Source: an uncultured Polaribacter sp. (GTDB lineage: Bacteria; Bacteroidota; Bacteroidia; Flavobacteriales; Flavobacteriaceae). From it: a DNA stretch of 64,000 nucleotides. Position 1 is the first letter of the stretch; each line of letters opens with the position of its first letter. The DNA is taken from positions 2,616 through 66,615 of the forward strand of contig NZ_CANMHM010000012.1 of assembly GCF_947497695.1 (NCBI RefSeq). Reading direction: 5' to 3'. Below, one piece after another: positions 1-64,000 of this stretch. The notes beneath the pieces were generated by a model. It made no database searches. It worked only from the letters and a program-made list of their open reading frames with translations, and was not told where the DNA came from. The position numbers were made by a program, and so were the translations under genes.

Positions 1-486
1 TTTGTAGCAAATGTACAAGGCTTGTTAAGCCCCACTGCAACTAGCACAGCATCTTTTGCAGAAAATGTTATGGTAGAATTTAATATTGATACCAATGCTG
101 ACAATGTTGAAGACTTGGTAATACAAGCAATTCCGAAAGACGGAAAAATGTATTTCTTTGGGCCTTATAAACCAAATACAACAGGTTTAAATAGTACCAT
201 TAACGAAATGGCTACAAAATCTGAAGTAGCAATTTCATCATCAACTGCAATAATTGCTAATCAAAATGGGATGAAGTTTTTTGCAGGACCAAGAGACGAC
301 CCTTTCTTTATGGATTTTGCACGATATGGAGCAATTATTGGTGGTACAGCAACTGGTTTTAATAATCCAGGAGCAGATACTTTTGCAGGTACAAACGTAT
401 TATCTATTGTAGTAGAAGTGCCAAAAAGTGAAATTGGTGGAACAGGTACTATTAATACTTGGGTAGAAGCAAAAACAAAACAATAA
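1..486 (+). CDS. DUF4331-like secreted protein (N-terminal/central half of the domain), 5'-truncated by window edge
   Basis: Frame is open from base 1. The listed start at 22 is an internal TTG, so the true N-terminus is upstream. 'FAGPRDDPFFMDF' and 'GTNVLSIVVEVP' resemble central DUF4331 motifs (recalled, not searched). Confidence 0.55.
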   Translation, partial: FVANVQGLLSPTATSTASFAENVMVEFNIDTNADNVEDLVIQAIPKDGKMYFFGPYKPNTTGLNSTINEMATKSEVAISSSTAIIANQNGMKFFAGPRDDPFFMDFARYGAIIGGTATGFNNPGADTFAGTNVLSIVVEVPKSEIGGTGTINTWVEAKTKQ

Positions 487-513
487 TTAACTTATAACTT
501 AAAACACAATATT

Positions 514-1083
514 ATGAAAATTTATAAAATAAAATATTTAGCAATAGCAGTCTTTTCTTTATTTGTAATGAGCTGTAACAATGATGATAAAGATGATGAT
601 ATGATTAAAATAACCACTGATTTTTCTGGAACTTTTGTACAAAAAGATCAAATGGGTAGACCTGCAGTAAACACTGTTTTTGTGTCAGCAGCAAGTAAAG
701 ATACTTTTAATACAACAATCCCTTCAGAACAAGGTGCAGTTTTTCAATCTATGTTTGAAACAAATATAAAAGCTTTAAGTCCTGCTTATGCCAATGCAGG
801 AGACAAAAATGCATTAGGTTTAGATGCAGCAGCTTTTACAGGTTTGTTAGCTACAGATGTTTTAAATGTTTCTTTAGATGGCAAAACCACATTTTTTGAT
901 GGTACAAATGTATTAACAGGTAGAGCTTTAGCAGATGATGTTATTACTGTAGAATTGATTTTAATATTTGGTGGTGAAGAAGGTTTATCAAACTCAGAAA
1001 ACCCTACTTTATCAGATGATAATGTTAGTGCTAATGATAAAAATTTCTTAACATCTTTTCCCTATTTAGCATCTCCTTGGTAA
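514..1083 (+). CDS. DUF4331-like lipoprotein (C-terminal half of the domain)
   Basis: Lipobox 'FVMSC|NNDD'. 'MGRPAVNTVF', 'LTGRALADDVITVEL' and terminal 'FPYLASPW' resemble the C-terminal part of DUF4331. Starts 27 nt after the previous ORF. Confidence 0.55.
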   Translation: MKIYKIKYLAIAVFSLFVMSCNNDDKDDDMIKITTDFSGTFVQKDQMGRPAVNTVFVSAASKDTFNTTIPSEQGAVFQSMFETNIKALSPAYANAGDKNALGLDAAAFTGLLATDVLNVSLDGKTTFFDGTNVLTGRALADDVITVELILIFGGEEGLSNSENPTLSDDNVSANDKNFLTSFPYLASPW

Positions 1084-1107
1084 TAATAAAGAAAACTCTT
1101 TAATACT

Positions 1108-1144
1108 AAAACTAACACATATTGAGAGGTGTGTGTTAGTTTTT
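1108..1144 (+). terminator. Hairpin after the second DUF4331 gene
   Basis: 12-bp perfect stem: aaaactaacaca (1108-1119) pairs with tgtgttagtttt (1132-1143). Confidence 0.45.
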
Positions 1145-1181
1145 AAATTTTACCTCTTTAACACAACTAAAACTACAAGTC

Positions 1182-2477
1182 ATGAAATACATCCAACTAA
1201 TTTTATTATTTGTAACTTTTTCAATCGCAACAAGTTGCAATACAATAAACAATAAACAAATAACTAATTCAAAAGATTACAATCATTTTTTAAATGTTAA
1301 AACAAACAAATCTTTAGAAACTACTACATCAGAATTTAAATTCTGGAAAAACAAATTAGAAAAAACACCAGATCAATATCCTTATAATGTAAAGTTAGCT
1401 GCTGCTAGTTCATCATTATTTAAAATAACAGGAAATATTGATGCATTAAAAAAAGCAGAACAGAATTTACTGATTGCAAATGAAAAAACAAACTATAATA
1501 GTGCTGGCTATTTAAGAAGTTTAGCAAGAAATTATATTTCTCAACATCGTTTTAAAGAAGCGTTAAATTTACTAACCAAAGCAACATATATTGGTGAGAA
1601 TTTAGAGCAAACACACTTTATGCTAATTGATGTTTATTTAGAATTAGGTAATTTAGATAAAGTAGAACATTACTTATCTAAAGTTAAAAATTTTAATAAT
1701 TTTAACTATTTAATTAGAATTTCTAAATATAATGATCATATTGGTAATTTAGACAATGCCATTAAATATTTAGAAGCTTCATTAGTATTTGCAGAAACTT
1801 ATAAAAATAAATATTTGATGCAGTGGAATTATACAAATTTAGCTGATTATTATGGACATGCAGGCAGAATTAAGGATTCTTATAACGCCTATTTAAAGGC
1901 ATTAGCATTAAACCCAAATGATAGTTATGCAAAAAAAGGAATTGCTTGGATTGTATACTCTAAAGAGAGAAACCCAGAAGAAGCACTACGTATTTTAGAA
2001 ACTGTTACTAAAGAAAATGCAGCACCAGATTATCATTTATTAAAAGCAGAAATAGCAGATTATACAGGGAATATTGTAGAAAAAGAAAACCAAATTAATA
2101 AATATTTAGCTAAAGTTGATGATGGTAATTATGGTGTAATGTATTATAAATATGATGTTTTATTATTTGCTGATGATGAATCAAAAAAAGAAAAAGCGCT
2201 ACAAATTGCACAGTTAGAAGTTAAAGCTAGACCAACAGCACAATCTTTTGATTTGTTAGCTTGGGCTACTTACAAAAATGGAAACCTAAAAAAAGCATTA
2301 GAAATTTCTGAAAAATATGTAGTTGGTAAAACCTTTGAGCCAGAAGCTTTGTTACATACAGCTCACATATTAAAAGCAAATGGAAATCTTAAACAAGCAA
2401 GAGAAATTAAAAAAGAGTTGTTAGGAGCTATCTATGAATTAGGTCCATTAGTAGAAACTGAAATTCACAATATATAA
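1182..2477 (+). CDS. TPR-repeat lipoprotein
   Basis: Lipobox 'FSIATSC'. Repeated roughly 34-aa helical-pair pattern, e.g. 'AYLKALALNPNDSYAKKGIAWIVY' and 'ALEISEKYVVGKTFEPEALLHTAHILKANGNLKQA'. Confidence 0.6.
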   Translation: MKYIQLILLFVTFSIATSCNTINNKQITNSKDYNHFLNVKTNKSLETTTSEFKFWKNKLEKTPDQYPYNVKLAAASSSLFKITGNIDALKKAEQNLLIANEKTNYNSAGYLRSLARNYISQHRFKEALNLLTKATYIGENLEQTHFMLIDVYLELGNLDKVEHYLSKVKNFNNFNYLIRISKYNDHIGNLDNAIKYLEASLVFAETYKNKYLMQWNYTNLADYYGHAGRIKDSYNAYLKALALNPNDSYAKKGIAWIVYSKERNPEEALRILETVTKENAAPDYHLLKAEIADYTGNIVEKENQINKYLAKVDDGNYGVMYYKYDVLLFADDESKKEKALQIAQLEVKARPTAQSFDLLAWATYKNGNLKKALEISEKYVVGKTFEPEALLHTAHILKANGNLKQAREIKKELLGAIYELGPLVETEIHNI

Positions 2478-2495
2478 ACTGTAAAAATAAAAAAA

Positions 2496-4724
2496 ATGAG
2501 AAATCAAATTATAATTTTTCTTGCTTTTACACTTTGTATAAAAGGTTTTAGTCAAGAATTAAAAGGAAAAATAATAGATCAATTTAATGAGCCTTTAGAA
2601 AATGTTTATGTGGTAAATGAAATATCAAATACACATACTCACACTGATGAAAATGGTAGTTTTAAAATAGATAATACAACAGTTAGCAATACAATTCAAA
2701 TTAGTATTTTAGGTTATGCTAAAAAAAAGATAACAGTAAGCAATCAACATTTACAAAATGGAATTATTATTACTTTAAAAACCAAAATATTTCAATTAGA
2801 TGAGTTGGTTTTACGTAAAGAAATTAATGCTTTACAAACTATTTCTAGAATTGATTTAGCATTAAACCCAGTAAATAATTCGCAAGAAATTTTAAGAAAA
2901 GTTCCAGGGTTATTTATTGGTCAACATGCAGGAGGAGGAAAGGCAGAACAAATTTTTTTAAGAGGTTTTGATATAGATCATGGTACAGATATTACGCTTT
3001 CTGTAGATGGTATGCCAATAAATATGGTTTCTCATGCTCATGGGCAAGGATATAGTGATTTACACTTTGTGATACCAGAAACGATTCAGAAAATAAATTT
3101 TGGTAAAGGACCTTATTATGCAAATCAAGGTGATTTTAATACTGCAGGTTATGTCGATTTTTCTACAAAATCGTACATCAATAATAATACAATTTCTTTA
3201 GGTTTTGGCGATTTTAATACAATAAGAACCTTAGGAATGTTTAATTTATTAGCAAATAAAAAAAATGAAAATGCTTATGTTGCTGTAGAATATATAGAAA
3301 CTGATGGTGCTTTTGAATCTCCTCAAAATTTTAATCGCTTAAATATTTTTGGAAAATATAGTGCATTTTTAAACGGAAAAGATAGAGTTACTCTTACTGC
3401 TTCTCATTTTACAAGTACTTGGGATGCTTCAGGACAAATACCAGAAAGAGAAGTAAATAATGGAAATATTACTCGTTTTGGTGCTATTGATGATACTGAA
3501 GGAGGGGTTACTTCTAGAACTAACTTTAATGTTCAGTTTCATAAAACTTTAGCGAATGAATCTTTTTTTGAATCGAATGTGTTTTATTCTAATTATAATT
3601 TTGAATTGTATTCTAATTTTACTTTTTTTCTAGAAGATCCATTAAATGGAGATCAAATTAAGCAATTTGAAAACCGTGATATTTTTGGAATGAATGCTCA
3701 AATTATCAATACTAAAAATTATGGTAATGTAGAAGCTAAATTTACAAAAGGTATTGGTTTAAGACATGATTTGATAAATAATAATGAATTGTCGCACACA
3801 AAAAACAGAAGGGAAGTATTAAATACTATACAGTTAGGAGATGTTAAGCAAACAAACATGTATGCGTTTTTTAATTCAGAATTTGAAATTGGAAAATTTA
3901 AAATTTCACCTTCTTTAAGAATCGATTATTTTAAATTTTTATACAATGATGCTTTAAGTACCAATTATCAGACTTTGTCTAAAACAGCAACAACAGCAAA
4001 CCCTAACTTAAATTTTTTATATACTCAAAAGGATAATTTACAATGGTTTTTAAAATCTGGAATTGGTTTTCATTCTAATGATGCTCGTGTAATTTTACAG
4101 CAAAATACCGATAAAATTCTACCAAGAGCTTATGGTTTAGATTTTGGGAATATTTGGAAACCTACTAAAAATTTGGTCTTAAATACAGCAATTTGGTATT
4201 TGTTATCAGAAGAAGAGTTTGTGTATGTTGGTGATGCTGGAATTATTGAGCCTTCTGGAGAATCTGAACGTTATGGATTGGATTTAGGAATCCGTTATCA
4301 ATTTACAGATTGGTTGTACTTAGATACAGATGCTACACTTACAAAAGCAAGGAGTTTAGAAAACAGTGCAGGACAAGATTATATTCCTTTAGCACCTAGT
4401 TTTACAATGGCTGGAGGATTATCGTTTAATAATTTAGGTAATTTTTCTGGTGGAATTCGTTATCGTTTTATTGATGATAGACCAGCAAATGAAGACAATT
4501 CTATTATTGCAGAGGGTTATTTGGTAAGTGATTTTAACATCAATTATAAAATGAACGACATCACTTTTGGAATTGCAATAGAAAATATTTTTGATGTTTC
4601 TTGGAACGAAACTCAGTTTGCTACAGAAAGCAGATTGCAAAACGAGTTAGCTTCTGTAGAGGAAATTCATTTTACTCCAGGAACACCATTTTTTGCAAAA
4701 GCAACAATTAGTTATCGTTTTTAA
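2496..4724 (+). CDS. TonB-dependent receptor (CarboxypepD_reg-like N-domain, plug, barrel), not SusC-type by context
   Basis: Signal peptide, 'LKGKIIDQFNEPLENVYV' (CarboxypepD_reg-like) and plug motifs 'ILRKVPGL', 'IFLRGFD', 'VDGMPIN'. Long Gly/Tyr/Asn-rich barrel ending 'ISYRF'. No SusD-like neighbour. Confidence 0.8.
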   Translation: MRNQIIIFLAFTLCIKGFSQELKGKIIDQFNEPLENVYVVNEISNTHTHTDENGSFKIDNTTVSNTIQISILGYAKKKITVSNQHLQNGIIITLKTKIFQLDELVLRKEINALQTISRIDLALNPVNNSQEILRKVPGLFIGQHAGGGKAEQIFLRGFDIDHGTDITLSVDGMPINMVSHAHGQGYSDLHFVIPETIQKINFGKGPYYANQGDFNTAGYVDFSTKSYINNNTISLGFGDFNTIRTLGMFNLLANKKNENAYVAVEYIETDGAFESPQNFNRLNIFGKYSAFLNGKDRVTLTASHFTSTWDASGQIPEREVNNGNITRFGAIDDTEGGVTSRTNFNVQFHKTLANESFFESNVFYSNYNFELYSNFTFFLEDPLNGDQIKQFENRDIFGMNAQIINTKNYGNVEAKFTKGIGLRHDLINNNELSHTKNRREVLNTIQLGDVKQTNMYAFFNSEFEIGKFKISPSLRIDYFKFLYNDALSTNYQTLSKTATTANPNLNFLYTQKDNLQWFLKSGIGFHSNDARVILQQNTDKILPRAYGLDFGNIWKPTKNLVLNTAIWYLLSEEEFVYVGDAGIIEPSGESERYGLDLGIRYQFTDWLYLDTDATLTKARSLENSAGQDYIPLAPSFTMAGGLSFNNLGNFSGGIRYRFIDDRPANEDNSIIAEGYLVSDFNINYKMNDITFGIAIENIFDVSWNETQFATESRLQNELASVEEIHFTPGTPFFAKATISYRF

Positions 4725-4842
4725 GAGAAATTAGATTACAAATATTATATGGAATAATAATTTTTTGGTTTGTTTAGTTGGATGAAAATGTCTGTTACAG
4801 CAATGTAATAGGCATTTTTAATCTTTAAAAAGTAATAGTAAA

Positions 4843-6009
4843 TTAATGATTATTTAAATTTTTTAATTTTGTTTTAAACATTTTTGCAGCAGAAGTATAA
4901 CCTCCTTCAGTACCATCTACAAAGTGAGAATGTTTTGTTTTTCTGTCTAAAACATAACAAGACATTACAGAGGCATGTGTAATATGCATGCCAAATATAA
5001 TTTTTTTATCTTTTTCTAACTGATTTAAATACTGTGTAAAAAAAACTATATTGTTTGTTTCTGCAGTAAATACAGTGTTAATCATACCATCTAACATAAA
5101 AGTATGTGATAATTGACCAATTTGGTTTAAATAGTTTTTTCCATCTTTAGAAAAATTAAAATACCATTTTCCTATAAGTGTTTCAATCCAATTTTTTAAT
5201 AAATAGCTTACATTTTTATTAGCAAGACTGATTTTCATTTCTTCCCATATTTTTTTAATACTAAAGTTTAATTTTAAGTTGTTGGTTTTTATAGGTTGTC
5301 TATTTTCAAAAGAACCAAATAAACTTTCCATTTTGGCTAAAATATCTTTGTAAATAGTTCTTTGATTATTTTCATCTAACGTATCTATTAGCAAACAAAT
5401 AACCTTTTTTTGTATTTGTGTAGGTTTAATTTGTTCCCATCTACACTCCATACCTTCTAAGTATAAAAGATCTTTTTTAAACTCAACGTCAACAATTTTA
5501 ATAAATTTTTTTTTAATGATTTCTTCTGCTATTTTTAAACCATTACCCAAAACAATGGGAATTGCTAATTGTTCTGTAAGCTGATGTTTCGCTATTTTTA
5601 AACTAATAGCATCAGCTAATAAATTTTTAACAGAAATTGTACCAACTCTTAGAGTTAAATCAGTGTTTTTTTTAATATGAAGGCTATAATTGTTTAATAC
5701 TAAAAGAATGCTATTTAAGAGGATTGTTGGAATAATGAATGTAGCCCCATCACCACCAAAAAAATAAGGAATTTCGATATTCTTTTTTTGTTTTCTTATG
5801 GTGTTTAATACAGATATTATTGCACCTGTTGCTATTAAGTTTACTTGATGGTGCTTGCCCTCATTAACAGCTTTTGTAGAGTTTTTAATGTCTACTACAA
5901 TAATATGCCAAGTGTTTGGAATATTAGAGAAATTGGTTTCGTTCTCTAATAATTCAATAAGAGTTTTATTATCTTTTTTTAATTTTGTGTAGTATTTTTC
6001 ATCTCCCAT
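4843..6009 (-). CDS. DUF3095-like (nucleotide-cyclase-like) protein
   Basis: 'WHIIVVDIKNSTK' and 'YFFGGDGATFIIP' recall the class III cyclase-like core of DUF3095. Assignment is from memory only. Confidence 0.4.
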   Translation of the reverse strand: MGDEKYYTKLKKDNKTLIELLENETNFSNIPNTWHIIVVDIKNSTKAVNEGKHHQVNLIATGAIISVLNTIRKQKKNIEIPYFFGGDGATFIIPTILLNSILLVLNNYSLHIKKNTDLTLRVGTISVKNLLADAISLKIAKHQLTEQLAIPIVLGNGLKIAEEIIKKKFIKIVDVEFKKDLLYLEGMECRWEQIKPTQIQKKVICLLIDTLDENNQRTIYKDILAKMESLFGSFENRQPIKTNNLKLNFSIKKIWEEMKISLANKNVSYLLKNWIETLIGKWYFNFSKDGKNYLNQIGQLSHTFMLDGMINTVFTAETNNIVFFTQYLNQLEKDKKIIFGMHITHASVMSCYVLDRKTKHSHFVDGTEGGYTSAAKMFKTKLKNLNNH

Positions 6010-6117
6010 TTAATCAAATAATAGATTGTATTTTTTACAAGTTGATGTTTTAATAACTAGTAGAAAGCGTTCTGTAAACTAATTTAAACTTATTTTTTTA
6101 AATTTAAAAATAAATAA

Positions 6118-6906
6118 TTAGGATGTTACTGCAACAGCACCTAAAGTGTACAACTGTTCTAAAGTAGGAGATATGCTACCACCTTCTGGTTCTAAAGTAA
6201 TTCCAAATGCTTCAGATTCATTTGCATTTTCTATGGTAAATATTTTGTTGTTATCCGCAGTAAAAGCATCTAAAGTACCTAAACTTGTTGGACTTAAAGG
6301 GTTTAATTTTAAAGACCAAACTTGGTATACTTTTCCTTTTGGAGGTGTTGGTAAACCTTTGGCATCTAAATAGATACTTTTTGTTTTTTTATCCCAATAA
6401 ACTTTAGCATAAGAAGTTGGAGATACTTTTTGACCTGCTAAAGGAATAGAAATAATCTCTTTATCTCTAAAAACTGTAATTAGCTTTTCTGCTTCTGCCA
6501 AACTATTAGAAGCCTTGTCTATTTGCTCTTCTAATTGTTGTTTTTCTGTAGCAATTTGATTTTTAAGTTGGTTGTTTTGATAAATAGTATACATTAAGAA
6601 ACTGCCTATTAATAAAGAAGCTGCCCAACCTGAATATTGTAACCAATTTGGTTTTTGTTTAGAAATTGGTATTACTTTTGGTGCATCAACCTTTAATTGG
6701 TTTTTAATGTCATCAAAAGCATAAGAACTATCTTTTTTAGCAAAAGCTGTGAGTTGTACAATCGCATTTTCTATGGATTGTACTTCTGATAAAACTTCAG
6801 GATATTTTTGCATAGCTTCATATACTTCCTGATTTTCTTTTTCAGAAAGCGATCCTGCAACATACAGTTCTAAAATTCCAGATGCTATGTATTCTTTACT
6901 ATTCAT
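6118..6906 (-). CDS. Anti-sigma factor, RskA-type C-terminal domain
   Basis: Cytoplasmic helical N-domain, one TM segment ('WAASLLIGSFLMYTIY') and extracytoplasmic 'KVYWDKKTKSIYLDAKGLPTPPKGKVYQVWSL'. Three nt separate it from the sigma gene. Confidence 0.7.
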   Translation of the reverse strand: MNSKEYIASGILELYVAGSLSEKENQEVYEAMQKYPEVLSEVQSIENAIVQLTAFAKKDSSYAFDDIKNQLKVDAPKVIPISKQKPNWLQYSGWAASLLIGSFLMYTIYQNNQLKNQIATEKQQLEEQIDKASNSLAEAEKLITVFRDKEIISIPLAGQKVSPTSYAKVYWDKKTKSIYLDAKGLPTPPKGKVYQVWSLKLNPLSPTSLGTLDAFTADNNKIFTIENANESEAFGITLEPEGGSISPTLEQLYTLGAVAVTS

Positions 6907-6909
6907 TTT

Positions 6910-7440
6910 TTAAACTCCTAACATTGTTCTTAATTCGCCAATGCAAGTTCTATTTCTTGTTTTAATGGTGCCAATAGGTATTTCTAATTCTTCAGATGCT
7001 TCTTTCTGTGTAAAACCTTTAAAGTATAAAAGTTCAATTACAGACTTACATTTAGCTCCTAATTTGGTTACAAATTCTTTTAAACCAATAGTATCAGTAG
7101 CTGTATCTAAATTATCACTGGTTTCTAATATATCTACGAAAAAATCTGCATTGTGGTTTTGTTTAGATTGTTTAAAACTTTTAGAACGTGTGTAATCAAT
7201 AGCTGCATTTCTTGCGATGTTTAAAATCCATGTAAAAAACCGCCCTTTTTTAGAAGAGTAAGTGTCTGCTTTGTTCCAAGCTTTAATAAAAACATCTTGA
7301 GTAATTTCTTGGGCAACAGTATTATTTTTAACAATATTGTTTACAACTCCAGAAATACTATCACAATACATAGTGTATAGTTTTTCATAGGCTTTTATAT
7401 CCTTTTTTTGAAATTGTAAAATTAATTGCTCTAAATCCAT
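6910..7440 (-). CDS. ECF-type RNA polymerase sigma-70 family factor
   Basis: Region 2 ('QDVFIKAWNK', 'FFTWILNIARNAAIDY') and region 4 HTH ('GFTQKEASEELEIPIGTIKTRNRTC'). Confidence 0.85.
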   Translation of the reverse strand: MDLEQLILQFQKKDIKAYEKLYTMYCDSISGVVNNIVKNNTVAQEITQDVFIKAWNKADTYSSKKGRFFTWILNIARNAAIDYTRSKSFKQSKQNHNADFFVDILETSDNLDTATDTIGLKEFVTKLGAKCKSVIELLYFKGFTQKEASEELEIPIGTIKTRNRTCIGELRTMLGV

Positions 7441-7495
7441 AAATTGTGCCTAATGCTAAATTATGGAATTAAGTTGAGAAGTAAAGGTTTATTGT

Positions 7496-7513
7496 TTATT
7501 ATTATTATTATTA
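7496..7513. repeat. (TTA)6 microsatellite upstream of the ECF sigma gene
   Basis: 'ttattattattattatta', 56-73 nt upstream of the sigma start codon at 7440 (minus strand). Confidence 0.9.
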
Positions 7514-7551
7514 TTTGTGAGATTAAAGAACTGTACATGTGAATAATCAAT

Positions 7552-8631
7552 CTATAATCTAATAATTTTCTGAACCTTATTTTTATTGATGTAATTTTTG
7601 ATGATATTTTTTGCTTGTATTTTATTTTCAATGGGAGTTAAAATAGTTTTTAAAATATCTAACTTATTTTCTTGAAAACTCAAGTTTGTATACCCACAGC
7701 CAAAAACTTCATTATTTTCTATTAAAATAATTGCATGTTCTTCAACTTCTCTTCCTTTTTCCATGATGATAAAATCATCATTATTAAAATTTTGAGTGTT
7801 TATTCTTTGTTTTTTCTTAAAATTAAATTTTGGAGACAAGGTTTCTAATTCTATAGCATATTTTAAGCGTGTAAATAATTCATTACCTGTTTTATCAAAT
7901 GAAATTGTTTGTGCTCTTTCTTGAATTTTAACAGCTCTTTTAGTTACTTTTAAAAACAGGTTATTAATTTCAGATTTTATGTTTTTTCCTTTTCCTATAT
8001 AAATAACAGCACCTTCTTTATCATGTATGTAAAAAACTCCCTGTATTGTAGGCACTTCATCTATTAAAGCTCTTAGTTTTTGTTTTTGATGTCTTCTATC
8101 AAAGTATTTTATAGAACTTTGTATGATGGTTTTATTGGTATCTTTTTCTAATAATAATTTAAATAATTGCACTGTAGCCAATGCATCACCAGAAGCTCTG
8201 TGTCTGTCTGTCATTGGTATTCCTAAAGATCGAGTTAGTTTACCTAAACTATAAGAAGGTTGGTCTAAAATTAATTTCTGACTCAATTCTACAGTACACA
8301 AAGTATTTCTATTAAAGTCATAACCCAATCTATCAAACTCAGTACTTAAAATTCTATAATCAAAAGTAGTGTTGTGAGCCACTAAAATACAGTCTGATGT
8401 TATTTCAATTATTCGTTTTGCAACTTCATAAAACTTTGGTGCATTTCTTAGCATTTTATTGTTGATACCTGTAAGTTTTACAACAAATTCTTGAATTGCT
8501 TTTTCTGGGTTTACCAGACTAATAAATTGATCTACTATAGTATGACCATCAAATTTATAAATAGCAATTTCTGTAATGCCCTCTTCATTAAATTTACCTC
8601 CTGTAGTTTCGATGTCTAAAATTGCGTACAA
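7552..8631 (-). CDS. DnaQ-like 3'-5' exonuclease fused to a GIY-YIG-like nuclease domain
   Basis: DEDDh motifs 'AILDIETTGG', 'LVAHNTTFDYRIL', 'HRASGDALAT', then 'GVFYIHDKEGAVIYIGKGKNIKSEIN' (GIY-YIG-like). Confidence 0.7.
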   Translation of the reverse strand: MYAILDIETTGGKFNEEGITEIAIYKFDGHTIVDQFISLVNPEKAIQEFVVKLTGINNKMLRNAPKFYEVAKRIIEITSDCILVAHNTTFDYRILSTEFDRLGYDFNRNTLCTVELSQKLILDQPSYSLGKLTRSLGIPMTDRHRASGDALATVQLFKLLLEKDTNKTIIQSSIKYFDRRHQKQKLRALIDEVPTIQGVFYIHDKEGAVIYIGKGKNIKSEINNLFLKVTKRAVKIQERAQTISFDKTGNELFTRLKYAIELETLSPKFNFKKKQRINTQNFNNDDFIIMEKGREVEEHAIILIENNEVFGCGYTNLSFQENKLDILKTILTPIENKIQAKNIIKNYINKNKVQKIIRL

Positions 8632-8655
8632 ATTTTTTTTATTTAAAAGTGAAAT

Positions 8656-9327
8656 TTACAGGGGATAGTTTCTGCTGCCAAATATAGAACTTCCTACGCG
8701 AATCATAGTACCTCCATTTTCTATTGCCAATTGATAATCTCCACTCATTCCCATTGAAAGAGTTTCAAGTTTAAAGCTGGCATTGGCAGTTTTCAGTTTT
8801 TGTTGATTAAAGAAGTTTTTTAATGATGAAAATTCATCTTCTAATTGATTTTGGTTTTCTGTAAATGTAGCCATTCCCATAAAACCAACAATTTTTATAT
8901 TCTCTAATGCTTTTATTTCTGATGAATCTAAGATATGCTCAATTTCACTAAAAGACAAACCAAATTTTGTGTCTTCTTTGGCAATTTTAGCTTGTAACAA
9001 ACAATTAATTACTCTATTGTGCTTTTTAGCCTGTTTATTGATTTCTTTTAAGGTAGAAAATTTATCAACTCCATGAATTAAATCAACAAAATGAGCCATG
9101 TATTTTACCTTATTACTTTGCAAATGACCAATCATGTGCCATTGAATGTCTTTTGGTAAAACATCATATTTCTCAACCATTTCCTGAATTTTATTCTCGC
9201 CAAAAATACGCTGACCAGCATTATAAGCTTCTTGTAAGTCAGAAACAGGTTTGGTTTTAGAAACAGCAACTAATGTTACGTTTTTTGGGATTGATTGCTT
9301 TATATTTAATAAGTTTTCTTTAATCAT
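8656..9327 (-). CDS. yggS: YggS-family pyridoxal-phosphate homeostasis protein
   Basis: 'LVAVSKTK' (PLP lysine), 'FGENKIQE', 'HMIGHLQSNK', 'SMGMSGDY', 'IRVGSSIFG'. Confidence 0.9.
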   Translation of the reverse strand: MIKENLLNIKQSIPKNVTLVAVSKTKPVSDLQEAYNAGQRIFGENKIQEMVEKYDVLPKDIQWHMIGHLQSNKVKYMAHFVDLIHGVDKFSTLKEINKQAKKHNRVINCLLQAKIAKEDTKFGLSFSEIEHILDSSEIKALENIKIVGFMGMATFTENQNQLEDEFSSLKNFFNQQKLKTANASFKLETLSMGMSGDYQLAIENGGTMIRVGSSIFGSRNYPL

Positions 9328-9333
9328 GAAATT

Positions 9334-9356
9334 AGTTTCTAAGTTTCAAAGTTTTT
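9334..9356. repeat. Same 8-bp unit, about 3 imperfect copies, in the yggS leader
   Basis: 'agtttctaagtttcaaagttttt', 7 nt upstream of the yggS start on the minus strand. Confidence 0.8.
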
Positions 9357-9373
9357 TACCAAAAACTCAATTA

Positions 9374-10327
9374 TTAATCTTTCAATAACTTTATAATTTG
9401 GTTTGCTAATTCAACTCCAATTCTGTCTTGTGCCTCTTTTGATGCACCACCAATATGAGGCGTTAAAGAAATTTCTGGATTCATTAGTAGTTGTACTGCA
9501 GGAGTTGGTTCTGTTTCAAAAACATCTAAACCAGCAAATTGTACTTTACCAGTTTCAATAGCTTTTACCAAATCTACCTCATGTAAAACACCTCCAATTG
9601 AAGTGTTTATGATCCCTACACCATCTTTCATTTTTTCAATTTCAGCCTCTGTAATGATATAATCTTCTTGTTCTGGAATATGTAAAGTAATAAAATCTGC
9701 TTCTTTTAAAACATCTTCTTTGTTAACAGTTTCAATAATAAATGTTGATTTTTGTCCGTTAAAAAATTCTAAGGTTATAGGAGCACTTACAATTTCAGTA
9801 TCAGTAGCAATAACATTCATACCTAAGCCTATTGCAATTTTTGCAACTTCTTGGCCTACTTTTCCAAAGCCAATAATACCAATAGTTTTTCCTCTTAATT
9901 CTACTCCTTTAGAGTACGCTTTTTTTAAATCATTAAAACGAGAATCTCCTTCTAATGGCATTTCTCTGTTTGATGAATGTAAAAAACGAACCATCCCAAA
10001 AAGATGTGCAAAAACCAATTCTGCAACAGCACTAGAAGAAGCTTTAGGAGTGTTAATAACTATTAAACCATTATCTTCTGCATAATCAATATCAATATTA
10101 TCTATATCAGTACCAGCACTACCAATTAACTTTAAACTTGGACAAGCTTCCATTAACTCTTGTCTTACTTGTGTATTGTTTCCTACTATAATTCCATCAA
10201 TATTTTGCTCGTTGATATAATTTTCTAATTGATTTTGTGCAACTGTTACATTTAGTACCTCAAATCCTTTTTTTTCTAAAGCGTCAATTCCGCTTTGTGA
10301 AATTCCGTCGTTTACTAATATTTTCAT
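9374..10327 (-). CDS. serA: D-3-phosphoglycerate dehydrogenase (D-2-hydroxyacid dehydrogenase family)
   Basis: NAD fold 'GIIGFGKVGQEVAKIA' and catalytic-region 'TPHIGGAS'. Lies directly downstream of serC in the same orientation. Confidence 0.75.
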   Translation of the reverse strand: MKILVNDGISQSGIDALEKKGFEVLNVTVAQNQLENYINEQNIDGIIVGNNTQVRQELMEACPSLKLIGSAGTDIDNIDIDYAEDNGLIVINTPKASSSAVAELVFAHLFGMVRFLHSSNREMPLEGDSRFNDLKKAYSKGVELRGKTIGIIGFGKVGQEVAKIAIGLGMNVIATDTEIVSAPITLEFFNGQKSTFIIETVNKEDVLKEADFITLHIPEQEDYIITEAEIEKMKDGVGIINTSIGGVLHEVDLVKAIETGKVQFAGLDVFETEPTPAVQLLMNPEISLTPHIGGASKEAQDRIGVELANQIIKLLKD

Positions 10328-10407
10328 TCTTAAATAAGTTCAAAATTTAAAATTTATAGTTCAAAGTTTTGTGAATACTCCAAATTCGGAATATTAAATT
10401 CAAAACT

Positions 10408-11472
10408 TTAAATCTCTTTTTCCAAAGCTTGCATCACATCTACCAAAACCTGCACACTATAAAGTGGCAAAGCATTATACATACTTGCTCTATAGCCCCC
10501 AACACTTCTATGCCCGTTTAAACCATTAATTCCTGCTTCTTTCCACATTGTATCAAACTTTTCTGTTAAAGAATCATCAGTTAAGGTAAACGTTGCATTC
10601 ATTATACTTCTATCTTCTTTAGCAACAACTCCTTTAAATAAAGGGTTTCTATCAATTTCTGCATATAAAAGTTCAGCTTTTTTATTATTTACTTCTTCAA
10701 TAAATTTTATACCACCCAAATCTTTTAACCATTGTAAGGTTAACATAGAAACATATACTGCAAAAACAGAAGGTGTATTGAACATGCTGTCTTTATCAAT
10801 ATGAATTTGATAATTTAACATAGAAGGGATATGTCTTTCTACTTTTCCTAAAATATCTTCTTTAATGATGACTAAAGTTGCACCTGCAGGGCCCATATTT
10901 TTTTGAGCACCAGCATAAATTAAATCGAATTTTTCGAAATCTAACTGACGTGAAAAAATATCTGAACTCATATCGCAAACCAAAGGAACATTGGTTTTAG
11001 GAAACTCTTTCATTTGTGAACCTGCAACTGTATTGTTGCTTGTACAGTGAAAATAATCTGCATCTTCAGGAATTGAATATCCTTTAGGAATGTAATTAAA
11101 CCCTTTTTCTTTAGAAGACCCCACTGTAATAACTTCGCCAAAAGCTTTTGCTTCTTTAATAGCTTTATCTGCCCAAGTACCTGTATTTAAATACGCTGCT
11201 TTTTTATTTAATAAGTTATAAGCTACCATCAAAAACTCTAAACTTGCACCACCTTGCAAAAATAAAGCTTGGTATCCTTTATTTTCTAAACCTAACAATT
11301 CTAAAGCCAATGAACGAGCTTTTTCTATAACAGCAACAAAAGATTTACTTCTGTGAGAAATTTCTATTAATGATAAATTATCATCATTAAAATTTAGAAT
11401 TGCTTCTGATGCTTTTTGCAATACGTCTTGTGGTAAAATACAAGGTCCTGCACTAAAATTATGTTTTTTCAT
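10408..11472 (-). CDS. serC: 3-phosphoserine aminotransferase
   Basis: 'HNFSAGPCILPQDVL', 'ISHRSKSF' and 'YAGAQKNMGPAG' (PLP lysine region), typical of SerC. Confidence 0.9.
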   Translation of the reverse strand: MKKHNFSAGPCILPQDVLQKASEAILNFNDDNLSLIEISHRSKSFVAVIEKARSLALELLGLENKGYQALFLQGGASLEFLMVAYNLLNKKAAYLNTGTWADKAIKEAKAFGEVITVGSSKEKGFNYIPKGYSIPEDADYFHCTSNNTVAGSQMKEFPKTNVPLVCDMSSDIFSRQLDFEKFDLIYAGAQKNMGPAGATLVIIKEDILGKVERHIPSMLNYQIHIDKDSMFNTPSVFAVYVSMLTLQWLKDLGGIKFIEEVNNKKAELLYAEIDRNPLFKGVVAKEDRSIMNATFTLTDDSLTEKFDTMWKEAGINGLNGHRSVGGYRASMYNALPLYSVQVLVDVMQALEKEI

Positions 11473-11480
11473 TTTTTTTG

Positions 11481-11509
11481 AGTTTCAAAGTTTCAAAGTT
11501 TCAAAGTTT
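11481..11509. repeat. 8-bp tandem repeat (agtttcaa) x3.6 in the serC leader
   Basis: 'agtttcaaagtttcaaagtttcaaagttt', 9 nt upstream of the serC start on the minus strand. Confidence 0.9.
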
Positions 11510-11545
11510 TTAGATTTTAACTAAAAACTATAAACCAAAAACCAG

Positions 11546-12607
11546 TTATATATTAGCTAAAAATTCTAACGTATTAATGCCATCAGCAAAATCTGTTAAC
11601 TTTGGATGTTGTGTTTGTCCAAAAGCAACTTCATTTTCTATAAAGTCTTTGGCTACAATACACTGAATTTTATCTTTGTCTTGATGTAATTTTATTTTTA
11701 AATCGATTTCATTGTCATAATATTCATAAAAAATGGTGGCAATGGGAGAGGAGTAGCTTTCATCTTCTTTAATCATTAAAAAACCATTTTCTAACAAATC
11801 AAACAAGCTCATTAAATAAACAGCTTTGTTATAATCGTAATTATTAGCATATTTAGCATTGTTAATAATGTCTTTTTTAGCATACATTCCATTAAAAAAA
11901 GCATCAAAATTATAGTCTTTTGGTACGTATAATTTAGAAACAGATCTACACCCTAAGCCAAAGTATTGAAAAACATCATCAGCTAATTTTATAAAATCTT
12001 CTTCGGTTTCTTTTCCTGTAATTACTGCCACAGAATTTCTACTTTTTCTGATGATATTAGGTTTGTTTTTAAAATAATATTCAAAATAACGAGCAGTATT
12101 ATCGCTTCCTGTAGCAATAACTGCATCAAAATTTGTCAGTTTTTCTTCTGTAAAAGTGATTTTACCTTTAAAATCAACATCAACATACTCTAAATACTTG
12201 GCTAAAAAAGGCAATAAATGTTTATCGTTAGAAGATTGTTTAACTATTACAGAATGACCAGAAAGTAAAACGGATAAAAAATCATGAAAACCAACTAAAG
12301 GGATGTTTCCTGCCATTACAATGGCCACTTTTTTTGAGGTTTTATTCTTTGAGCTAATATCCTTTGTAAAGTGTTCTAAATCACTTTTGTTTAAGGACTT
12401 AGATAGTGAGTTTAATGAAAATAAAATATTTTCTTTTGTAAACCAAGAGTTTTTTTCTTGGGCAATTTTTATTTGATGTAGAAAGCCATCAAAAAAGAGT
12501 TCATTATGTTCTATGCCATCAATTTTTTTGATTTTTTCAACAGAAAACTGACTTAAAAATGTTCCTAATTTTATAAAAGCGTTAATTCTATTCTGAATAC
12601 TTTCCAT
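11546..12607 (-). CDS. Acyl-CoA reductase (LuxC-like)
   Basis: Length and motifs ('MAGNIPLVGFHDFL', 'GLGCRSVSKLYVP') match the LuxC-like acyl-CoA reductase. In Flavobacteriia this gene commonly sits between serC and a ferredoxin gene. Confidence 0.65.
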   Translation of the reverse strand: MESIQNRINAFIKLGTFLSQFSVEKIKKIDGIEHNELFFDGFLHQIKIAQEKNSWFTKENILFSLNSLSKSLNKSDLEHFTKDISSKNKTSKKVAIVMAGNIPLVGFHDFLSVLLSGHSVIVKQSSNDKHLLPFLAKYLEYVDVDFKGKITFTEEKLTNFDAVIATGSDNTARYFEYYFKNKPNIIRKSRNSVAVITGKETEEDFIKLADDVFQYFGLGCRSVSKLYVPKDYNFDAFFNGMYAKKDIINNAKYANNYDYNKAVYLMSLFDLLENGFLMIKEDESYSSPIATIFYEYYDNEIDLKIKLHQDKDKIQCIVAKDFIENEVAFGQTQHPKLTDFADGINTLEFLANI

Positions 12608-12623
12608 TTATTTTGGTTGTAAA

Positions 12624-12631
12624 TAATTTTG
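12624..12631 (+). promoter_or_regulatory. Bacteroidota -7 box TAatTTTG for the ferredoxin gene
   Basis: Exact TAnnTTTG, 46 nt upstream of ATG 12677. Confidence 0.4.
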
Positions 12632-12640
12632 GCTTTATTT

Positions 12641-12652
12641 TTGCAATTGCAA
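12641..12652. promoter_or_regulatory. Perfect 12-bp palindrome TTGCAATTGCAA between the -7 box and the ferredoxin start
   Basis: Self-complementary sequence read directly. Lies in the divergent acyl-CoA reductase/ferredoxin intergenic region. Confidence 0.3.
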
Positions 12653-12676
12653 AGGTACAAAAACAGAACAAAAATT

Positions 12677-13027
12677 ATGGCAATTATAATAACAGATGAA
12701 TGTATAAATTGTGGGGCATGTGAACCAGAATGTCCTAACACTGCAATTTACGAAGGAGCAGACGATTGGAAATATAAAGATGGTACAGATTTATCTGGTG
12801 ACGTAGTTTTACCAAGTGGAAAAGCTGTAAATGCAGATGAAGATCAAGAACCAGTTTCAGACGAATTGTATTACATAGTACCAGACAAGTGTACAGAATG
12901 TAAAGGTTTTCATGATGAGCCTCAATGTGCTGCAGTATGTCCTGTAGATTGTTGTGTGCCAGATGATGATGTGGTAGAAACAGAAGAAGAGTTGTTAGCA
13001 AAACAAGCTTTTATGCATAAAGAGTAA
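12677..13027 (+). CDS. 4Fe-4S dicluster ferredoxin
   Basis: Two Cys clusters, '[12 protein letters not shown]' and 'CTECKGF...CAAVCP'. ATG at 12677 preferred over the listed TTG at 12629 because a TAnnTTTG box (12624-12631) would lie inside the longer ORF. Confidence 0.85.
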
Positions 13028-13077
13028 TCGTAAAGATTTTTAGAAACAAGAAACATGATTTTTTTGAATCATGGTAT

Positions 13078-13110
13078 AAAAAATTCCGAAGTAAATTCGG
13101 AATTTTTTAT
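13078..13110 (+). terminator. Rho-independent terminator after the ferredoxin gene
   Basis: 'aaaaattccgaa gtaaa ttcggaatttttt': stem plus T-run. Confidence 0.7.
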
Positions 13111-13188
13111 GTTTAAAACATCTATATTTGCAACGCAAAAATCAAGTATTGGTAGTTGTATCTATTTTATTAAAATATATAAATAATA

Positions 13189-14280
13189 ATGAAAGCCGGA
13201 ATTGTAGGATTACCAAACGTAGGAAAATCAACTTTATTTAACTGTTTATCAAATGCAAAAGCACAAAGTGCCAATTTTCCTTTTTGTACGATAGAGCCAA
13301 ATTTAGGGGTGGTAAATGTACCAGACAAAAGAATTGAAAAATTAGAAGAATTGGTAAATCCAGAACGTGTTGTGCCTGCTACTGTAGAGATTGTAGATAT
13401 TGCAGGACTTGTAAAAGGAGCAAGTAAAGGAGAAGGTTTAGGAAACCAGTTTTTAGCAAATATTAGAGAAACAGATGCACTTTTACATGTAGTACGTTGT
13501 TTTGATAACGATAATATTATTCATGTAGATAGTTCTATAGATCCTGTTAGAGATAAAGAAACAATTGATATTGAATTACAATTAAAAGATTTAGAAGCAG
13601 TAGAAAAACGTTTAGAACGTGTTAAAAGAACAGCAAAAACAGGGAACAAAGAAGCCCAAGCAGAATTAGTAGTTCTATTAAAAATACAAGAAACTCTTTT
13701 AAAAGGGCTTTCTGTAAGAACCTTAGAATTTTCTGAAAAAGAAATGGAGTTTGTGCAACCACTTCAATTTATTACCTTAAAACCAGTATTGTATGTGTGT
13801 AATGTTGATGAAAATTCAGCAGTTTCTGGAAACGAATATGTAGAAAAGGTAAGAGAAGCTGTAAAAGATGAAAATGCAGAAGTAATTGTGTTAGCTGTTG
13901 GTACAGAAGCAGATATTACAGAATTAGACGATTATGAAGAACGTCAGATGTTTTTAGCAGACATTGGTTTAGAAGAAGCAGGTGTTGCCAGATTGGTACG
14001 TTCTGCTTATAAATTATTAAACTTACAAACTTATTTTACAGCAGGTGTAAAAGAAGTAAGAGCTTGGACCATTCCTATAGGATCAACTGCACCTCAAGCA
14101 GCAGGTGTAATTCATACCGATTTTGAAAAAGGATTTATTAGAGCAGAAACGATTGCTTATGAAGATTATGTAACTTATGGTTCTGAAGCAAAAGTAAAAG
14201 AAGCTGGTAAAATGAGAGTAGAAGGTAAAGAGTATGTTGTAAAAGATGGTGATGTGATGCATTTTAGATTTAATGTGTAA
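13189..14280 (+). CDS. ychF: Redox-regulated ATPase YchF
   Basis: '[15 protein letters not shown]', '[10 protein letters not shown]' and C-terminal TGS-like '[30 protein letters not shown]'. Confidence 0.95.
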
Positions 14281-14302
14281 ATGTTCTTATACCTATAAAT
14301 AT

Positions 14303-14337
14303 AAAAATCCCAATGAGCAATCATTGGGATTTTTTTG
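14303..14337 (+). terminator. Rho-independent terminator after ychF
   Basis: 'aaaaatcccaatga gcaa tcattgggattttttt': 14-bp stem plus T-run. Confidence 0.8.
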
Positions 14338-14427
14338 GAATAAAAGTTATTCGTCTAACTCCTTTTTTATATTTTAAATTAATACTTTTGGCATGTATAT
14401 TGAAATAGCTTCCTAAAATCATTCATT

Positions 14428-15615
14428 ATGAAAAAACAACTATTAATCATTGTCTGTTCTTTATTTATTATTTCTTGTAACAGTGTTAAAAACACACAAC
14501 AAGCAATTAGTAATGGAAATTATGACAAAGCAATTGATATTGCTTTAGATAATTTAAAAAGAAACAAAACAAAAAAAGGAAATCAACCTTATGTAGTGTT
14601 ATTAGAAGAAGCTTTTTCTAAAGCAAATAAAAAAGATTTAGACAGAATTACATATTTAAAAAAAGATGAAAACCCAGAAAATTTAGAGACTATTTTTGGT
14701 GTTTATCAAAATTTAAAAAACAGACAAGAGGTTATAAAACCATTGTTGCCTTTACCTATTGTAAAGAAAAATAGAGATGCTGTTTTTAAATTTAGCAATT
14801 ATGATGATGAGATTATAAATACAAAAAATCAATTATCAGATTATTTATATACCAAAGCAAAAAAGCTATTTTATTTAGATAATAAATTAGATTATAGAAC
14901 TGCTTTTAATGATTTAGAATACATAGAAAAAATACACCCTAATTTTAAAGATGTTCGTAATTTAATAGAAATTGCTCATCAAAGAGGTTTAGATTTTGTG
15001 TTTGTTTCCATGAAAAACGAAACAGAACAAGTGATTCCTAAAAGATTAGAAGAAGATTTGTTAAATTTTGACACCTATGGTTTAAATGATTTGTGGACAG
15101 TTTATCATGCAGCTAAAGACGCTAAAATTAATTACGATTTTGGTTTAGAATTAAACCTTAGAAAAATTCAGGTTTCTCCAGAACAAGTCAGAGAAAAGGA
15201 AATTATTAAAGAAAGAGAAGTTAAGGATGGAACTGTTTTTCTTTTAGATGATAAAGGAAACCAAGTTTTGGATAAAGAGGGTAAAAAGATAGAAGTAGAT
15301 AAAATGGTAAAAGTGCGTTGTGAATTATACCAATTTACACAATTTAAAACAGTACAAGTTACAGGGAAAGTAAAGTTTGTAGACTACACAACAAAACAAA
15401 CCATTCAAACATACCCAATTGCAAGTCAATTTGATTTTCAGCATATTTATGCAAATTACAGAGGAGATAAAAGAGCTTTAGAATCTTCTTTTTTAGATAT
15501 GATTGCCTTAAGAGTTGTTCCTTTTCCTACAGACGAACAAATGATTTATGATACTGGAGAAGATTTAAAACAACGACTTAAATCTATTATTAATCAAAAT
15601 AAGTTTAGAAATTAA
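14428..15615 (+). CDS. Hypothetical lipoprotein
   Basis: Lipobox 'SLFIISC|NS'. No family recognised. Codon usage matches the neighbours. Confidence 0.55.
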   Translation: MKKQLLIIVCSLFIISCNSVKNTQQAISNGNYDKAIDIALDNLKRNKTKKGNQPYVVLLEEAFSKANKKDLDRITYLKKDENPENLETIFGVYQNLKNRQEVIKPLLPLPIVKKNRDAVFKFSNYDDEIINTKNQLSDYLYTKAKKLFYLDNKLDYRTAFNDLEYIEKIHPNFKDVRNLIEIAHQRGLDFVFVSMKNETEQVIPKRLEEDLLNFDTYGLNDLWTVYHAAKDAKINYDFGLELNLRKIQVSPEQVREKEIIKEREVKDGTVFLLDDKGNQVLDKEGKKIEVDKMVKVRCELYQFTQFKTVQVTGKVKFVDYTTKQTIQTYPIASQFDFQHIYANYRGDKRALESSFLDMIALRVVPFPTDEQMIYDTGEDLKQRLKSIINQNKFRN

Positions 15616-15880
15616 GAAAAAGTATTTTTTAAAAATTAGACACTATTTTAATCATTAAAAACTTAGTATTTCTGTTTTTTTTCTCTGCATTTAACTATGA
15701 GTCCTTTTAAAGAGTAATTTTCTTGTTTATGCTTAACATACATGTTAGGTTGTATCATTTTACCTGTCTAGTATTTTAAAAGTTTTTTTTATTTACATAA
15801 AAAACCATACAAATAGGGTAATTTTCTATACTTTATAATATTTAATGTAAATTGTAAACCAAACATTATACGTTTTTATT

Positions 15881-18676
15881 ATGCTTAGAAAATTTCCTTT
15901 CGTATTTCTACTGTTTATTTCTTTTGCAAGTATTGCACAAGAGTTGCCTCCTATTAATTCCTATACAGCTAAAGATTATAAAGCAGAAAATCAAAATTGG
16001 GCGATATCTCAATCAAAAAACAAGTTTATTTATGTAGCTAATAATAAGGGTTTATTAGAGTTTAATGGAGCAAATTGGCAATTGTATTCAACGCCTAATA
16101 AAACCATAATGAGATCTGTAAAAGTATTAAAAGATAAAGTTTATACAGGTTTTTATATGGATTTTGGGTTTTGGAAAAAAAATGAATTCTCAGAATTAGA
16201 ATTTACATCTATTGTTGAAAAACAAAATATTAAAATGTTAGATGATGAGCAAATATGGGAAATCATAGAGCTTGATGGTTGGATGTTATTTAAATCTTTG
16301 CAGAGAATTTATCTTTATAATTTAAAAACAAACGAGGTAAAGATTATTAATTCAGAATTTAAAATTCATAAATTATCAAAAGTAAAAGATGTTATTTATT
16401 TTCAAGAAGCAAATAAAGGAATCTTTAAAATAGAAAATGGTTTCCCTAAGTTAATTTCTGATGATAAAATATTAAAAGAAAATATTATTGTTGAAATTTT
16501 TAAAAAAGAGGATAGGTTATTGTTTCTAACTCAAAAATCTGGTTTTTTTAATTTAGTAGAAAATAAACTTGTAAAATGGAAAATTCCTTCAGATACAATT
16601 TTAAAAAAATTAACGGTTTACAGTGCCAAACAATTAAAAAATAATGATTTTGCATTAGGCACTATTTCAGATGGTTTTATATATTTAAATAGTAATGGAG
16701 AGATAAATTATCAGATTACGCAAAGTTCTGGTCTTAATAATAACACATTACTTTCTGTTTTTGAAGATATTGATAATAATATTTGGTTAGGTTTAGATAA
16801 TGGTATTAATTCAATTAATAATAGCTCTCCGTTTAAAATATATAATCATAAAAACGATTTTATTGGTACAGTTTATGCTTCAATAGTTCATGAAAATAAT
16901 TTGTATTTAGGTACAAATCAAGGTCTTTTTTTTAGAAAAAAAGATTCTAAAGCCCCTTTTAAATTGATAAAAAATACACAAGGTCAGGTTTGGAGTCTAG
17001 CTGTATTTGATGGAGCATTATTTTGTGGACATGATTCTGGTACTTTTATAATAAAGAATAATTTAGCTAATTTAATTTTTAATAAACAAGGTACTTGGAA
17101 ATTTCAAAAAATAGACGAAAATAAAATTATTCAAGGTTGTTATGATGGGCTTTACATTCTACAAAAAAAGAATAATAATTGGGGGTTAAGAAATAAGATA
17201 GCTGGTTTTAATACATCTAGTAAATACTTTGAAAAATATAATTCACACAAATTTTTAGTAAACCATGAATATAAAGGAGTTTTTAAGCTTACGTTAGATA
17301 AAGATTTTAAGAAAGTATTAAGTAAAGAAATTGAAGAATCACTTGATAAAGGCCTACATTCTTGTTTGATCTCTTACCAAGATAAAATTTTATATTCAAG
17401 TAAAGCAGGTGTTTTTTTATATGATAAAAATAAGGATGTCTTTAAAAAAGATATTATTTATAGCCAATTAATCTCTGAAGATGATTTTATCTCTGCTAAA
17501 TTAGCATTTAATAAATCTAACAATGTGCTTTGGTCTTTCTCTAAAGAAAGTATTAAATGTTTAATTCCAGGAAAGTTAACTACGAAACCTATTGTAAAAA
17601 GCTTGCCAATTTCAGCTTTTATGCCAAAAGCTACTTATGGATATGAAAATATTATTCATTTAGAAAATGAGAAATATTTAATAGGTACTTCTAATGGTTA
17701 TATAACTGTAGATTTAAATAAAATAGATAAAGATCTTAAATTTACAATACAAATAAATGAAATTAATAACTTTATTATAGATGGTCCAAAGGTAAAAGTA
17801 AATCTATTATCACAGAATAATTTTTTATTCAAAGAAAATAATTTAGAATTTTATTACAGTGTACCTAATTATAGTAAAATAACAAGCATAAAATACCAAC
17901 ACCTTTTGTTGGGGCAAAGTAAGCAGTGGAGTGTTCCATCAGTAACTAAATCTGTCTTATTTGAAAATATACCTTATGGCGATTACACGTTTAAAGTTAG
18001 AGCTCTTGTTGATGGTAAAATAAGTAGTAAAGAAGCTACTTATAGTTTTACAATTCAAAGGCCTTGGTATCTTTCTAATTTACTAATTACAATCTATGTG
18101 TTATTATTTTTAATATCATTTTATTTAGTTCATGTTGCATCAAAACGATATTATAGAAAGCAAAGAGAAGAATTGTTAGAAAAAGCAAAAAAAGAACTAG
18201 AATTAAGAGAGCTAGAAAGTTCACAACAAATTATCAAACTGAATAATGATAAGTTAAGAAATGACATTGAAAGTAAAAATAGAGAACTGGCTACCTCTAC
18301 AATGAATATTATTAAGAAAAATGATTTTTTAAATACAATAAAAATTGAATTAATCAATGGCAAAGAGAAAAATATTTCTAAAGTTGTTAAGATTATAGAT
18401 AAAAATTTAAACAATACAGATGACTGGAAAATGTTTCAAGAGGCATTTAACAATGCTGATAAGAATTTTCTTAAAAAAGTAAAAGATAAACATTCTGGTT
18501 TAACTCCTAATGATTTAAGACTCTGTGCTTATTTAAGGCTAAATCTATCTTCAAAAGAAATTGCTCCTTTATTAAATATATCTCCTAGAAGTGTAGAGGT
18601 AAAAAGGTATCGATTAAGAAAAAAGATGGATTTACCTCATGATGCTAACTTAACAAATTACATTTTAGAAATATAA
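15881..18676 (+). CDS. Membrane-anchored one-component regulator: periplasmic beta-propeller (Reg_prop) + Y_Y_Y domain, TM helix, coiled coil, LuxR/GerE HTH
   Basis: Signal peptide, propeller repeats ('NIWLGLDNGINSIN') and Y_Y_Y ('FYYSVPNYSKITSIKYQ...YGDYTFKVRA'). Also TM 'LLITIYVLLFLISFYLVHV' and C-terminal 'LTPNDLRLCAYLRLNLSSKEIAPLLNISPRSVEVKRYRLRKKM'. No kinase or receiver motifs. Confidence 0.85.
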   Translation: MLRKFPFVFLLFISFASIAQELPPINSYTAKDYKAENQNWAISQSKNKFIYVANNKGLLEFNGANWQLYSTPNKTIMRSVKVLKDKVYTGFYMDFGFWKKNEFSELEFTSIVEKQNIKMLDDEQIWEIIELDGWMLFKSLQRIYLYNLKTNEVKIINSEFKIHKLSKVKDVIYFQEANKGIFKIENGFPKLISDDKILKENIIVEIFKKEDRLLFLTQKSGFFNLVENKLVKWKIPSDTILKKLTVYSAKQLKNNDFALGTISDGFIYLNSNGEINYQITQSSGLNNNTLLSVFEDIDNNIWLGLDNGINSINNSSPFKIYNHKNDFIGTVYASIVHENNLYLGTNQGLFFRKKDSKAPFKLIKNTQGQVWSLAVFDGALFCGHDSGTFIIKNNLANLIFNKQGTWKFQKIDENKIIQGCYDGLYILQKKNNNWGLRNKIAGFNTSSKYFEKYNSHKFLVNHEYKGVFKLTLDKDFKKVLSKEIEESLDKGLHSCLISYQDKILYSSKAGVFLYDKNKDVFKKDIIYSQLISEDDFISAKLAFNKSNNVLWSFSKESIKCLIPGKLTTKPIVKSLPISAFMPKATYGYENIIHLENEKYLIGTSNGYITVDLNKIDKDLKFTIQINEINNFIIDGPKVKVNLLSQNNFLFKENNLEFYYSVPNYSKITSIKYQHLLLGQSKQWSVPSVTKSVLFENIPYGDYTFKVRALVDGKISSKEATYSFTIQRPWYLSNLLITIYVLLFLISFYLVHVASKRYYRKQREELLEKAKKELELRELESSQQIIKLNNDKLRNDIESKNRELATSTMNIIKKNDFLNTIKIELINGKEKNISKVVKIIDKNLNNTDDWKMFQEAFNNADKNFLKKVKDKHSGLTPNDLRLCAYLRLNLSSKEIAPLLNISPRSVEVKRYRLRKKMDLPHDANLTNYILEI

Positions 18677-18695
18677 CACCCAAACAAGTTTATAT

Positions 18696-18709
18696 TTTAC
18701 CACAACATT
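18696..18709 (+). promoter_or_regulatory. Motif A 'TTTACCACAACATT' upstream of the glucan-utilization operon (second CACAACA half-site at 18712-18718)
   Basis: Identical 14-mer at 38626-38639 upstream of the T9SS CBM gene. Confidence 0.4.
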
Positions 18710-18815
18710 AACACAACAAAGTTAATTTAGTATCTTTTTGTGATAATTTTATACATGTTTGTAAAACCTTGTTTTTAGTAGAAATTTATTCCCATTTCTG
18801 TTTTTTTTAAAAATC

Positions 18816-18838
18816 TGTATGTTTTTTGTTGTGGTTAA
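18816..18838 (+). promoter_or_regulatory. Motif B 'TGTATGTTTTTTGTTGTGGTTAA', containing the reverse complement (TGTTGTGG) of the motif A core
   Basis: The first 16 nt are identical to 38763-38778. Lies 145 nt before the ATG at 18961. Confidence 0.4.
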
Positions 18839-18960
18839 TTTTATTGTTTAACTTTAAATTAAGTATAATTTTATCAAACAAATAATAGATATATATTTCT
18901 GTTAAATTTTCCTTTAAACAATTAACCAACTTTTAAAGTATTAATTAAATCAAATAAATT

Positions 18961-21900
18961 ATGAAGAACATCTTTTTAAGATTAACAGTTCTCTTATTTA
19001 CATTAAATCTTTTTGCACAAACCAGTAAAGTTTCTGTAGTAAAAGATGTACAAGGAATGAGATTACAAGTAGATGGAAAACCATTTATTGTTAATGGTAT
19101 GAACTGGGATTATATTCCTATCGGAACAAATTACAATTATAGTTTGTGGAAACAATCTGATGATGTCATTAAGGCAGCTTTAGATGCAGAAATGGGTTTG
19201 TTAAAAAATATGGGTGTAAATGCAGTTAGACAATATACTGGCATTCAACCTAAATGGGTTACTTATATTTATGAAACCTATGGAATTTATACAATGTTAA
19301 ACCATTCTTTTGGTAGATATGGTCTTACATTAAACGGAGCATGGGTTGCAGTAACAGATTACAGAGATAAGAAAACACAAGAAGTATTATTAGGTGAAGT
19401 AACTAAATTAGCTAAAGAATATAAAAACACACCTGGTTTGCTATTGTTTTTATTAGGTAATGAAAATAATTATGGTCTTTTTTGGGCTGGTGCAGAAACG
19501 GAAGATTTTCCTGATGAAGAAGATAAGAAAAGAGAAGTTGGTGAGAAACGTGGTAGACCTATGTATAAGCTAATGAATGATGCAGCTAAAATTATGAAAG
19601 AAATCAATCCATCAAACCCTATTGCTATTTGTAATGGTGATGTTTTGTTTATTGATATTATAGCAGAAGAATGTAAAGATATTGACATATATGGTACCAA
19701 TATGTATCGTGGAAAATCTTTTGGAGATGCATTTCAAGTAGTAAAAGACAAATTAAATAAACCAATTCTTTTTACTGAGTTTGGTGCAGATGCATTTAAT
19801 GCAATTACAAACCAAGAAGATCAAAAAATGCAAGCATTTTATATGGTAAATAACTGGAAAGATATTTATGAAAATGCTTCTGGAATGGGAAAAGTTGGAA
19901 ATTCTCTAGGAGGTTTTACTTTCCAATTTAGCGATGGATGGTGGAAATTTGGTCAAACTAAAAATCTAGATGTACATGATAATAATGCTTCTTGGGCAAA
20001 TGGAGGGTATTACCTAGATATGGAAAATGGTAATAATAATATGAATGAAGAGTGGTTTGGTATTTGTGCCAAAGGCCCAACAAATTCAAAAGGTCTTTAC
20101 ACCTTATATCCTCGTGCAGCATATTATTCTTTAAAAGAAGTACATTCTTTAAATCCTTTTAAAGATGGAGTTACCTCTGCTACAATAGCAGATCATTTTT
20201 CTAAAGTAAATTTAATGGATGCCGTTTTAAGAGCAAGAGGAGATAAAGCTGCAATGGGAGGAAACGAAAAAATTAGATTGAGTAATTTACGTGCTGAGTT
20301 TACTACTTTTAATACAGGTGGTAGTTTAATTACAACCCCAGAAACTGCAGATCCAACCGCAAATAATTTTCCTAGTCAATTAGGTTTCGATCACATGCAA
20401 TCTTATTACATTGGTGTTGAAGGAAATCCTGCTCCTAATATGAGAGCCAACGTAAATTTTAATATTATTGGTAATGTAGCAGAAAATGCTATTGATGAAA
20501 TTTTTTATGAAAATAGGGGGCGATCTGTAACAGTAAACACAGATGATGGTAATGTTATTTTAAATGATGTAAATCGTTTAAATGTTTACAACGCAGAATT
20601 TGAGTGGTCTGCTAAAGATTTTGATCTAAGAGGTTTTTATAGAACAGGTCATTATCATTGGGGTTATGAAGGTGATTTCTTTGGATTGTATCCAGAAGCA
20701 AACTATGGACCTAATTTAGATATTTATGGAGGTGAAATTTTAGGTGTTGAGATTGATGGAAAAGGAGCTTTTAATGGTTTAAAAGGAGCATTTGGACCTC
20801 AACTTTGGTGGGGGGCAAACCCAACCACACTTTTAAAATATAGTAAAAAAGTAGGGCATTATGGTATTACAGGTGTTTACCATAGAGATGTAGAAACAGA
20901 TATTAATATAGATCCATTAACTGGTCGTCGTATTTTAGATGCAAATCAAGTTCGAAGTGGTATTATTCCTGCATTTCCTACAGAGAGGTTTGCAATAGCA
21001 GTAGAGAGAGAGTTGGGTAATTTTGGAATTACATTAGGAGGTATTTGGGCAGGAAGTCCTTTAAACGGGTCTTCTTATCAAGATGTAGCAACCAATTCCA
21101 TAGGAGAACAGGTTGTTTATGTAGATAAAGTTAAAAGCTCAGACAATTGGGGTGGAAAAGCTAAAATCACCTATCAAAAAGGTGTTTTTAATTGGTATGC
21201 TCAAGGTGCAATTATGGGCTTAGTTGCCAATGGTGGTGCAGATCAAACACAAACTTTTACAGGATGGAAATTAAAAGATAACGGAAGTGGAAATCAGACT
21301 AATTTTTTAACAGGAGCAACTTTTTCTACAGGTAATTTACAAATTGCTCCTAATTTCTTATATCAAAAGCCTTTAGTAGCTGCAATGCCTAATGGAATAA
21401 ACGCGCCAGGTAGATTAAGAAACGTAATAGACGATCCTTTTGCTGTAAGAGGTAATAGAGAAACAACAGCAATGGAATGGCTATTTACCTATGATCCAAC
21501 ACCAGGTACTTGGATGTATGAATGGGATAATGATAGGGCAGAAGATGCTAAATTAGCAATGAATTTAGGTTTTGTATTTAGACATCTACCAACAACACAA
21601 GATGCACATATTGGTTTTTTAGCAAATCGTAACTTTTTTGCATTTCCTAATGCTGCTCCTGCAGAAGATTTATGGGAAGTAAGTTCTAGAATTGTTTCAA
21701 AAATTAATCCAGATTTTGGTTTTATTGCGAACTTATTTTATGGGAACGGACAAGCTAATGGTGATAATGTAAGATTGATAAAAAGAGGTGGAGGAGATAT
21801 TAGAATGATTTACAATAAGCTAAAAGTTACAGCAACAGCTAAGTTTAACGATTGGGGACCTTTTGATTATCATAGAGATTTTAACTTAACCTACCCAACA

Positions 21901-22131
21901 CAATTAATGTTAGATTTTTCTACAACATTAGGTAAACCAGGTTGGTTTATATTACCAAATACTAAAATGGGAATTAGAGGAACATGGCGTTCTTTAGATG
22001 AATTTTCACCACGTTATAGTCCTAATGTAGCCGCAGAATTTGCAACATCACCAACTATTAGTCCTGTTGGATTTGGTAATGGAAGTGAATGGGAAATTAG
22101 AACATACATACATATCAACATTGGAAAATAA
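18961..22131 (+). CDS. Exported fusion protein: clan GH-A TIM-barrel glycosidase-like N-domain + roughly 600-aa putative outer-membrane beta-barrel
   Basis: SPI signal ('LNLFAQ|TS'). 'LLGNENNY' (acid/base NE), 'ILFTEFGADAF' (nucleophile E), 'FQFSDGWWKF'. C-terminal part is Gly/Asn/aromatic-rich with amphipathic strands ('KAKITYQKGVFNWYAQGAIMGL', 'GGDIRMIYNKLKVTATAKF', 'SEWEIRTYIHINIGK'). Confidence 0.55.
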   Translation: MKNIFLRLTVLLFTLNLFAQTSKVSVVKDVQGMRLQVDGKPFIVNGMNWDYIPIGTNYNYSLWKQSDDVIKAALDAEMGLLKNMGVNAVRQYTGIQPKWVTYIYETYGIYTMLNHSFGRYGLTLNGAWVAVTDYRDKKTQEVLLGEVTKLAKEYKNTPGLLLFLLGNENNYGLFWAGAETEDFPDEEDKKREVGEKRGRPMYKLMNDAAKIMKEINPSNPIAICNGDVLFIDIIAEECKDIDIYGTNMYRGKSFGDAFQVVKDKLNKPILFTEFGADAFNAITNQEDQKMQAFYMVNNWKDIYENASGMGKVGNSLGGFTFQFSDGWWKFGQTKNLDVHDNNASWANGGYYLDMENGNNNMNEEWFGICAKGPTNSKGLYTLYPRAAYYSLKEVHSLNPFKDGVTSATIADHFSKVNLMDAVLRARGDKAAMGGNEKIRLSNLRAEFTTFNTGGSLITTPETADPTANNFPSQLGFDHMQSYYIGVEGNPAPNMRANVNFNIIGNVAENAIDEIFYENRGRSVTVNTDDGNVILNDVNRLNVYNAEFEWSAKDFDLRGFYRTGHYHWGYEGDFFGLYPEANYGPNLDIYGGEILGVEIDGKGAFNGLKGAFGPQLWWGANPTTLLKYSKKVGHYGITGVYHRDVETDINIDPLTGRRILDANQVRSGIIPAFPTERFAIAVERELGNFGITLGGIWAGSPLNGSSYQDVATNSIGEQVVYVDKVKSSDNWGGKAKITYQKGVFNWYAQGAIMGLVANGGADQTQTFTGWKLKDNGSGNQTNFLTGATFSTGNLQIAPNFLYQKPLVAAMPNGINAPGRLRNVIDDPFAVRGNRETTAMEWLFTYDPTPGTWMYEWDNDRAEDAKLAMNLGFVFRHLPTTQDAHIGFLANRNFFAFPNAAPAEDLWEVSSRIVSKINPDFGFIANLFYGNGQANGDNVRLIKRGGGDIRMIYNKLKVTATAKFNDWGPFDYHRDFNLTYPTQLMLDFSTTLGKPGWFILPNTKMGIRGTWRSLDEFSPRYSPNVAAEFATSPTISPVGFGNGSEWEIRTYIHINIGK

Positions 22132-22144
22132 AAAAGATAAAGAA

Positions 22145-23557
22145 ATGAAAATTATACAATTTATAGATTCGAAAATCATATTTGTTTTAGGATTGTTTTT
22201 GATAACATTTACAAGTTGTGAAAGACATCTTTCAGACGAAGCTGAATTTGCTACACATGCAACTACTGCCGAAATTTTTATTGACGGTTTTGAAGGTGGT
22301 TTAGATTACTTTCCTTTTGGAGGTTCTTTTTTAGAAGCATTTTCAGTAGATACAGATGAAAGTTATACAGGAGAAGCTTCAATGCGTTTCGATATTCCTT
22401 CTTTTGGAGTTGGTTTTGGAGGAGCAACTTTTCCAAGCACAGCACCAAGAGATTTATCAGGATATGATGCCTTAACCTTTTGGGCGAAAGCTTCTAAAGG
22501 AGCAGATATTAATGAAATTGGTTTCGGAATTGATGGAAACGGAAGTAAATACCAAGTTACAGCAAGTAATCTTGCAATATCAACAAAATGGACAAAGTAT
22601 ATTGTACCTATACCAGACCCTAAAAAGTTAATTGAGCATATAGGTATGTTTTGGTATGCAGAAGGTGCAGAAAATGAGAATGATGAAGGAGGTTATAGTT
22701 TTTGGATTGATGATTTGCAATTTGAAAAATTAGGAACTATTGCACAACCACGTCCTGCTATTTTAAATGGAGAAGAAATTACAGAACAAGCTTTTAATGG
22801 AGGTACAGTAAATTTGGCTGATCGTGGTCTTACTCAAACATTTAATTTAGGTTCTGGTGCCAATCAAACAGTTTCTGTTGCTCCCTCATATTTTACATTT
22901 AACTCTACAGATGTTGATGTAGCAAGAGTAAGTGAGTTAGGAGTTGTATCTATAGTTGGTAATGGAACAGCAACAATAACAGCAACATTAAACGGTGTAA
23001 AAGCTCTTGGATCATTAACAATAGAAACTATTGGAAGTTTTGATTTTGCTCCAACTCCTACATTAGCTTCAAGTAGCGTGATATCAATTTTTAGTGATGC
23101 CTATACTAATATTCCTGTTGACTTTTTTAATGGTTTTTGGGAGCCTTTCCAAACTACATTATCTGCAGATTTTACTTTAAATAATAATAACATATTAGGT
23201 TATACTAATTTTAATTTTGTTGGACATCAGTTTTCAAGTCCAACTGTAGATGCTACTGAAAAATCTACTTTACATATAAATATGTACATACCAGCAGAAA
23301 TACCAGCAGATTTAGATTTTTTAATTACTATAAAAGATTTTGGTCCCGACAAAGCAGATGGTGGAGGAGATGATACAACACAACAAGTGTTTTTCTATGC
23401 AGAAGATTTTGAAGCTTACACTTGGGCAACTTTAGAAATACCAATAACAATGGTAAATAAAAATAATATTGGTCAAATTATTTATGAGAATATTAATAAC
23501 CCAACAACATCATCTATAGAGAGTTTTTATTTAGATAATATCTATTTCCATAATTAA
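22145..23557 (+). CDS. Surface glycan-binding lipoprotein candidate (CBM-like + Big_2 + 'SDAYTN' domain)
   Basis: ATG at 22145 gives lipobox 'ITFTSC|ERH'. The listed start at 22040 overlaps the upstream gene. 'YSFWIDDLQFEKLG' ends a CBM-like sandwich and 'VARVSELGVVSIVGNGTATITATLNG' is Big_2. C-terminal domain starts 'VISIFSDAYTN'. Confidence 0.65.
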   Translation: MKIIQFIDSKIIFVLGLFLITFTSCERHLSDEAEFATHATTAEIFIDGFEGGLDYFPFGGSFLEAFSVDTDESYTGEASMRFDIPSFGVGFGGATFPSTAPRDLSGYDALTFWAKASKGADINEIGFGIDGNGSKYQVTASNLAISTKWTKYIVPIPDPKKLIEHIGMFWYAEGAENENDEGGYSFWIDDLQFEKLGTIAQPRPAILNGEEITEQAFNGGTVNLADRGLTQTFNLGSGANQTVSVAPSYFTFNSTDVDVARVSELGVVSIVGNGTATITATLNGVKALGSLTIETIGSFDFAPTPTLASSSVISIFSDAYTNIPVDFFNGFWEPFQTTLSADFTLNNNNILGYTNFNFVGHQFSSPTVDATEKSTLHINMYIPAEIPADLDFLITIKDFGPDKADGGGDDTTQQVFFYAEDFEAYTWATLEIPITMVNKNNIGQIIYENINNPTTSSIESFYLDNIYFHN

Positions 23558-23568
23558 AAATAAATAAT

Positions 23569-24396
23569 ATGAATAAAATATATAAAATAAAAGTATCACT
23601 ATTTAAATCATTACTTATTGTATTCACTCTGTTTTTTGCAACAAGTTGTAATACAGATGAAGAGCAGACAGTTGCAACGTTTACTAATTTAGTAATGCAA
23701 GACGAGTTTGATACCAATGGATCTTTAGATAATACCATTTGGGATTTTAACATTGGTACAGGTACTAATGGTTGGGGTAATAATGAACTTCAATATTATA
23801 CAGACCGTTCAGAAAATGCGATTGTACAAAATGGTGTATTAATTATAACGGCAAAAAAAGAAGATTTTAATGGTGCTGGTTATACATCAGCAAGAATACT
23901 AACAAAAGGCAAATTTGAACAGAAGTATGGGCGTTTTGAAGCACGTATTAGATTGCCTTATGGTCAAGGAACTTGGCCTGCATTTTGGTTATTAGGTGCT
24001 AATATTGATGAAGTGGGTTGGCCACAATGTGGAGAAATTGATATCATGGAAAATCGTGGACAAGAACCTACCTTAATTAGTGGAACAGTTCATGGTCCTG
24101 GTTATTCTGCTGGAGAATCTATAGGGAAATCGTATGAATTATTAAACGATAGATTTGATACTGGGTTTCATGTTTTTGGAATTGAATGGGGACCTGAATA
24201 CATCAATTTTTATGTAGATGATGTATTGTATAATCAAATAACACCAGAAGATGTTACAGGAGAATGGGTTTACGATCATCCGTTTTTTATCATTTTAAAT
24301 TTAGCTATTGGAGGTGATTATGTAGGGGCGCCAAATGCCGAAACTGTTTTTCCTCAAAGGATGCTTGTAGATTACGTTAGAGTTTATCAAAAATAA
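23569..24396 (+). CDS. GH16 endo-beta-1,3-glucanase (laminarinase), lipoprotein
   Basis: Lipobox 'FFATSC|NTDEEQ'. Has the GH16 catalytic motif 'GEIDIMEN' (ExDxxE), 'WPAFWLLG' and 'NLAIGG'. Confidence 0.9.
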   Translation: MNKIYKIKVSLFKSLLIVFTLFFATSCNTDEEQTVATFTNLVMQDEFDTNGSLDNTIWDFNIGTGTNGWGNNELQYYTDRSENAIVQNGVLIITAKKEDFNGAGYTSARILTKGKFEQKYGRFEARIRLPYGQGTWPAFWLLGANIDEVGWPQCGEIDIMENRGQEPTLISGTVHGPGYSAGESIGKSYELLNDRFDTGFHVFGIEWGPEYINFYVDDVLYNQITPEDVTGEWVYDHPFFIILNLAIGGDYVGAPNAETVFPQRMLVDYVRVYQK

Positions 24397-24418
24397 ATAA
24401 AATTTAAAAATAAATATT

Positions 24419-26863
24419 ATGAAACAAATCATTCAAAAAATAAAGCAAATTTCAATATTGCTTTTAGTTTTATCTTTTTTAAGCTGTGAAAAAGAAGATG
24501 AGAAAAATTTACCTCAAATAACAGCTGGTTTTACCTATACAATTAATGTAGATACAGGTACTGTAACTTTTATAAATATTTCTGAAAGTGCTGATAGTTA
24601 TGAGTGGTCTTTTGGAGACGAGACAGAAAACTCACCAGCAACAACATCCACAGAAGTTAATCCAATACATACATTTGCAAGTGGTACTTATACAGTATTG
24701 TTAAAAGCGAAAAATGTTGCGGGAGCTTCTAATACTTTTGAGAGCATTATTACTTTCGAAATTCCAGAAGTATTTGCTTTTCCAGTAACGTTTGATAATG
24801 CAAAAGTGAGTTACACTGTAGCTACTTTTAGTGGTACTACTTTTAAGATAGTAGATAATCCTGCATTAGGAGGTACAAATAATGTTGCCTCTAAAGTAGG
24901 TGAAATTGTAAATAGTGGAGCAGCTTTTGAAGGGATAGCTTTAGAATTAGGAACAGATTTAGATTTAACAACAAACAAATCAATAAAAGTTAATGTTTGG
25001 TCAGATAAAGCTGTTGATGTTTTATTAAAATTAGAAATATCAGAAAGTGATGCCGTTGAAACAGCAGTAAATCACACTGGTTCTGGATGGGAAGAATTAA
25101 CATTTAGTTTTAGTTCATCAAAATCATATCCTAAAGTTGTTGTTTTTATTGATGGACCTGGAGCTACTACAGGAACCTTTTATATTGATGATTTAGTTCA
25201 AGTTGCATCAGAAGAATCTCCTGCTCCTTTATGTGAAGCAGAAACAATGCAGTCTTTAAATGCGGTAGATTTTAATTTAACTTTTATGGCAGATCCAGCG
25301 TCTAGCTTAACAATTATACAAGACAATACAACCTATGAATATATAGATAATATTGCAGCTACAGATGCTAATAACTCATGTAAAATAGGTAAGCTAACCA
25401 ATAGCAACCAAAACCCTTGGGACAATTTACAAATAGATTTAGCAAGTAAATTAACTTTTACAAATGGATCAAACTTTACAATGAAGGTGTATTCGCCTCA
25501 GTCTGGGTACAAAGTAACTATGAAGCTTGAAGATAAAAATGATAATAGTATTAAGACAGAAGTAGCTTCTTCAGCGACAACAAAAACAAACGAATGGGAA
25601 GTAATTACAGTTCCTTTTGGAGCTACTGATAGTGGAAAGTATGATAAAATTGTACTGTTTTTTGATTTAGAAACACAAAACGGAAACACGTATTATTTTG
25701 ATGATTTAAAATTAAACGCTGGTTCTGGTGGTGGAAATACTGGTGGAGGAGCTTGTACTACAGATGCTGCTCAATCTCTTAGTGCATCAAGTTTTGATTT
25801 AACTTTTTTAACAGATATTGGTACTATAGCAACAAAAGGTGCAGATGTTGGTAAGTTTTTTCAAGACAACACAACGTATGAATATGTTGATAATCCAGGA
25901 ACTTCTTCAGTAAATAATTCATGTAAAGTAGGTAAGGCTACAAACAGCAATCAAAACCCTTGGGATAATTTACAAATTGATTTAACAAACAAATTAGCAT
26001 TTACTGATGGATCAAATTTTACAATGAAAGTATACTCGCCACAATCTGGTTATAAAGTAACTTTAAAGTTAGAAGATAAAACAAACGGAGGAATTGCAAA
26101 AGAATTTCCTTCTAATGAAACAACTACTAAAATTAATGAATGGGAAGTACTAACTTTTCCTGTAAGTGCAGCTGATGCTAATATATATGATAAAATTGTA
26201 TTGTTTTTTGATTTACAAACTCAAAATGCAAACACGTATTATTTTGATGATTTAAAGTTGAACTTAGGTTCTGGTGGTGGAAATACAGGTGGTAATTCAG
26301 GTGGAAGTGGAACCTCAAGTACTCTTGGAGGGGGAACTGGATGTGATGATACAATTACATGCCCTGCTGCTCCAGTAGGTGAATTATTATTTAACGGAGA
26401 TTTTGAAGCATGTGACTGTGATTGGCAATTAATTAACAATGGAGGTTTAGTAACCATCTCAACAACAATTAGTAATGGGGGTACAAAATCTGCTCAAATT
26501 CAATCTGCAGCGGGTGTAAACCCAGCATTAAAGCAAGAAAGACTTGGTGCAGGTCTTATTCAACCAAATACTACTTATGTTGTTACTTTTGATATTAAAG
26601 CATCAGGTGAATTTGGTGAGGGTGGTTTGTTCAAGGCATTTACTTTTTCTGAAGGAGAAAATGGTGGAGACGTAGCTGCAACTCAACATGTTCTAACAGA
26701 GAATACTACTAGTATTTCATCTGCTTCTTGGGAAAGTAAATCGTATACTTTTACTACTCCAGGATCTGCAGCTCAAGTTGCAGGAGGAATATCTTTCTTA
26801 GCTGAGTTAGTAAACAGTGCCGCTTCAGTAAACATAGATAATGTAGTTATAAAAGCTCAATAA
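24419..26863 (+). CDS. PKD-domain + four CBM-like modules surface lipoprotein
   Basis: Lipobox 'LSFLSC|EKEDEK'. PKD ('TVTFINISESADSYEWSFGDE...YTVLLKAKN'). Modules end 'FYIDDLVQV', 'YYFDDLKLN' (twice) and 'IDNVVIKAQ'. Gly-rich linkers 'GSGGGNTGG'. Confidence 0.7.
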   Translation: MKQIIQKIKQISILLLVLSFLSCEKEDEKNLPQITAGFTYTINVDTGTVTFINISESADSYEWSFGDETENSPATTSTEVNPIHTFASGTYTVLLKAKNVAGASNTFESIITFEIPEVFAFPVTFDNAKVSYTVATFSGTTFKIVDNPALGGTNNVASKVGEIVNSGAAFEGIALELGTDLDLTTNKSIKVNVWSDKAVDVLLKLEISESDAVETAVNHTGSGWEELTFSFSSSKSYPKVVVFIDGPGATTGTFYIDDLVQVASEESPAPLCEAETMQSLNAVDFNLTFMADPASSLTIIQDNTTYEYIDNIAATDANNSCKIGKLTNSNQNPWDNLQIDLASKLTFTNGSNFTMKVYSPQSGYKVTMKLEDKNDNSIKTEVASSATTKTNEWEVITVPFGATDSGKYDKIVLFFDLETQNGNTYYFDDLKLNAGSGGGNTGGGACTTDAAQSLSASSFDLTFLTDIGTIATKGADVGKFFQDNTTYEYVDNPGTSSVNNSCKVGKATNSNQNPWDNLQIDLTNKLAFTDGSNFTMKVYSPQSGYKVTLKLEDKTNGGIAKEFPSNETTTKINEWEVLTFPVSAADANIYDKIVLFFDLQTQNANTYYFDDLKLNLGSGGGNTGGNSGGSGTSSTLGGGTGCDDTITCPAAPVGELLFNGDFEACDCDWQLINNGGLVTISTTISNGGTKSAQIQSAAGVNPALKQERLGAGLIQPNTTYVVTFDIKASGEFGEGGLFKAFTFSEGENGGDVAATQHVLTENTTSISSASWESKSYTFTTPGSAAQVAGGISFLAELVNSAASVNIDNVVIKAQ
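25232..26290 (+). repeat. Diverged tandem duplication of a roughly 522-bp CBM-like module (25232-25753 and 25754 to about 26290)
   Basis: Both copies start at a Cys codon and share 'QDNTTYEY(I/V)DN', 'NSNQNPWDNLQIDL', 'GSNFTMKVYSPQSGYKVT', 'YDKIVLFFDL' and 'TYYFDDLKLN', followed by 'GSGGGNTGG'. Confidence 0.9.
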
Positions 26864-26888
26864 TTAGTTTTTTACTATTATTAATAAA

Positions 26889-26922
26889 CAGCTTGAGTAA
26901 TCATTAATTCATACTCAAGCTG
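26889..26922 (+). terminator. Hairpin splitting the glucan locus into two transcription units
   Basis: 11-bp perfect stem: cagcttgagta (26889-26899) pairs with tactcaagctg (26912-26922), followed by 'cttattat'. Confidence 0.55.
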
Positions 26923-27176
26923 CTTATTATAGAGCATTAATAAAAAGAAGTAAAAGTTTTGTAAGAGCTAAGTTTTTAGATGTCATAAATATTTTGTTGG
27001 CTTTTAAGAATCGTTTTAAGCTATATTTAAAACGATATAAAAACACCTCAAATAAAATAAATTGATCTCTAATCTAAGGAGGGAAAAAAGAACAAAACGA
27101 ATACACAAAAAGTACTAACCAATATTTTGAATAACGAATTACTATTTTTTTAGAGATTCATAGAAGGCTAATTTTA

Positions 27177-30100
27177 ATGACAAAGAATACTATTTTTTTA
27201 GGAGAAAATAAAGCAAACTTTCAAGCCCAAGAGGTAAAAGGAGAAATGATAAACTTTGAGAACGAAGTTTATTACAAGATTTCTAATAGCAATGAAATGA
27301 GACCTTTTTTTATGAGTATTGTCTCAGACTCTAACCACTGGATGTTTATTTCAAGTAATGGAGGTCTTACAGCTGGTAGAAAAAATAGCGAACATTCTCT
27401 TTTTCCATATTATACAGATGATAAAATTACAGAATCTGCAGATATTACAGGAAGTAAATCTATTTTTAGGGTAACTAAAAACGGTAAAACGTATTTATGG
27501 GAACCATTTACCCAAAGGCAAATCGGTTTGTATCAAACAACACAAAACGTATATAAAAATAGCTATGGTAACAAAGTTGTTTTTGAAGAGGTTAATGAAA
27601 CTTTAGGACTTACTTTTAGATATCAATGGAGCTCTTCTGATCAATTTGGATTTGTAAAAAAATCTACGTTAGTAAACAATACATCAGAAAAAATAGACAT
27701 CATATTTATAGATGGTTTGCAAAATATTATTCCTTCGGATGTTGAAACAGATTTACAAAACTCAAGAAGTAATTTAGTTGATGCTTACAAAAAAAGTGAA
27801 TTACAAAAAGAAAGTGGTTTAGGTATTTTTGCTTTAAGTGCTATTATTGTTGATAAAGCAGAGCCAAGTGAAGCTTTAAAAGCAAATATAGTTTGGTCTT
27901 ATGGTATTCAAAACCCAACCTATTTGTTATCATCTTTACAATTAGATAATTTTAGAAAAGGCAAAGAAATTTATCAAGAAGAAGATGTTAAAGCAGAAAA
28001 AGGTGCTTATTTTATTAGTACTGCAATTGTTTTAGAAGCCAATGAAACCAAAGAATGGAGCTTTGTAGCCAATGTAAATCAAACAATTGGTGATATTCAA
28101 AAAATAGCATCAGCAATAAAAAAAGATGAAAATTTAACAGAAATTATTGATAAAGATATTGACCTTGGTACTAAAAATTTAATCGCTTTAACAACTGCAG
28201 CTGATGGTTTACAACTAACCAACGACCCATTAATTAATACAAGACATTTTGCAAATACACTTTTTAATTTAATGCGAGGTGGTACTTTTGATGATGATTA
28301 TAAAATTGAAAAAGAAGATTTTAAAAAATATATAGGTAAAGCAAATAAAGAGGTTTTTAAAAGTAAAGAAGCAACTTTAAATAACTTACCAGATGTATTT
28401 ACTCTGGATGTAATTTTGGATATTGCAGAGAAAGATGCAAATAAAAATTTTAAAAGACTTTGTTTTGAGTACTTACCTTTAAAATTTAGTAGAAGACATG
28501 GAGATCCAAGTAGACCATGGAACAAGTTTTCTATAAATACTAAAAGTGAAATTGATGGTTCTAAAATTTTAGATTACGAAGGAAATTGGCGAGATATTTT
28601 CCAGAACTGGGAAACCTTAGCTCATTCGTATCCAGAATTTATTGAGAGTATGATTCATAAATTCTTAAACGCCACTACTTTTGATGGTTACAATCCTTAT
28701 AGAGTTACAAAAGATGGTTTTGATTGGGAAGTTATAGAAGAAAATGATCCTTGGTCTTATATTGGTTATTGGGGAGATCATCAGATTATTTACTTATTAA
28801 AATTCTTAGAATTTATAGAGAATCACTATCCAACTCAATTAGAAAAACGTTTTACAGAAGACATTTTTGTCTATGCAAATGTGCCTTATGTAATTAAAAG
28901 TTATCAAGAAATTTTAACAAATTCTAAAGATACTATTGATTTTAATTACAAATTACAAGAAAAAATAGAACTAAAAAGAGAAAACTTAGGAGCTGATGGA
29001 GCTTTAATAAGAGACGCAAAAAATACAATTTATCAGGTAAATTTATTAGAAAAATTATTAGCAACAGTTTTAGCAAAAGTATCTAATTTTATTCCTGAAG
29101 GAGGAATTTGGATGAATACCCAAAGACCAGAATGGAATGATGCCAACAATGCTTTAGTTGGTAATGGAGTTTCTATGGTAACTTTAAATTATTTAAATCG
29201 TTTTATAAATTTCTTTGAAAAAATAGTTGCCAAATCATCAACAGAAAAAGTAAATATTTCTGGTGAATTGGCTCTCTTTTTTAATTCTGTTGTAGTAACA
29301 TTAAATCAGCATAAAAACATACTTTCAGGCAAAGTTTCTGATACAGACAGAAAAACGATTTTAGATGGTTTAGGAGAAGCTGCAAGTTTGTACAGAACTA
29401 CTATTTATAAAATTGGTTTTTCAAGTGATAAAACTCAGGTTACAAAAACCGAATTATTAGCATTTTTTACCATCACAAAACAATATTTAGAACATACGAT
29501 TAAAGCAAATAAACGTTCTGATAATTTATATCATTCCTATAATTTAATGACCATAGAAAATGATACACAAGTATCTATTTCTTATCTGTCTGAAATGTTA
29601 GAAGGCCAAGTTGCTGTTTTAAGTGCTGGTTATTTATCATCAAAAGAAGCATTAGAGGTTTTAGATGGTATGAAAGCGAGTGCGTTGTTTAGAAAAGATC
29701 AATACAGTTATATTTTATACCCAAATAAAAACTTACCACGTTTTGATGAGAAAAACGTAATTCCGACTGTTTCTATAGAAAAATCTGAATTGTTATTAAG
29801 ATTAATGAATGATGAAAACACGCAAATAATTAATAAAGATATTACAGGTAAATTTCATTTTAATGCAAACTTTAATAATGCGAATAGTTTAAAAGAAACA
29901 TTCGAAAAATTACCAGAAAATTATACTGATTTGGTTGTAAAAGAATCAGATTTAGTACTCTCTATTTTCGAGGAAGTATTTAACCATAAAGCATTTACAG
30001 GTCGTTCAGGAACTTTCTTTGGTTATGAAGGTTTAGGGTCTATTTATTGGCACATGGTTTCTAAATTATTATTAGCAGTTCAAGAAAATTGCTTATTGGC

Positions 30101-30635
30101 TGTAAAAAATAATGAAAGTGAAGCTCTTATCGGGCAATTATTAGATCATTATTATGAAATTCAGGCTGGTATTGGAGTGCATAAATCGCCTAAATTATAT
30201 GGTGCTTTTCCTACAGATCCTTATTCTCATACACCAGCAGGCAAAAGAGCACAACAACCAGGAATGACAGGTCAGGTTAAAGAAGATGTGTTGAGTAGAA
30301 TTGGTGAATTAGGTGTTTTTGTAAAAAACGGACAAATTATCTTTAACCCAAGATTGCTTAGAGCAAGTGAGTTTGTTACATCAACAAAAAACTTTAAATA
30401 CACCAATATAAACAAAGAAGATACATCAATTGTAATAGAAAAAGATTCGCTTTGTTTTACTTATTGTCAGGTTCCAATTATTTATACCAATGCTAAAGAA
30501 GAAGGCATAAAAGTGTTTTTTACAGATGATAAAGTAGAAGAGTTTTCAAACTTGAGTCTTGATAATAAGGTTTCTAAAATGATGTTTAAAAGAACAGGAG
30601 ATATAGATAGAATTGAAGTTTCAGTAATAAAATAA
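27177..30635 (+). CDS. Cytoplasmic GH94-clan (GH149/GH161-like) beta-1,3-glucan phosphorylase candidate
   Basis: 1152 aa, no signal peptide. 'GNWRDIFQNWE' resembles the GH94 'RDxxQD' phosphate/sugar motif and 'RPEWNDANNALVG' the 'DWND' catalytic-Asp motif (recalled). Sits in the operon with GH17, GH30 and a sugar symporter. Confidence 0.5.
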   Translation: MTKNTIFLGENKANFQAQEVKGEMINFENEVYYKISNSNEMRPFFMSIVSDSNHWMFISSNGGLTAGRKNSEHSLFPYYTDDKITESADITGSKSIFRVTKNGKTYLWEPFTQRQIGLYQTTQNVYKNSYGNKVVFEEVNETLGLTFRYQWSSSDQFGFVKKSTLVNNTSEKIDIIFIDGLQNIIPSDVETDLQNSRSNLVDAYKKSELQKESGLGIFALSAIIVDKAEPSEALKANIVWSYGIQNPTYLLSSLQLDNFRKGKEIYQEEDVKAEKGAYFISTAIVLEANETKEWSFVANVNQTIGDIQKIASAIKKDENLTEIIDKDIDLGTKNLIALTTAADGLQLTNDPLINTRHFANTLFNLMRGGTFDDDYKIEKEDFKKYIGKANKEVFKSKEATLNNLPDVFTLDVILDIAEKDANKNFKRLCFEYLPLKFSRRHGDPSRPWNKFSINTKSEIDGSKILDYEGNWRDIFQNWETLAHSYPEFIESMIHKFLNATTFDGYNPYRVTKDGFDWEVIEENDPWSYIGYWGDHQIIYLLKFLEFIENHYPTQLEKRFTEDIFVYANVPYVIKSYQEILTNSKDTIDFNYKLQEKIELKRENLGADGALIRDAKNTIYQVNLLEKLLATVLAKVSNFIPEGGIWMNTQRPEWNDANNALVGNGVSMVTLNYLNRFINFFEKIVAKSSTEKVNISGELALFFNSVVVTLNQHKNILSGKVSDTDRKTILDGLGEAASLYRTTIYKIGFSSDKTQVTKTELLAFFTITKQYLEHTIKANKRSDNLYHSYNLMTIENDTQVSISYLSEMLEGQVAVLSAGYLSSKEALEVLDGMKASALFRKDQYSYILYPNKNLPRFDEKNVIPTVSIEKSELLLRLMNDENTQIINKDITGKFHFNANFNNANSLKETFEKLPENYTDLVVKESDLVLSIFEEVFNHKAFTGRSGTFFGYEGLGSIYWHMVSKLLLAVQENCLLAVKNNESEALIGQLLDHYYEIQAGIGVHKSPKLYGAFPTDPYSHTPAGKRAQQPGMTGQVKEDVLSRIGELGVFVKNGQIIFNPRLLRASEFVTSTKNFKYTNINKEDTSIVIEKDSLCFTYCQVPIIYTNAKEEGIKVFFTDDKVEEFSNLSLDNKVSKMMFKRTGDIDRIEVSVIK

Positions 30636-30658
30636 GTTTAGATAAAGGAATCCCAAAT

Positions 30659-31927
30659 ATGAAATTAATTTTTAAAATAGTCATTCTTAGTATTGTTTTG
30701 ATTTTTGGGTGTACTTCTAAAGAGAAGAAAATAGTACAGCAAAAAAGTATAATGAATGCAGCATATATTTTAGGAAATTCTGAATACTTGGCAATATCTT
30801 ATGGAGGCTACAGAGCTACTTCAAGAGATATTCAACCAACGATTACAGAGTTAAAAGAAGATCTTAAAATATTATCTGCAATGGGCATTAAAATTTTAAG
30901 AACCTACAATGTGCAGCCAAAATTGCCTCATGCAGCAAATGTTTTAGAAGCCATTCATCAACTTAAAAAAGAAGATGCTAATTTTGATATGTATGTAATG
31001 TTAGGTGCTTGGATAGATTGTTTGAATGCTTGGACAAATAAAGCTCCAAACCATAATATTGAAAGTGCACAAAATGAAGGAGAAATAGCAAGAGCAGTTG
31101 CTTTGGCTAACAAATACCCAGAAATTGTAAAAGTAATTGCTGTGGGTAATGAAGCCATGGTAAAATGGGCAGAAAACTATTACGTACAACCAAATGTTAT
31201 TTTAAAATGGGTAAACCACTTACAAAATTTAAAGAAAAACGGAGCTCTTGCTAAAGACATTTGGATTACAAGTTCAGACGATTTTTCTTCTTGGGGTGGA
31301 GGAGATGAATTGTATCATACAAAAGATTTAGAAAGTTTAATAAAAGCAGTAGATTATATATCTATGCATACTTATCCTTATCATAATTCACACTACAATC
31401 CTGAGTTTTGGAAAACACCAAATCATTTAAATAATCTTTCTGATAAAGAAAAAATAGATGCATCAATGTTAAGAGCATTCAATTTTGCTAAAAACCAATA
31501 CAATGGTGTTAAAAATTATATGAAAAGTTTAGGGGTTGATAAACCAATTCATATAGGAGAAACAGGTTGGGCAACCATTTCTAACGGACATTATGGGGCA
31601 AATGGATCAAGAGCTACAGATGAATATAAACAGGGTTTGTATTACAACTACATAAGAAATTGGACAAATAAGCAAGGAATTTCTTGTTTCTATTTTGAAG
31701 CTTTTGATGAACAATGGAAAGATGCAAACAACCCAAATGGCTCAGAAAATCATTTTGGATTGATAAATCTAAAAGGAGAAGCAAAATATCCGCTTTGGAG
31801 TTTGGTTGATGATGGAGTTTTTAAGGGTTTAACAAGAAACGGAAAACAAATTACTAAAACATACAATGGAGATTTAGAAACTTTAATGAAAGATGTTTTT
31901 GTACCTAATACAGACTATAAAAGATAA
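30659..31927 (+). CDS. GH17 beta-1,3-glucanase/transglycosylase, lipoprotein
   Basis: Lipobox 'LIFGC|TSKEKK'. 'VIAVGNEAMV' (acid/base) and 'IHIGETGWAT' (nucleophile) match GH17. Confidence 0.8.
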   Translation: MKLIFKIVILSIVLIFGCTSKEKKIVQQKSIMNAAYILGNSEYLAISYGGYRATSRDIQPTITELKEDLKILSAMGIKILRTYNVQPKLPHAANVLEAIHQLKKEDANFDMYVMLGAWIDCLNAWTNKAPNHNIESAQNEGEIARAVALANKYPEIVKVIAVGNEAMVKWAENYYVQPNVILKWVNHLQNLKKNGALAKDIWITSSDDFSSWGGGDELYHTKDLESLIKAVDYISMHTYPYHNSHYNPEFWKTPNHLNNLSDKEKIDASMLRAFNFAKNQYNGVKNYMKSLGVDKPIHIGETGWATISNGHYGANGSRATDEYKQGLYYNYIRNWTNKQGISCFYFEAFDEQWKDANNPNGSENHFGLINLKGEAKYPLWSLVDDGVFKGLTRNGKQITKTYNGDLETLMKDVFVPNTDYKR

Positions 31928-31938
31928 AATTCATCAGA

Positions 31939-33429
31939 ATGAAAACAAAATATTTTTTTTACGCACTATTTTTATTGATGATGATAAGTTGTAATCAAAA
32001 AAATAAAAAATTATCTGTTGATGTTTATGAAACCTCAGAAGCTGGAAATAAGCTAACTAAAATATCTGAATTTAAAGCAGCTGAAAATCCATCAACAATA
32101 ACCATAAATACTAATACAACATATCAAACTATAACTGGTTTTGGGGGTGCTTTTACAGAAGCTTCTGCTTATTTACTAAATCGATTGAGTAAAAAAAATA
32201 GAGATACTATTTTACAAGCTTATTTTGCAGAAGAAGGAGCAAATTATTCACTTACAAGAACCCACATGAATTCTTGTGATTTTTCATTAAGTAACTATTC
32301 GTATTCTCCTGTTCTAGAAGATGTTAATTTAGAGCATTTTACAATAAAAGAAGATATGAATGATTTAATTCCGATGATAAAAGATGCGATGAAAGTATCC
32401 AAAGACGGATTTAAAATATTTGCATCTCCTTGGACAGCAGCTCCTTGGATGAAAGATAATAACAAGTGGGTTGGAGGAAAATTATTACCAAAATATTATG
32501 ATACTTGGGCTTTATTCTTTTCTAAATATTTAAATGCTTATAAATCACAAGGAATAAATATATGGGGTTTTACAGTAGAAAATGAACCTCATGGGAATGG
32601 AAATAATTGGGAAAGTATGCATTTTACCCCAGATGAAATGACGGAATTTGTACAACACCATTTAGGTCCAAAATTAGAAAAAGATGGTTATGGAGATAAA
32701 ATTATTTTAGGATATGACCAAAATAGAGAAGGAGTTAAAGAATGGGTAGACTCTATGTATGCAACTCCAGAATCTTCTAAATATTTTGATGGAACAGCCA
32801 TTCATTGGTACGAAAGTACGTATAAGGTTTTTTCTAAAGAATTACAATATGCACACTACAAAGCACCAGATAAGTATTTAATCGAAACAGAAGGTTGTGT
32901 AGATTCTCAAGTTCCTGTTTGGCAAGATGATGCTTGGTATTGGAAAAAAGAATCTACAGATTGGGGTTGGGACTGGGCTCCAGAAGAAGACAAATATTTA
33001 CACCCAAAGTATGCTCCTGTTAACAGGTATGCAAGAGACATTATTGGTTGCCTAAATAATTGGGTAGATGGTTGGGTAGATTGGAACATGGTTTTAGACA
33101 AACAAGGAGGCCCAAATTGGTTTAAAAATTGGTGTATTGCTCCTGTAATTGTAGATCCAGAAAAAGATGAAGTTTATTTTACACCCTTGTATTATACAAT
33201 GGCTCATTTTAGTAAATACATTAGACCCAAGGCTAAAGTTATTGGCATAGAAAATACAGATAAAGAGTTACAAGTAACTGCAGCTCAAAACCCAAATGGT
33301 TCTATTGCAGTGGTGGTTTTTAATGAAGGAAAAACTAAAAAGAGTTTCAAATTACTTTTAGGAGAAAAGGAAACACTTGTAAATATAGATGCACAAGCAT
33401 TACAAACTATAATGATATCATCAAAATAA
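31939..33429 (+). CDS. GH30 beta-1,6-glucanase/glucosylceramidase-like, lipoprotein
   Basis: Lipobox 'MMISC|NQKNKK'. 'ITGFGGAFTEASAY', 'GFTVENEPH' (acid/base) and 'YLIETEGC' (nucleophile) are typical of GH30. Confidence 0.85.
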   Translation: MKTKYFFYALFLLMMISCNQKNKKLSVDVYETSEAGNKLTKISEFKAAENPSTITINTNTTYQTITGFGGAFTEASAYLLNRLSKKNRDTILQAYFAEEGANYSLTRTHMNSCDFSLSNYSYSPVLEDVNLEHFTIKEDMNDLIPMIKDAMKVSKDGFKIFASPWTAAPWMKDNNKWVGGKLLPKYYDTWALFFSKYLNAYKSQGINIWGFTVENEPHGNGNNWESMHFTPDEMTEFVQHHLGPKLEKDGYGDKIILGYDQNREGVKEWVDSMYATPESSKYFDGTAIHWYESTYKVFSKELQYAHYKAPDKYLIETEGCVDSQVPVWQDDAWYWKKESTDWGWDWAPEEDKYLHPKYAPVNRYARDIIGCLNNWVDGWVDWNMVLDKQGGPNWFKNWCIAPVIVDPEKDEVYFTPLYYTMAHFSKYIRPKAKVIGIENTDKELQVTAAQNPNGSIAVVVFNEGKTKKSFKLLLGEKETLVNIDAQALQTIMISSK

Positions 33430-33499
33430 CAGCCAAAAAATCAAATAAATCTAAAGGTTTTAAAACCTATTAGATGTAATTAACTAAAAAATAAAATTT

Positions 33500-34924
33500 A
33501 TGTCAAGCAGCATCTTAGCATCAAAAAGTAAAGTACCTATGGGTCAAAAAATTGCCTTTGGTTTAGGCATGCTTGCCAATCAAATGTTTCCTGCAGCTTT
33601 GGGTATTTTTATGGTTGTTTTAATTCAAGATTTAGGTTTCCCTACTTGGATGTGGGGAGTATTATTTTTTCTTCCAAGAGTTTTCGATTCAATATCAGAT
33701 CCTATTATGGGATTTATTTCAGACAATACAAGATCTGTTTGGGGTAGACGTAGACATTATGTGTTTTTAGGAGCAGTTATAATGGGGATTTCTTTTGCTT
33801 TGATGTGGCAATTATACAAGGTAGATACTTTAAGTTATAATTTTATGTATTTCTTATTTTGGTCTTTAGTTTTTTATTTAGGGTTAACTATTTTTTCTGT
33901 GCCTTATGTTGCAATGGGTTATGAAATGAGTGATGATTTTCATGAACGTACCAACATTATGGCAGTTGCACAATGGATTGGGCAATGGGCTTGGGTAATA
34001 GCTCCTTGGTTTTGGGTTGTTATGTACGATCCTTCTTGGTTTGAAGGTGGAGCAGCAGCTGCAACAAGAAATTTAGCAGTTTGGGTTGCTGTTATTTGTG
34101 CTATTTTAGCAATGATTCCTGCTATATTTATAAAGAGTAAGTCTACTAAAGATGATGAAAGTTTAACACCTTTAACATTAAAAACAATAGGAGGTAGTTT
34201 AAAAGAAATTTTAGTCAATTTTAAAGAAGCTTTTAAAATTCCTGTATTTAGAAAATTATGTTTTTCAACATTTTTAATATTCAATGCATTTAATACAGTT
34301 GCAGGTTTTTCATTTTTTATAGTGGTTTATTATTTATTTAATGGAGATGCAGCAGCAGCAGGTATTTGGCCAACTTTATTAGGGAGTGTTGGTGCTTTGG
34401 TAACTACTTTTTTAGTGATTCCTGTTGTGGCTAAAATATCTAAAACATTGGGTAAAAAGAAAGCTTTTTTAGTTTCTCAAGGAATTTCTGTTATTGGTTA
34501 TTTAATGCTTTGGTTTTTATTTATCCCAGGAAAACCTTATATGTTTTTATTTGCATTGCCTTTTTTCTCATTCGGAATTGGAAGTTTATTTACCTTAATG
34601 ATGTCTATGACTTCTGATGTGATAGATATTGATGAATTAAACACAGGTAAAAGAAGAGAAGGTGTATTTGGAGCAATTTATTGGTGGATGGTAAAGTTTG
34701 GTTTTGCGATTGCTGGTTTATTAACAGGAGCAATAATGGCTTTGGTAGGTTTTGTACCAGATGCAGAAAACTCAGAAGCATCTATTACTGGTATCAGATT
34801 GTTTTATTCTGGTTTACCAATTGCTGGTACTTTGGCTGCAATGTGGATTATGCGTAATTATGATTTAACAGAAGAAAAAGCATTGGAAATAAGTACAGCA
34901 TTAGAAAAGAAAAAAAATCAATAA
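33500..34924 (+). CDS. GPH-family (MelB-like) MFS sugar:cation symporter
   Basis: About 12 predicted TM helices. GPH signature 'SDPIMGFISDNTRSVWGRRR'. Confidence 0.85.
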   Translation: MSSSILASKSKVPMGQKIAFGLGMLANQMFPAALGIFMVVLIQDLGFPTWMWGVLFFLPRVFDSISDPIMGFISDNTRSVWGRRRHYVFLGAVIMGISFALMWQLYKVDTLSYNFMYFLFWSLVFYLGLTIFSVPYVAMGYEMSDDFHERTNIMAVAQWIGQWAWVIAPWFWVVMYDPSWFEGGAAAATRNLAVWVAVICAILAMIPAIFIKSKSTKDDESLTPLTLKTIGGSLKEILVNFKEAFKIPVFRKLCFSTFLIFNAFNTVAGFSFFIVVYYLFNGDAAAAGIWPTLLGSVGALVTTFLVIPVVAKISKTLGKKKAFLVSQGISVIGYLMLWFLFIPGKPYMFLFALPFFSFGIGSLFTLMMSMTSDVIDIDELNTGKRREGVFGAIYWWMVKFGFAIAGLLTGAIMALVGFVPDAENSEASITGIRLFYSGLPIAGTLAAMWIMRNYDLTEEKALEISTALEKKKNQ

Positions 34925-35091
34925 AAATAGAATATCAGTGTTCTTATAAGAAAATATAGTATTTATTTTTCATCTTTTGATAAATCTATGAAAGTTAGCC
35001 ATAATTGAAGTGTTTAATGTTATTCGAGATTTTGGAAAAAAAGTAAAAAATTGAAATTTTAAATAGCTATAAATTCTTTAACATTTATTTT

Positions 35092-35127
35092 GCGAGTTTT
35101 CTATCAATAGAAAGTTCGCTTTTTTAT
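35092..35127 (+). terminator. Terminator downstream of the symporter gene
   Basis: 'gcgagttttcta tcaa tagaaagttcgc' (12 bp including 2 G-U pairs), followed by 'ttttttatt'. Confidence 0.6.
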
Positions 35128-35230
35128 TCAATAATTTTTTAGTTGCAACTAAAAATGTATCCTAATAATTAAAGGATTGTACTAAAAACAGCAAATATTT
35201 TTTATATTTACTTTTAATACCAACACAATT

Positions 35231-38200
35231 ATGAAAACTAAATTACTTTATTTTAACGTACTATTATTTGTTGTTTTTTTTATAATTTCTTGTCAAAATA
35301 CAAAACGTAATTTATACCCAGAAACACTTGTTGGAGGCTTAGAATTATTATCCTCAGAAAAAACAGGAATTGATTTTAACAATAGCATAAAAGAAACAGC
35401 ATATTTTAACCATTATTTTTATGCTCAAATATATGTAGGTTCTGGAGTTGCAATTGGCGATTTAGATAATGATGGTTTGCCAGATATTTTCTTTGGTGGG
35501 AGCCAAGTTGGAGATAGATTGTACCATAACAAAGGTGGTTTTAAATTTGAAGATATTTCTAAATCGTCTAAAATAGTAAGAAGTCCAGGTTGGACTTGGG
35601 GTGTTACAATGGCAGATATTAATGCCGATGGGTATTTAGATATTTATGTAAGTAGAAATGGAAATTCTTTAGATATTGATAAAAGAAGAAATTTACTCTT
35701 TATAAATAATCAAGATTTAACTTTTACAGAGTCTGCAGCCTCTTATGGATTGGCAGATATAGGTTTTTCTACACAAGCTGTATTTTTTGATATGGATAAT
35801 GATGGAGATTTAGACATGTATCAAGTAAATCAACCAGCAGACAATAAAATACTACTCGTAAATAAAGTAACTCCTAAAGATGTTGAATCTTTTAAAGATA
35901 AAATTTATAGAAATGATGCTGGGAAATTTACAGATATTTCTAAAAGCACAGGTATATCTAGAGAGTTAGCTTATGGTTTAAGCGTAAACGCAACAGATTT
36001 TAATAATGATGGATTTGTAGATTTATATGTCTCCAATGATTATGCCGCTCCAGATTTTATGTATTATAATAACGGAGACGGAACTTTTAAAAATGTAATA
36101 CAAGATAAACTAAAACATTTTTCACAATATAGTATGGGTTCTGACACAGGAGATGTAAATAATGATGGTTTAATTGATCTTTTTACAACAGACATGACTC
36201 CAAATGATCATTACAGATCTAAAATGAATATGGCTACAATGAGTAGTGATGCTTTTAATGAAATCGTAAAAACAACAAATAGTTATCAATATATGACCAA
36301 TACATTACAGATAAACAATGGTGTAGGTATGTTTTCTGATATTGCAAATTTAGCAGGAATTTCTAATACAGATTGGAGTTGGGCAAGTCTTTTGTTTGAT
36401 GTTGATAATGATGGATTTAAAGATTTAATAGTTACCAATGGTATAAAAAAAGATATTGATAACAATGATGCCAAAAGAGATGTTAGTGCAAATTCTAAAA
36501 ATATTACTTATGATGAATTATTTAAATATAGTAAAAAAACTCCATCAAACCCTTTAAGTAATTATGTTTTTAAAAATAGTAAAGGTTTTGATTTTATAAA
36601 TAAAAGTGAAGACTGGGGCTTTAATACTCCAAGTTTTTCACATGGAATTGCTTATGGTGATTTAGATAATGATGGCGATTTAGATGTTGTTATCAATAAT
36701 ATGGAAAAACCTGCATTTGTATATGAGAATAAAGCTACAGGAAATTTTTTAAAAATAAAATTAGAAGGATCAGATAAAAATCAATTTGGTTATGGTGCCA
36801 AAGCTATTATTAATCATAATGGTAATTTGCAAATTGCAGAGAATAATGTAACACGTGGTTTTTTATCCTCTGTAGAGTCAGGCTTATTTTTTGGATTAGG
36901 AAAAGATACTAAAATAGAAAAAGTATCAGTTATTTGGCCAGATGGTAAAACTAGTTTTTTTAATAATATTTCAGCAAATCAAACACTTACCGCTAAATAT
37001 TCTAACGCAAAGTTAAAGGGTAAAGAAAATAAAGAAAACAGTACTTTATTATCACAAATAGATGCTAAAAAAATAGGGCTTACTTATACTCACAAAGAAA
37101 ACGAGTTTAATGATTTTGCTGATGAAATTCTTTTGCCTCACAAATTATCAACAAACGGACCTTTTTCTTCAGTTGCAGATGTAAATGGTGATGGTTTAGA
37201 AGATATATTTATTGGTGGTGCAGCAAAACAAGCAGGTATTTTGTATATACAAAACAACGATGGAAAATTTAAAGAAAGTCAATTTCAACCCTGGAGTATT
37301 GATAAAGATTCAGAAGATTTAGGGGCATTATTTTTTGATGTTGATGGTGATCATGATCAAGATTTATATGTTACAAGTGGAGGTAGCGAATTTAAAACAG
37401 GAAACCCCTTATTAAAAGACAGGTTATATATTAATGATGGTAAAGGTGTTTTTACAAAAAATTCAAAAGCAATTCCTAATATTTATGAAAGTTCACAATG
37501 TGTTAAAGCTTCAGATATTGATGCTGATGGAGATTTAGATTTATTTGTTGGTACAAGACTTATATCAGGTAAATATCCTTTTCCTGCTACAAGTTATTTT
37601 TTAATAAATGAAAATGGAACATTTAAAAAAGCAAAAGAAAGTATTGCTAAAGAGTTTCAAAATTTAGGAATGGTTACAGATGCTGTTTTTAGTGATATTG
37701 ATAAAGATGGTGATGATGATTTATTAATAGTAGGAGAGTGGATGAAAATAAAAGTGTTTAAAAATGATAAAGGAATATTTAAAGATGATTCTGTAAATAT
37801 TGGTATCACTGATCAATTTAGAAGTTTATGGTGGTCAATTACTGCCAATGATATAGATAATGATGGAGATGAAGATTATATAGTTGGTAATTTAGGTAGA
37901 AATAATAAATTTAAAGCATCAAAAGAACATCCTTTTAAGGTATATGCTAATGACTTTGACAATAATGGTACAAATGATATTGTTTTAGCTAAATATTACA
38001 AAGATAATTATGTACCTATGAGAGGAAGAGAATGCACAAGCCAGCAAATGCCCTATGTTTCAGAAAAATTTAAAGATTACCATAGTTTTGCATCTTCAAA
38101 ATTATTAGATATTCTTCCAGAAGATAAAATTGAAGGAGCTGTCATTTATCAGATAGAAAATTTTGAAAGTATTATTTTAATCAATGAAAACGGAAAACTT

Positions 38201-38527
38201 ATCTCTAAAGACTTACCTATACAAGCACAAGTGAGTCCAATTAAAAGTGTTATTGTAGATGATTTTAATTCAGATGGTTTTAAAGACATTTTAACAATTG
38301 GTAATCATTATGGGGTAGAAGTAGAAACAACACGTTATGATGCAGGTTATGGATCACTTTTTTTAGGAGATGGTAAAAATAACTTTCACTTTATACCTGC
38401 ATTAGAAAGTGGTCTTCATGTTCCAAAAGATACTCGTTCTATTCAGCAAATAAAAATAGCTAAAGAAAATGCATTTTTGATGACCAATAATAACGATTCT
38501 TTATTTCTATTTAAAAGAAATTTTTGA
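35231..38527 (+). CDS. FG-GAP/VCBS-repeat protein with ASPIC/UnbV domain (CRTAC1-like), lipoprotein
   Basis: Lipobox 'FIISC|QN'. Many 'D(L/I/M)DNDG(x)xD(I/L/M)' repeats. Central 'GAKAIINHNGNLQIAENNVTRGFLSSVESGLFFGLGK...VIWPDGK' is UnbV_ASPIC-like. Confidence 0.8.
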   Translation: MKTKLLYFNVLLFVVFFIISCQNTKRNLYPETLVGGLELLSSEKTGIDFNNSIKETAYFNHYFYAQIYVGSGVAIGDLDNDGLPDIFFGGSQVGDRLYHNKGGFKFEDISKSSKIVRSPGWTWGVTMADINADGYLDIYVSRNGNSLDIDKRRNLLFINNQDLTFTESAASYGLADIGFSTQAVFFDMDNDGDLDMYQVNQPADNKILLVNKVTPKDVESFKDKIYRNDAGKFTDISKSTGISRELAYGLSVNATDFNNDGFVDLYVSNDYAAPDFMYYNNGDGTFKNVIQDKLKHFSQYSMGSDTGDVNNDGLIDLFTTDMTPNDHYRSKMNMATMSSDAFNEIVKTTNSYQYMTNTLQINNGVGMFSDIANLAGISNTDWSWASLLFDVDNDGFKDLIVTNGIKKDIDNNDAKRDVSANSKNITYDELFKYSKKTPSNPLSNYVFKNSKGFDFINKSEDWGFNTPSFSHGIAYGDLDNDGDLDVVINNMEKPAFVYENKATGNFLKIKLEGSDKNQFGYGAKAIINHNGNLQIAENNVTRGFLSSVESGLFFGLGKDTKIEKVSVIWPDGKTSFFNNISANQTLTAKYSNAKLKGKENKENSTLLSQIDAKKIGLTYTHKENEFNDFADEILLPHKLSTNGPFSSVADVNGDGLEDIFIGGAAKQAGILYIQNNDGKFKESQFQPWSIDKDSEDLGALFFDVDGDHDQDLYVTSGGSEFKTGNPLLKDRLYINDGKGVFTKNSKAIPNIYESSQCVKASDIDADGDLDLFVGTRLISGKYPFPATSYFLINENGTFKKAKESIAKEFQNLGMVTDAVFSDIDKDGDDDLLIVGEWMKIKVFKNDKGIFKDDSVNIGITDQFRSLWWSITANDIDNDGDEDYIVGNLGRNNKFKASKEHPFKVYANDFDNNGTNDIVLAKYYKDNYVPMRGRECTSQQMPYVSEKFKDYHSFASSKLLDILPEDKIEGAVIYQIENFESIILINENGKLISKDLPIQAQVSPIKSVIVDDFNSDGFKDILTIGNHYGVEVETTRYDAGYGSLFLGDGKNNFHFIPALESGLHVPKDTRSIQQIKIAKENAFLMTNNNDSLFLFKRNF

Positions 38528-38625
38528 TGTTTATGTAATTTAAGGTCAATTAATTGCACGTATTTTAATTCAACTTTTGTTAACAAAACAAAAATACTAC
38601 AATACCAAATTTCTATTTGTGTAAA

Positions 38626-38639
38626 TTTACCACAACATT
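38626..38639 (+). promoter_or_regulatory. Motif A 'TTTACCACAACATT', second copy
   Basis: Exact 14/14 match to 18696-18709. Lies in the 372-bp intergenic region upstream of 38900. Confidence 0.4.
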
Positions 38640-38762
38640 TCCCATACATTTATTTTTATTTTTATTTTAATAGTAAATATTTATCAAGATTACAATTACG
38701 AATTCCTTATAAAACCTAATGATTTTTGATAATTTATCAATAAATGTATTTATTTATTATAA

Positions 38763-38785
38763 TGTATGTTTTTTGTTGGGGCAAT
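38763..38785 (+). promoter_or_regulatory. Motif B 'TGTATGTTTTTTGTTGGGGCAAT', second copy
   Basis: 16/16 match to 18816-18831. Lies 137 nt before the ATG at 38900. An intervening 'TTTTGATAATTTAT' also resembles 'TTGTGATAATTTTAT' at about 18738. Confidence 0.4.
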
Positions 38786-38899
38786 TTATTCTAATTTAAT
38801 TATTTAATTTTCTAGCTTAGCTAAAGCTCAAGTAAATACTTTATAAGTATATTGAAAAAGTATTTAAAACATTAATTATTAACCCATTTAATATTTATT

Positions 38900-41218
38900 A
38901 TGAAAAAAATTACATTATTTATTTTTCTATTGACAATGTCAATAGGGTATGCACAACAAACTTTAGTGCAAGATTTTGAAACAGGTACAGATGGACTTGG
39001 AGAACCATTTGGAGGTGCAGCAGCAGAAATTGTAGCAGATCCAGCTGTTGGAGGAACTAGAGGTCAGGTTGCAAAACTAACAGCTTCAGCATCAGGAGAA
39101 GTATGGCAAGGGTTAAATGTTAACATGACAAGTAATGTTACTTTAACTACCGATAAAACCATGGAAATAGACATTTATTCTAATGAAGCTATTACAATTG
39201 CACCAAGAGTTCAAGGAGGATTAGATGGAGCTCCAGTATCAACAGCTGTAGTTTCTCACACAGGTAGTGGATGGGAGACTTTAACCATAACGTTTAATAC
39301 AGGTTCAAATAATGATCAGACTGCAAATGGGGTTTATTCAGAATTTGTTATTTATTATCTATGGGATAATGGCTTTATAAGTCCTGCAATTGATAGAGTT
39401 TTTTATGCAGATAATATTAAAGGGATTGTAGTTGAGGACGAAGTAGTGGTTGTTGAGCCTGAAGATAAAGATTTAGTACAAGATTTTGAAACTGGTACAG
39501 ATGGACTTGGAGAACCATTTGGAGGTGCAGCAGCAGAAATTGTTGCAGATCCAGCTGTTGGAGGAACTAGAGGTCAGGTTGCAAAACTAACAGCTTCAGC
39601 ATCAGGAGAAGTATGGCAAGGATTAAATGTTAACATGACAAGTAATGTTACTTTAACTACCGATAAAACCATGGAAATAGACATTTATTCTAATGAAGCT
39701 ATAACAATTGCTCCAAGAGTTCAAGGAGGATTAGATGGAGCTCCAGTATCAACAGCTGTAGTTTCTCACACAGGTAGTGGATGGGAGACTTTAACCATAA
39801 CGTTTAATACAGGTTCAAATAATGATCAGACTGCAAATGGAGTTTATTCAGAATTTGTTATCTATTACCTTTGGGATAACGGTTTTATAGACCCTGCAAT
39901 TGAAAGAGTTTTTTATGCCGATAATATTAAAGGGATCGTAGTTGAGGATGAAGTAGTGGTTGTTGAGCCTGAAGATAAAGATTTAGTACAAGATTTTGAA
40001 ACAGGTACAGATGGTCTTGGAGAACCATTTGGAGGTGCAGCAGCAGAAATTGTTGCAGATCCAGCTGTTGGAGGAACTAGAGGTCAGGTTGCAAAACTAA
40101 CAGCTTCAGCAACAGGAGAAGTTTGGCAAGGGTTAAATGTTAACATGACAAGTAATGTTACTTTAACTACAGATAAAACCATGGAAATAGACATCTATTC
40201 TAATGAAGCTATAACAATTGCTCCAAGAGTTCAAGGAGGATTAGATGGAGCTCCAGTATCAACTGCTGTAGTTTCTCACACAGGTAGTGGTTGGGAGACT
40301 TTAACCATAACGTTTAATACAGGTTCAAATAATGATCAGACTGCAAATGGGGTTTATTCAGAATTTGTTATTTATTATCTATGGGATAATGGCTTTATAA
40401 GTCCTGCAATTGATAGAGTTTTTTATGCAGATAATATAAAAGGAATTGCAGTTGCAGCTCCAGTAGTCAATACGCCAACAATAGCAGCTCCAACTCCACC
40501 AAATAGAAATGCAGAAGATGTGATATCTATTTATAGTGATGCCTATACAAATGTTGCAAATAATTTTGATGCAGGTTGGTGTGGTCCAAGTTCCGTTGAA
40601 ATAATTCAAGTAGAAGGTAATAATACCGTTGAATATAAGGGAAATGCTTGTCAAGGAATTGTTTTAGATGCAGCTATGGATGCTACTGCTTTTACTAATT
40701 TACATGTAGATGTTTATATTGACGCTACTGTAGATGTAACTTCAAAAGTGTTTAATTTAAAATTTGTAGGTGTACCAAATACAATTTTTAAAGAATATCC
40801 TTTTAATGCCGGTACAACACCAGCTTTAGTAGCGGGTTCTTGGGTAAGTATAGATATTCCTGTAGATTTATCTACAATGTCTAACTTTAAAGAATTTGGT
40901 ATCACAGCTGATAACCTTACAAATCAAGTTTGGTATGATAATTTATACATTTACAAAGGTGCTCCTTTAAGTATAGATAAAAACAATTTATTAAATATAA
41001 GTGTATCACCAAACCCTGCTAGAAATGATTTAAAAATTTCTACTCAAGGTACGATTGATAATGTAACTATTTACAATGTATTGGGTAAGAAACTAGTAAG
41101 TAAAATAATTGGTAGTAGTGAAGGTGTCATAAATGTTTCTAACTTAAAAACGGGTATTTATATTTTAAAATATACTGTAAATTCTAAAGTAGGAACTATG
41201 AAGTTTGTAAAAGAGTAA
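38900..41218 (+). CDS. T9SS-secreted protein: 3 near-identical CBM-like modules + 'SDAYTN' domain + Por C-terminal sorting domain
   Basis: SPI signal ('IGYAQ|QT'). Has a 170-aa module repeated 3 times and 'VISIYSDAYTN...WYDNLYIYKG'. C-terminus 'ISVSPNPARNDLKIS...GIYILKYTVNSKVGTMKFVKE' is a T9SS CTD. Confidence 0.8.
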   Translation: MKKITLFIFLLTMSIGYAQQTLVQDFETGTDGLGEPFGGAAAEIVADPAVGGTRGQVAKLTASASGEVWQGLNVNMTSNVTLTTDKTMEIDIYSNEAITIAPRVQGGLDGAPVSTAVVSHTGSGWETLTITFNTGSNNDQTANGVYSEFVIYYLWDNGFISPAIDRVFYADNIKGIVVEDEVVVVEPEDKDLVQDFETGTDGLGEPFGGAAAEIVADPAVGGTRGQVAKLTASASGEVWQGLNVNMTSNVTLTTDKTMEIDIYSNEAITIAPRVQGGLDGAPVSTAVVSHTGSGWETLTITFNTGSNNDQTANGVYSEFVIYYLWDNGFIDPAIERVFYADNIKGIVVEDEVVVVEPEDKDLVQDFETGTDGLGEPFGGAAAEIVADPAVGGTRGQVAKLTASATGEVWQGLNVNMTSNVTLTTDKTMEIDIYSNEAITIAPRVQGGLDGAPVSTAVVSHTGSGWETLTITFNTGSNNDQTANGVYSEFVIYYLWDNGFISPAIDRVFYADNIKGIAVAAPVVNTPTIAAPTPPNRNAEDVISIYSDAYTNVANNFDAGWCGPSSVEIIQVEGNNTVEYKGNACQGIVLDAAMDATAFTNLHVDVYIDATVDVTSKVFNLKFVGVPNTIFKEYPFNAGTTPALVAGSWVSIDIPVDLSTMSNFKEFGITADNLTNQVWYDNLYIYKGAPLSIDKNNLLNISVSPNPARNDLKISTQGTIDNVTIYNVLGKKLVSKIIGSSEGVINVSNLKTGIYILKYTVNSKVGTMKFVKE
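38962..40445 (+). repeat. Tandem 510-bp repeat, 3 copies (38962-39471, 39472-39981, 39982 to about 40445), near-identical
   Basis: 'ttagt(g/a)caagattttgaaac' recurs at 38962, 39472 and 39982. Units align base for base with only scattered substitutions. Confidence 0.95.
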
Positions 41219-41241
41219 TTTAATAATTTTATAATTCTGAT

Positions 41242-41276
41242 AAAAAGGATGCTGAAAAGCATCCTTTTTCTTTTTA
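41242..41276 (+). terminator. Rho-independent terminator after the T9SS CBM gene
   Basis: 'aaaaaggatgc tgaaaa gcatccttttt cttttt'. Confidence 0.8.
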
Positions 41277-41446
41277 TAATTTTAAGTTAGTTAATAATAT
41301 TATTTGTTATATTTTAATAATATTTTCTAAGTTTTTATAGTCACTTTTTTTTGTGTTTACATTCAAAAAAAACTAAATAAAATTATTTTTCTTCATTTGT
41401 AATAAATGACGTAAATTGCTAGCATCATACTTTTTTAAGTTTAAAC

Positions 41447-44248
41447 ATGCTAAGAAATTTATTTTTATTAATTTCTCTATCAGTTTCTGTACTAAATTTT
41501 GCACAGGAACTGCCTCCAATTAGCACCTATACTTCTCAGGATTATAAAGCAGATAATCAAAACTGGTCAATAGCACAATCTGAAAATAATTTTATTTATG
41601 CATCCAATAATAAAGGTTTATTAGAATTTAATGGATTTGATTGGAAATTGTATCCAACGCCTAATGGAAGTGCCAGTAATGTTGTAAGGGTTTTAAAAGA
41701 TAAAATTTATACAGGTTTTAAAAATGATTTTGGTTTCTGGGATAAAAATGATTTTGGCGAATTATTCTATACTTCTATTGTTAAAAGTCAAAATATTAAA
41801 ATCTTGGCAGGTGAAGAAATAGAAACTATTTTAACACTTAATGATTGGATACTTTTTAAATCTTCACAAAATATTTACTTGTTTAACTTAAAAACTTCGG
41901 AAGTAAAAGTTATCAATACAGCCAATAAAATTCAGAAAATATCGAAAGTAAATGGTGTTATTTACTTCCAAGAAGAAAATAAAGGTATTTTTAAAATTGA
42001 AAAAGGTGTTCCAAAACTGTTTGCAGAACATCAAATATTACAAGAAAATGTTCTTGTAGAGATTTTTAATAAAGACGATACACTTTTATTTTTAACTCAA
42101 AATAATGGCTTTTTCTATTTAGAGAATAAAAGGTTAAAAAAATGGAAAATAGCTTCAGAAGCTATTCTTAAAAATGTAACAGTTACTACTGCAAAAAATT
42201 TAGCAAACAAAGATTTTGCTTTGGGTACAGTTTCTGATGGTTTTCTGTATCTAAATAAAAATGGAGATTTTAAGTATCAAATCACAAAAAGCTCAGGTTT
42301 AAATAGCAATACTTTACATAGCATTTTTGAAGATGCTAATAACAATATTTGGTTGAGTTTAAATAATGGAATCAATTGTATTAACAATACTTCTCCTTTT
42401 AAAATTTTTAATAGAAAAACTGATTTTATAGGTTCAATTTACTCATCCATTGTTTTTAAAGACAATTTATATTTAGGAACTAATCAAGGATTGTTTTACA
42501 GAGAAGCAACTTCTAAAGAAAGTTTTACTTTTATAGAAAACACAGAAGGCACTGTTTTAAGTTTAGAAAATATTGATGGTACATTATTTTGTGGTCATAC
42601 TTCTGGGACACTTGTAGTAAAAAATAACAAAGCAAGTTTTGTTTTTAAAGAACAAGGTACTTTAATGCTCAAAAAGGTAGCTAAAAACCTCATTCTTCAA
42701 GGAGGTTATGATGGGTTACATCTTCTTGAAAAAAATAATAATACTTGGCGTTTTAGAAATAAGGTTACTGGTTTTGATAACTCAATTAAATCTTTTGTAA
42801 TTTCTGATTCTCATAAAATTATCGTAAACCTAGAGTATAAGGGGGTTTTTAAGCTTACGCTAGATGATGATTATCAGAATGTAATTGATATTCAAAAAGA
42901 AAAATCTCTTGCTAAAAGCCTTCATTCTTGCTTACTTTCTTATCAAGATAAAATAATATTCTCTAGCAAAGATGGAGTTTTTATTTATGATAAAAATAAA
43001 GATGTTTTTAAGAGAGACGCTATTTTTAGCCAATTAATCTCTGAAAATGGTTTTATTTCAGCAGAACTTATACCTACCAATTCTAATAAACTTTGGTCTT
43101 TTTCTAAAGAAAGTATCAAATATTTAACACAAGGGGAGTTGAGTAGTAAACCTGTTGTTAAAAGTATTCCAATTTCAGCTTCGATGCCAAAAGCTACTTA
43201 TGGTTATGAAAATATCGTGTATTTAGAAAATCAAAATTATTTGATAGGAACATCTAATGGTTATGTTGCTGTAGATTTAAATAAATATAATGACCAAAAT
43301 AACTATAAGATTCAAATTTATAAAGTAAATAATTTTGATTTAGCTACTTCAAAATTACAAGTTGACTTATCAGAAAAAAAAGACTTTTCTAGTAAAGATA
43401 ATAATTTTGAATTCTTTTATGGAGTTCCTAATTATGATAAAACAACCAGTATAAAATACCAATATTTTATTAATGGTTTAAATGAAAACTGGAGTAACCC
43501 TTCAACAGCAAAATCTTTTTTGTTAGAAGAAATTCCTTATGGTAATTATACCTTTAAAGTAAGAGCTCTTGTTGATGGACAAGTGAAGAGTAATGAAGCA
43601 AGTTTTAATTTTGTAATTACTAAACCTTGGTATTTGTCTAATGGTTTATTACTAATTTTTGGATTGTTTTTAGCAGTATTTGTACTTACTTTTTATATTG
43701 TTAACAAAAAATCAAATCAACATTTTAAAAAGCAACAAGAGGCATTGTTAGCCAAAGCTAAAAAAGAGTCTGAGCTAAGAGAGTTTGAAAATAAGCAAAA
43801 AGTTATAAAGCTAAAAAAAGAAAAATTAGAGTACGTTACAGAAACCAAAACGAGAGAATTAGCCACTTCTGCAAAGAATATTATTAAGAAAAACGACTTT
43901 TTAAATAAGATAAAAGCTGAATTGATAAATGGAGACCCTAAAAATGTTTCTAAGGTTATTGATATTATTGACAAAAACTTAAACAATACTGAAGATTGGG
44001 AAATGTTTCAAGAAGCGTTTAACAATGCCGATAAGAATTTTATTAAGAAAGTGAAAGTGAAGCAGCCAACCTTAACGCCAAATGATATTAGACTTTGTGT
44101 GTATTTAAGGTTGAATTTATCTTCTAAAGAAATTGCTCCTTTGCTTAATATTTCATCTAGAAGTGTTGAAGTAAAAAGATACAGACTAAGAAAAAAAATG
44201 CAATTATCTCACGATGCTAATTTGAGAAAATATATTTTGGAGATTTAA
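41447..44248 (+). CDS. Paralogous membrane-anchored propeller/Y_Y_Y/LuxR regulator
   Basis: Collinear with 15881-18676 over the full length, with the same signal peptide, propeller, Y_Y_Y ('FFYGVPNYDKTTSIKYQ...YGNYTFKVRA') and TM. Near-identical HTH 'LTPNDIRLCVYLRLNLSSKEIAPLLNISSRSVEVKRYRLRKKM'. Confidence 0.85.
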   Translation: MLRNLFLLISLSVSVLNFAQELPPISTYTSQDYKADNQNWSIAQSENNFIYASNNKGLLEFNGFDWKLYPTPNGSASNVVRVLKDKIYTGFKNDFGFWDKNDFGELFYTSIVKSQNIKILAGEEIETILTLNDWILFKSSQNIYLFNLKTSEVKVINTANKIQKISKVNGVIYFQEENKGIFKIEKGVPKLFAEHQILQENVLVEIFNKDDTLLFLTQNNGFFYLENKRLKKWKIASEAILKNVTVTTAKNLANKDFALGTVSDGFLYLNKNGDFKYQITKSSGLNSNTLHSIFEDANNNIWLSLNNGINCINNTSPFKIFNRKTDFIGSIYSSIVFKDNLYLGTNQGLFYREATSKESFTFIENTEGTVLSLENIDGTLFCGHTSGTLVVKNNKASFVFKEQGTLMLKKVAKNLILQGGYDGLHLLEKNNNTWRFRNKVTGFDNSIKSFVISDSHKIIVNLEYKGVFKLTLDDDYQNVIDIQKEKSLAKSLHSCLLSYQDKIIFSSKDGVFIYDKNKDVFKRDAIFSQLISENGFISAELIPTNSNKLWSFSKESIKYLTQGELSSKPVVKSIPISASMPKATYGYENIVYLENQNYLIGTSNGYVAVDLNKYNDQNNYKIQIYKVNNFDLATSKLQVDLSEKKDFSSKDNNFEFFYGVPNYDKTTSIKYQYFINGLNENWSNPSTAKSFLLEEIPYGNYTFKVRALVDGQVKSNEASFNFVITKPWYLSNGLLLIFGLFLAVFVLTFYIVNKKSNQHFKKQQEALLAKAKKESELREFENKQKVIKLKKEKLEYVTETKTRELATSAKNIIKKNDFLNKIKAELINGDPKNVSKVIDIIDKNLNNTEDWEMFQEAFNNADKNFIKKVKVKQPTLTPNDIRLCVYLRLNLSSKEIAPLLNISSRSVEVKRYRLRKKMQLSHDANLRKYILEI

Positions 44249-44261
44249 ACGTTAAGTTTTT

Positions 44262-44441
44262 ATGTTATTAATAAAACTAAAAAATAAATTGAAGATTTTA
44301 AGATTCACATTTTTATCAATTATAATGATAGTAATATCTTGTACTCCAGAAGAGAATGATTGTGAAACAAAAACAGTTTGTTATCAAGGGGGTAATAGTT
44401 GTATTGAAACTCCTATTCTAGGGAAAGGAAATTGTTATTAA
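44262..44441 (+). CDS. Possible 59-aa Cys-rich small lipoprotein (below the ORF-track size cutoff)
   Basis: Manual translation: MLLIKLKNKLKILRFTFLSIIMIVISCTPEENDCETKTVCYQGGNSCIETPILGKGNCY. Positive n-region, hydrophobic core, lipobox 'VISC', 4 further Cys. Starts 13 nt after the regulator stop. Confidence 0.3.
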   Translation: MLLIKLKNKLKILRFTFLSIIMIVISCTPEENDCETKTVCYQGGNSCIETPILGKGNCY

Positions 44442-44545
44442 ATGACTTTAATTAGCTTTGAAAGTTAAACTTTAAATTATTTTTATAACTATAAATTACT
44501 TGTTTCTAAAATCGTGTAAGGTGTTTTGGTTTAAGATAAGATATT

Positions 44546-45544
44546 TTAATTCCCCTTAATCCTTAACCAAAGTTCAGATAACATCTTTTTGCCATCTGTT
44601 TTATCTTTAGGTTCTTCTATAAAAAACGGAATTCCATTTTTGTCAACTTCAATTTTATATTTAAAAACAAAATTTGTGGCATTAAGTTCCATGCCTAAAG
44701 TACCAAAACGTAAATCGTTAAAGTATAAAATATTTTCTTTTTTGTTGATGGTATACCAACCTTTAGAAATAGCAATCATTCGTTTTACTTTTGGATGATT
44801 TGCCAATTCCCCAAGTAAATGATGATTTTTAGGGTAGCTAGAAAATTGTATCGCATTTTTATCTAAAAATGAAGAATGACCAATTAAAAAAGAAGTATCT
44901 GTTTTTACATTGGCAGTCCATAAAACGGTATTTAAAGGAGAAGGTTTTGTGGTGATTTCTTGGTATTGAATATTTTGAGAAGCTAATTCTTTGGTAAATG
45001 TTTGATAAGAAATGCCTTTTAAAATAAGTGTAAAAAGCAAATAGCAACTACTGATGATCAATCCACAATTATTATAAAAACGCCTTTTTTTAGATTCCTT
45101 TTTTTGACGCATTGCTAATATCAAAAAAAATAAAAACGGAAGTGTGTATAAAGGATCAATGACAAATACATTTTTAAACGCCAATCTAATATCTAAAGGC
45201 CAAAATAACTGAGTTCCCCAAGTTGTTTGTGCATCTAAAATTGGGTGGGTTATAAAGGTCCAAAAGAAAAGCAAAGACCAATCTTTTTTGTTTTTATAAG
45301 TTTCAAACTTTGCAACTATAAAAGCAAAAATAGGAGCGAAGACAACACAAAATAAGATAGAATGTGTAAAACCTCTATGAATTTCTAGAGCAGTTACAGT
45401 ATCTGTAAAGAAAGAGGAAATAATGTCTAAATCAGGAATTGTACCACCAATTGCTCCATACAACATGGCTTTATTACCAATTTTCCTTCCTAAAACTGCT
45501 TCTCCAATTGCAGCACCTAAAACTATTTGAGTTAATGAGTCCAA
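44546..45544 (-). CDS. Membrane-bound metal-dependent hydrolase (YdjM/DUF457 family)
   Basis: 'MDSLTQIVLGAAIGEAVLG', 'TIPDLDI', 'HRGFTHS' and multiple TM segments. Confidence 0.7.
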   Translation of the reverse strand: MDSLTQIVLGAAIGEAVLGRKIGNKAMLYGAIGGTIPDLDIISSFFTDTVTALEIHRGFTHSILFCVVFAPIFAFIVAKFETYKNKKDWSLLFFWTFITHPILDAQTTWGTQLFWPLDIRLAFKNVFVIDPLYTLPFLFFLILAMRQKKESKKRRFYNNCGLIISSCYLLFTLILKGISYQTFTKELASQNIQYQEITTKPSPLNTVLWTANVKTDTSFLIGHSSFLDKNAIQFSSYPKNHHLLGELANHPKVKRMIAISKGWYTINKKENILYFNDLRFGTLGMELNATNFVFKYKIEVDKNGIPFFIEEPKDKTDGKKMLSELWLRIKGN

Positions 45545-45559
45545 GCTATAAAGATAAAA

Positions 45560-46675
45560 TTAATAACTTTTTCTAAACTTTTTTTCTACAGCGTAATCTA
45601 TTAGGTTCATAAAGTTTTCATGAACTCCTAAAGTAATATCTAGCTTTAACTCCTCAATAAACTTTATAATAAGTCCAGAATTAAACTGCAAATCAGGAAT
45701 AGAGATATAATTTTCAAAAATATCTCCAATGGTTTTATAGTATAATATTTCAAAGGTATTTAAGTTATCAGGCTTTTGAGTAACATACTCGTAAGAGTTT
45801 ACATTGAAAGCATCTAACACATCACCCACATAATTTTTGTGTAAAATTTGTTTAGGGTTTACAATATTTAATTCTTTAATTTTGGGGTTTATAAATGCAT
45901 ATAAAATTGCTTTGGCAACAAAATCTACAGGCACAATATTTAGCCCACTTTTTTTGTCAATCCAAATTCTAAAGTTTTCTTTAGATTTACGTGCATATTT
46001 TGCTAAAAAGATAGCCCAAGAGTAAAAAACATCAAACTTAGGAGTTTCGTATAAAGGAGCATCAATTAATCTACCACAAATAATACTGGGTCTTAAAATT
46101 TGAGAGGTTATATTTTTAGATTTACAGGTTTCTTTTACAAAGCGTTCACTTTCATATTTAGATTGCTCATAAGGGTTTCTAAAGTTTTTAACCTGATGTT
46201 TTTCTATACTGTCATTCACTTTTTCATTCTGAATACCAAAAGAATAGGCTGTACTAATATATATAAAACGATTTACAGCAGTTGGTAATTGCTCTAAAAT
46301 TTGTTGTGTTACCAAGTAGTTTTGAGCATGTACTTTTTGTTTAGAATCGTTGGTGTTAGATAAATCTGTAGAACCAGCACAATGAATAACCGTATTAAAA
46401 TGATATTGCTTTAACGTTTTTTGAGTGATGGTTAATAAATCATTAGAAATTACAGTAATCTTCTCTAAACAAGCTTCTAAAGTAAAGTTATTTAAAAAAT
46501 CTGGTCGAGATTCATCTTGTAAAATAGCTAACAAACGTTGTTCTGCAGTTTTTTCATTGTCTCTTAAAACCACAAAAAGATGGTTGACTGTTTTGTCAAC
46601 AATTGCTTTATATAGCCATTCAAATATTATGTGGCTTCCAACAATTCCTGCTCCACCAGTTAATAAACAATTCAT
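45560..46675 (-). CDS. SDR-family NAD(P)-dependent oxidoreductase (thioester-reductase/NAD_binding_4-like)
   Basis: 'LLTGGAGIVGSHI' Rossmann motif, 'YISTAYSFG' and 'NPYEQSKYESE' (YxxxK). Confidence 0.6.
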   Translation of the reverse strand: MNCLLTGGAGIVGSHIIFEWLYKAIVDKTVNHLFVVLRDNEKTAEQRLLAILQDESRPDFLNNFTLEACLEKITVISNDLLTITQKTLKQYHFNTVIHCAGSTDLSNTNDSKQKVHAQNYLVTQQILEQLPTAVNRFIYISTAYSFGIQNEKVNDSIEKHQVKNFRNPYEQSKYESERFVKETCKSKNITSQILRPSIICGRLIDAPLYETPKFDVFYSWAIFLAKYARKSKENFRIWIDKKSGLNIVPVDFVAKAILYAFINPKIKELNIVNPKQILHKNYVGDVLDAFNVNSYEYVTQKPDNLNTFEILYYKTIGDIFENYISIPDLQFNSGLIIKFIEELKLDITLGVHENFMNLIDYAVEKKFRKSY

Positions 46676-46686
46676 GTTTTTTTTAT

Positions 46687-47772
46687 TTATCCTTTGTAAA
46701 AAGGCAATTTTATAAGGGTTGCAGGTATTGCTTTTTTACGAATTTGAATATAAATTTGTGTACCAGATTTAGATAAAATTCTTGGTACATACCCCATACC
46801 AATTCCTTTTTTTAAAAAAGGGCTCATCGTTCCAGAAGTTACAATACCAATAACTTTTCCGTTTTCATCAACAATATCATATCCATGTCTTGGAATGCCT
46901 CTTTCATCTAACTCAAAAGCAACTAATTTTCTATCAGGTTTTTGTTCTTTTTCTTTTGATAAAGCTTCAGCGTTTACAAAGTTTTTAGTAAATTTTGTAA
47001 TCCAACCCAAACCAGCTTCTATAGGTGAAGTAGTATCATTAATATCATTACCATACAAGCAATAACCCATTTCTAAACGTAATGTATCTCTTGCAGCCAA
47101 ACCAATTGGTTTGATGCCAAAAGTTTCACCAGCTTCAAAAATTTTGTTCCAAATTTGTGTTACTTCATTGTTTTTGCAATAAATTTCAAATCCACCAGAA
47201 CCAGTGTAGCCAGTTGCAGAAATAATAACGTTTTCAATTCCGGCAAAATCACCCACTTTAAACTTATAAAAAGGAATATCAGCTAAATCTAAAGAAGATA
47301 AAGATTGCATGGCTTCAACAGCTTTTGGTCCCTGAATTGCCAATAAAGAATAATCATTAGATAGGTTTTTTAAATCTGCCTTAAATTCTTCATTATATTT
47401 AGAAATCCAGTTCCAATCTTTATCAATATTAGACGCATTAACCACTAATAAATAAGTGTTTTCTTTAATTCTATAACAAATTAAATCATCTACAATTCCG
47501 TTATTTTCATTAGGGAAGCAACTATATTGAGCATCACCAATTTTTAATTGAGAAGCATCGTTAGAAGTAACTTTTTGTATTAATGGCAAAGCATTTTCTC
47601 CAGAAACTAAAAATTCTCCCATGTGACTTACATCAAAAACACCTACAGATTCTCTTACTGTTAAATGCTCTGCAGTTACACCCTCATATTGTACAGGCAT
47701 ATTAAAACCTGCAAAAGGAACCATTTTTGCACCTAAAGCTTCATGAACATTAGATAATGTAATGTTTTTCAT
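46687..47772 (-). CDS. gcvT: Glycine cleavage system aminomethyltransferase T
   Basis: '[16 protein letters not shown]', '[12 protein letters not shown]', '[20 protein letters not shown]'. Confidence 0.95.
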
Positions 47773-47939
47773 ATTTTAAATTGTAGAAATTTTGGCTAAA
47801 TTATCGAAAAAAAGGCAATAAACAGTTGCTAAAAATTGTTAATATTTTTGAGACAAAAAAATAATAGCATTACATTTGATATTATCAACTAAAAAAATGA
47901 TGTTGATTCCATTTTTGTAGTATCAAATTAAAAAAAATA

Positions 47940-48161
47940 ATGAGCAAAGAACAACCCAACAATCCATTGCATGGCATTAAACTAGCAACCATGTTAGAAC
48001 AATTATTTTTAGAATATGGTTGGGAAGAATTAGGAGATGCTTTAAATATCAATGCATTTAAAAACAATCCTACCTATAAATCATCATTAAAATTTTTAAG
48101 AACAACACCTTGGGCAAGAGAAAAAGTAGAGCAGTTTTATTTAAAGAATATGATTGATTAA
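47940..48161 (+). CDS. VF530/DUF2132-family small DNA-binding protein
   Basis: '[25 protein letters not shown]...[31 protein letters not shown]' matches my recollection of DUF2132. Confidence 0.6.
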
Positions 48162-48171
48162 TTTTTTTTGA

Positions 48172-48256
48172 AGCTATTTCCAGCTTTCCACTATATCTTT
48201 TTGCTGAAAAAGCAAAAAGGATGCCGTTTCAATCTGGGCTACAATTGTTTGCTAGC
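48172..48256. repeat. REP-like intergenic element, copy A
   Basis: 'gctttccactatatctttttgctgaaaaagcaaaaaggatgccgtttcaatc...tttgctag' with a central hairpin (ctttttgc/gcaaaaag). Starts 10 nt after the stop at 48161. Confidence 0.5.
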
Positions 48257-48472
48257 TGAGTTTATACTCCTAAAAATAAGTCGAGTTTATATTTTTAACC
48301 CAATATACAAAGTTTGTAATGAAGTATAGCTGAACCCTAAAAAGAAGCTTCTAGAATGAATAAATTTTTAAACATTTTTTAGATATTTAGAAGCAATTTA
48401 GTGTGAAGGGTATAAAAACATTATTAATAATTTTAGACCTTTCAGGTTTTTTTAATAGACAATTAAGTTGGT

Positions 48473-50818
48473 TTAACTCGCAATAATTTGCAATACCAAT
48501 TCTTTGGTTAAAGGTTTACCATTTGCCATTTTTTTGATATTTTCAAACGTAAAAACAAAATTACAGCCTGTTTTGTAATTAGAACAACCATAAGCTGTTT
48601 TTCCTTTTAAAATAGTCCCTTTTTTACATTTTGGGCAACTAATTTTATCCGAAGATTTTTTATCAGTACTTGAAGTAACTTTTTGTTTTGGCTCTAATTT
48701 CAACTTATAATCATCATCAAACCTAATTAAACCTTCAACAGAACCATTATCTGTTTTAAAACCTTTTAAATTTGTGGTACAACCTTTATCAATTAAACGA
48801 ACTAATTGGTTTTCTGATACCTTTTTACCATAAATTTCAAACGGAATTTTTAAATCGCAATTATTTTTGTATTCAGAACATCCAAAGGCAGAAGAACCTT
48901 TTAAAAGACTTCCTTTTTTACATTTTGGGCATGTTTTACCTGCTACTTGTTTCGATTTTGTTTTAGACTTAGTAGCAGCAGATTGTTTATTTTTTTTATC
49001 ATTTGCAACAATGTTAGCACTTGAAATTCGTTTTTTACTTTTATTAGAACGCACTTCATACACCAATTCATCTACCATTTTTTTCATGTTATTGATAAAC
49101 GTTCCTGCATTGAATTCTCCTCTTTCAATTTCTTTTAAACGTTTTTCCCAACGGCCAGTTAATTCAGCAGACTTTAGTAATTCATTGTCAATAATATTTA
49201 TCAAATCAATACCAGTTTGTGTAGGCAATACTAGTTTTTTCTTACGCTCAATATATTTTCTACGGAATAAAGTTTCTATGATACTTGCTCTAGTAGAAGG
49301 TCTTCCAATACCGTTTTCTTTCATTAATTCGCGCAAATCATCATCATCTACTTGTTTACCTGCAGTTTCCATGGCACGTAACAAACTAGCTTCTGTATAA
49401 TTTCTTGGTGGTTTTGTTTCCTTTTCTAAAAAAGACGGTTCATGAGTTCCTTTTTCTCCTTTTACAAAGGATGGCAAAGTCAACTTTTCATTCATTTCTT
49501 TTTTAAGTTTACTTTCTTTGTTACTCTGAGCTTCACGAAGAACAAAAACAACACGCCAACCTTTTGTTAAGATTTCTTTTCCTGTTGTTTTAAAAGGTAC
49601 ATCAGCAGCTTTGCCAATTACAGAGGTATTAGAAACATCAGAATCTGGATAAAACACTCCTATAAATCTTCGTGTAATAATATCATAAACTTGTTGTTGA
49701 TTGTATTGTAAATTTCCCTGAATTCCTGTAGGAATAATTGCATGGTGATCTGTAACTTTTTTATCATCAAAAACACGTTTTGATTTCTTTATTTTTTTAC
49801 CTAAAAGTGGTTGTGTTAATTCTGAGTAATTTGTTAGTTTAGATAAAATTCCATGAACTTTTGGATACACATCATTGGGTAAAAAAGAAGTGTCAACTCT
49901 TGGGTACGTTACAACTTTCATTTCATATAATTTCTGTACCATTTTTAGCGTTTCATCTGCAGAAAAGCCAAATTTATTGTTACAATAAACTTGTAAACCA
50001 GTTAAATCGAATAATTTTGGTGCGTATTCTTTTCCTTTCTTTTTGGTAACAGAAACAATTTCAAAATCAGATTGTGCAACTTTATCTGCTAAAACTTGTC
50101 CATCTTCTTGTTTTAAAAAACGACCATCTTCATAATTAAAAAGGGTGTTTCTGTAGGTAGTTTGTAATTCCCAATAAGGTTGTGGTTTAAAATTGCGAAT
50201 TTCCATGAAACGATTTACCAACATGGCTAAGGTAGGAGTTTGCACTCTACCAACAGACAATACTTGTTTGTAACCACCAAATTTAACAGTATATAAACGT
50301 GTTGCGTTTAAGCCTAATAACCAATCTCCAATTGCTCTAGAAAATCCTGCGTAATACAAATTGTCATATTGTTCAGCAGGTTTTAAGTTGTTAAAACCTT
50401 CTTTTATAGCTTCTTCTGTAAGAGAAGAAATCCATAAACGTTGCACTTTGCCTTTATAATTACACTGATTTATTACCCAACGTTGAATGAGTTCTCCTTC
50501 TGTACCAGCATCGCCACAATTTATAATAACTTCCGCTTTTTCAAATAAAGATTTTACAATATTAAATTGTTTTTTGATACCTGCATCGCCAGTAACTTTT
50601 GTGTCAAAACGATCTGGAAGCATTGGTAAGTTGTTTAAATCCCAACTTTTCCAATGAGGTTTGTAGTCTTTGGGTTCTAAAAGTGTGCATAAATGCCCAA
50701 AAGTATAGGTTACTGCATAGCCATTTCCTTCGTAAAAACCATCACGTTTTGTGTTGGCTCCTAGAATGTTAGCAATTTCTCTTGCTACAGATGGTTTTTC
50801 GGCAATACAGACTTTCAT
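48473..50818 (-). CDS. topB: DNA topoisomerase III (type IA) with two C-terminal zinc ribbons
   Basis: Toprim 'KVCIAEKPSVAREIA', 'NCGDAGTEGELI', active-site region 'VGRVQTPTLAMLV'. Has two 'CPKCKKG..LKG..A(F/Y)GCS.YK..C' ribbons. Confidence 0.9.
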   Translation of the reverse strand: MKVCIAEKPSVAREIANILGANTKRDGFYEGNGYAVTYTFGHLCTLLEPKDYKPHWKSWDLNNLPMLPDRFDTKVTGDAGIKKQFNIVKSLFEKAEVIINCGDAGTEGELIQRWVINQCNYKGKVQRLWISSLTEEAIKEGFNNLKPAEQYDNLYYAGFSRAIGDWLLGLNATRLYTVKFGGYKQVLSVGRVQTPTLAMLVNRFMEIRNFKPQPYWELQTTYRNTLFNYEDGRFLKQEDGQVLADKVAQSDFEIVSVTKKKGKEYAPKLFDLTGLQVYCNNKFGFSADETLKMVQKLYEMKVVTYPRVDTSFLPNDVYPKVHGILSKLTNYSELTQPLLGKKIKKSKRVFDDKKVTDHHAIIPTGIQGNLQYNQQQVYDIITRRFIGVFYPDSDVSNTSVIGKAADVPFKTTGKEILTKGWRVVFVLREAQSNKESKLKKEMNEKLTLPSFVKGEKGTHEPSFLEKETKPPRNYTEASLLRAMETAGKQVDDDDLRELMKENGIGRPSTRASIIETLFRRKYIERKKKLVLPTQTGIDLINIIDNELLKSAELTGRWEKRLKEIERGEFNAGTFINNMKKMVDELVYEVRSNKSKKRISSANIVANDKKNKQSAATKSKTKSKQVAGKTCPKCKKGSLLKGSSAFGCSEYKNNCDLKIPFEIYGKKVSENQLVRLIDKGCTTNLKGFKTDNGSVEGLIRFDDDYKLKLEPKQKVTSSTDKKSSDKISCPKCKKGTILKGKTAYGCSNYKTGCNFVFTFENIKKMANGKPLTKELVLQIIAS

Positions 50819-51040
50819 TGGTTATTTTTGTGAATTCGAAAGTAAGGAAATAATTCAAATTTTTACATTCTATCTTCTATCTTAATAAAATAAATACACA
50901 TTCATTTTTTTATCAAAATTCTTAAATCTATAAAATATAATGAATATTAAAAACTATGTTTGTATTTATTTTAGATTTTTGTAATAATTAATTTAAGTTA
51001 TTTTCAATTTTAAAGGCTAAAAAAAAGGTACATAGAATTT

Positions 51041-52333
51041 ATGAAATTGATTCTTGATTTTTTTTTGGTAGGAGGTATATTAATGACTTTGTTAATTATT
51101 TTTTTACTTTTTAAACAGAAAAAGAGAGAATTACCTCAAAATATTTTATTGTTTTTTTTTGGAATAATTTTCTTTTATATACTAAATGCCTATGCAGATT
51201 TTAATGATTTAGATATTCTTAATTATCTAACATTTATTTTTGCGGATGTTATAGCCATTCTTGTTGGCCCAATAATTTATATGTATATCAAGGCTATATT
51301 TATCAAAAAATATAAGTTTACAGATTATTGGATACATTTAATTCCGTCTTTTTTTTATTTAATTTTAGTGTCAATTCCAATATTGGTTTCCTCTATTTTA
51401 AGGCGTTTTGTTTTTGATTATTTAGCGTTTGCCAATAATTATAATGATTTGTTTTTTTTTGTTTTTACTTTGTATATGTTGTTTTATTTTTCAATTTCTT
51501 TACTTCAATTTAAAAAATATAAAAAAGCTTTTAAAGATAACTTTTCTAACTTAACAGATGGCGATTTTAGATGGATATATCATTTGCTGTTAGGGTTACT
51601 TTTTATTGGATTTGTAGATTTATTAATAACGATATTAGAATTTTCTTCTTATGAAATGGTCATAGACTCTAACTTGATATTGTTATTGCCAGTCACTTTA
51701 TTAATTTTATATTTGGGTTATAATGGCATAGCTCAGCAAAGAATATTACTACCTAATTTTTTGATAGAAGAGCCTGTTCAAAAACCTATAAAAAAGTCAA
51801 ATAAAAAAAGAACTTCTATTTTTACTGAATCAGAATTACGAGATATTGAAAAAAAAATGAAGTTATTGTTTGAGGAAGATAAACCTTATTTAGATGAAAA
51901 TGTAACCTTGCAAAAATTGGCAGAAGGTTTGTCTATAACCGATAAAAAATTATCAACTTTTCTAAATCAATATTTAAACACTTTTTTAAAAGCATTATTC
52001 ACTCCTAATGTTCTATTAAATCAACAAACGATTGATAAGATGATTACCATTACAAGTTTGCCTTTTTTAAATAAGGATGAATTTATTTATGGTATAGATA
52101 ATAAAGTAAATAGAGTAGAAGGTATAGGTTTGGGTATTTTTAAATTAAATACAGATTATGGCTTTGGTTATGGACATAATGGAGGTTATATTGGTAGAGC
52201 TGCAAGAATGTGGTATTTTCCTGATGATAAAAAATCGATTGTATTTATGATAAATGCAACAGGTACATCAATAAAAAATATTACCAGAGAAATTTTTAGA
52301 AATGAAATGTTGGCGCTTTTGTTTGAAGATTAA
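51041..52333 (+). CDS. Chimeric ORF: multi-TM AraC-type regulator N-part (truncated in the HTH) fused to a beta-lactamase-family C-terminal fragment
   Basis: About 7 TM helices, then 'KPYLDENVTLQKLAEGLSITDKKLSTFLNQYLNT' (first AraC HTH). Near nt 51985 this switches to 'GFGYGHNGGYIGRAARMWYFPDDKKSIVFMINA', a serine-hydrolase C-terminus. Confidence 0.5.
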   Translation: MKLILDFFLVGGILMTLLIIFLLFKQKKRELPQNILLFFFGIIFFYILNAYADFNDLDILNYLTFIFADVIAILVGPIIYMYIKAIFIKKYKFTDYWIHLIPSFFYLILVSIPILVSSILRRFVFDYLAFANNYNDLFFFVFTLYMLFYFSISLLQFKKYKKAFKDNFSNLTDGDFRWIYHLLLGLLFIGFVDLLITILEFSSYEMVIDSNLILLLPVTLLILYLGYNGIAQQRILLPNFLIEEPVQKPIKKSNKKRTSIFTESELRDIEKKMKLLFEEDKPYLDENVTLQKLAEGLSITDKKLSTFLNQYLNTFLKALFTPNVLLNQQTIDKMITITSLPFLNKDEFIYGIDNKVNRVEGIGLGIFKLNTDYGFGYGHNGGYIGRAARMWYFPDDKKSIVFMINATGTSIKNITREIFRNEMLALLFED

Positions 52334-52378
52334 AACTTTTTAAAAAAATAGTCCAAGTTAAATGTTTATTTTTATTGT

Positions 52379-52981
52379 ATGGATTTATTCTCTATAGAAA
52401 CAATAAAAAATATTTTACCTTTTGATGGCATCACAAATTATCACGGAACTATTTTAACCAATAAACAATGTGATTTTTACTATCAAAAATTGATGGAAAC
52501 CATCGATTTTAAAAACGATGAAGCGATTATTTTTGGTAAAAAAATTATTACCAAAAGAAAAGTAGCTTGGTATGGAGTATCTGAATATTCCTACACCTAT
52601 TCAGGAATTACAAAAACAGCGATTATTTTTACTGAAGAATTATTAAAACTCAAAGAAATTGTAGAAAAAGAAAGCGGAGAAACGTATAATTCGTGCCTTT
52701 TAAATTTATACCATTCAGGTGATGAAGGAATGGCATATCATTCAGATGGAGAAAAAATGCTAAAGAAAAACGGAGCAATTGCATCCCTATCTTTAGGTGC
52801 AGCACGTAAGTTTTCTTTTAAACACAAAGAAAATAAACAACGTATAGACATCATTTTAGAAAATGGTAGCTTATTGGTAATGAAAAAAGGCACACAAACC
52901 CATTGGTTGCACAGATTGCCACCCACTAAAAAAGTAAATAACCCAAGAATTAATTTAACTTTTAGAACAATTGCATTGTAA
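52379..52981 (+). CDS. alkB: Alpha-ketoglutarate/Fe(II)-dependent dioxygenase AlkB
   Basis: 'NSCLLNLYHSGDEGMAYHSDGE', 'HWLHRLP', 'RINLTFR' (HxD...H plus Arg motifs). Confidence 0.85.
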   Translation: MDLFSIETIKNILPFDGITNYHGTILTNKQCDFYYQKLMETIDFKNDEAIIFGKKIITKRKVAWYGVSEYSYTYSGITKTAIIFTEELLKLKEIVEKESGETYNSCLLNLYHSGDEGMAYHSDGEKMLKKNGAIASLSLGAARKFSFKHKENKQRIDIILENGSLLVMKKGTQTHWLHRLPPTKKVNNPRINLTFRTIAL

Positions 52982-53020
52982 TTTTCTCTTCAAGGGGTTT
53001 CAACCCCTTAAAATAGTTTG

Positions 53021-53028
53021 TACTTTTG
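53021..53028 (+). promoter_or_regulatory. -7 box TActTTTG for the pseudouridine synthase gene
   Basis: Exact TAnnTTTG, 17 nt before TTG 53045. Confidence 0.35.
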
Positions 53029-53044
53029 TACAAAATTAAACCTT

Positions 53045-53935
53045 TTGGCAAACAATAATCAAACATCTATCAACCTAAATAAATACATCAGTTCTTCTGG
53101 TATTTGCTCACGTAGAGAAGCAGAAAGGTTTATTAATGAAGGCAGAATTACCATCAATGGAAAACCAACACAGTTAGGAAACAGAGTAGGAAAAAAAGAC
53201 GTTGTAAAGTTCGATGGACGATTAGTAACGCCAAAAAACGCTACGTTATACATCGCTCTAAATAAGCCAGTTGGCATTGTTTCTACAACTGATGACAGAG
53301 AGCCCAACAACATAGTAAAACACGTAAATTACCCAGAAAGATTATTCCCAATTGGCCGTTTAGACAAACCCTCTGAAGGTTTAATTTTTTTGACAAATGA
53401 TGGAGATATTGTCAATAAAATTTTACGAGCTGGAAACAATCACGAAAAAGAATATTTTGTTTCTGTAAACAAATCGATTACTAATGATTTTATTCAAAAA
53501 ATGGGGAATGGAATTCCTATTTTAGGCACAGTTACCAAGAATTGTTTGGTAGAAAAAGTGAGTGATAAAATTTTTAAAATTGTTTTAACTCAAGGTTTAA
53601 ATCGTCAAATTCGTAGAATGTGTGAGTATTTAGACTACGAAGTTACCAAGTTAAAACGAACTCGAATTATGAATGTTGAGTTGGGCTATTTGCAAACAGG
53701 AGATTGGCGTGAGTTAACAGAAGATGAAATGAAAGAAATTAATAAAATGATTTCAACTTCTTCTAAAACTGAAGAAGCATCAATAGTAGATAAAAAACCA
53801 AAAAAACAGTCAAAACCAAAAAGAGAAGCAGCATCTAAAAACGATTTCAACAAAAAAAGTGCTTCTTTTAGAAAATCATCACCAAAAAACAAAAGAAATA
53901 ATTCTAAATTTTCGTCCAAAAAGAAACGTTGGTAA
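53045..53935 (+). CDS. RsuA/RluF-family pseudouridine synthase with Lys-rich C-terminal tail
   Basis: S4 domain '[32 protein letters not shown]' and catalytic '[19 protein letters not shown]'. There is no in-frame ATG. TTG at 53045 is preferred over TTG at 53018 because a TActTTTG -7 box (53021-53028) lies inside the longer ORF. Confidence 0.8.
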
Positions 53936-53937
53936 AA

Positions 53938-54070
53938 GCTTTTGGGCGTTCCCTTAGAGGTCAGGCTTTCACTAATCGCTTTTTTGTGAAAAACAAAAAA
54001 GAGCTCAAACAGGTAGCCTGTCTTGAGCTAAGTCGAAAGATTCAATCCTTAACGCACATTTTTGCTAGTT
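53938..54070. repeat. REP-like intergenic element, copy B (with an extra internal hairpin)
   Basis: 'ggctttcactaatcgcttttttgtgaaaaacaaaaaagagc...gattcaatccttaacgcacatttttgctag' is collinear with copy A. An inserted hairpin 'gctcaaacagg tagc ctgtcttgagc' is present. Starts 2 nt after the stop at 53935. Confidence 0.5.
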
Positions 54071-54252
54071 AAAAGCCATCTTAAATTTTAATTCTTTTTA
54101 ACCTTTAAAAATCAGAATATTATTAATTTAAGAAAATAAAAGATTTAAAATCTACCTTTCTAATTTATAAAAAAACTATTTTTTTCTTAAAAGTATCTAA
54201 ATTCCTTTTCTTTAATAAGGTTAGCATGGGCTTTTTACTATCTTTGCCAGCA

Positions 54253-55383
54253 ATGAAATTCGACTTAAAATTAACCGACCCCAAATCTAAGGCAAGAGCA
54301 GGATCTATTACTACAGATCATGGAGTAATAGAAACCCCAATTTTTATGCCTGTAGGAACTGTTGGAACCGTAAAAGGAGTCCATCAAACAGAATTAAAAA
54401 ACGAAATAAATCCAGATATTATTTTAGGAAACACCTATCATTTATACTTACGACCAGGTTTAGATATTTTAGAAAAAGCAGGTGGTTTACATAAGTTTAT
54501 GAATTGGGATCGTAATATTTTGACAGATTCAGGAGGGTATCAAGTATATTCTTTATCAGGAAGAAGAAAAATTAACGAAGAAGGTGTAAAGTTTAAAAGT
54601 CATATTGATGGTTCTATGCATCATTTTACACCAGAAAACGTTATGGAAACGCAACGTACAATTGGTGCAGACATTATTATGGCATTTGATGAATGTACCC
54701 CTTATCCTTGTGATTACAATTACGCAAAACGATCTATGCACATGACACATAGATGGTTAGATAGATGCATCAATCACTTAGAAAAGTTACCTTTTAAATA
54801 TGGTTTTGAACAAACTTTTATGCCAATTGTGCAAGGAAGTACCTACAAAGATTTAAGAAGACAATCTGCAGAATATATTGCCAATTCTAATCAAGTTGCC
54901 AATGCAATTGGAGGACTTTCTGTAGGAGAACCTGCAGAAGAAATGTATGCCATGACAGAGGTGGTAACAGAAGTTTTGCCAGAAGACAAACCACGTTATT
55001 TAATGGGTGTTGGTACACCAATTAATATTTTAGAAAATATTGCTTTAGGTATAGATATGTTTGATTGTGTAATGCCAACCAGAAACGCAAGAAACGGAAT
55101 GTTGTTTACAGCACATGGAACGATCAATATTAAAAATAAAAAGTGGGAAGATGATTTTTCTCCAATCGATGATATGGGAATAACTGGTGTAGATACTTTT
55201 TATACGAAAGCTTATTTACGTCACTTATTTGCAGCAAAAGAAATGTTGGGGAAACAAATTGCCTCAATTCATAATTTAGGTTTTTATGTTTGGTTAACAC
55301 GTGAAGCAAGAAAACATATCTTAGCAGGAGATTTTAGAGAATGGAAAGATAAGATGGTAAAACAAATGGATAAACGCTTGTAG
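54253..55383 (+). CDS. tgt: tRNA-guanine transglycosylase (queuine tRNA-ribosyltransferase)
   Basis: 'ARAGSITTDHGVIETPIFMPVGT', 'ILTDSGGYQV', 'MAFDEC', 'GLSVGE', 'YLMGVGTP', 'DMFDCVMPTRNARNG'. Start moved to ATG 54253 ('MKFDLK'). Confidence 0.95.
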   Translation: MKFDLKLTDPKSKARAGSITTDHGVIETPIFMPVGTVGTVKGVHQTELKNEINPDIILGNTYHLYLRPGLDILEKAGGLHKFMNWDRNILTDSGGYQVYSLSGRRKINEEGVKFKSHIDGSMHHFTPENVMETQRTIGADIIMAFDECTPYPCDYNYAKRSMHMTHRWLDRCINHLEKLPFKYGFEQTFMPIVQGSTYKDLRRQSAEYIANSNQVANAIGGLSVGEPAEEMYAMTEVVTEVLPEDKPRYLMGVGTPINILENIALGIDMFDCVMPTRNARNGMLFTAHGTINIKNKKWEDDFSPIDDMGITGVDTFYTKAYLRHLFAAKEMLGKQIASIHNLGFYVWLTREARKHILAGDFREWKDKMVKQMDKRL

Positions 55384-55463
55384 CATTAGGCAGTAAGCAG
55401 TTTTCAGTAGCAGTAAAAAAAGTAAAACTATTTAGTTTACAGTTACACAATTACACAAAATAG

Positions 55464-56555
55464 GTGAGAATAATAGATTGGTACATATTAAAAAGATTTT
55501 TGGTAACATTTCTGTTTACCTTATTAATATTGATTCCTATTGCAGTAGCCATAGATATATCAGAAAAGATTGATAATTTTTTAGAGCATGTAGATTTAGG
55601 TTTTTATCAAATTGTAGATGAATATTATAAGAATTTTATCATCTATTATGCCAATACCTTTATGCCTTTGGCTTTATTTATTGCTGTAATTTTATTTACA
55701 TCAAAATTATCTAACAATACAGAAATTATTGCCATTACAAATGCAAAAGTTTCATTTGCACGTTTTTTATACCCTTATTTTCTAGGTGCTACTTTAATAA
55801 CTATTATTTCTTTATTAATGAACCATTTTGTGGTACCAACGAGTAGTAAAGAAAGAAAAAAGTTTGAAAGAGAGTATATTAAAAGTAGAAGGCAAAAAAA
55901 TGAGCTCATACAAGTTAAAGATTTTAGTTTACAATTAACAGACAGTACTTATATTTTTATAAGGTCTTTTAATACAAATACAAAATATGGATCTGATTTT
56001 ACTTCTGAAGTTTATAGTGGAATTGAATTAAAATCTAAATTAGTAGCATCCAATTTTAGATATAATGACAAAGACTCTACATTTGCATTAACCAATTGGA
56101 AGTTGCGTAAACTTTTTAAGGATAAAGATAGTATTTTTTCTGGGGCTAAAATTGATACCGTATTTAACTTTACACCTAAAGATTTAATTTACAAATCTGC
56201 ATTAGCACAAGAAATGCCATCTGGTGAATTAATTAAATTTATAGACGTTTCTAAGAAAAGGGGCGTTAAAAACTTAAATGCATATTTAGTAGAATTTCAC
56301 AAAAGAACAAGTTTACCAATTGCCTCTTATATATTAACAATTATTGCTGTTGCCTTAGCTTTTAGAAAAAGAAGAGGAGGTACAGGTGTTAATCTAGCAC
56401 TGGGTATTGCTATAATGTTTTTGTACGTTTTTTTGATGAGAATATCAGAAGTTTTAGGAGCAGTTGCAGGTGTAAATTCATTTGTATATGTTTGGATGCC
56501 CAATTTATTTTTTGGAAGTTTGGCAATGTATTTCTTTGTAAAAGCTAGAGAGTAA
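55464..56555 (+). CDS. LptF/LptG-family LPS export permease
   Basis: GTG start. 'RIIDWYILKRFLVTFLFTLLIL' and a 3+3 TM layout around a periplasmic domain are typical of YjgP/YjgQ. Confidence 0.8.
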   Translation: MRIIDWYILKRFLVTFLFTLLILIPIAVAIDISEKIDNFLEHVDLGFYQIVDEYYKNFIIYYANTFMPLALFIAVILFTSKLSNNTEIIAITNAKVSFARFLYPYFLGATLITIISLLMNHFVVPTSSKERKKFEREYIKSRRQKNELIQVKDFSLQLTDSTYIFIRSFNTNTKYGSDFTSEVYSGIELKSKLVASNFRYNDKDSTFALTNWKLRKLFKDKDSIFSGAKIDTVFNFTPKDLIYKSALAQEMPSGELIKFIDVSKKRGVKNLNAYLVEFHKRTSLPIASYILTIIAVALAFRKRRGGTGVNLALGIAIMFLYVFLMRISEVLGAVAGVNSFVYVWMPNLFFGSLAMYFFVKARE

Positions 56556-56733
56556 CTTTAGAAAAGTGGCTAATTTTTTTTAGTATTTATAATGATATTA
56601 TTTGCTAATAAATTTTTTTGAATAATAAAAATATAGTTAAAACTGTTATAAAAAAGTAATGCGTTTTTAAATAAAACAAGTAATTTTATAGTATGTTTGT
56701 CTTAATAATCAATAAAAATCAAATCATTACAAT

Positions 56734-57687
56734 ATGGAATATTTAGATTTTGAAATGCCTATTAAAGAGCTTTTAGATCAACTAGATAAATGCCAAATTA
56801 TAGGTAAAGAAAGTGATGTAGATGTAAGTGCTACTTGTACTAAAATTCAAAAAAAACTAGATAAAGCTAGAAAAGATATTTATAAAAACTTAACGCCTTG
56901 GCAAAGAGTTCAATTATCTAGACATCCAGACAGACCTTATACTTTAGATTATATAAAAGCACTTTGTGGAGATACTTTTATGGAACTTCATGGAGATAGA
57001 AATGTAAAGGATGATAAAGCCATGATTGGTGGTTTAGGTAAAATTGGCAATCAATCTTTTATGTTTATTGGTCAGCAAAAAGGGTACAATACCAAAACAC
57101 GTCAGTACAGAAATTTTGGAATGGCAAACCCAGAAGGATATAGAAAAGCCTTACGTTTAATGAAAATGGCAGAGAAATTTAATATTCCTGTGGTTACTTT
57201 TTTAGATACTCCAGGTGCATATCCAGGATTAGAAGCAGAAGAACGTGGACAAGGAGAAGCTATTGCTAGAAATATTTTAGAAATGACTCGTTTAAAAACT
57301 CCAATTATTACCATTGTTATTGGTGAAGGAGCTTCTGGTGGAGCTGTAGGTATTGGAGTAGGAGATAGAGTGTATATGATGGAAAATACTTGGTACACTG
57401 TTATTTCTCCAGAATCTTGTTCTTCTATTTTATGGAGAAGTTGGGAGTATAAAGAACAAGCAGCAGCAGCATTAAAATTAACAGGAACTGATATGAAAAG
57501 GTTAAAGTTAATTGATGGGATTATTAAAGAACCTTTAGGTGGAGCCCATACTAATAGAAAAGATGCTTTTATTGCTGTTGAAAAACAAATTCTTAGTGCT
57601 TTTGATGAATTAAAAGATTTAAATGACGCAGATTTAGTGACTAAAAGAATGGGTAAATATGCAGAGATGGGAGTTTATAAAGAATAG
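56734..57687 (+). CDS. accA: Acetyl-CoA carboxylase carboxyltransferase alpha subunit
   Basis: '[12 protein letters not shown]', '[37 protein letters not shown]', 'GEGASGGA'. Confidence 0.95.
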
Positions 57688-57709
57688 TTATTGTAAACAT
57701 TTATAATAC

Positions 57710-57747
57710 AAAAAAGGCGAAATCTATATTTAGATTTCGCCTTTTTT
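57710..57747. terminator. Bidirectional terminator between convergent accA and the thioredoxin-fold gene
   Basis: 'aaaaaaggcgaaatcta tatt tagatttcgcctttttt': 17-bp stem flanked by A-run and T-run. Confidence 0.85.
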
Positions 57748-57763
57748 AATGACTTAATGTTTT

Positions 57764-58795
57764 TTATAAATTCAAAGAATTTAACAACTCTTTTAAATTT
57801 GGGTCAGAAGGTCTTGGTGCATTTGCATCTACAATATTTCCTGCAGGATCAATTAAAATAAAACGTGGTATACCAGAAACTTGATAGGCTTGTTGAAAGC
57901 TAATATCTTGTCCAGCCCATAATTGAACCCCTTTCATTTGTTTCTCTTTTACAAAATCTCTCCATTTTTTTTCTGCAGCTTCCCAAGAGCCACCACTTCT
58001 TCTAGCTTCATCAGTAGAAATACTAACAAATTCAATGTTTTTATTATGATATTCTTTTTCTAAGGTTGATAAAAATGGAATTTGTTGTACACAAGGTCCA
58101 CACCAAGTAGCCCAAACATCTATATAAACGTATTTCCCTTTAAAAGAATCTAAAGATTTTTTTCCACCTTTAATAGCTACATAATCCTCAAATTTAGGAG
58201 ATGGGTTTCCCCTTTTAAATTTTTTATTTGAGGCATAGTTGTTTTTTAGGTAACTAATTATTTGTTTGCTTTGTTGGTTTGCTTGTTGTACCAATGTACT
58301 ATCTAAATTACTATAAGAAGACAAAATACTATCTTGTTCTTTTTCTATAGAACTTATTTTAGTATTAAAAGGACCTTCATCTAATTTAAAAAGATCATTA
58401 GGGTTTCCTATTTTTTGAGTTGTTTTAATTTGAGCTAAAATAAATTCAGAGTTAACAGCTCCTTTCCCAGAATATTCAAAATTTGTCATAGGGTTTTCTG
58501 CATTCCCTTTAATAGAAATATCAAAACCATTTTTTAAAAAAATCGGAATTCTTTTAGTGCTATTCACTTGAAAAGTATAAATATCAGCTTTCGCTACTTT
58601 TAAAGTATCTTTAAAAGAACCATCTTCTTTTATAGAAATCTGTTTAATTAAACCAGTTCTTCCATAAATTGTTACTATAGAGTCTTTATTATTTTCTAGT
58701 TTACCAGATAAAGATAAATATTCTTTGGGGTGTTCTTTAGTGCAAGAGCTAATAACTACTAACATTGTAAAAAGCACAAAACTTAATTTTTTCAT
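57764..58795 (-). CDS. TlpA/AhpC-like thioredoxin-fold lipoprotein (DUF4369-like N-domain)
   Basis: Lipobox 'VVISSC|TK'. Thioredoxin motif 'VWATWCGPC', 'GIPRFILIDPAGNIV'. Confidence 0.8.
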   Translation of the reverse strand: MKKLSFVLFTMLVVISSCTKEHPKEYLSLSGKLENNKDSIVTIYGRTGLIKQISIKEDGSFKDTLKVAKADIYTFQVNSTKRIPIFLKNGFDISIKGNAENPMTNFEYSGKGAVNSEFILAQIKTTQKIGNPNDLFKLDEGPFNTKISSIEKEQDSILSSYSNLDSTLVQQANQQSKQIISYLKNNYASNKKFKRGNPSPKFEDYVAIKGGKKSLDSFKGKYVYIDVWATWCGPCVQQIPFLSTLEKEYHNKNIEFVSISTDEARRSGGSWEAAEKKWRDFVKEKQMKGVQLWAGQDISFQQAYQVSGIPRFILIDPAGNIVDANAPRPSDPNLKELLNSLNL

Positions 58796-58887
58796 TTTTT
58801 TTAAATCTTAATTTAATTACAAATATATTGTATTTAGACGTACTAAATAATTAAAATTATCAGTAAAAATAGTACTAGAGTAATTTT

Positions 58888-59919
58888 TTAAGAGTTTTCT
58901 GTAACTTTTAAACGAGCTTTTGCTGTTATAGAAACATCAGAATAATTGTTGGTTAAAAATTTTAAATAACCAGTAATGGCAATCATTGCAGCATTATCTG
59001 TTGTGTATTCAAATTTAGGAATATAGGTTGTCCAACCAAAATGTTTCTCAGCTAAATGTAACCGATTTCTTATTTCTGAATTGGCAGAAACTCCCCCAGC
59101 AATAGCAATTTGTTTAATACCAGTTTGCTTTACAGCATTTTTTAATTTATCCATTAAAATTTCTACAATGGTATATTGAATAGAAGCACAAATATCATTG
59201 AGGTTTTCTTTAATAAAATTGGGGTTTATTTTTATTTGTTTTTGAATAAAATATAAAATTCCTGTTTTTAAACCACTAAAACTAAAATCTAAATCGCCCA
59301 CTTTTGGTTTTGTAAAAGCAAACGCTTTTGGATTGCCTAATTGAGCATATTTATCTATTAAAGGCCCTCCAGGATAAGGAAGCCCTAGTATTTTAGCAGA
59401 TTTATCAAAAGCTTCACCAACAGCATCATCAATAGTTTCTCCTAAAACTTCCATTTTAAAATGATTCGTTACTTTAACAATTTGTGTATGTCCACCACTA
59501 ATTGTTAAACAGATAAAAGGAAAAGGTGGTGTTTTGTGAGTCTTTTCTTCAATAAAATGTGATAAAATATGAGCTTGCATGTGATTTACATCTATTAAAG
59601 GTACTTTTAAACCCAAAGCCAAAGACTTTGCAAAAGAAGTACCTACCAATAATGAGCCCATTAAACCTGGTCCTCTTGTAAATGCAATTGCACACAACTG
59701 TTCTTTGCTAATATTTGCTTGGGCTATAGCTTGTTGAACAACAGGTACAATATTTTGTTGATGAGCCCTAGAAGCTAATTCAGGCACAACACCTCCATAT
59801 TTTGCATGTATTTCTTGGTTTGCAACTACATTACTTAACACTTTTGCGTTGCAAGTTACAGATGCACTTGTGTCATCACAAGAAGATTCTATACCCAATA
59901 TGTAAACCTGTTTTTCCAT
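58888..59919 (-). CDS. tsaD: tRNA N6-adenosine threonylcarbamoyltransferase
   Basis: 'ILGIESSCDDTSASV', 'VNHMQAHI', 'LTISGGHTQI', 'IAGGVSANS'. Confidence 0.95.
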   Translation of the reverse strand: MEKQVYILGIESSCDDTSASVTCNAKVLSNVVANQEIHAKYGGVVPELASRAHQQNIVPVVQQAIAQANISKEQLCAIAFTRGPGLMGSLLVGTSFAKSLALGLKVPLIDVNHMQAHILSHFIEEKTHKTPPFPFICLTISGGHTQIVKVTNHFKMEVLGETIDDAVGEAFDKSAKILGLPYPGGPLIDKYAQLGNPKAFAFTKPKVGDLDFSFSGLKTGILYFIQKQIKINPNFIKENLNDICASIQYTIVEILMDKLKNAVKQTGIKQIAIAGGVSANSEIRNRLHLAEKHFGWTTYIPKFEYTTDNAAMIAITGYLKFLTNNYSDVSITAKARLKVTENS

Positions 59920-59999
59920 TAAAATTGATAATTTAGAGCAAAACTAAGAATAATTTTATGTTGTCGCCTTTTTTTAAGAATAGAAATTTAATTCTTTGT

Positions 60000-60007
60000 T
60001 AAATTTG
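60000..60007 (+). promoter_or_regulatory. -7 box TAaaTTTG for tamB
   Basis: Exact TAnnTTTG in the tsaD-tamB divergent region, 69 nt before the tamB ORF opens. Confidence 0.35.
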
Positions 60008-60075
60008 CACGTTCTTTGTAGTAAGTGGCAATGTTTTTGCTTTATGAGTTATATTGTTGCTTTCATTTTAAATAG

Positions 60076-63000
60076 AAAAAGGTTATCAAAAGAGTTGTAA
60101 AAATAGTACTGAAATGGTCGGGGTATGTTGTACTCTTTTTACTATTGATTAGTGTTTTATTATCTATACCAACAATTCAAACAAAATTAGCCAAGTACAC
60201 TACTCAAAAACTTAATCAAGATTTTAATACCAATATTTCTATAGAAAAGATTGATTTATCTTTTCTAGGAAACGTAGAGTTAAAAGGTGTTGAAATTAAA
60301 GATCATCATCAAGATACTTTAATTTTTGTAAAAAAGTTAAGCACTTCCATTTTAAACGTTAAAAAGGTTTTAGAAAATAATGTTAATTTAGGTGCTATTT
60401 ATATTAATGGAGCCCATGTTTATATGAAAACATATAAAGGAGAAACCAATGGTAATATGGGGGTTTTTATTGATAGTTTTAGTGATGGTTCTCAAAAAGA
60501 TTCTTTAGCAACCCCATTTACATTAAAATCATCTAATGTGTATCTTAATGATTTACATTATAAAATATCGAACGATAATAACAGCACTCCACTCTCATTT
60601 TCTGCAAAAAATATTGGAGGAAGTTTACAGAATATGATGATTGCTGGACCTAATTTTTCATCAAAAATAAGAGGTCTGTATTTTATAGATAATAAAGGTT
60701 TAGAGGTAACCAGTTTAACTACAGATTTTTTGTATTCTAAAACAGCAATGCTTTTTAATAATACAACATTAAAAACCAAAAAATCAGCAATTAAGGCGAA
60801 TATAAATTTCAACTATAAAAAAGAAGATTTAGCATCCTTTAACGATAAAGTTAATATAAATGCAACCTTTTATAAAAGCGATATTTCTATACCCGATTTA
60901 AAAAAATATTACCATGAGTTAAATGGGGATGATGTAATAACACTTTCTGGCGATTTTAATGGAAAATTAAATAACTTTTCTTTGGATGAACTTTTTTTAA
61001 CATCAAAACATGGTATAAAAATAATTGGAGATTTAGATTTTGTAAATGCAGTAAACTTTGAAAGAGGATTTGTCTTTAAAGGAGATTTAAAAAATTTAAC
61101 CACTAAATACCTAGAGTTAAAAAATGTTTTGCCAAATGTATTAGGAAAAACATTACCCAGTGAGTTTAAAAAGTTTGGAGAGTTTACAATTGCTGGGAAA
61201 GTAAATGTAACTCCAAACAAAATTATTGCTGATGTAGATCTAAAATCAGAAATTGGTGGAATTATAACTGATTTACAAATTTCAAATATAAATAATATAG
61301 ATTATGCAGCTTATAATGGAAAAATACTATTAAATAACTTTAATGTTGGGCACTTGTTTAATAACCCTTTATTTGAAGAGGTTTCTTTAAAAGGAAATGT
61401 GAAAGGAAGTGGTTTTACTTTACAAAACATCAACACATCTTTTATTGGTGTAATTTCTGAACTTAATTTTAAAAATTATGAGTATCATTCTATTGATGTA
61501 AATGGACAATATCAAAACAATAAGTTTGATGGAGAGTTAAAAATTGATGATGATAATTTTAAAATGGACTTTAATGGTTTGGCAGATTTGTCTTCTGATG
61601 TAAACAACTTCGATTTTAAAACTGATATCAAATATTTAAACTTAAAAGAAACAAACCTTTTTACAAGAGATAGTATTGCTGTCTTAAAAGGAAATATTGA
61701 GTTAGATTTAGAGGGCAATACTTTTGATGACATTACAGGAAAAGCCACTTTTAAGAATATTCTATATACAAATCAGAAAAAAGAATTCAATTTTAAAGAA
61801 TTTAATGTTTCATCTTCTTTAAAAGATAGCATTAAAAGAATTGAAGTATATTCTAAAGATATTGCCAATGGTTACCTTTCTGGTAATTTTACTTTTTCAG
61901 AATTGTTGCCAGTTGCCCAGAATGCATTGGGTAGTATTTATACAAATTATAAACCTTTTAAAGTAGCACCACACCAGTTTTTAGATTTTAATTTTACAAT
62001 CTATAATCAAATAGTAACTGTGTTTTTTCCAGAGATTTCTATTGATGATAAAACCAAGATTAAAGGAAAAATAAAAGCAGATAAAAATCAATTAAGACTT
62101 ACTATTTCATCCCCTAAAATTGATGCTTATGGAAACGAAATAAAACATATATTATTAAGAACAGACAATCAAAATCCGCTTTATAATTCTCACTTAACAG
62201 CATCAGAAGTTAAAACAAAACATTATAATGTTTCAAAATTAAACTTACTGAGTTTAAATCAAAATGATACTTTATATTTTAAATCGATATTTAAAGGAGG
62301 AGTTAAAAAGGATAAAGATTTTAATCTCGATTTTTTCTATACTTTTAATCCAGAAGGAAAATCTGTAGTAGGTTTTGAAAAATCATCCTTTACCTTTAAA
62401 GAAAATGTTTGGAATATTATTCCCGATCAATTAAATGAAAATAAAGTTACTTTTAAGTTAGATGAAAATGACTTTAATTTTAGTCAATTTAAATTGATAT
62501 CTGGAGAGCAAAAAGTAGCTTTTTCTGGTAGTATAAAAGGAGATACTGAAAAAGTATTTTTAGCAGATTTAGAAAAAGTAAAATTGCAAAGTTTTTTGCC
62601 AACAATAGATAGTTTAGCTTTAAAAGGCAAGTTATCTGGTAATTTAAATTTTGTGCAAAAAGCGGGAGTTTATAGTCCAGAAGCAAAGGTTTCTATAGAG
62701 CATTTTGAGGTAAATAATTTAATTCAAGGTAATTTATTATTAAATATAAAAGGGAATAATTCTTACGAAAATTATAATGTAGATATATCTTTAAAAAATA
62801 AAAATGTAAAAAGTATCAATGCAACAGGTTCTTTAGATTTTTCAGAAAAAAGACCTTTAATAGATTTAGATGTAGATTTACAAGAGTTTGGTTTAAATGC
62901 TTTTAGCCCACTTGGTAAAGATGTTTTATCCTCTTTAAGAGGAACAGCAAGTGGAGGTTTTTCTTTAAAAGGTTTTTTAAGAAACCCTGAAATGGAGGGG

Positions 63001-64000
63001 GCACTTTCACTTAAAAATGCAGGTTTAAAATTTCCTTACCTAAATGTAGATTATAATTTTGAAGGAGAATCATTTATTTCTTTGCAAGAGCAATCTTTTA
63101 TTTTTGAAAACATTAAGCTTACTGATAGCAAACATAAAAGTAAAGGAAAACTTAAAGGGGATATAACGCATTTAAATTTCGAAAAATGGATTTTAAATAT
63201 TGACATAGAAGGAAATGATTTTTTAGTTTTAGATACAGAAAATAATGATGATGCTTTGTACTTTGGTACTGCATTTATAGATGGTACTGCAAATATTACA
63301 GGCCTAACAGATCAATTAACTATAGACATTAATGCAAAAACTATGAATGGAACCACCTTTGTTGTTCCTTTAAAAGACCTAGAAACTGTTAATAGTTATA
63401 AATTAGTTCATTTTAAATCAGGTGAAATAGCAGTTGATGAAAAACAGCAGCAAATTGCTTTAGAGTCAATTAAAGGTTTGTCTTTAAATATGAATCTAGA
63501 AGTTACTAAAGATGCAACTGCACAAGTAGTAATTGATGAGGAAAGTGGAAGCCAATTAAAAGGTAATGGAACAGGAAATTTAGATATTAGAATTAATACA
63601 CGTGGTAAGTTTGAAATGTATGGAGATTATGCCATAAATAGTGGAGTTTATGATTTTAAATATGGAGGTATTGTAAACAAACCATTTCTTATTCAAAAAG
63701 GAGGAACCGTTTCTTGGAACGGAAATCCTTATGAAGCAAATTTAGATGTAATTGCAATTTACAAGGCAAAAGCAAATCCTGCTGTTTTGTTAAATAATTT
63801 TAATTCTAATAGAAAAATTGAAGTAGATTTGGTGACCAAAATAACAGGAGGCCTATTTAGCTCTACTCAAGAATTAGACATTCAATTAACAAATGTAGAC
63901 CCTACAATTGCAAGTGAGTTAGAATTTATTTTGAATGATAATAATGTAAATGAAAAAACAACACAGTTTATATCTTTATTAGCTTTAGGAAATTTTACAA
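60076..64000 (+). CDS. tamB: Translocation and assembly module protein TamB (DUF490), 3'-truncated by window edge; start codon unresolved
   Basis: Not in the ORF track because there is no stop in the window. Manual translation is open from 60076 to 64000: 'KKVIKRVVKIVLKWSGYVVLFLLLISVLLSIPTIQTKLAKYTTQKLNQDF...' (N-terminal anchor) through to '...GNGTGNLDIRINTRGKFEMYGDYAINSGVYDFKYGG...VSWNGNPYEANLDVIAIY' (DUF490-like). Divergent from tsaD. Confidence 0.8.

Follow-up and report, generated by a model that had tools for sequence, protein, structure and literature searches.

A laminarin locus without SusC and SusD, headed by a predicted enzyme-barrel fusion, in an uncultured Polaribacter

Laminarin ranks among the largest organic-carbon fluxes in the sea, and its uptake by bacteria is now modelled, and tracked in metaproteomes, through SusC and SusD proteins. 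SusD has an alpha-helical, TPR-like fold. Other outer-membrane barrels include LamB, ChiP and CymA, which are substrate-specific channels encoded in catabolic clusters, and the polysaccharide barrels AlgE, PgaA and BcsC, which carry periplasmic domains. The glucanase BuGH158 is a lipoprotein of the cell surface and carries an Ig-like domain. The laminarin system closest to the one described here is the polysaccharide utilization locus (PUL) 'variant B' of marine Flavobacteriia, present in Polaribacter sp. Hel1_33_49 and Formosa spp. (Kappelmann 2019, PMC6298971). In the homologous PUL of Formosa agariphila, the regulator BguR is an essential activator (bioRxiv 10.64898/2026.01.10.698779). A laminarin locus of Formosa sp. 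Hel1_33_131 encodes an MFS-GH17 fusion, a transporter joined to a CAZyme in the inner membrane, for which coupling of hydrolysis to transport was proposed (Unfried 2018, PMC6246565).

We analysed a stretch of 64,000 nucleotides (the window) from an uncultured Polaribacter sp., in which a beta-1,3-glucan (laminarin) locus occupies positions 15881-44248. Its regulator type, GH16, GH17, GH30 and GH149 genes, GH158-like gene, MFS transporter and CBM-rich SGBPs are those of the variant B and BguR-controlled F. agariphila PULs. In contrast to variant B, it lacks SusC, SusD and the first SGBP; the gene for an enzyme-barrel fusion protein (FUS) stands 285 bp after the regulator, and the locus closes with a motif-preceded T9SS CBM gene and a second regulator paralog. 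Structure modelling raises the possibility that FUS may be the entry gate missing from this locus.

Gene content and the absence of SusC and SusD

The features of the locus are as follows (position in the window, strand, description).

15881-18676, +, BguR-type regulator 1 (Pfam Y_Y_Y, Reg_prop, GerE)
18699-18718, +, upstream conserved element ACCACAACATTAACACAACA, seen in the sequence and also in both promoter regions of the related loci L004 and L005
18816-18835, +, operator/promoter-like motif TGTATGTTTTTTGTTGTGGT, an exact 16-mer 145 nt 5' of the FUS start
18961-22131, +, enzyme-barrel fusion FUS, 1056 aa, with a Sec signal peptide, a predicted GH158-like domain and a modelled barrel of about 26 strands
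22145-23557, +, lipoprotein LP505, 470 aa from its ATG (weak Pfam CBM_11 and Big_2 matches)
23569-24396, +, GH16 endo-beta-1,3-glucanase lipoprotein (Pfam E 2e-26; PDB laminarinases E 2e-77; EIDIME motif)
24419-26863, +, PKD and multi-CBM lipoprotein, predicted to bind glycan at the surface (PKD domain; residues 119-260 match PDB 8qx6, E 2.6e-19)
26889-26922, +, hairpin closing the first transcription unit, an 11-bp perfect stem without a T-run (-18.9 kcal/mol, folding z-score -5.9)
27177-30635, +, GH149 beta-1,3-glucan phosphorylase without signal peptide (NCBIfam equivalog; PDB 6hq6, 1611 bits)
30659-31927, +, GH17 endo-beta-1,3-glucanase lipoprotein, FbGH17A ortholog (PDB 6fcg, 585 bits)
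31939-33429, +, GH30 lipoprotein, GH30_1-like (Pfam E 3e-78)
33500-34924, +, MFS_2/GPH-type inner-membrane sugar symporter (Pfam MFS_2 E 1e-63)
35092-35119, +, intrinsic terminator closing the second unit (folding z-score -3.5)
35231-38527, +, FG-GAP/ASPIC-UnbV lipoprotein (Pfam)
38763-38782, +, second exact copy of the motif, TGTATGTTTTTTGTTG, 137 nt 5' of the T9SS gene
38900-41218, +, T9SS-secreted CBM protein with three repeats, an SGBP-type CBM-like domain and a Por C-terminal sorting domain
41242-41276, +, intrinsic terminator (folding z-score -5.2)
41447-44248, +, BguR-type regulator 2, a paralog of regulator 1 with 63% identity

The ORFs between the two regulators share one strand; among those of at least 100 aa within 15881-44248, the lone exception is a 114-aa ORF on the - strand (33940-34284) inside the transporter gene. 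This agrees with an earlier reading of the same DNA made from its letters only (the sequence-only reading), whose division into operon units is likewise borne out. Its proposal of laminarin as substrate, with GH16, GH17 and GH30 as the enzyme set, was upheld by HMM, PDB and six-frame searches, and its phosphorylase candidate proved to be GH149, which matches the NCBIfam equivalog over its full length at 1800 bits (cutoff 1150) and is presumed cytoplasmic because it lacks a signal peptide. GH30 would be a debranching exo-beta-1,6-glucanase by its likeness to FbGH30 (PMC6246565). All twelve locus genes are intact, signal peptides and catalytic motifs included. The signal sequences and lipobox residues read as originally given, and the proposal that acidic residues after the lipobox Cys would mark surface proteins and basic residues periplasmic ones is consistent with the published Formosa model.

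The binding proteins are rich in repeats. Two internal repeats of the PKD/CBM lipoprotein are about 80% identical, and the T9SS protein carries three CBM-like repeats of 170 aa (510 nt each) with 97-98% identity. These three had been recognized from the outset, but a fourth, different CBM-like domain is also present. LP505 has the lipobox FTSC, after which come acidic residues, then a CBM-like domain, Big_2 and a C-terminal CBM-like domain; this last domain has homologs in the T9SS protein (its domain 4) and in the W. schleiferi SGBP. LP505 was originally described as a 505-aa lipoprotein; its lipoprotein character holds, but it most likely starts at 22145 (MKIIQF...), giving 470 aa, and not at the TTG at 22040.

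Pfam models for SusC and SusD matched none of the locus ORFs and none of 22 flanking ORFs (176 to 781 aa), NCBIfam, run on nine proteins of the locus and on the distal receptor, returned neither of the two, and a six-frame tblastn search of the 64 kb with three laminarin SusC and three SusD queries found no SusC or SusD. The sole tblastn match for SusC was to the N-terminus of an unrelated 742-aa TonB receptor (2496-4724) at 25% identity, while the SusD queries gave E > 0.7 throughout the window. The absence of both proteins, first claimed for 28 kb, is thus upheld across 64 kb, as is the statement that the only TonB receptor has no SusD partner, since no SusD gene adjoins it. Compared with a canonical PUL, the locus has the co-localised, co-oriented CAZymes and binding proteins and the dedicated regulator; it has no SusC-like transporter (TIGR04056, with plug and N-terminal extension), and the scanned window ORFs include no SusD (PF07980, PF14322, PF12771).

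The sequence-only reading had also named two places where a divergent pair might be hidden, namely 18961-22131 for SusC and the lipoprotein ORFs for SusD, and both came out negative in Pfam, NCBIfam and tblastn. We rejected 18961-22131 as a SusC since it has no plug, a glycosidase-fold N-terminus and a modelled barrel of ~26 strands. The 505-aa lipoprotein was rejected as a SusD, being a beta-rich CBM/Ig protein with no SusD match.

The enzyme-barrel fusion and its neighbouring lipoprotein

FUS comprises a Sec signal peptide, a TIM barrel (residues ~25-430) and a beta-barrel of ~620 residues (~438-1056). Pfam gives a weak GH2_C TIM-barrel match at residues 73-283, and neither Pfam nor NCBIfam gives a Plug or TonB-receptor match. 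Both by fold (E 1e-11) and by profile (E 4e-6), the N-terminal domain matches GH158 best, with 15-16% of residues identical across about 315 aligned columns, and the FUS N-terminus aligns with the strands that open the GH158 fold. Its acid/base (LGNE) and nucleophile (TEFG) motifs line up with those of BuGH158 and other GH158 endo-beta-1,3-glucanases (PDB 6pal, 9oro/9p26), which share with FUS an origin in beta-1,3-glucan loci; the catalytic residues are E168 and E273, and the GNE and TEFG motifs are invariant. The domain is predicted to be a GH158-like clan GH-A glucanase with its catalytic motifs intact. Unlike BuGH158, whose PDB entries comprise 404-407 residues, FUS has a Sec signal and the ~620-residue barrel.

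An earlier AlphaFold run on full-length FUS, using a shallow alignment (73-80% identity), gave a poor model (pLDDT 59). The barrel alone, modelled from an alignment that included Myxococcota homologs, yielded about 26 long antiparallel strands with a mean pLDDT of 86.6 and a pTM of 0.86. Foldseek returned 332 PDB matches for this barrel at E <= 1e-3, and all 50 of the matches listed were outer-membrane barrels, BtuB, PfeA, MOMP, OccK, MtrB, LptD and AlgE among them, with TM-scores of only 0.3-0.4; a single-sequence PDB search with FUS gave noise only. The last residue of family members is aromatic or hydrophobic, like that of the beta-signal in outer-membrane proteins, and in most of them it is aromatic; that of the Flavobacteriaceae protein (...HINIGK) is not. 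FUS has a Sec signal peptide, and its confidently modelled C-terminal part is probably an outer-membrane barrel; it has none of the plug, TonB box and 22-strand barrel of a TonB-dependent transporter.

In size and position at the head of the locus, FUS and LP505 (a ~1050-aa barrel followed by a ~470-aa lipoprotein) are reminiscent of the SusC/SusD 'pedal-bin'. The proteins themselves differ: FUS has an N-terminal enzyme, lacks the carboxypeptidase-regulatory domain as well as the plug and TonB box of SusC, and is modelled with about 26 rather than 22 strands, whereas LP505 consists of beta-rich CBM/Ig domains in contrast to the alpha-helical SusD. A second comparison is with LamB, ChiP and CymA and with AlgE (itself a Foldseek match), PgaA and BcsC, where likewise a TonB-independent barrel is encoded beside the enzymes for one glycan and an inner-membrane transporter. 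However, at about 26 strands the FUS barrel is much larger than these channels (14-18), is unrelated to them in sequence and is mostly fused covalently to a glycoside hydrolase.

The FUS family numbers >5000 sequences in Flavobacteriaceae and extends to Myxococcota and Gammaproteobacteria. In Myxococcota the complete fusion occurs in GH16/MFS_2 clusters in which no SusC/D gene is called. Gammaproteobacterial ABC/LacI/GH16 clusters encode a stand-alone barrel with a signal peptide, which fits the LamB-type pattern, and the genes called in these clusters include no other with an outer-membrane-protein domain. At 70.6% mean identity, FUS surpasses every other protein of the locus in conservation (enzymes 62-69%, LP505 and BguR 46-49%), its barrel (75.5%) and enzyme domain (77.4%) being conserved alike. 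Our literature search found no earlier account of an enzyme-barrel fusion or of TonB-independent laminarin uptake; the FUS gene appears in a Muricauda paper as 'GH2 beta-glycosidase', and a Maribacter paper describes dispersed genes, SusC/D included.

Related loci, regulators and the shared motif

We compared 80 species-representative homologous loci, which are those most similar to the query and not a random sample; the sequence-only reading had named such a comparison as a check. In this set the commonest form has the regulator directly before FUS (44 of 80), without SusC/D, and a SusC-SusD-SGBP cassette lies immediately upstream of FUS in 19. LP505 directly follows FUS in 77 of 77 loci. Since SusC/D and FUS coexist in those 19 loci, FUS is not simply a substitute. 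The best match to the window among GTDB representatives is 78% identical. Four points had escaped the sequence-only reading: how common this form is, the cassette in the nearest relatives, the recently described BguR type of the regulators, and the probable outer-membrane nature of the FUS barrel, which could account for the missing transporter.

Both regulators have a signal peptide, a periplasmic Reg_prop/Y_Y_Y beta-propeller sensor, a single TM helix and a GerE HTH, with no HisKA, HATPase or receiver domain, and this is the one-component architecture described for BguR (bioRxiv 10.64898/2026.01.10.698779). Regulator 1 is 77% identical to the regulator of locus L004. A strongly conserved motif sits exactly between bguR and the first structural gene, where the BguR paper reports its motif, and we take the TGTATGTTTTTTGTTG element as a candidate BguR site. 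The upstream element ACCACAACATTAACACAACA is inverted relative to TGTTGTGGT of this downstream motif. Allowing up to 2 mismatches, 55 related loci have the motif 5' of FUS, and 13 have it 5' of SusC. Loci of the SusCD type contain both copies, one before SusC and one before FUS, and the FUS unit is therefore a self-standing regulated unit. A sigma-70 promoter scan gave fewer matches than shuffled sequence; its model excludes Bacteroidota promoters, so the scan is uninformative.

A possible route for laminarin and its alternatives

We judge the odds slightly better than even that this is a BguR-controlled locus of the variant B type which works without a locus-encoded SusC/SusD, laminarin passing through FUS. 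At the surface, GH16, the PKD/CBM lipoprotein, LP505 and the T9SS CBM protein would bind and nick laminarin, and chains or oligosaccharides would cross the outer membrane via the ~26-strand barrel. The fused GH158-like domain would cut chains at the pore. It most likely lies in the periplasm, since that is where both ends of an even-strand barrel point. LP505, whose gene always adjoins that of FUS, is the probable surface partner of FUS. In the periplasm GH30 would take off beta-1,6 branches and GH17 shorten the backbone; the MFS_2 symporter would then take in the oligosaccharides, and cytoplasmic GH149 would phosphorolyse them to glucose-1-phosphate. The FUS unit and the T9SS gene would both be transcribed from behind the conserved element, the presumed BguR site.

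The main competing explanation is that the locus is an accessory cluster, with uptake by a SusC/D pair elsewhere in the genome (e.g. a variant A GH16/GH3 PUL) and the FUS barrel merely anchoring the laminarinase. Many Flavobacteriia have two or three laminarin PULs, and a SusC/D pair adjoins FUS in the 19 loci mentioned above. The cultured strain Formosa sp. Hel1_33_131 carries laminarin PULs with SusC/D and shows 'selfish' uptake of the SusCD type, while the FUS locus of a MAG assigned to it has no SusC/D in the 10 kb upstream and no BguR nearby; the organism studied here may likewise possess a SusC/D pair outside the 64 kb. However, Bacteroidota usually lipid-anchor their surface enzymes, as in the other five lipoproteins of the locus, and a ~620-residue barrel that is 75% conserved across genera is hard to square with a mere anchor. 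Also against an anchor are the gammaproteobacterial GH16 clusters, where the barrel occurs without the enzyme, and the Myxococcota clusters, where it occurs with the enzyme and no SusC/D gene is called. On balance we hold this explanation to be doubtful, while granting it considerable weight.

The nearest relatives of the window (77-80% identity) all have the cassette. Compared with them, the window cleanly lacks 7.25 kb bounded by two copies of one promoter module, with 77-78% DNA identity to the cassette-bearing relatives on either side of the gap and the same gene order. This could reflect a recent deletion of the SusC-SusD-SGBP cassette from a locus whose other genes are heading to loss, which we find improbable given twelve intact genes, an exact promoter motif and a cassette-less layout that is stable in 44 other species. 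It could also reflect a misassembly that dropped SusC/D across the repeated promoter motif, as the source is evidently a metagenomic contig and the motif is repeated in the cassette-bearing relatives. But the repeat is only about 20 nt long, the same junction occurs in 44 other genomes, and a separate 6.3 kb ENA contig has an identical regulator / 285 bp / first-gene junction, which makes an artefact very improbable indeed.

Returning to passage through FUS, we tentatively postulate, at somewhat less than an even chance, that the FUS family represents an unrecognised class of TonB-independent import, in which a ~26-strand outer-membrane channel is covalently coupled to a GH158-like beta-1,3-glucanase and accompanied by a surface lipoprotein dedicated to it. 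Cleavage at the pore, perhaps processive as has been reported for GH158, would draw laminarin inward, and hydrolysis would be linked to outer-membrane transport in a new way that needs no TonB energy; FUS would be the outer-membrane counterpart of the inner-membrane MFS-GH17 fusion (PMC6246565). FUS would then be the sole locus-encoded outer-membrane component in about half of the sampled related flavobacterial species. If many Flavobacteriaceae use the enzyme-fused barrel instead of or besides SusC/D, PUL predictors that require susCD would miss loci and SusC/D-based estimates of laminarin use would be biased. FUS is abundant and highly conserved, and cultured Flagellimonas, Winogradskyella and Formosa strains allow genetic work on it.

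Gene content of the locus and the absence of SusC/SusD

The locus (15881-44248) lies in flavobacterial DNA of approximately 29% GC and comprises twelve genes, all on the + strand. The following features of the window are referred to below:

2496-4724 (+): TonB-type receptor of 742 aa
18816-18835 and 38763-38782: exact copies of a conserved 16-nt operator/promoter-like motif
18961-22131 (+): enzyme-barrel fusion of 1056 aa (FUS), product of the first structural gene
22145 (+): ATG of the 470-aa lipoprotein (LP505) encoded directly after FUS
25314-26292 (+): two repeats in the PKD/CBM gene
38962-40491 (+): three 510-nt repeats in the T9SS gene
41447-44248 (+): second regulator, which closes the locus

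HMM and PDB searches bore out the gene assignments of the sequence-only reading. Both regulators carry Reg_prop, Y_Y_Y and GerE domains with a single TM helix, and share the architecture described for BguR, the one-component regulator that induces the Formosa agariphila PUL (GH16_3, GH17, GH30_1, GH149, GH158, SusC/D) 70- to 110-fold (bioRxiv 10.64898/2026.01.10.698779); the second is 63% identical to the first. The GH16 lipoprotein with its EIDIME motif matches crystallised laminarinases (E 2e-77), the phosphorylase candidate proved to be a GH149 β-1,3-glucan phosphorylase (1800 bits against a cutoff of 1150; PDB 6hq6, 1611 bits) without a signal peptide, and the GH17 is an ortholog of FbGH17A (PDB 6fcg, 585 bits). 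The GH30, MFS_2 symporter, FG-GAP/ASPIC lipoprotein, T9SS-sorted protein and PKD/CBM lipoprotein were likewise recovered, with one module of the last matching PDB 8qx6. This enzyme set is the same as in laminarin PUL 'variant B' (PMC6298971). The signal sequences were as that reading had described, and the three hairpins it had placed at unit ends fold far better than shuffled controls. LP505 has three possible starts: a TTG at 22040, which would give a 92-nt overlap with FUS, the gene caller's equivalent of 22079, and an ATG at 22145. Only the ATG yields a normal lipoprotein signal peptide; its C-terminal domain is common to the T9SS protein and an SGBP from a SusC-SusD-SGBP gene block (hereafter cassette). 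At the DNA level the T9SS repeats share 97-98% identity, pointing to a very recent duplication or to gene conversion; the PKD/CBM repeats, at ~80%, are far less alike.

The proposed lack of a SusC/SusD pair also held. No SusC or SusD Pfam model matched any of the twelve locus ORFs or the 22 flanking ORFs scanned, NCBIfam likewise gave no SusC or SusD match for the nine locus proteins and the TonB-type receptor run against it, tblastn with laminarin-type SusC and SusD of relatives revealed no remnants in any frame of the window, and the junction between regulator and first structural gene is reproduced on an independent ENA contig, confirming that the absence is not an assembly artefact. We therefore conclude with high confidence that this is a laminarin system of the BguR type that lacks SusC/D of its own. 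The sole TonB receptor of the window is short, lies 14 kb away without an adjoining SusD, and does not resemble a glycan transporter. It is preceded by a TPR protein, and its first 111 residues match the NCBIfam BamP model (40.5 bits, below cutoff).

The enzyme-barrel fusion

FUS begins with a Sec signal peptide. Over the first 430 residues it matches Pfam GH2_C weakly, while the best fold matches of this part are GH158 endo-β-1,3-glucanases (Foldseek E 1e-11 to 1e-9), which also rank best by PDB profile search (E 4e-6) with LGNE and TEFG aligned; both catalytic glutamates are invariant among 35 homologs. The C-terminal 620 residues match no Pfam family. An AlphaFold model, built from an alignment including Myxococcota homologs, shows ~26 long antiparallel strands (mean pLDDT 86.6, pTM 0.86), with 332 PDB matches at E <= 1e-3 in Foldseek. 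The 50 matches listed are all outer-membrane barrels (TonB-dependent transporters, porins, MtrB, LptD, AlgE), although TM-scores of 0.3-0.4 indicate that none is a close relative. FUS has neither plug nor TonB box, its N-terminus being part of the enzyme fold. The C-terminal domain is very likely an outer-membrane barrel.

The family comprises 508 clusters at 50% identity, mostly fusions of ~1000-1100 aa, and in most of these the last residue is aromatic or hydrophobic, resembling the OMP β-signal; flavobacterial members end in ...IGK. Across 80 species FUS is the most conserved locus protein (mean identity 70.6%, compared to 62-69% for the enzymes and 46-49% for LP505 and the regulator), its barrel being as conserved as its catalytic domain (75.5% versus 77.4%), and a LP505 homolog directly follows it in 77 of 77 loci. 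In Myxococcota the fusion adjoins GH16, GH1 and MFS_2 genes. Gammaproteobacteria encode stand-alone barrels of 577-605 aa, with signal peptide and C-terminal phenylalanine. Their genes are flanked on one side by a LacI regulator and an ABC importer and on the other by GH16 genes; gene calling in these clusters yielded no further gene with an outer-membrane-protein domain. Thus the company of barrel, GH16 and inner-membrane sugar importer holds across three phyla, and is seen with or without the fused enzyme. In two Myxococcota loci (L087, 13224-14506; L088, 13186-13839), proteins of 200-227 aa with no Pfam match above gathering score replace the 470-aa lipoprotein after the fusion gene, and could be a different FUS partner.

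Distribution of the SusC/SusD/SGBP cassette

Loci of the closest relatives, retrieved via the first structural protein, show the order regulator, SusC, SusD, SGBP and then the window's genes in Polaribacter filamentus, Winogradskyella schleiferi and two metagenomic contigs, the latter encoding proteins that share 79-80% identity with the query. Aligned by blastn to one cassette-bearing relative, the window is collinear at 78% identity on both sides of a gap where ~226 bp stand in place of the relative's 7.25 kb cassette. We then scanned one genome per species, obtaining 80 loci from many Flavobacteriaceae genera, and classed their ORFs by BLAST against window proteins and SusC/SusD/SGBP seeds. 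The regulator directly precedes the first structural gene in 44 (gaps of 149-541 bp) and the cassette intervenes in 19; six have too little upstream sequence and 11 show other arrangements. The cassette-less form is therefore the majority in this sample, while the window's nearest relatives carry the cassette.

The 16-nt motif occurs exactly twice in the window: one copy precedes the first structural gene, the other the T9SS gene, whose downstream neighbour is the second BguR paralog. Cassette-bearing loci have the conserved promoter motif twice. In promoter regions of both kinds, ~100 nt upstream of the motif, there is a second element, ACAACATT..ACAACA. The cassette thus forms a module of its own between two copies of one regulatory region. 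Such copies could offer a simple recombination route for its loss or gain.

Individual loci deviate. In P. filamentus ATCC 700397 (L001/L007, 1-1694) the BguR ortholog is apparently frameshifted, since it is split into three ORFs, and between SGBP and the enzyme-barrel gene there are 2.1 kb without genes. One locus (L085, 7853-13337) has its SusC/SusD pair after the PKD gene instead of ahead of FUS; another (L036, 9926-14226) has a short FUS-like ORF (24% identity) directly before FUS, with GH149/GH17 moved upstream.

Proposed uptake route and alternatives

We propose that GH16, the PKD/CBM lipoprotein, LP505 and the T9SS protein would bind and nick laminarin at the surface, and that the chain would cross the outer membrane via the FUS barrel while being cut by its GH158-like domain. 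GH158 enzymes are reported to act processively on β-1,3-glucans (PMC13195107), so that FUS might, speculatively, act as a hydrolysis-driven ratchet. In the periplasm GH30 would debranch and GH17 trim, activities shown for the Formosa orthologs (PMC6246565), before import by the MFS_2 symporter and phosphorolysis by cytoplasmic GH149; the topology proposed for the lipoproteins agrees with the published Formosa model. We lean slightly towards this proposal as a whole, including the channel role of FUS.

The main alternative is that SusC/D encoded elsewhere in the genome perform uptake, with FUS only a membrane-anchored laminarinase. In its favour, the cassette adjoins FUS in 19 loci, and several laminarin PULs are present in many strains. 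The FUS locus of a MAG assigned to Formosa sp. Hel1_33_131 has neither SusC/D nor regulator nearby; in the cultured strain, laminarin PULs with SusC/D are present and uptake is of the SusCD type. Neither locus decay nor misassembly is a likely account of the missing pair, the latter being countered by the identical junction on the ENA contig.

The enzyme families, the regulator and the cassette-bearing versions are already known. Cassette-less ones have been published too, but without remark, FUS being labelled a 'GH2 beta-glycosidase'. Our literature searches found no paper on the FUS barrel, its invariant lipoprotein partner or a SusCD-independent laminarin uptake route, and the finding may include a component new in kind.

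Elsewhere in the window, the only Rfam match is a Flavo-1 sRNA motif (RF01705, 72 bits) at 48173-48244 (-), just downstream of a minus-strand topoisomerase gene. An ORF at ~60075-64000 (+), which exceeds 1300 codons and has an N-terminal membrane anchor, runs past the 3' end.

Follow-up and report, generated by a model that had tools for sequence, protein, structure and literature searches.

In the 64,000-nt stretch of DNA from an uncultured Polaribacter sp. analyzed here (the window), the gene at 18961..22131 on the + strand encodes a secreted 1056-aa protein in which a predicted GH158-like glucanase domain is followed by a predicted outer-membrane β-barrel. On balance, we favor the reading that the glucanase of this fusion is tethered to a TonB-independent channel for β-1,3-glucan; that the barrel is a channel, which substrate it takes and to which side of the outer membrane the enzyme faces are what we infer.

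The fusion gene and its N-terminal domain

The open reading frame starts with ATG, and it is not a chance ORF because its product has more than 5295 homologues scored at E ≤ 1e-3. Database names of the family proteins mention only a glycosidase. The N-terminus, MKNIFLRLTVLLFTLNLFA followed by QTSK after the cleavage point, was read by eye as a type-I signal peptide (18961..19017, +; residues 1-19) cleaved after LFA, and inspection of the sequence found no lipobox Cys. The reading frame, its length and the signal peptide are therefore as the sequence-only reading had described them. In the AF2 model, a helix of low pLDDT covers residues 4-17 in this region; the full-length model reached a pLDDT of 85.9 with a pTM of only 0.60.

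Directly after the signal peptide, the AF2 model places a TIM barrel at residues ~24-431 (19030..20253, +), to which Pfam, profile and Foldseek searches assign a clan GH-A (β/α)8 catalytic domain resembling GH158. The sole Pfam match on the whole protein was Glyco_hydro_2_C at residues 73-283 (E 3e-7), a partial match over profile positions 37-219 of 302 with 30 bits. Membership in GH2 was rejected: the Pfam search found no GH2_N and no GH2 Ig domain, and the NCBIfam LacZ model gave only a fragment match, whose 28 bits fall short of its cut-off of 1284. A PDB search with the single sequence returned only noise (a serpin, E 0.18) and one with a profile of close homologues nothing useful; only a profile of the diverse family reached the GH158 structures, matching BuGH158 (6PAL) with an E-value of 1.9e-9 and GH158(Pro) (9ORO) with one of 2e-8, compared with 1e-4 for GH2. 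This match spans only ~190 residues (aligned core ~residues 129-319). The best Foldseek matches of the domain were likewise GH158(Pro) (9P26/9ORO, E 6e-13), with an identity of ~13% in the structural alignment.

In the profile alignment, N167-E168 of the window protein falls on N136-E137 of BuGH158 (numbering of PMC7157763), so that E168 (19462..19464, +), in a GNE motif after β4, is the predicted acid/base, and E273 (19777..19779, +), in a TEFG motif after β7, is the predicted nucleophile and aligns with E220; E137 and E220 are the proven catalytic residues of BuGH158 (PMC7157763). The domain thus shares with BuGH158 and GH158(Pro) the clan GH-A fold, an NE acid/base after β4 and a TE nucleophile after β7, and GH158 enzymes are also found in β-1,3-glucan utilization loci, but the similarity is at the profile level only, and BuGH158 is a lipoprotein of ~400 aa with a C-terminal Ig-like domain where the window protein has a barrel of ~620 residues. 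All three motifs quoted from sequence, LLGNENNY (containing E168), ILFTEFGADAF (containing E273) and FQFSDGWWKF, are present, and the clan GH-A call made from them holds; among the families then suggested, GH158 is the nearest, while GH2 and GH5 fell away. From sequence profile and model, the nearest enzyme family of the domain is GH158, the endo-β-1,3-glucanases, which is its predicted activity. Of 33 fused representatives of the family, 31 retain the catalytic Glu pair. Two lineages of the fused family have lost both residues, which implies that catalysis is dispensable for whatever the fusion does.

The C-terminal barrel domain

Residues 440-1056 had no Pfam match at E ≤ 10, which agrees with the earlier description of a region devoid of glycosidase and CBM patterns. 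Modeled alone, the C-domain folded into 26 long antiparallel strands forming one domain (AF2; pLDDT 89.2, pTM 0.88). The Foldseek top 50 were all outer-membrane barrels, none of them close (TMq 0.21-0.37), with TonB-dependent transporters at the top and MOMP, AlgE, FimD, OccK, OmpF, LamB and LptD among the others. As judged from the model, residues ~438-1055 (20272..22125, +) are in fold class a single large outer-membrane-type barrel of ~26 strands, as had been proposed by pattern recognition. The barrel is a large domain family that has neither a Pfam model nor a close structural relative: 51 family members searched against Pfam at E ≤ 1 matched no barrel family, CBM or Ig domain. Plug, CarboxypepD_reg and TonB_dep_Rec were also unmatched in the window protein and the 51 relatives (Pfam, E ≤ 1), whereas real SusC proteins of related loci do match Plug/TonB-dependent models. 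The absence of a plug, already noticed from the sequence, is the reason for which we consider the barrel TonB-independent. The earlier suggestion of a CBM9-DUF5916 precedent found no echo, with no DUF5916 match in the C-domain (E ≤ 10) or the 51 members (E ≤ 1) and no mention of DUF5916 in the literature searched; Alginate_exp and the porin families did not match either, and these leads were dropped.

The side of each turn was set by strand parity counted from the C-terminal strand. On the periplasmic side of the C-domain model, the turns are mostly 2-6 residues long (5, 3, 6, 2, 2, 5, 2, 2, 21, 2, 2 and 12), and the loops on the opposite side are longer, with a median length of 25 residues (19, 36, 33, 7, 31, 8, 6, 26, 31, 25, 9, 11 and 28). 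The strand amphipathicity was only moderate, on a score that is itself moderately informative. The C-termini of distant relatives are canonical OMP β-signals (...YFTYSF, ...YFQYFF and ...YTSISY). In the flavobacterial clade, this last strand is retained (RTYIHINI in the window protein), and two more residues, Gly-Lys, come after it. The non-aromatic terminal residue, a Lys that had been raised as a caveat to the barrel, is probably accounted for in this way: the window protein itself does not end in an aromatic residue, but its distant relatives do. The best-conserved positions of the family lie in the loops, not in the membrane strands. Between the two domains, a helix at residues 418-431 shows no variation within the flavobacterial clade and is not conserved in distant fused relatives. 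Against a channel, a plug-less barrel of 26 strands would be leaky unless filled by its loops or by a partner.

Gene neighborhood and family distribution

Directly upstream of the fusion gene lies a gene for a BguR-type Y_Y_Y/LuxR membrane regulator (15881..18676, +; Pfam Y_Y_Y, GerE and Reg_prop), a type of regulator that has been described and shown to induce laminarin use (bioRxiv 10.64898/2026.01.10.698779). Downstream, 13 nt past the fusion stop, the gene of the partner lipoprotein starts at 22145 (22145..23557, +); its product of 470 aa has CBM-like and Ig-like domains (weak CBM_11 and Big_2 matches) and the lipobox LITFTSC. Both neighbors had been recognized from the sequence. The genes that follow, all on the + strand, encode a GH16 lipoprotein of the endo-laminarinase type (23569..24396; Glyco_hydro_16, E 2e-26; lipobox FATSC then NTDEE), an 814-aa PKD-domain lipoprotein (24419..26863; Pfam PKD_4; lipobox LSFLSC then EKEDE) that is probably a surface glycan-binding protein, a GH149 β-1,3-glucan phosphorylase (27177..30635; NCBIfam GH149_beta_1_3, 1800 bits) that is assigned to the cytoplasm because it has no signal peptide, a GH17 lipoprotein (30659..31927; Pfam Glyco_hydro_17; lipobox IFGC then TSKEKK), a GH30 lipoprotein of the β-1,6-glucosidase type (31939..33429; Pfam Glyco_hydro_30, E 3e-78) and a GPH/MFS inner-membrane sugar symporter (33500..34924; Pfam MFS_2, E 1e-63; TIGR00792). 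A tblastn search of the 64-kb window found no SusC or SusD homologue.

A set of 80 related loci, all from Bacteroidota and selected by similarity, was gathered with an alignment of close homologues. The triad of fusion gene, CBM lipoprotein and GH16 was conserved in 77 of 84 loci, and in 81 of the 84 the next gene after the fusion gene encoded a homologue of the partner lipoprotein; in other lineages, a homologous lipoprotein of ~207 aa follows the fusion gene (two examples share 35% identity, E 4e-36). In 38 of 63 loci, the gene immediately before the fusion gene was a regulator homologue. Among the 63 loci with sufficient flank, SusC/D were absent within 10 kb in 47 and present in 16 (15 upstream, 1 downstream), counts that are no unbiased census because the loci are Bacteroidota only and similarity-selected. 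In 15 loci, SusC/D lie upstream of the fusion gene and, wherever the locus extends as far as the regulator, downstream of the latter. Since such loci carry SusC/D alongside the fusion gene, the fusion protein is a separate conserved component, and the barrel is not a strict alternative to SusC/D, as 16 of 63 loci have both. The earlier placement of the gene "in the position where SusC would sit" did not survive, because the 15 loci have SusC/D upstream together with the fusion gene, and a positional replacement of SusC was ruled out. The gene pair does resemble SusC/SusD in that a large outer-membrane barrel gene directly precedes the gene of a glycan-binding lipoprotein. However, the window protein has no Plug, carboxypeptidase-regulatory-like domain or TonB box, its N-terminal domain is an enzyme, it has ~26 strands rather than 22, and the partner is a β-sandwich CBM/Ig protein, not SusD.

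The family is a large one: at least 597 species genomes contain relatives, and the named carriers are all diderm (Bacteroidota, Gammaproteobacteria, Desulfuromonadaceae, Cloacimonadota and Rhodothermales). In Gammaproteobacteria, the barrel stands alone as a protein of ~580 aa with its own signal peptide, and its gene is flanked by genes of an SBP_bac_5 oligosaccharide ABC importer and a LacI-type regulator and by a GH16 gene; in other phyla, family genes are likewise associated with β-1,3-glucan genes. The gammaproteobacterial arrangement resembles that of the maltoporin LamB and the chitoporin ChiP, plug-less and TonB-independent barrels whose genes adjoin those of a matching glycanase and importer. 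Unlike these barrels of 16-18 strands, the window barrel has ~26 strands and a fused enzyme, and it shows no detectable sequence relationship to them and no porin Pfam match; the TM-scores are 0.2-0.3 (LamB 1MAL, TMq 0.21), and ChiP (7VTZ) is a generic barrel match.

A proposed channel with a tethered glucanase, and its alternatives

If the fusion is a channel with a tethered glucanase, the CBM lipoprotein and the GH16 lipoprotein would capture and nick laminarin at the cell surface, and the fragments would diffuse through the barrel, where the conserved aromatic and acidic loops may serve as a specificity filter. The glucanase, tethered to the first barrel strand and most simply on the periplasmic side, would cut the incoming chain, keep the gradient steep and prevent back-diffusion. 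The products would then be trimmed by GH17 and GH30, imported by the MFS symporter and phosphorolyzed in the cytoplasm by GH149. The barrel fusion may also form a complex with the partner lipoprotein. The stand-alone gammaproteobacterial barrel and the location of the conservation in the loops favor a channel over an anchor, and the idea of TonB-independent uptake through an enzyme-channel fits all of the context data, although uptake in the SusC/D-less loci could proceed through SusC/D encoded elsewhere in the genome. More tentatively, and with the odds as we see them somewhat against it, marine Bacteroidota and other diderms might possess, in the fusion and its lipoprotein, a second way of importing glycans across the outer membrane that depends on neither SusC/D nor TonB. 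This system would be a very large, passive porin with substrate specificity, in which the glucanase at the periplasmic mouth makes the flux directional, and through it much of the oceanic uptake of laminarin would pass in the many loci that lack SusC/D.

The strongest alternative, which we nevertheless consider unlikely, is an autotransporter-like protein whose barrel anchors the glucanase in the membrane or translocates it by itself, so that the enzyme is exposed on the cell surface, with helix 418-431 threading the lumen and uptake relying on SusC/D in the locus or elsewhere. The order of enzyme, helix, short turn and a first strand starting in the periplasm is the classical autotransporter topology, and as in type Va autotransporters an N-terminal functional domain and a helix precede a C-terminal barrel. 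The invariance of the helix in the flavobacterial clade, the predicted cell-surface location of BuGH158 (PMC7157763) and the SusC/D of the 16 loci point in the same direction. However, autotransporter barrels have 12 strands and ~280 residues, less than half the size of the window barrel (~26 strands, ~620 residues); the latter exists in Gammaproteobacteria without any passenger, and the helix is unconserved in distant fused relatives. The Autotransporter Pfam model was unmatched by the C-domain (E ≤ 10) and by the 51 relatives (E ≤ 1). Furthermore, Bacteroidota usually expose enzymes as lipoproteins or via the T9SS, and the GH16 of this locus is already a lipoprotein.

Quite unlikely, in our estimate, is a non-conducting barrel that serves as a scaffold on which the CBM lipoprotein and GH16 assemble at the surface, or that holds a lipoprotein in its lumen in an LptD/LptE-like manner, with transport left to other proteins. 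The lipoprotein gene that follows the fusion gene, be it the 470-aa CBM protein of Flavobacteriaceae or the ~207-aa homologue of other lineages, a 26-strand lumen large enough for a partner, and LptD among the structural matches are consistent with such a role, but the stand-alone gammaproteobacterial loci have no called outer-membrane transporter beside the barrel, the GH16 and the ABC importer, and SusC/D are likewise missing from the surroundings of the fusion gene in 47 of 63 Bacteroidota loci.

Two further readings are highly improbable. A polysaccharide exporter of the PgaA/BcsC/AlgE kind, with the glycosidase processing an exported β-glucan, would share the domain order of PgaA and BcsC, a periplasmic N-terminal domain before a C-terminal polysaccharide-conducting barrel, and AlgE is among the structural matches; yet those systems export polymers and carry TPR domains rather than enzymes, no glycosyltransferase or synthase gene was found in the locus, and the context is purely catabolic (GH16, GH17, GH30, GH149, the MFS importer and a regulator of a type shown to induce laminarin use). 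A stack of soluble β-sandwich or CBM-like domains in an ordinary secreted multidomain glycosidase, the outcome that the sequence-only reading had set against its own barrel, would suit a β-rich and, like CBMs, Gly/Asn/aromatic-rich region of a protein that databases name only as a glycosidase, but the AF2 model is one domain (pTM 0.88) and not beads on a string, no β-sandwich appears in the Foldseek top 50, none of the 51 members has a CBM or Ig match (Pfam, E ≤ 1), and the relatives' C-termini bear the OMP β-signal.

Laminarin is among the largest carbon fluxes in the ocean, and its uptake by bacteria is currently modeled, and measured in metaproteomes, through SusC/D-type transporters. Papers label the marine fusion protein inconsistently as GH0, GH2 or GH158, and in the published papers that we found on the gene (under GH0/GH2/GH158 and laminarin porin or β-barrel topics) the barrel domain is undescribed. 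The "transporter-CAZyme fusion" of MFS and GH17 reported from Formosa is a different, inner-membrane case. A bloom study reports that the "GH0" gene of such loci ranked within the top 10% of the genes expressed by a bloom MAG; by elimination, this is the fusion gene. In the commonest type of flavobacterial laminarin locus, the fusion gene is conserved as the first structural gene, and the literature treats it as a plain glycosidase. Laminarin loci that are very common in the ocean have the fusion as their conserved core, most of them with no SusC/SusD nearby, and the fusion may be an overlooked route of sugar uptake. Should the C-terminal half prove to be a functional channel, loci now written off as "CAZyme clusters without a transporter" would be uptake systems complete in themselves, laminarin consumers would be under-counted by SusC/D-based proxies, and fusing an enzyme to a porin would be a novel way to carry polymers across the outer membrane without energy input.

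The fusion gene and its neighbours in the window

The open reading frame at 18961-22131 (+) is real, and its translation gives a fusion protein of 1056 residues. The motifs quoted in the sequence-only reading were all found in this protein, and the type-I signal peptide that it proposed can be read at the N-terminus (MKNIFLRLTVLLFTLNLFA followed by QTSK), which has no lipobox Cys. The closest relatives, from Polaribacter and related Flavobacteriaceae (77-80% identity), bear the database names ‘glycosidase’ or ‘glycoside hydrolase family 2 TIM barrel-domain containing protein’. The G+C content of the window is 29%.

The fusion gene, which encodes a GH158-like domain followed by a barrel, is part of a single-strand gene cluster, all on the + strand. 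It is preceded by a Y_Y_Y/LuxR regulator gene (15881-18676) and followed by genes for a CBM/Ig lipoprotein (22145-23557, starting 13 nt past the fusion-gene stop), a GH16 lipoprotein (23569-24396), a PKD lipoprotein (24419-26863), a GH149 β-1,3-glucan phosphorylase (27177-30635; 1800 bits, no signal peptide), a GH17 lipoprotein (30659-31927), a GH30 lipoprotein (31939-33429) and a GPH/MFS symporter (33500-34924). The cluster is a laminarin-utilisation locus, and its regulator is of the BguR type, known from Formosa agariphila, where BguR governs the laminarin locus (bioRxiv 10.64898/2026.01.10.698779). Neither a SusC nor a SusD homologue was detected in the whole 64 kb window. At its far end the cluster has a second BguR-type Y_Y_Y/LuxR regulator gene (41447-44248, +); since the two regulators are 63% identical, the locus is bracketed by paralogues. 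Other genes on the same strand encode a 1098-aa FG-GAP/ASPIC-UnbV lipoprotein downstream of the MFS gene (35231-38527), a 772-aa protein having a T9SS C-terminal sorting domain and a weak SGBP_B_XBD match (38900-41218), and, just 5’ of the first regulator, a 395-aa product matching no Pfam model (14428-15615).

The N-terminal enzyme domain

Pfam matched this half of the protein with Glyco_hydro_2_C alone, partially, over residues 73-283 (E 3e-7), and a PDB search with the single fusion-protein sequence returned no match. The best PDB matches of a profile drawn from 51 diverse members of the family were the two solved GH158 endo-β-1,3-glucanases, BuGH158 (6PAL, E 1.9e-9) and GH158(Pro) (9ORO, E 2e-8), followed by GH2 β-galactosidases (1e-4). 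The GNE-motif residues N167-E168 and the TEFG-motif residue E273 align with chain positions 114-115 and 198 of 6PAL, which correspond, with the 22-residue construct offset, to N136, E137 and E220 of BuGH158; mutating each of these abolished its activity (PMC7157763). In the full-length AF2 model (pLDDT 85.9), residues ~24-431 form a (β/α)8 barrel, and a Foldseek search with that model retrieved the GH158(Pro) crystal structures first (E 6e-13), then GH2 glucuronidases and GH72 Gas2. Together, the profile and Foldseek matches and the aligned Glu residues bear out the clan GH-A glycosidase seen in the sequence-only reading and point to a distant GH158-like member of that clan, nearest to the endo-β-1,3-glucanases. 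Membership of GH2 was rejected on architecture.

The catalytic Glu pair is retained in 31 of the 33 fused family representatives. Two lineages, represented by the proteins P0148 and P0168, have lost both Glu residues (GNENNYG to GSSHNWG, and TEFG to FSLG or FTLG) and retain the barrel as pseudo-enzymes. The architecture varies in other ways as well: P0258 (1218 aa) carries a CBM_4_9 module N-terminal to the GH-A domain and barrel, P0126 (1351 aa) has an unassigned N-terminal extension of ~350 residues, and two loci of uncultured Flavobacteriaceae (L043, 10001-14281; L050, 10001-14282) apparently encode a longer version with an extra GH-A copy in front, 24-25% identical to the usual one and putatively in a common reading frame.

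Marine studies have labelled the gene variously, as ‘GH0’ in a 2023 bloom study (PMC10108472), as a ‘GH2 beta-glycosidase’ in a 2026 study of Muricauda loci (PMC13188888) and as GH158 (bioRxiv 10.64898/2026.01.10.698779). We equate the ‘GH0’ gene with the fusion gene by elimination, since the CAZyme set of the Polaribacter MAG in that study matches the window locus; the ‘GH0’ gene of an Aurantivirga MAG was reported there in the top 10% of expressed genes (PMC10108472). The 2026 paper on the GH158 mechanism does not take up the fusion gene. No mention of the barrel was found in the literature searched in full text; a prior description elsewhere is possible.

The C-terminal barrel domain

No Pfam model matched residues 440-1056 at E ≤ 10, and barrel, porin, DUF5916, Plug and autotransporter models matched none of the 51 relatives at E ≤ 1; the suggested DUF5916 precedent thus fell away. 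Scanned in full with HMMER, a set of 1.84 billion representative proteins gave 503 clusters with the C-domain at E ≤ 1e-3, among which are both fused proteins, 1000-1100 aa long, and stand-alone ones of 560-620 aa. The named carriers are diderm bacteria in every case.

Modelled alone with AF2 from a 106-sequence alignment, the C-domain (pLDDT 89.2, pTM 0.88) has 26 long antiparallel strands. Its best 50 Foldseek matches in the PDB were outer-membrane barrels throughout, at low TM-scores of 0.21-0.37: BtuB, FepA, PfeA and other TonB-dependent transporters, Campylobacter MOMP, AlgE, the FimD usher, OccK, OmpF/OmpU, maltoporin and LptD. The fold class of the model is clear, with no close structural relative among the PDB matches. 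The sequence-only reading had named stacked soluble sandwiches as the outcome that would speak against a barrel, and the model instead shows a single 26-strand domain. With the C-terminal strand assumed to end in the periplasm, the predicted periplasmic connections are mostly short (5, 3, 6, 2, 2, 5, 2, 2, 21, 2, 2 and 12 residues) and the outer ones longer (19, 36, 33, 7, 31, 8, 6, 26, 31, 25, 9, 11 and 28 residues), an asymmetry typical of outer-membrane proteins. The terminal Lys, a worry in that reading, is probably explained by Gly-Lys added after a conserved last strand: distant relatives end in textbook β-signals (YFTYSF, YFQYFF, YTSISY), and in the flavobacterial clade this last strand (RTYIHINI) is followed by Gly-Lys.

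The secreted protein is thus a catalytically equipped GH158-like domain joined to a large, plug-less barrel of outer-membrane type, and it is very likely an outer-membrane barrel that carries a fused GH-A glucanase domain. Inter-domain geometry in the full-length model (pTM 0.60) is uncertain, and barrel closure and the state of the lumen are predictions. Having neither a Plug domain nor a TonB box, the protein falls outside SusC and the other TonB-dependent transporters. The barrel probably works like the sugar porins LamB and ChiP but is not one of them.

Conserved loci and a proposed import route

A pattern scan using one genome per species found a relative in at least 597 genomes, and the 80 best loci were analysed, with window proteins and the SusC and SusD of a related locus as tblastn probes. 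The order fusion gene, CBM lipoprotein, GH16 is kept in 77/84 loci (exceptions are mostly contig ends), and the fusion gene is locked in synteny with the glycan-binding lipoprotein and GH16. Among the 63 loci whose upstream flank is 7 kb or longer, SusC/D is absent within 10 kb in 47. This layout recurs across genera, e.g. in Flavivirga, and 38 of the 47 have a regulator gene directly upstream, as in the window: 33 clear BguR homologues on the strand of the fusion gene, and five matches of 25-27% identity on the opposite strand. SusC-SusD with one or two extra genes stands upstream in 15 loci, between the regulator (where in view) and the fusion gene, and SusC/D lies downstream in one. The layout without SusC/D is the commoner, these fractions being indicative only, as similarity guided the choice of loci, all of them from Bacteroidota. 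The ‘SusC position’ ascribed to the gene does not hold generally, since SusC/D stands beside it in 16/63 loci; given this frequent co-existence, the fusion protein is not a one-for-one substitute for SusC/D in position or function. In Polaribacter filamentus (L002, 1-1694), the regulator upstream of SusC is apparently split into genes of 478+, 220 and 124 aa, which may reflect a pseudogene or an assembly error.

The link with these genes persists beyond Bacteroidota. The barrels of Marinobacterium and of an uncultured gammaproteobacterium stand alone (~580 aa), each with its own signal peptide, and are flanked on one side by a LacI regulator gene and an SBP_bac_5 oligosaccharide ABC importer and on the other by a GH16 gene. 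The importer and regulator lie upstream of the barrel (L004, 3159-9809; L005, 3031-9723). ‘Type I’ GH149 clusters have the same transporter and regulator set; as noted in PMC5827456, they contain neither an outer-membrane transporter nor a laminarinase acting outside the cell, two roles that the barrel and GH16 would fill here. In two further, non-flavobacterial lineages (L086, L087), the fused form adjoins GH16, GH30, MFS and a GH149-sized gene. Next after the fusion gene comes one for a conserved ~207-aa lipoprotein (11003-11629 and 11120-11743; 35% identity between the two, E 4e-36; lipoboxes LLASC and LIAGC). This lipoprotein is unrelated to the flavobacterial CBM lipoprotein and may be a plug or lid partner of the barrel.

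We propose that the barrel would be a TonB-independent channel for laminarin fragments. A channel is favoured over a mere anchor because the barrel occurs by itself in loci that show no further gene for an outer-membrane transporter, because most Bacteroidota loci have no alternative transporter, and because the most conserved family positions lie not in membrane strands but in long loops (HYHWGYEGDFFGLYPE, LWWGANP, DDPFAVRGNRE, DPTPGTWMYEWDNDRAEDA), as for a specificity filter. Conserved loops span residues 561-593, 615-621, 804-834 and 845-865. The even strand count places the N-terminus of strand 1 in the periplasm, so that in the simplest topology the glucanase would sit there, at the channel exit, and cleave the entering chain as a sink. 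Acidic residues after the lipobox Cys mark surface lipoproteins in Bacteroidota. The residues at this place (NTDEE in GH16, EKEDE in the PKD protein; basic TSKEKK in GH17, NQKNKK in GH30) suggest a surface location for GH16 and the PKD protein and a periplasmic one for GH17 and GH30, in agreement with the proposed sequence of steps.

Enzyme display through the barrel lumen, as in autotransporters, would have an identical linear topology; we consider it unlikely, as no autotransporter barrel reaches half the size of this one, which moreover occurs without a passenger. The protein shares the domain order of autotransporters without belonging to them. Somewhat less probable still is a non-conducting scaffold or an LptD/LptE-like pair of barrel and lipoprotein, which the ever-present downstream lipoprotein gene would suit. 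A soluble multi-sandwich protein and a polysaccharide exporter (PgaA/BcsC-type exporters share the domain order, with no membership) are both contradicted by model and context and are highly improbable.

The channel with its tethered enzyme is, in our judgement, slightly better than an even proposition. It would be a substrate-specific outer-membrane channel, from a barrel family with no description in the literature searched, to which the cognate glycosidase is joined. β-1,3-glucan catabolic loci in several phyla contain the family, and, more tentatively, the fusion protein may constitute a distinct, SusC/D-independent import route.
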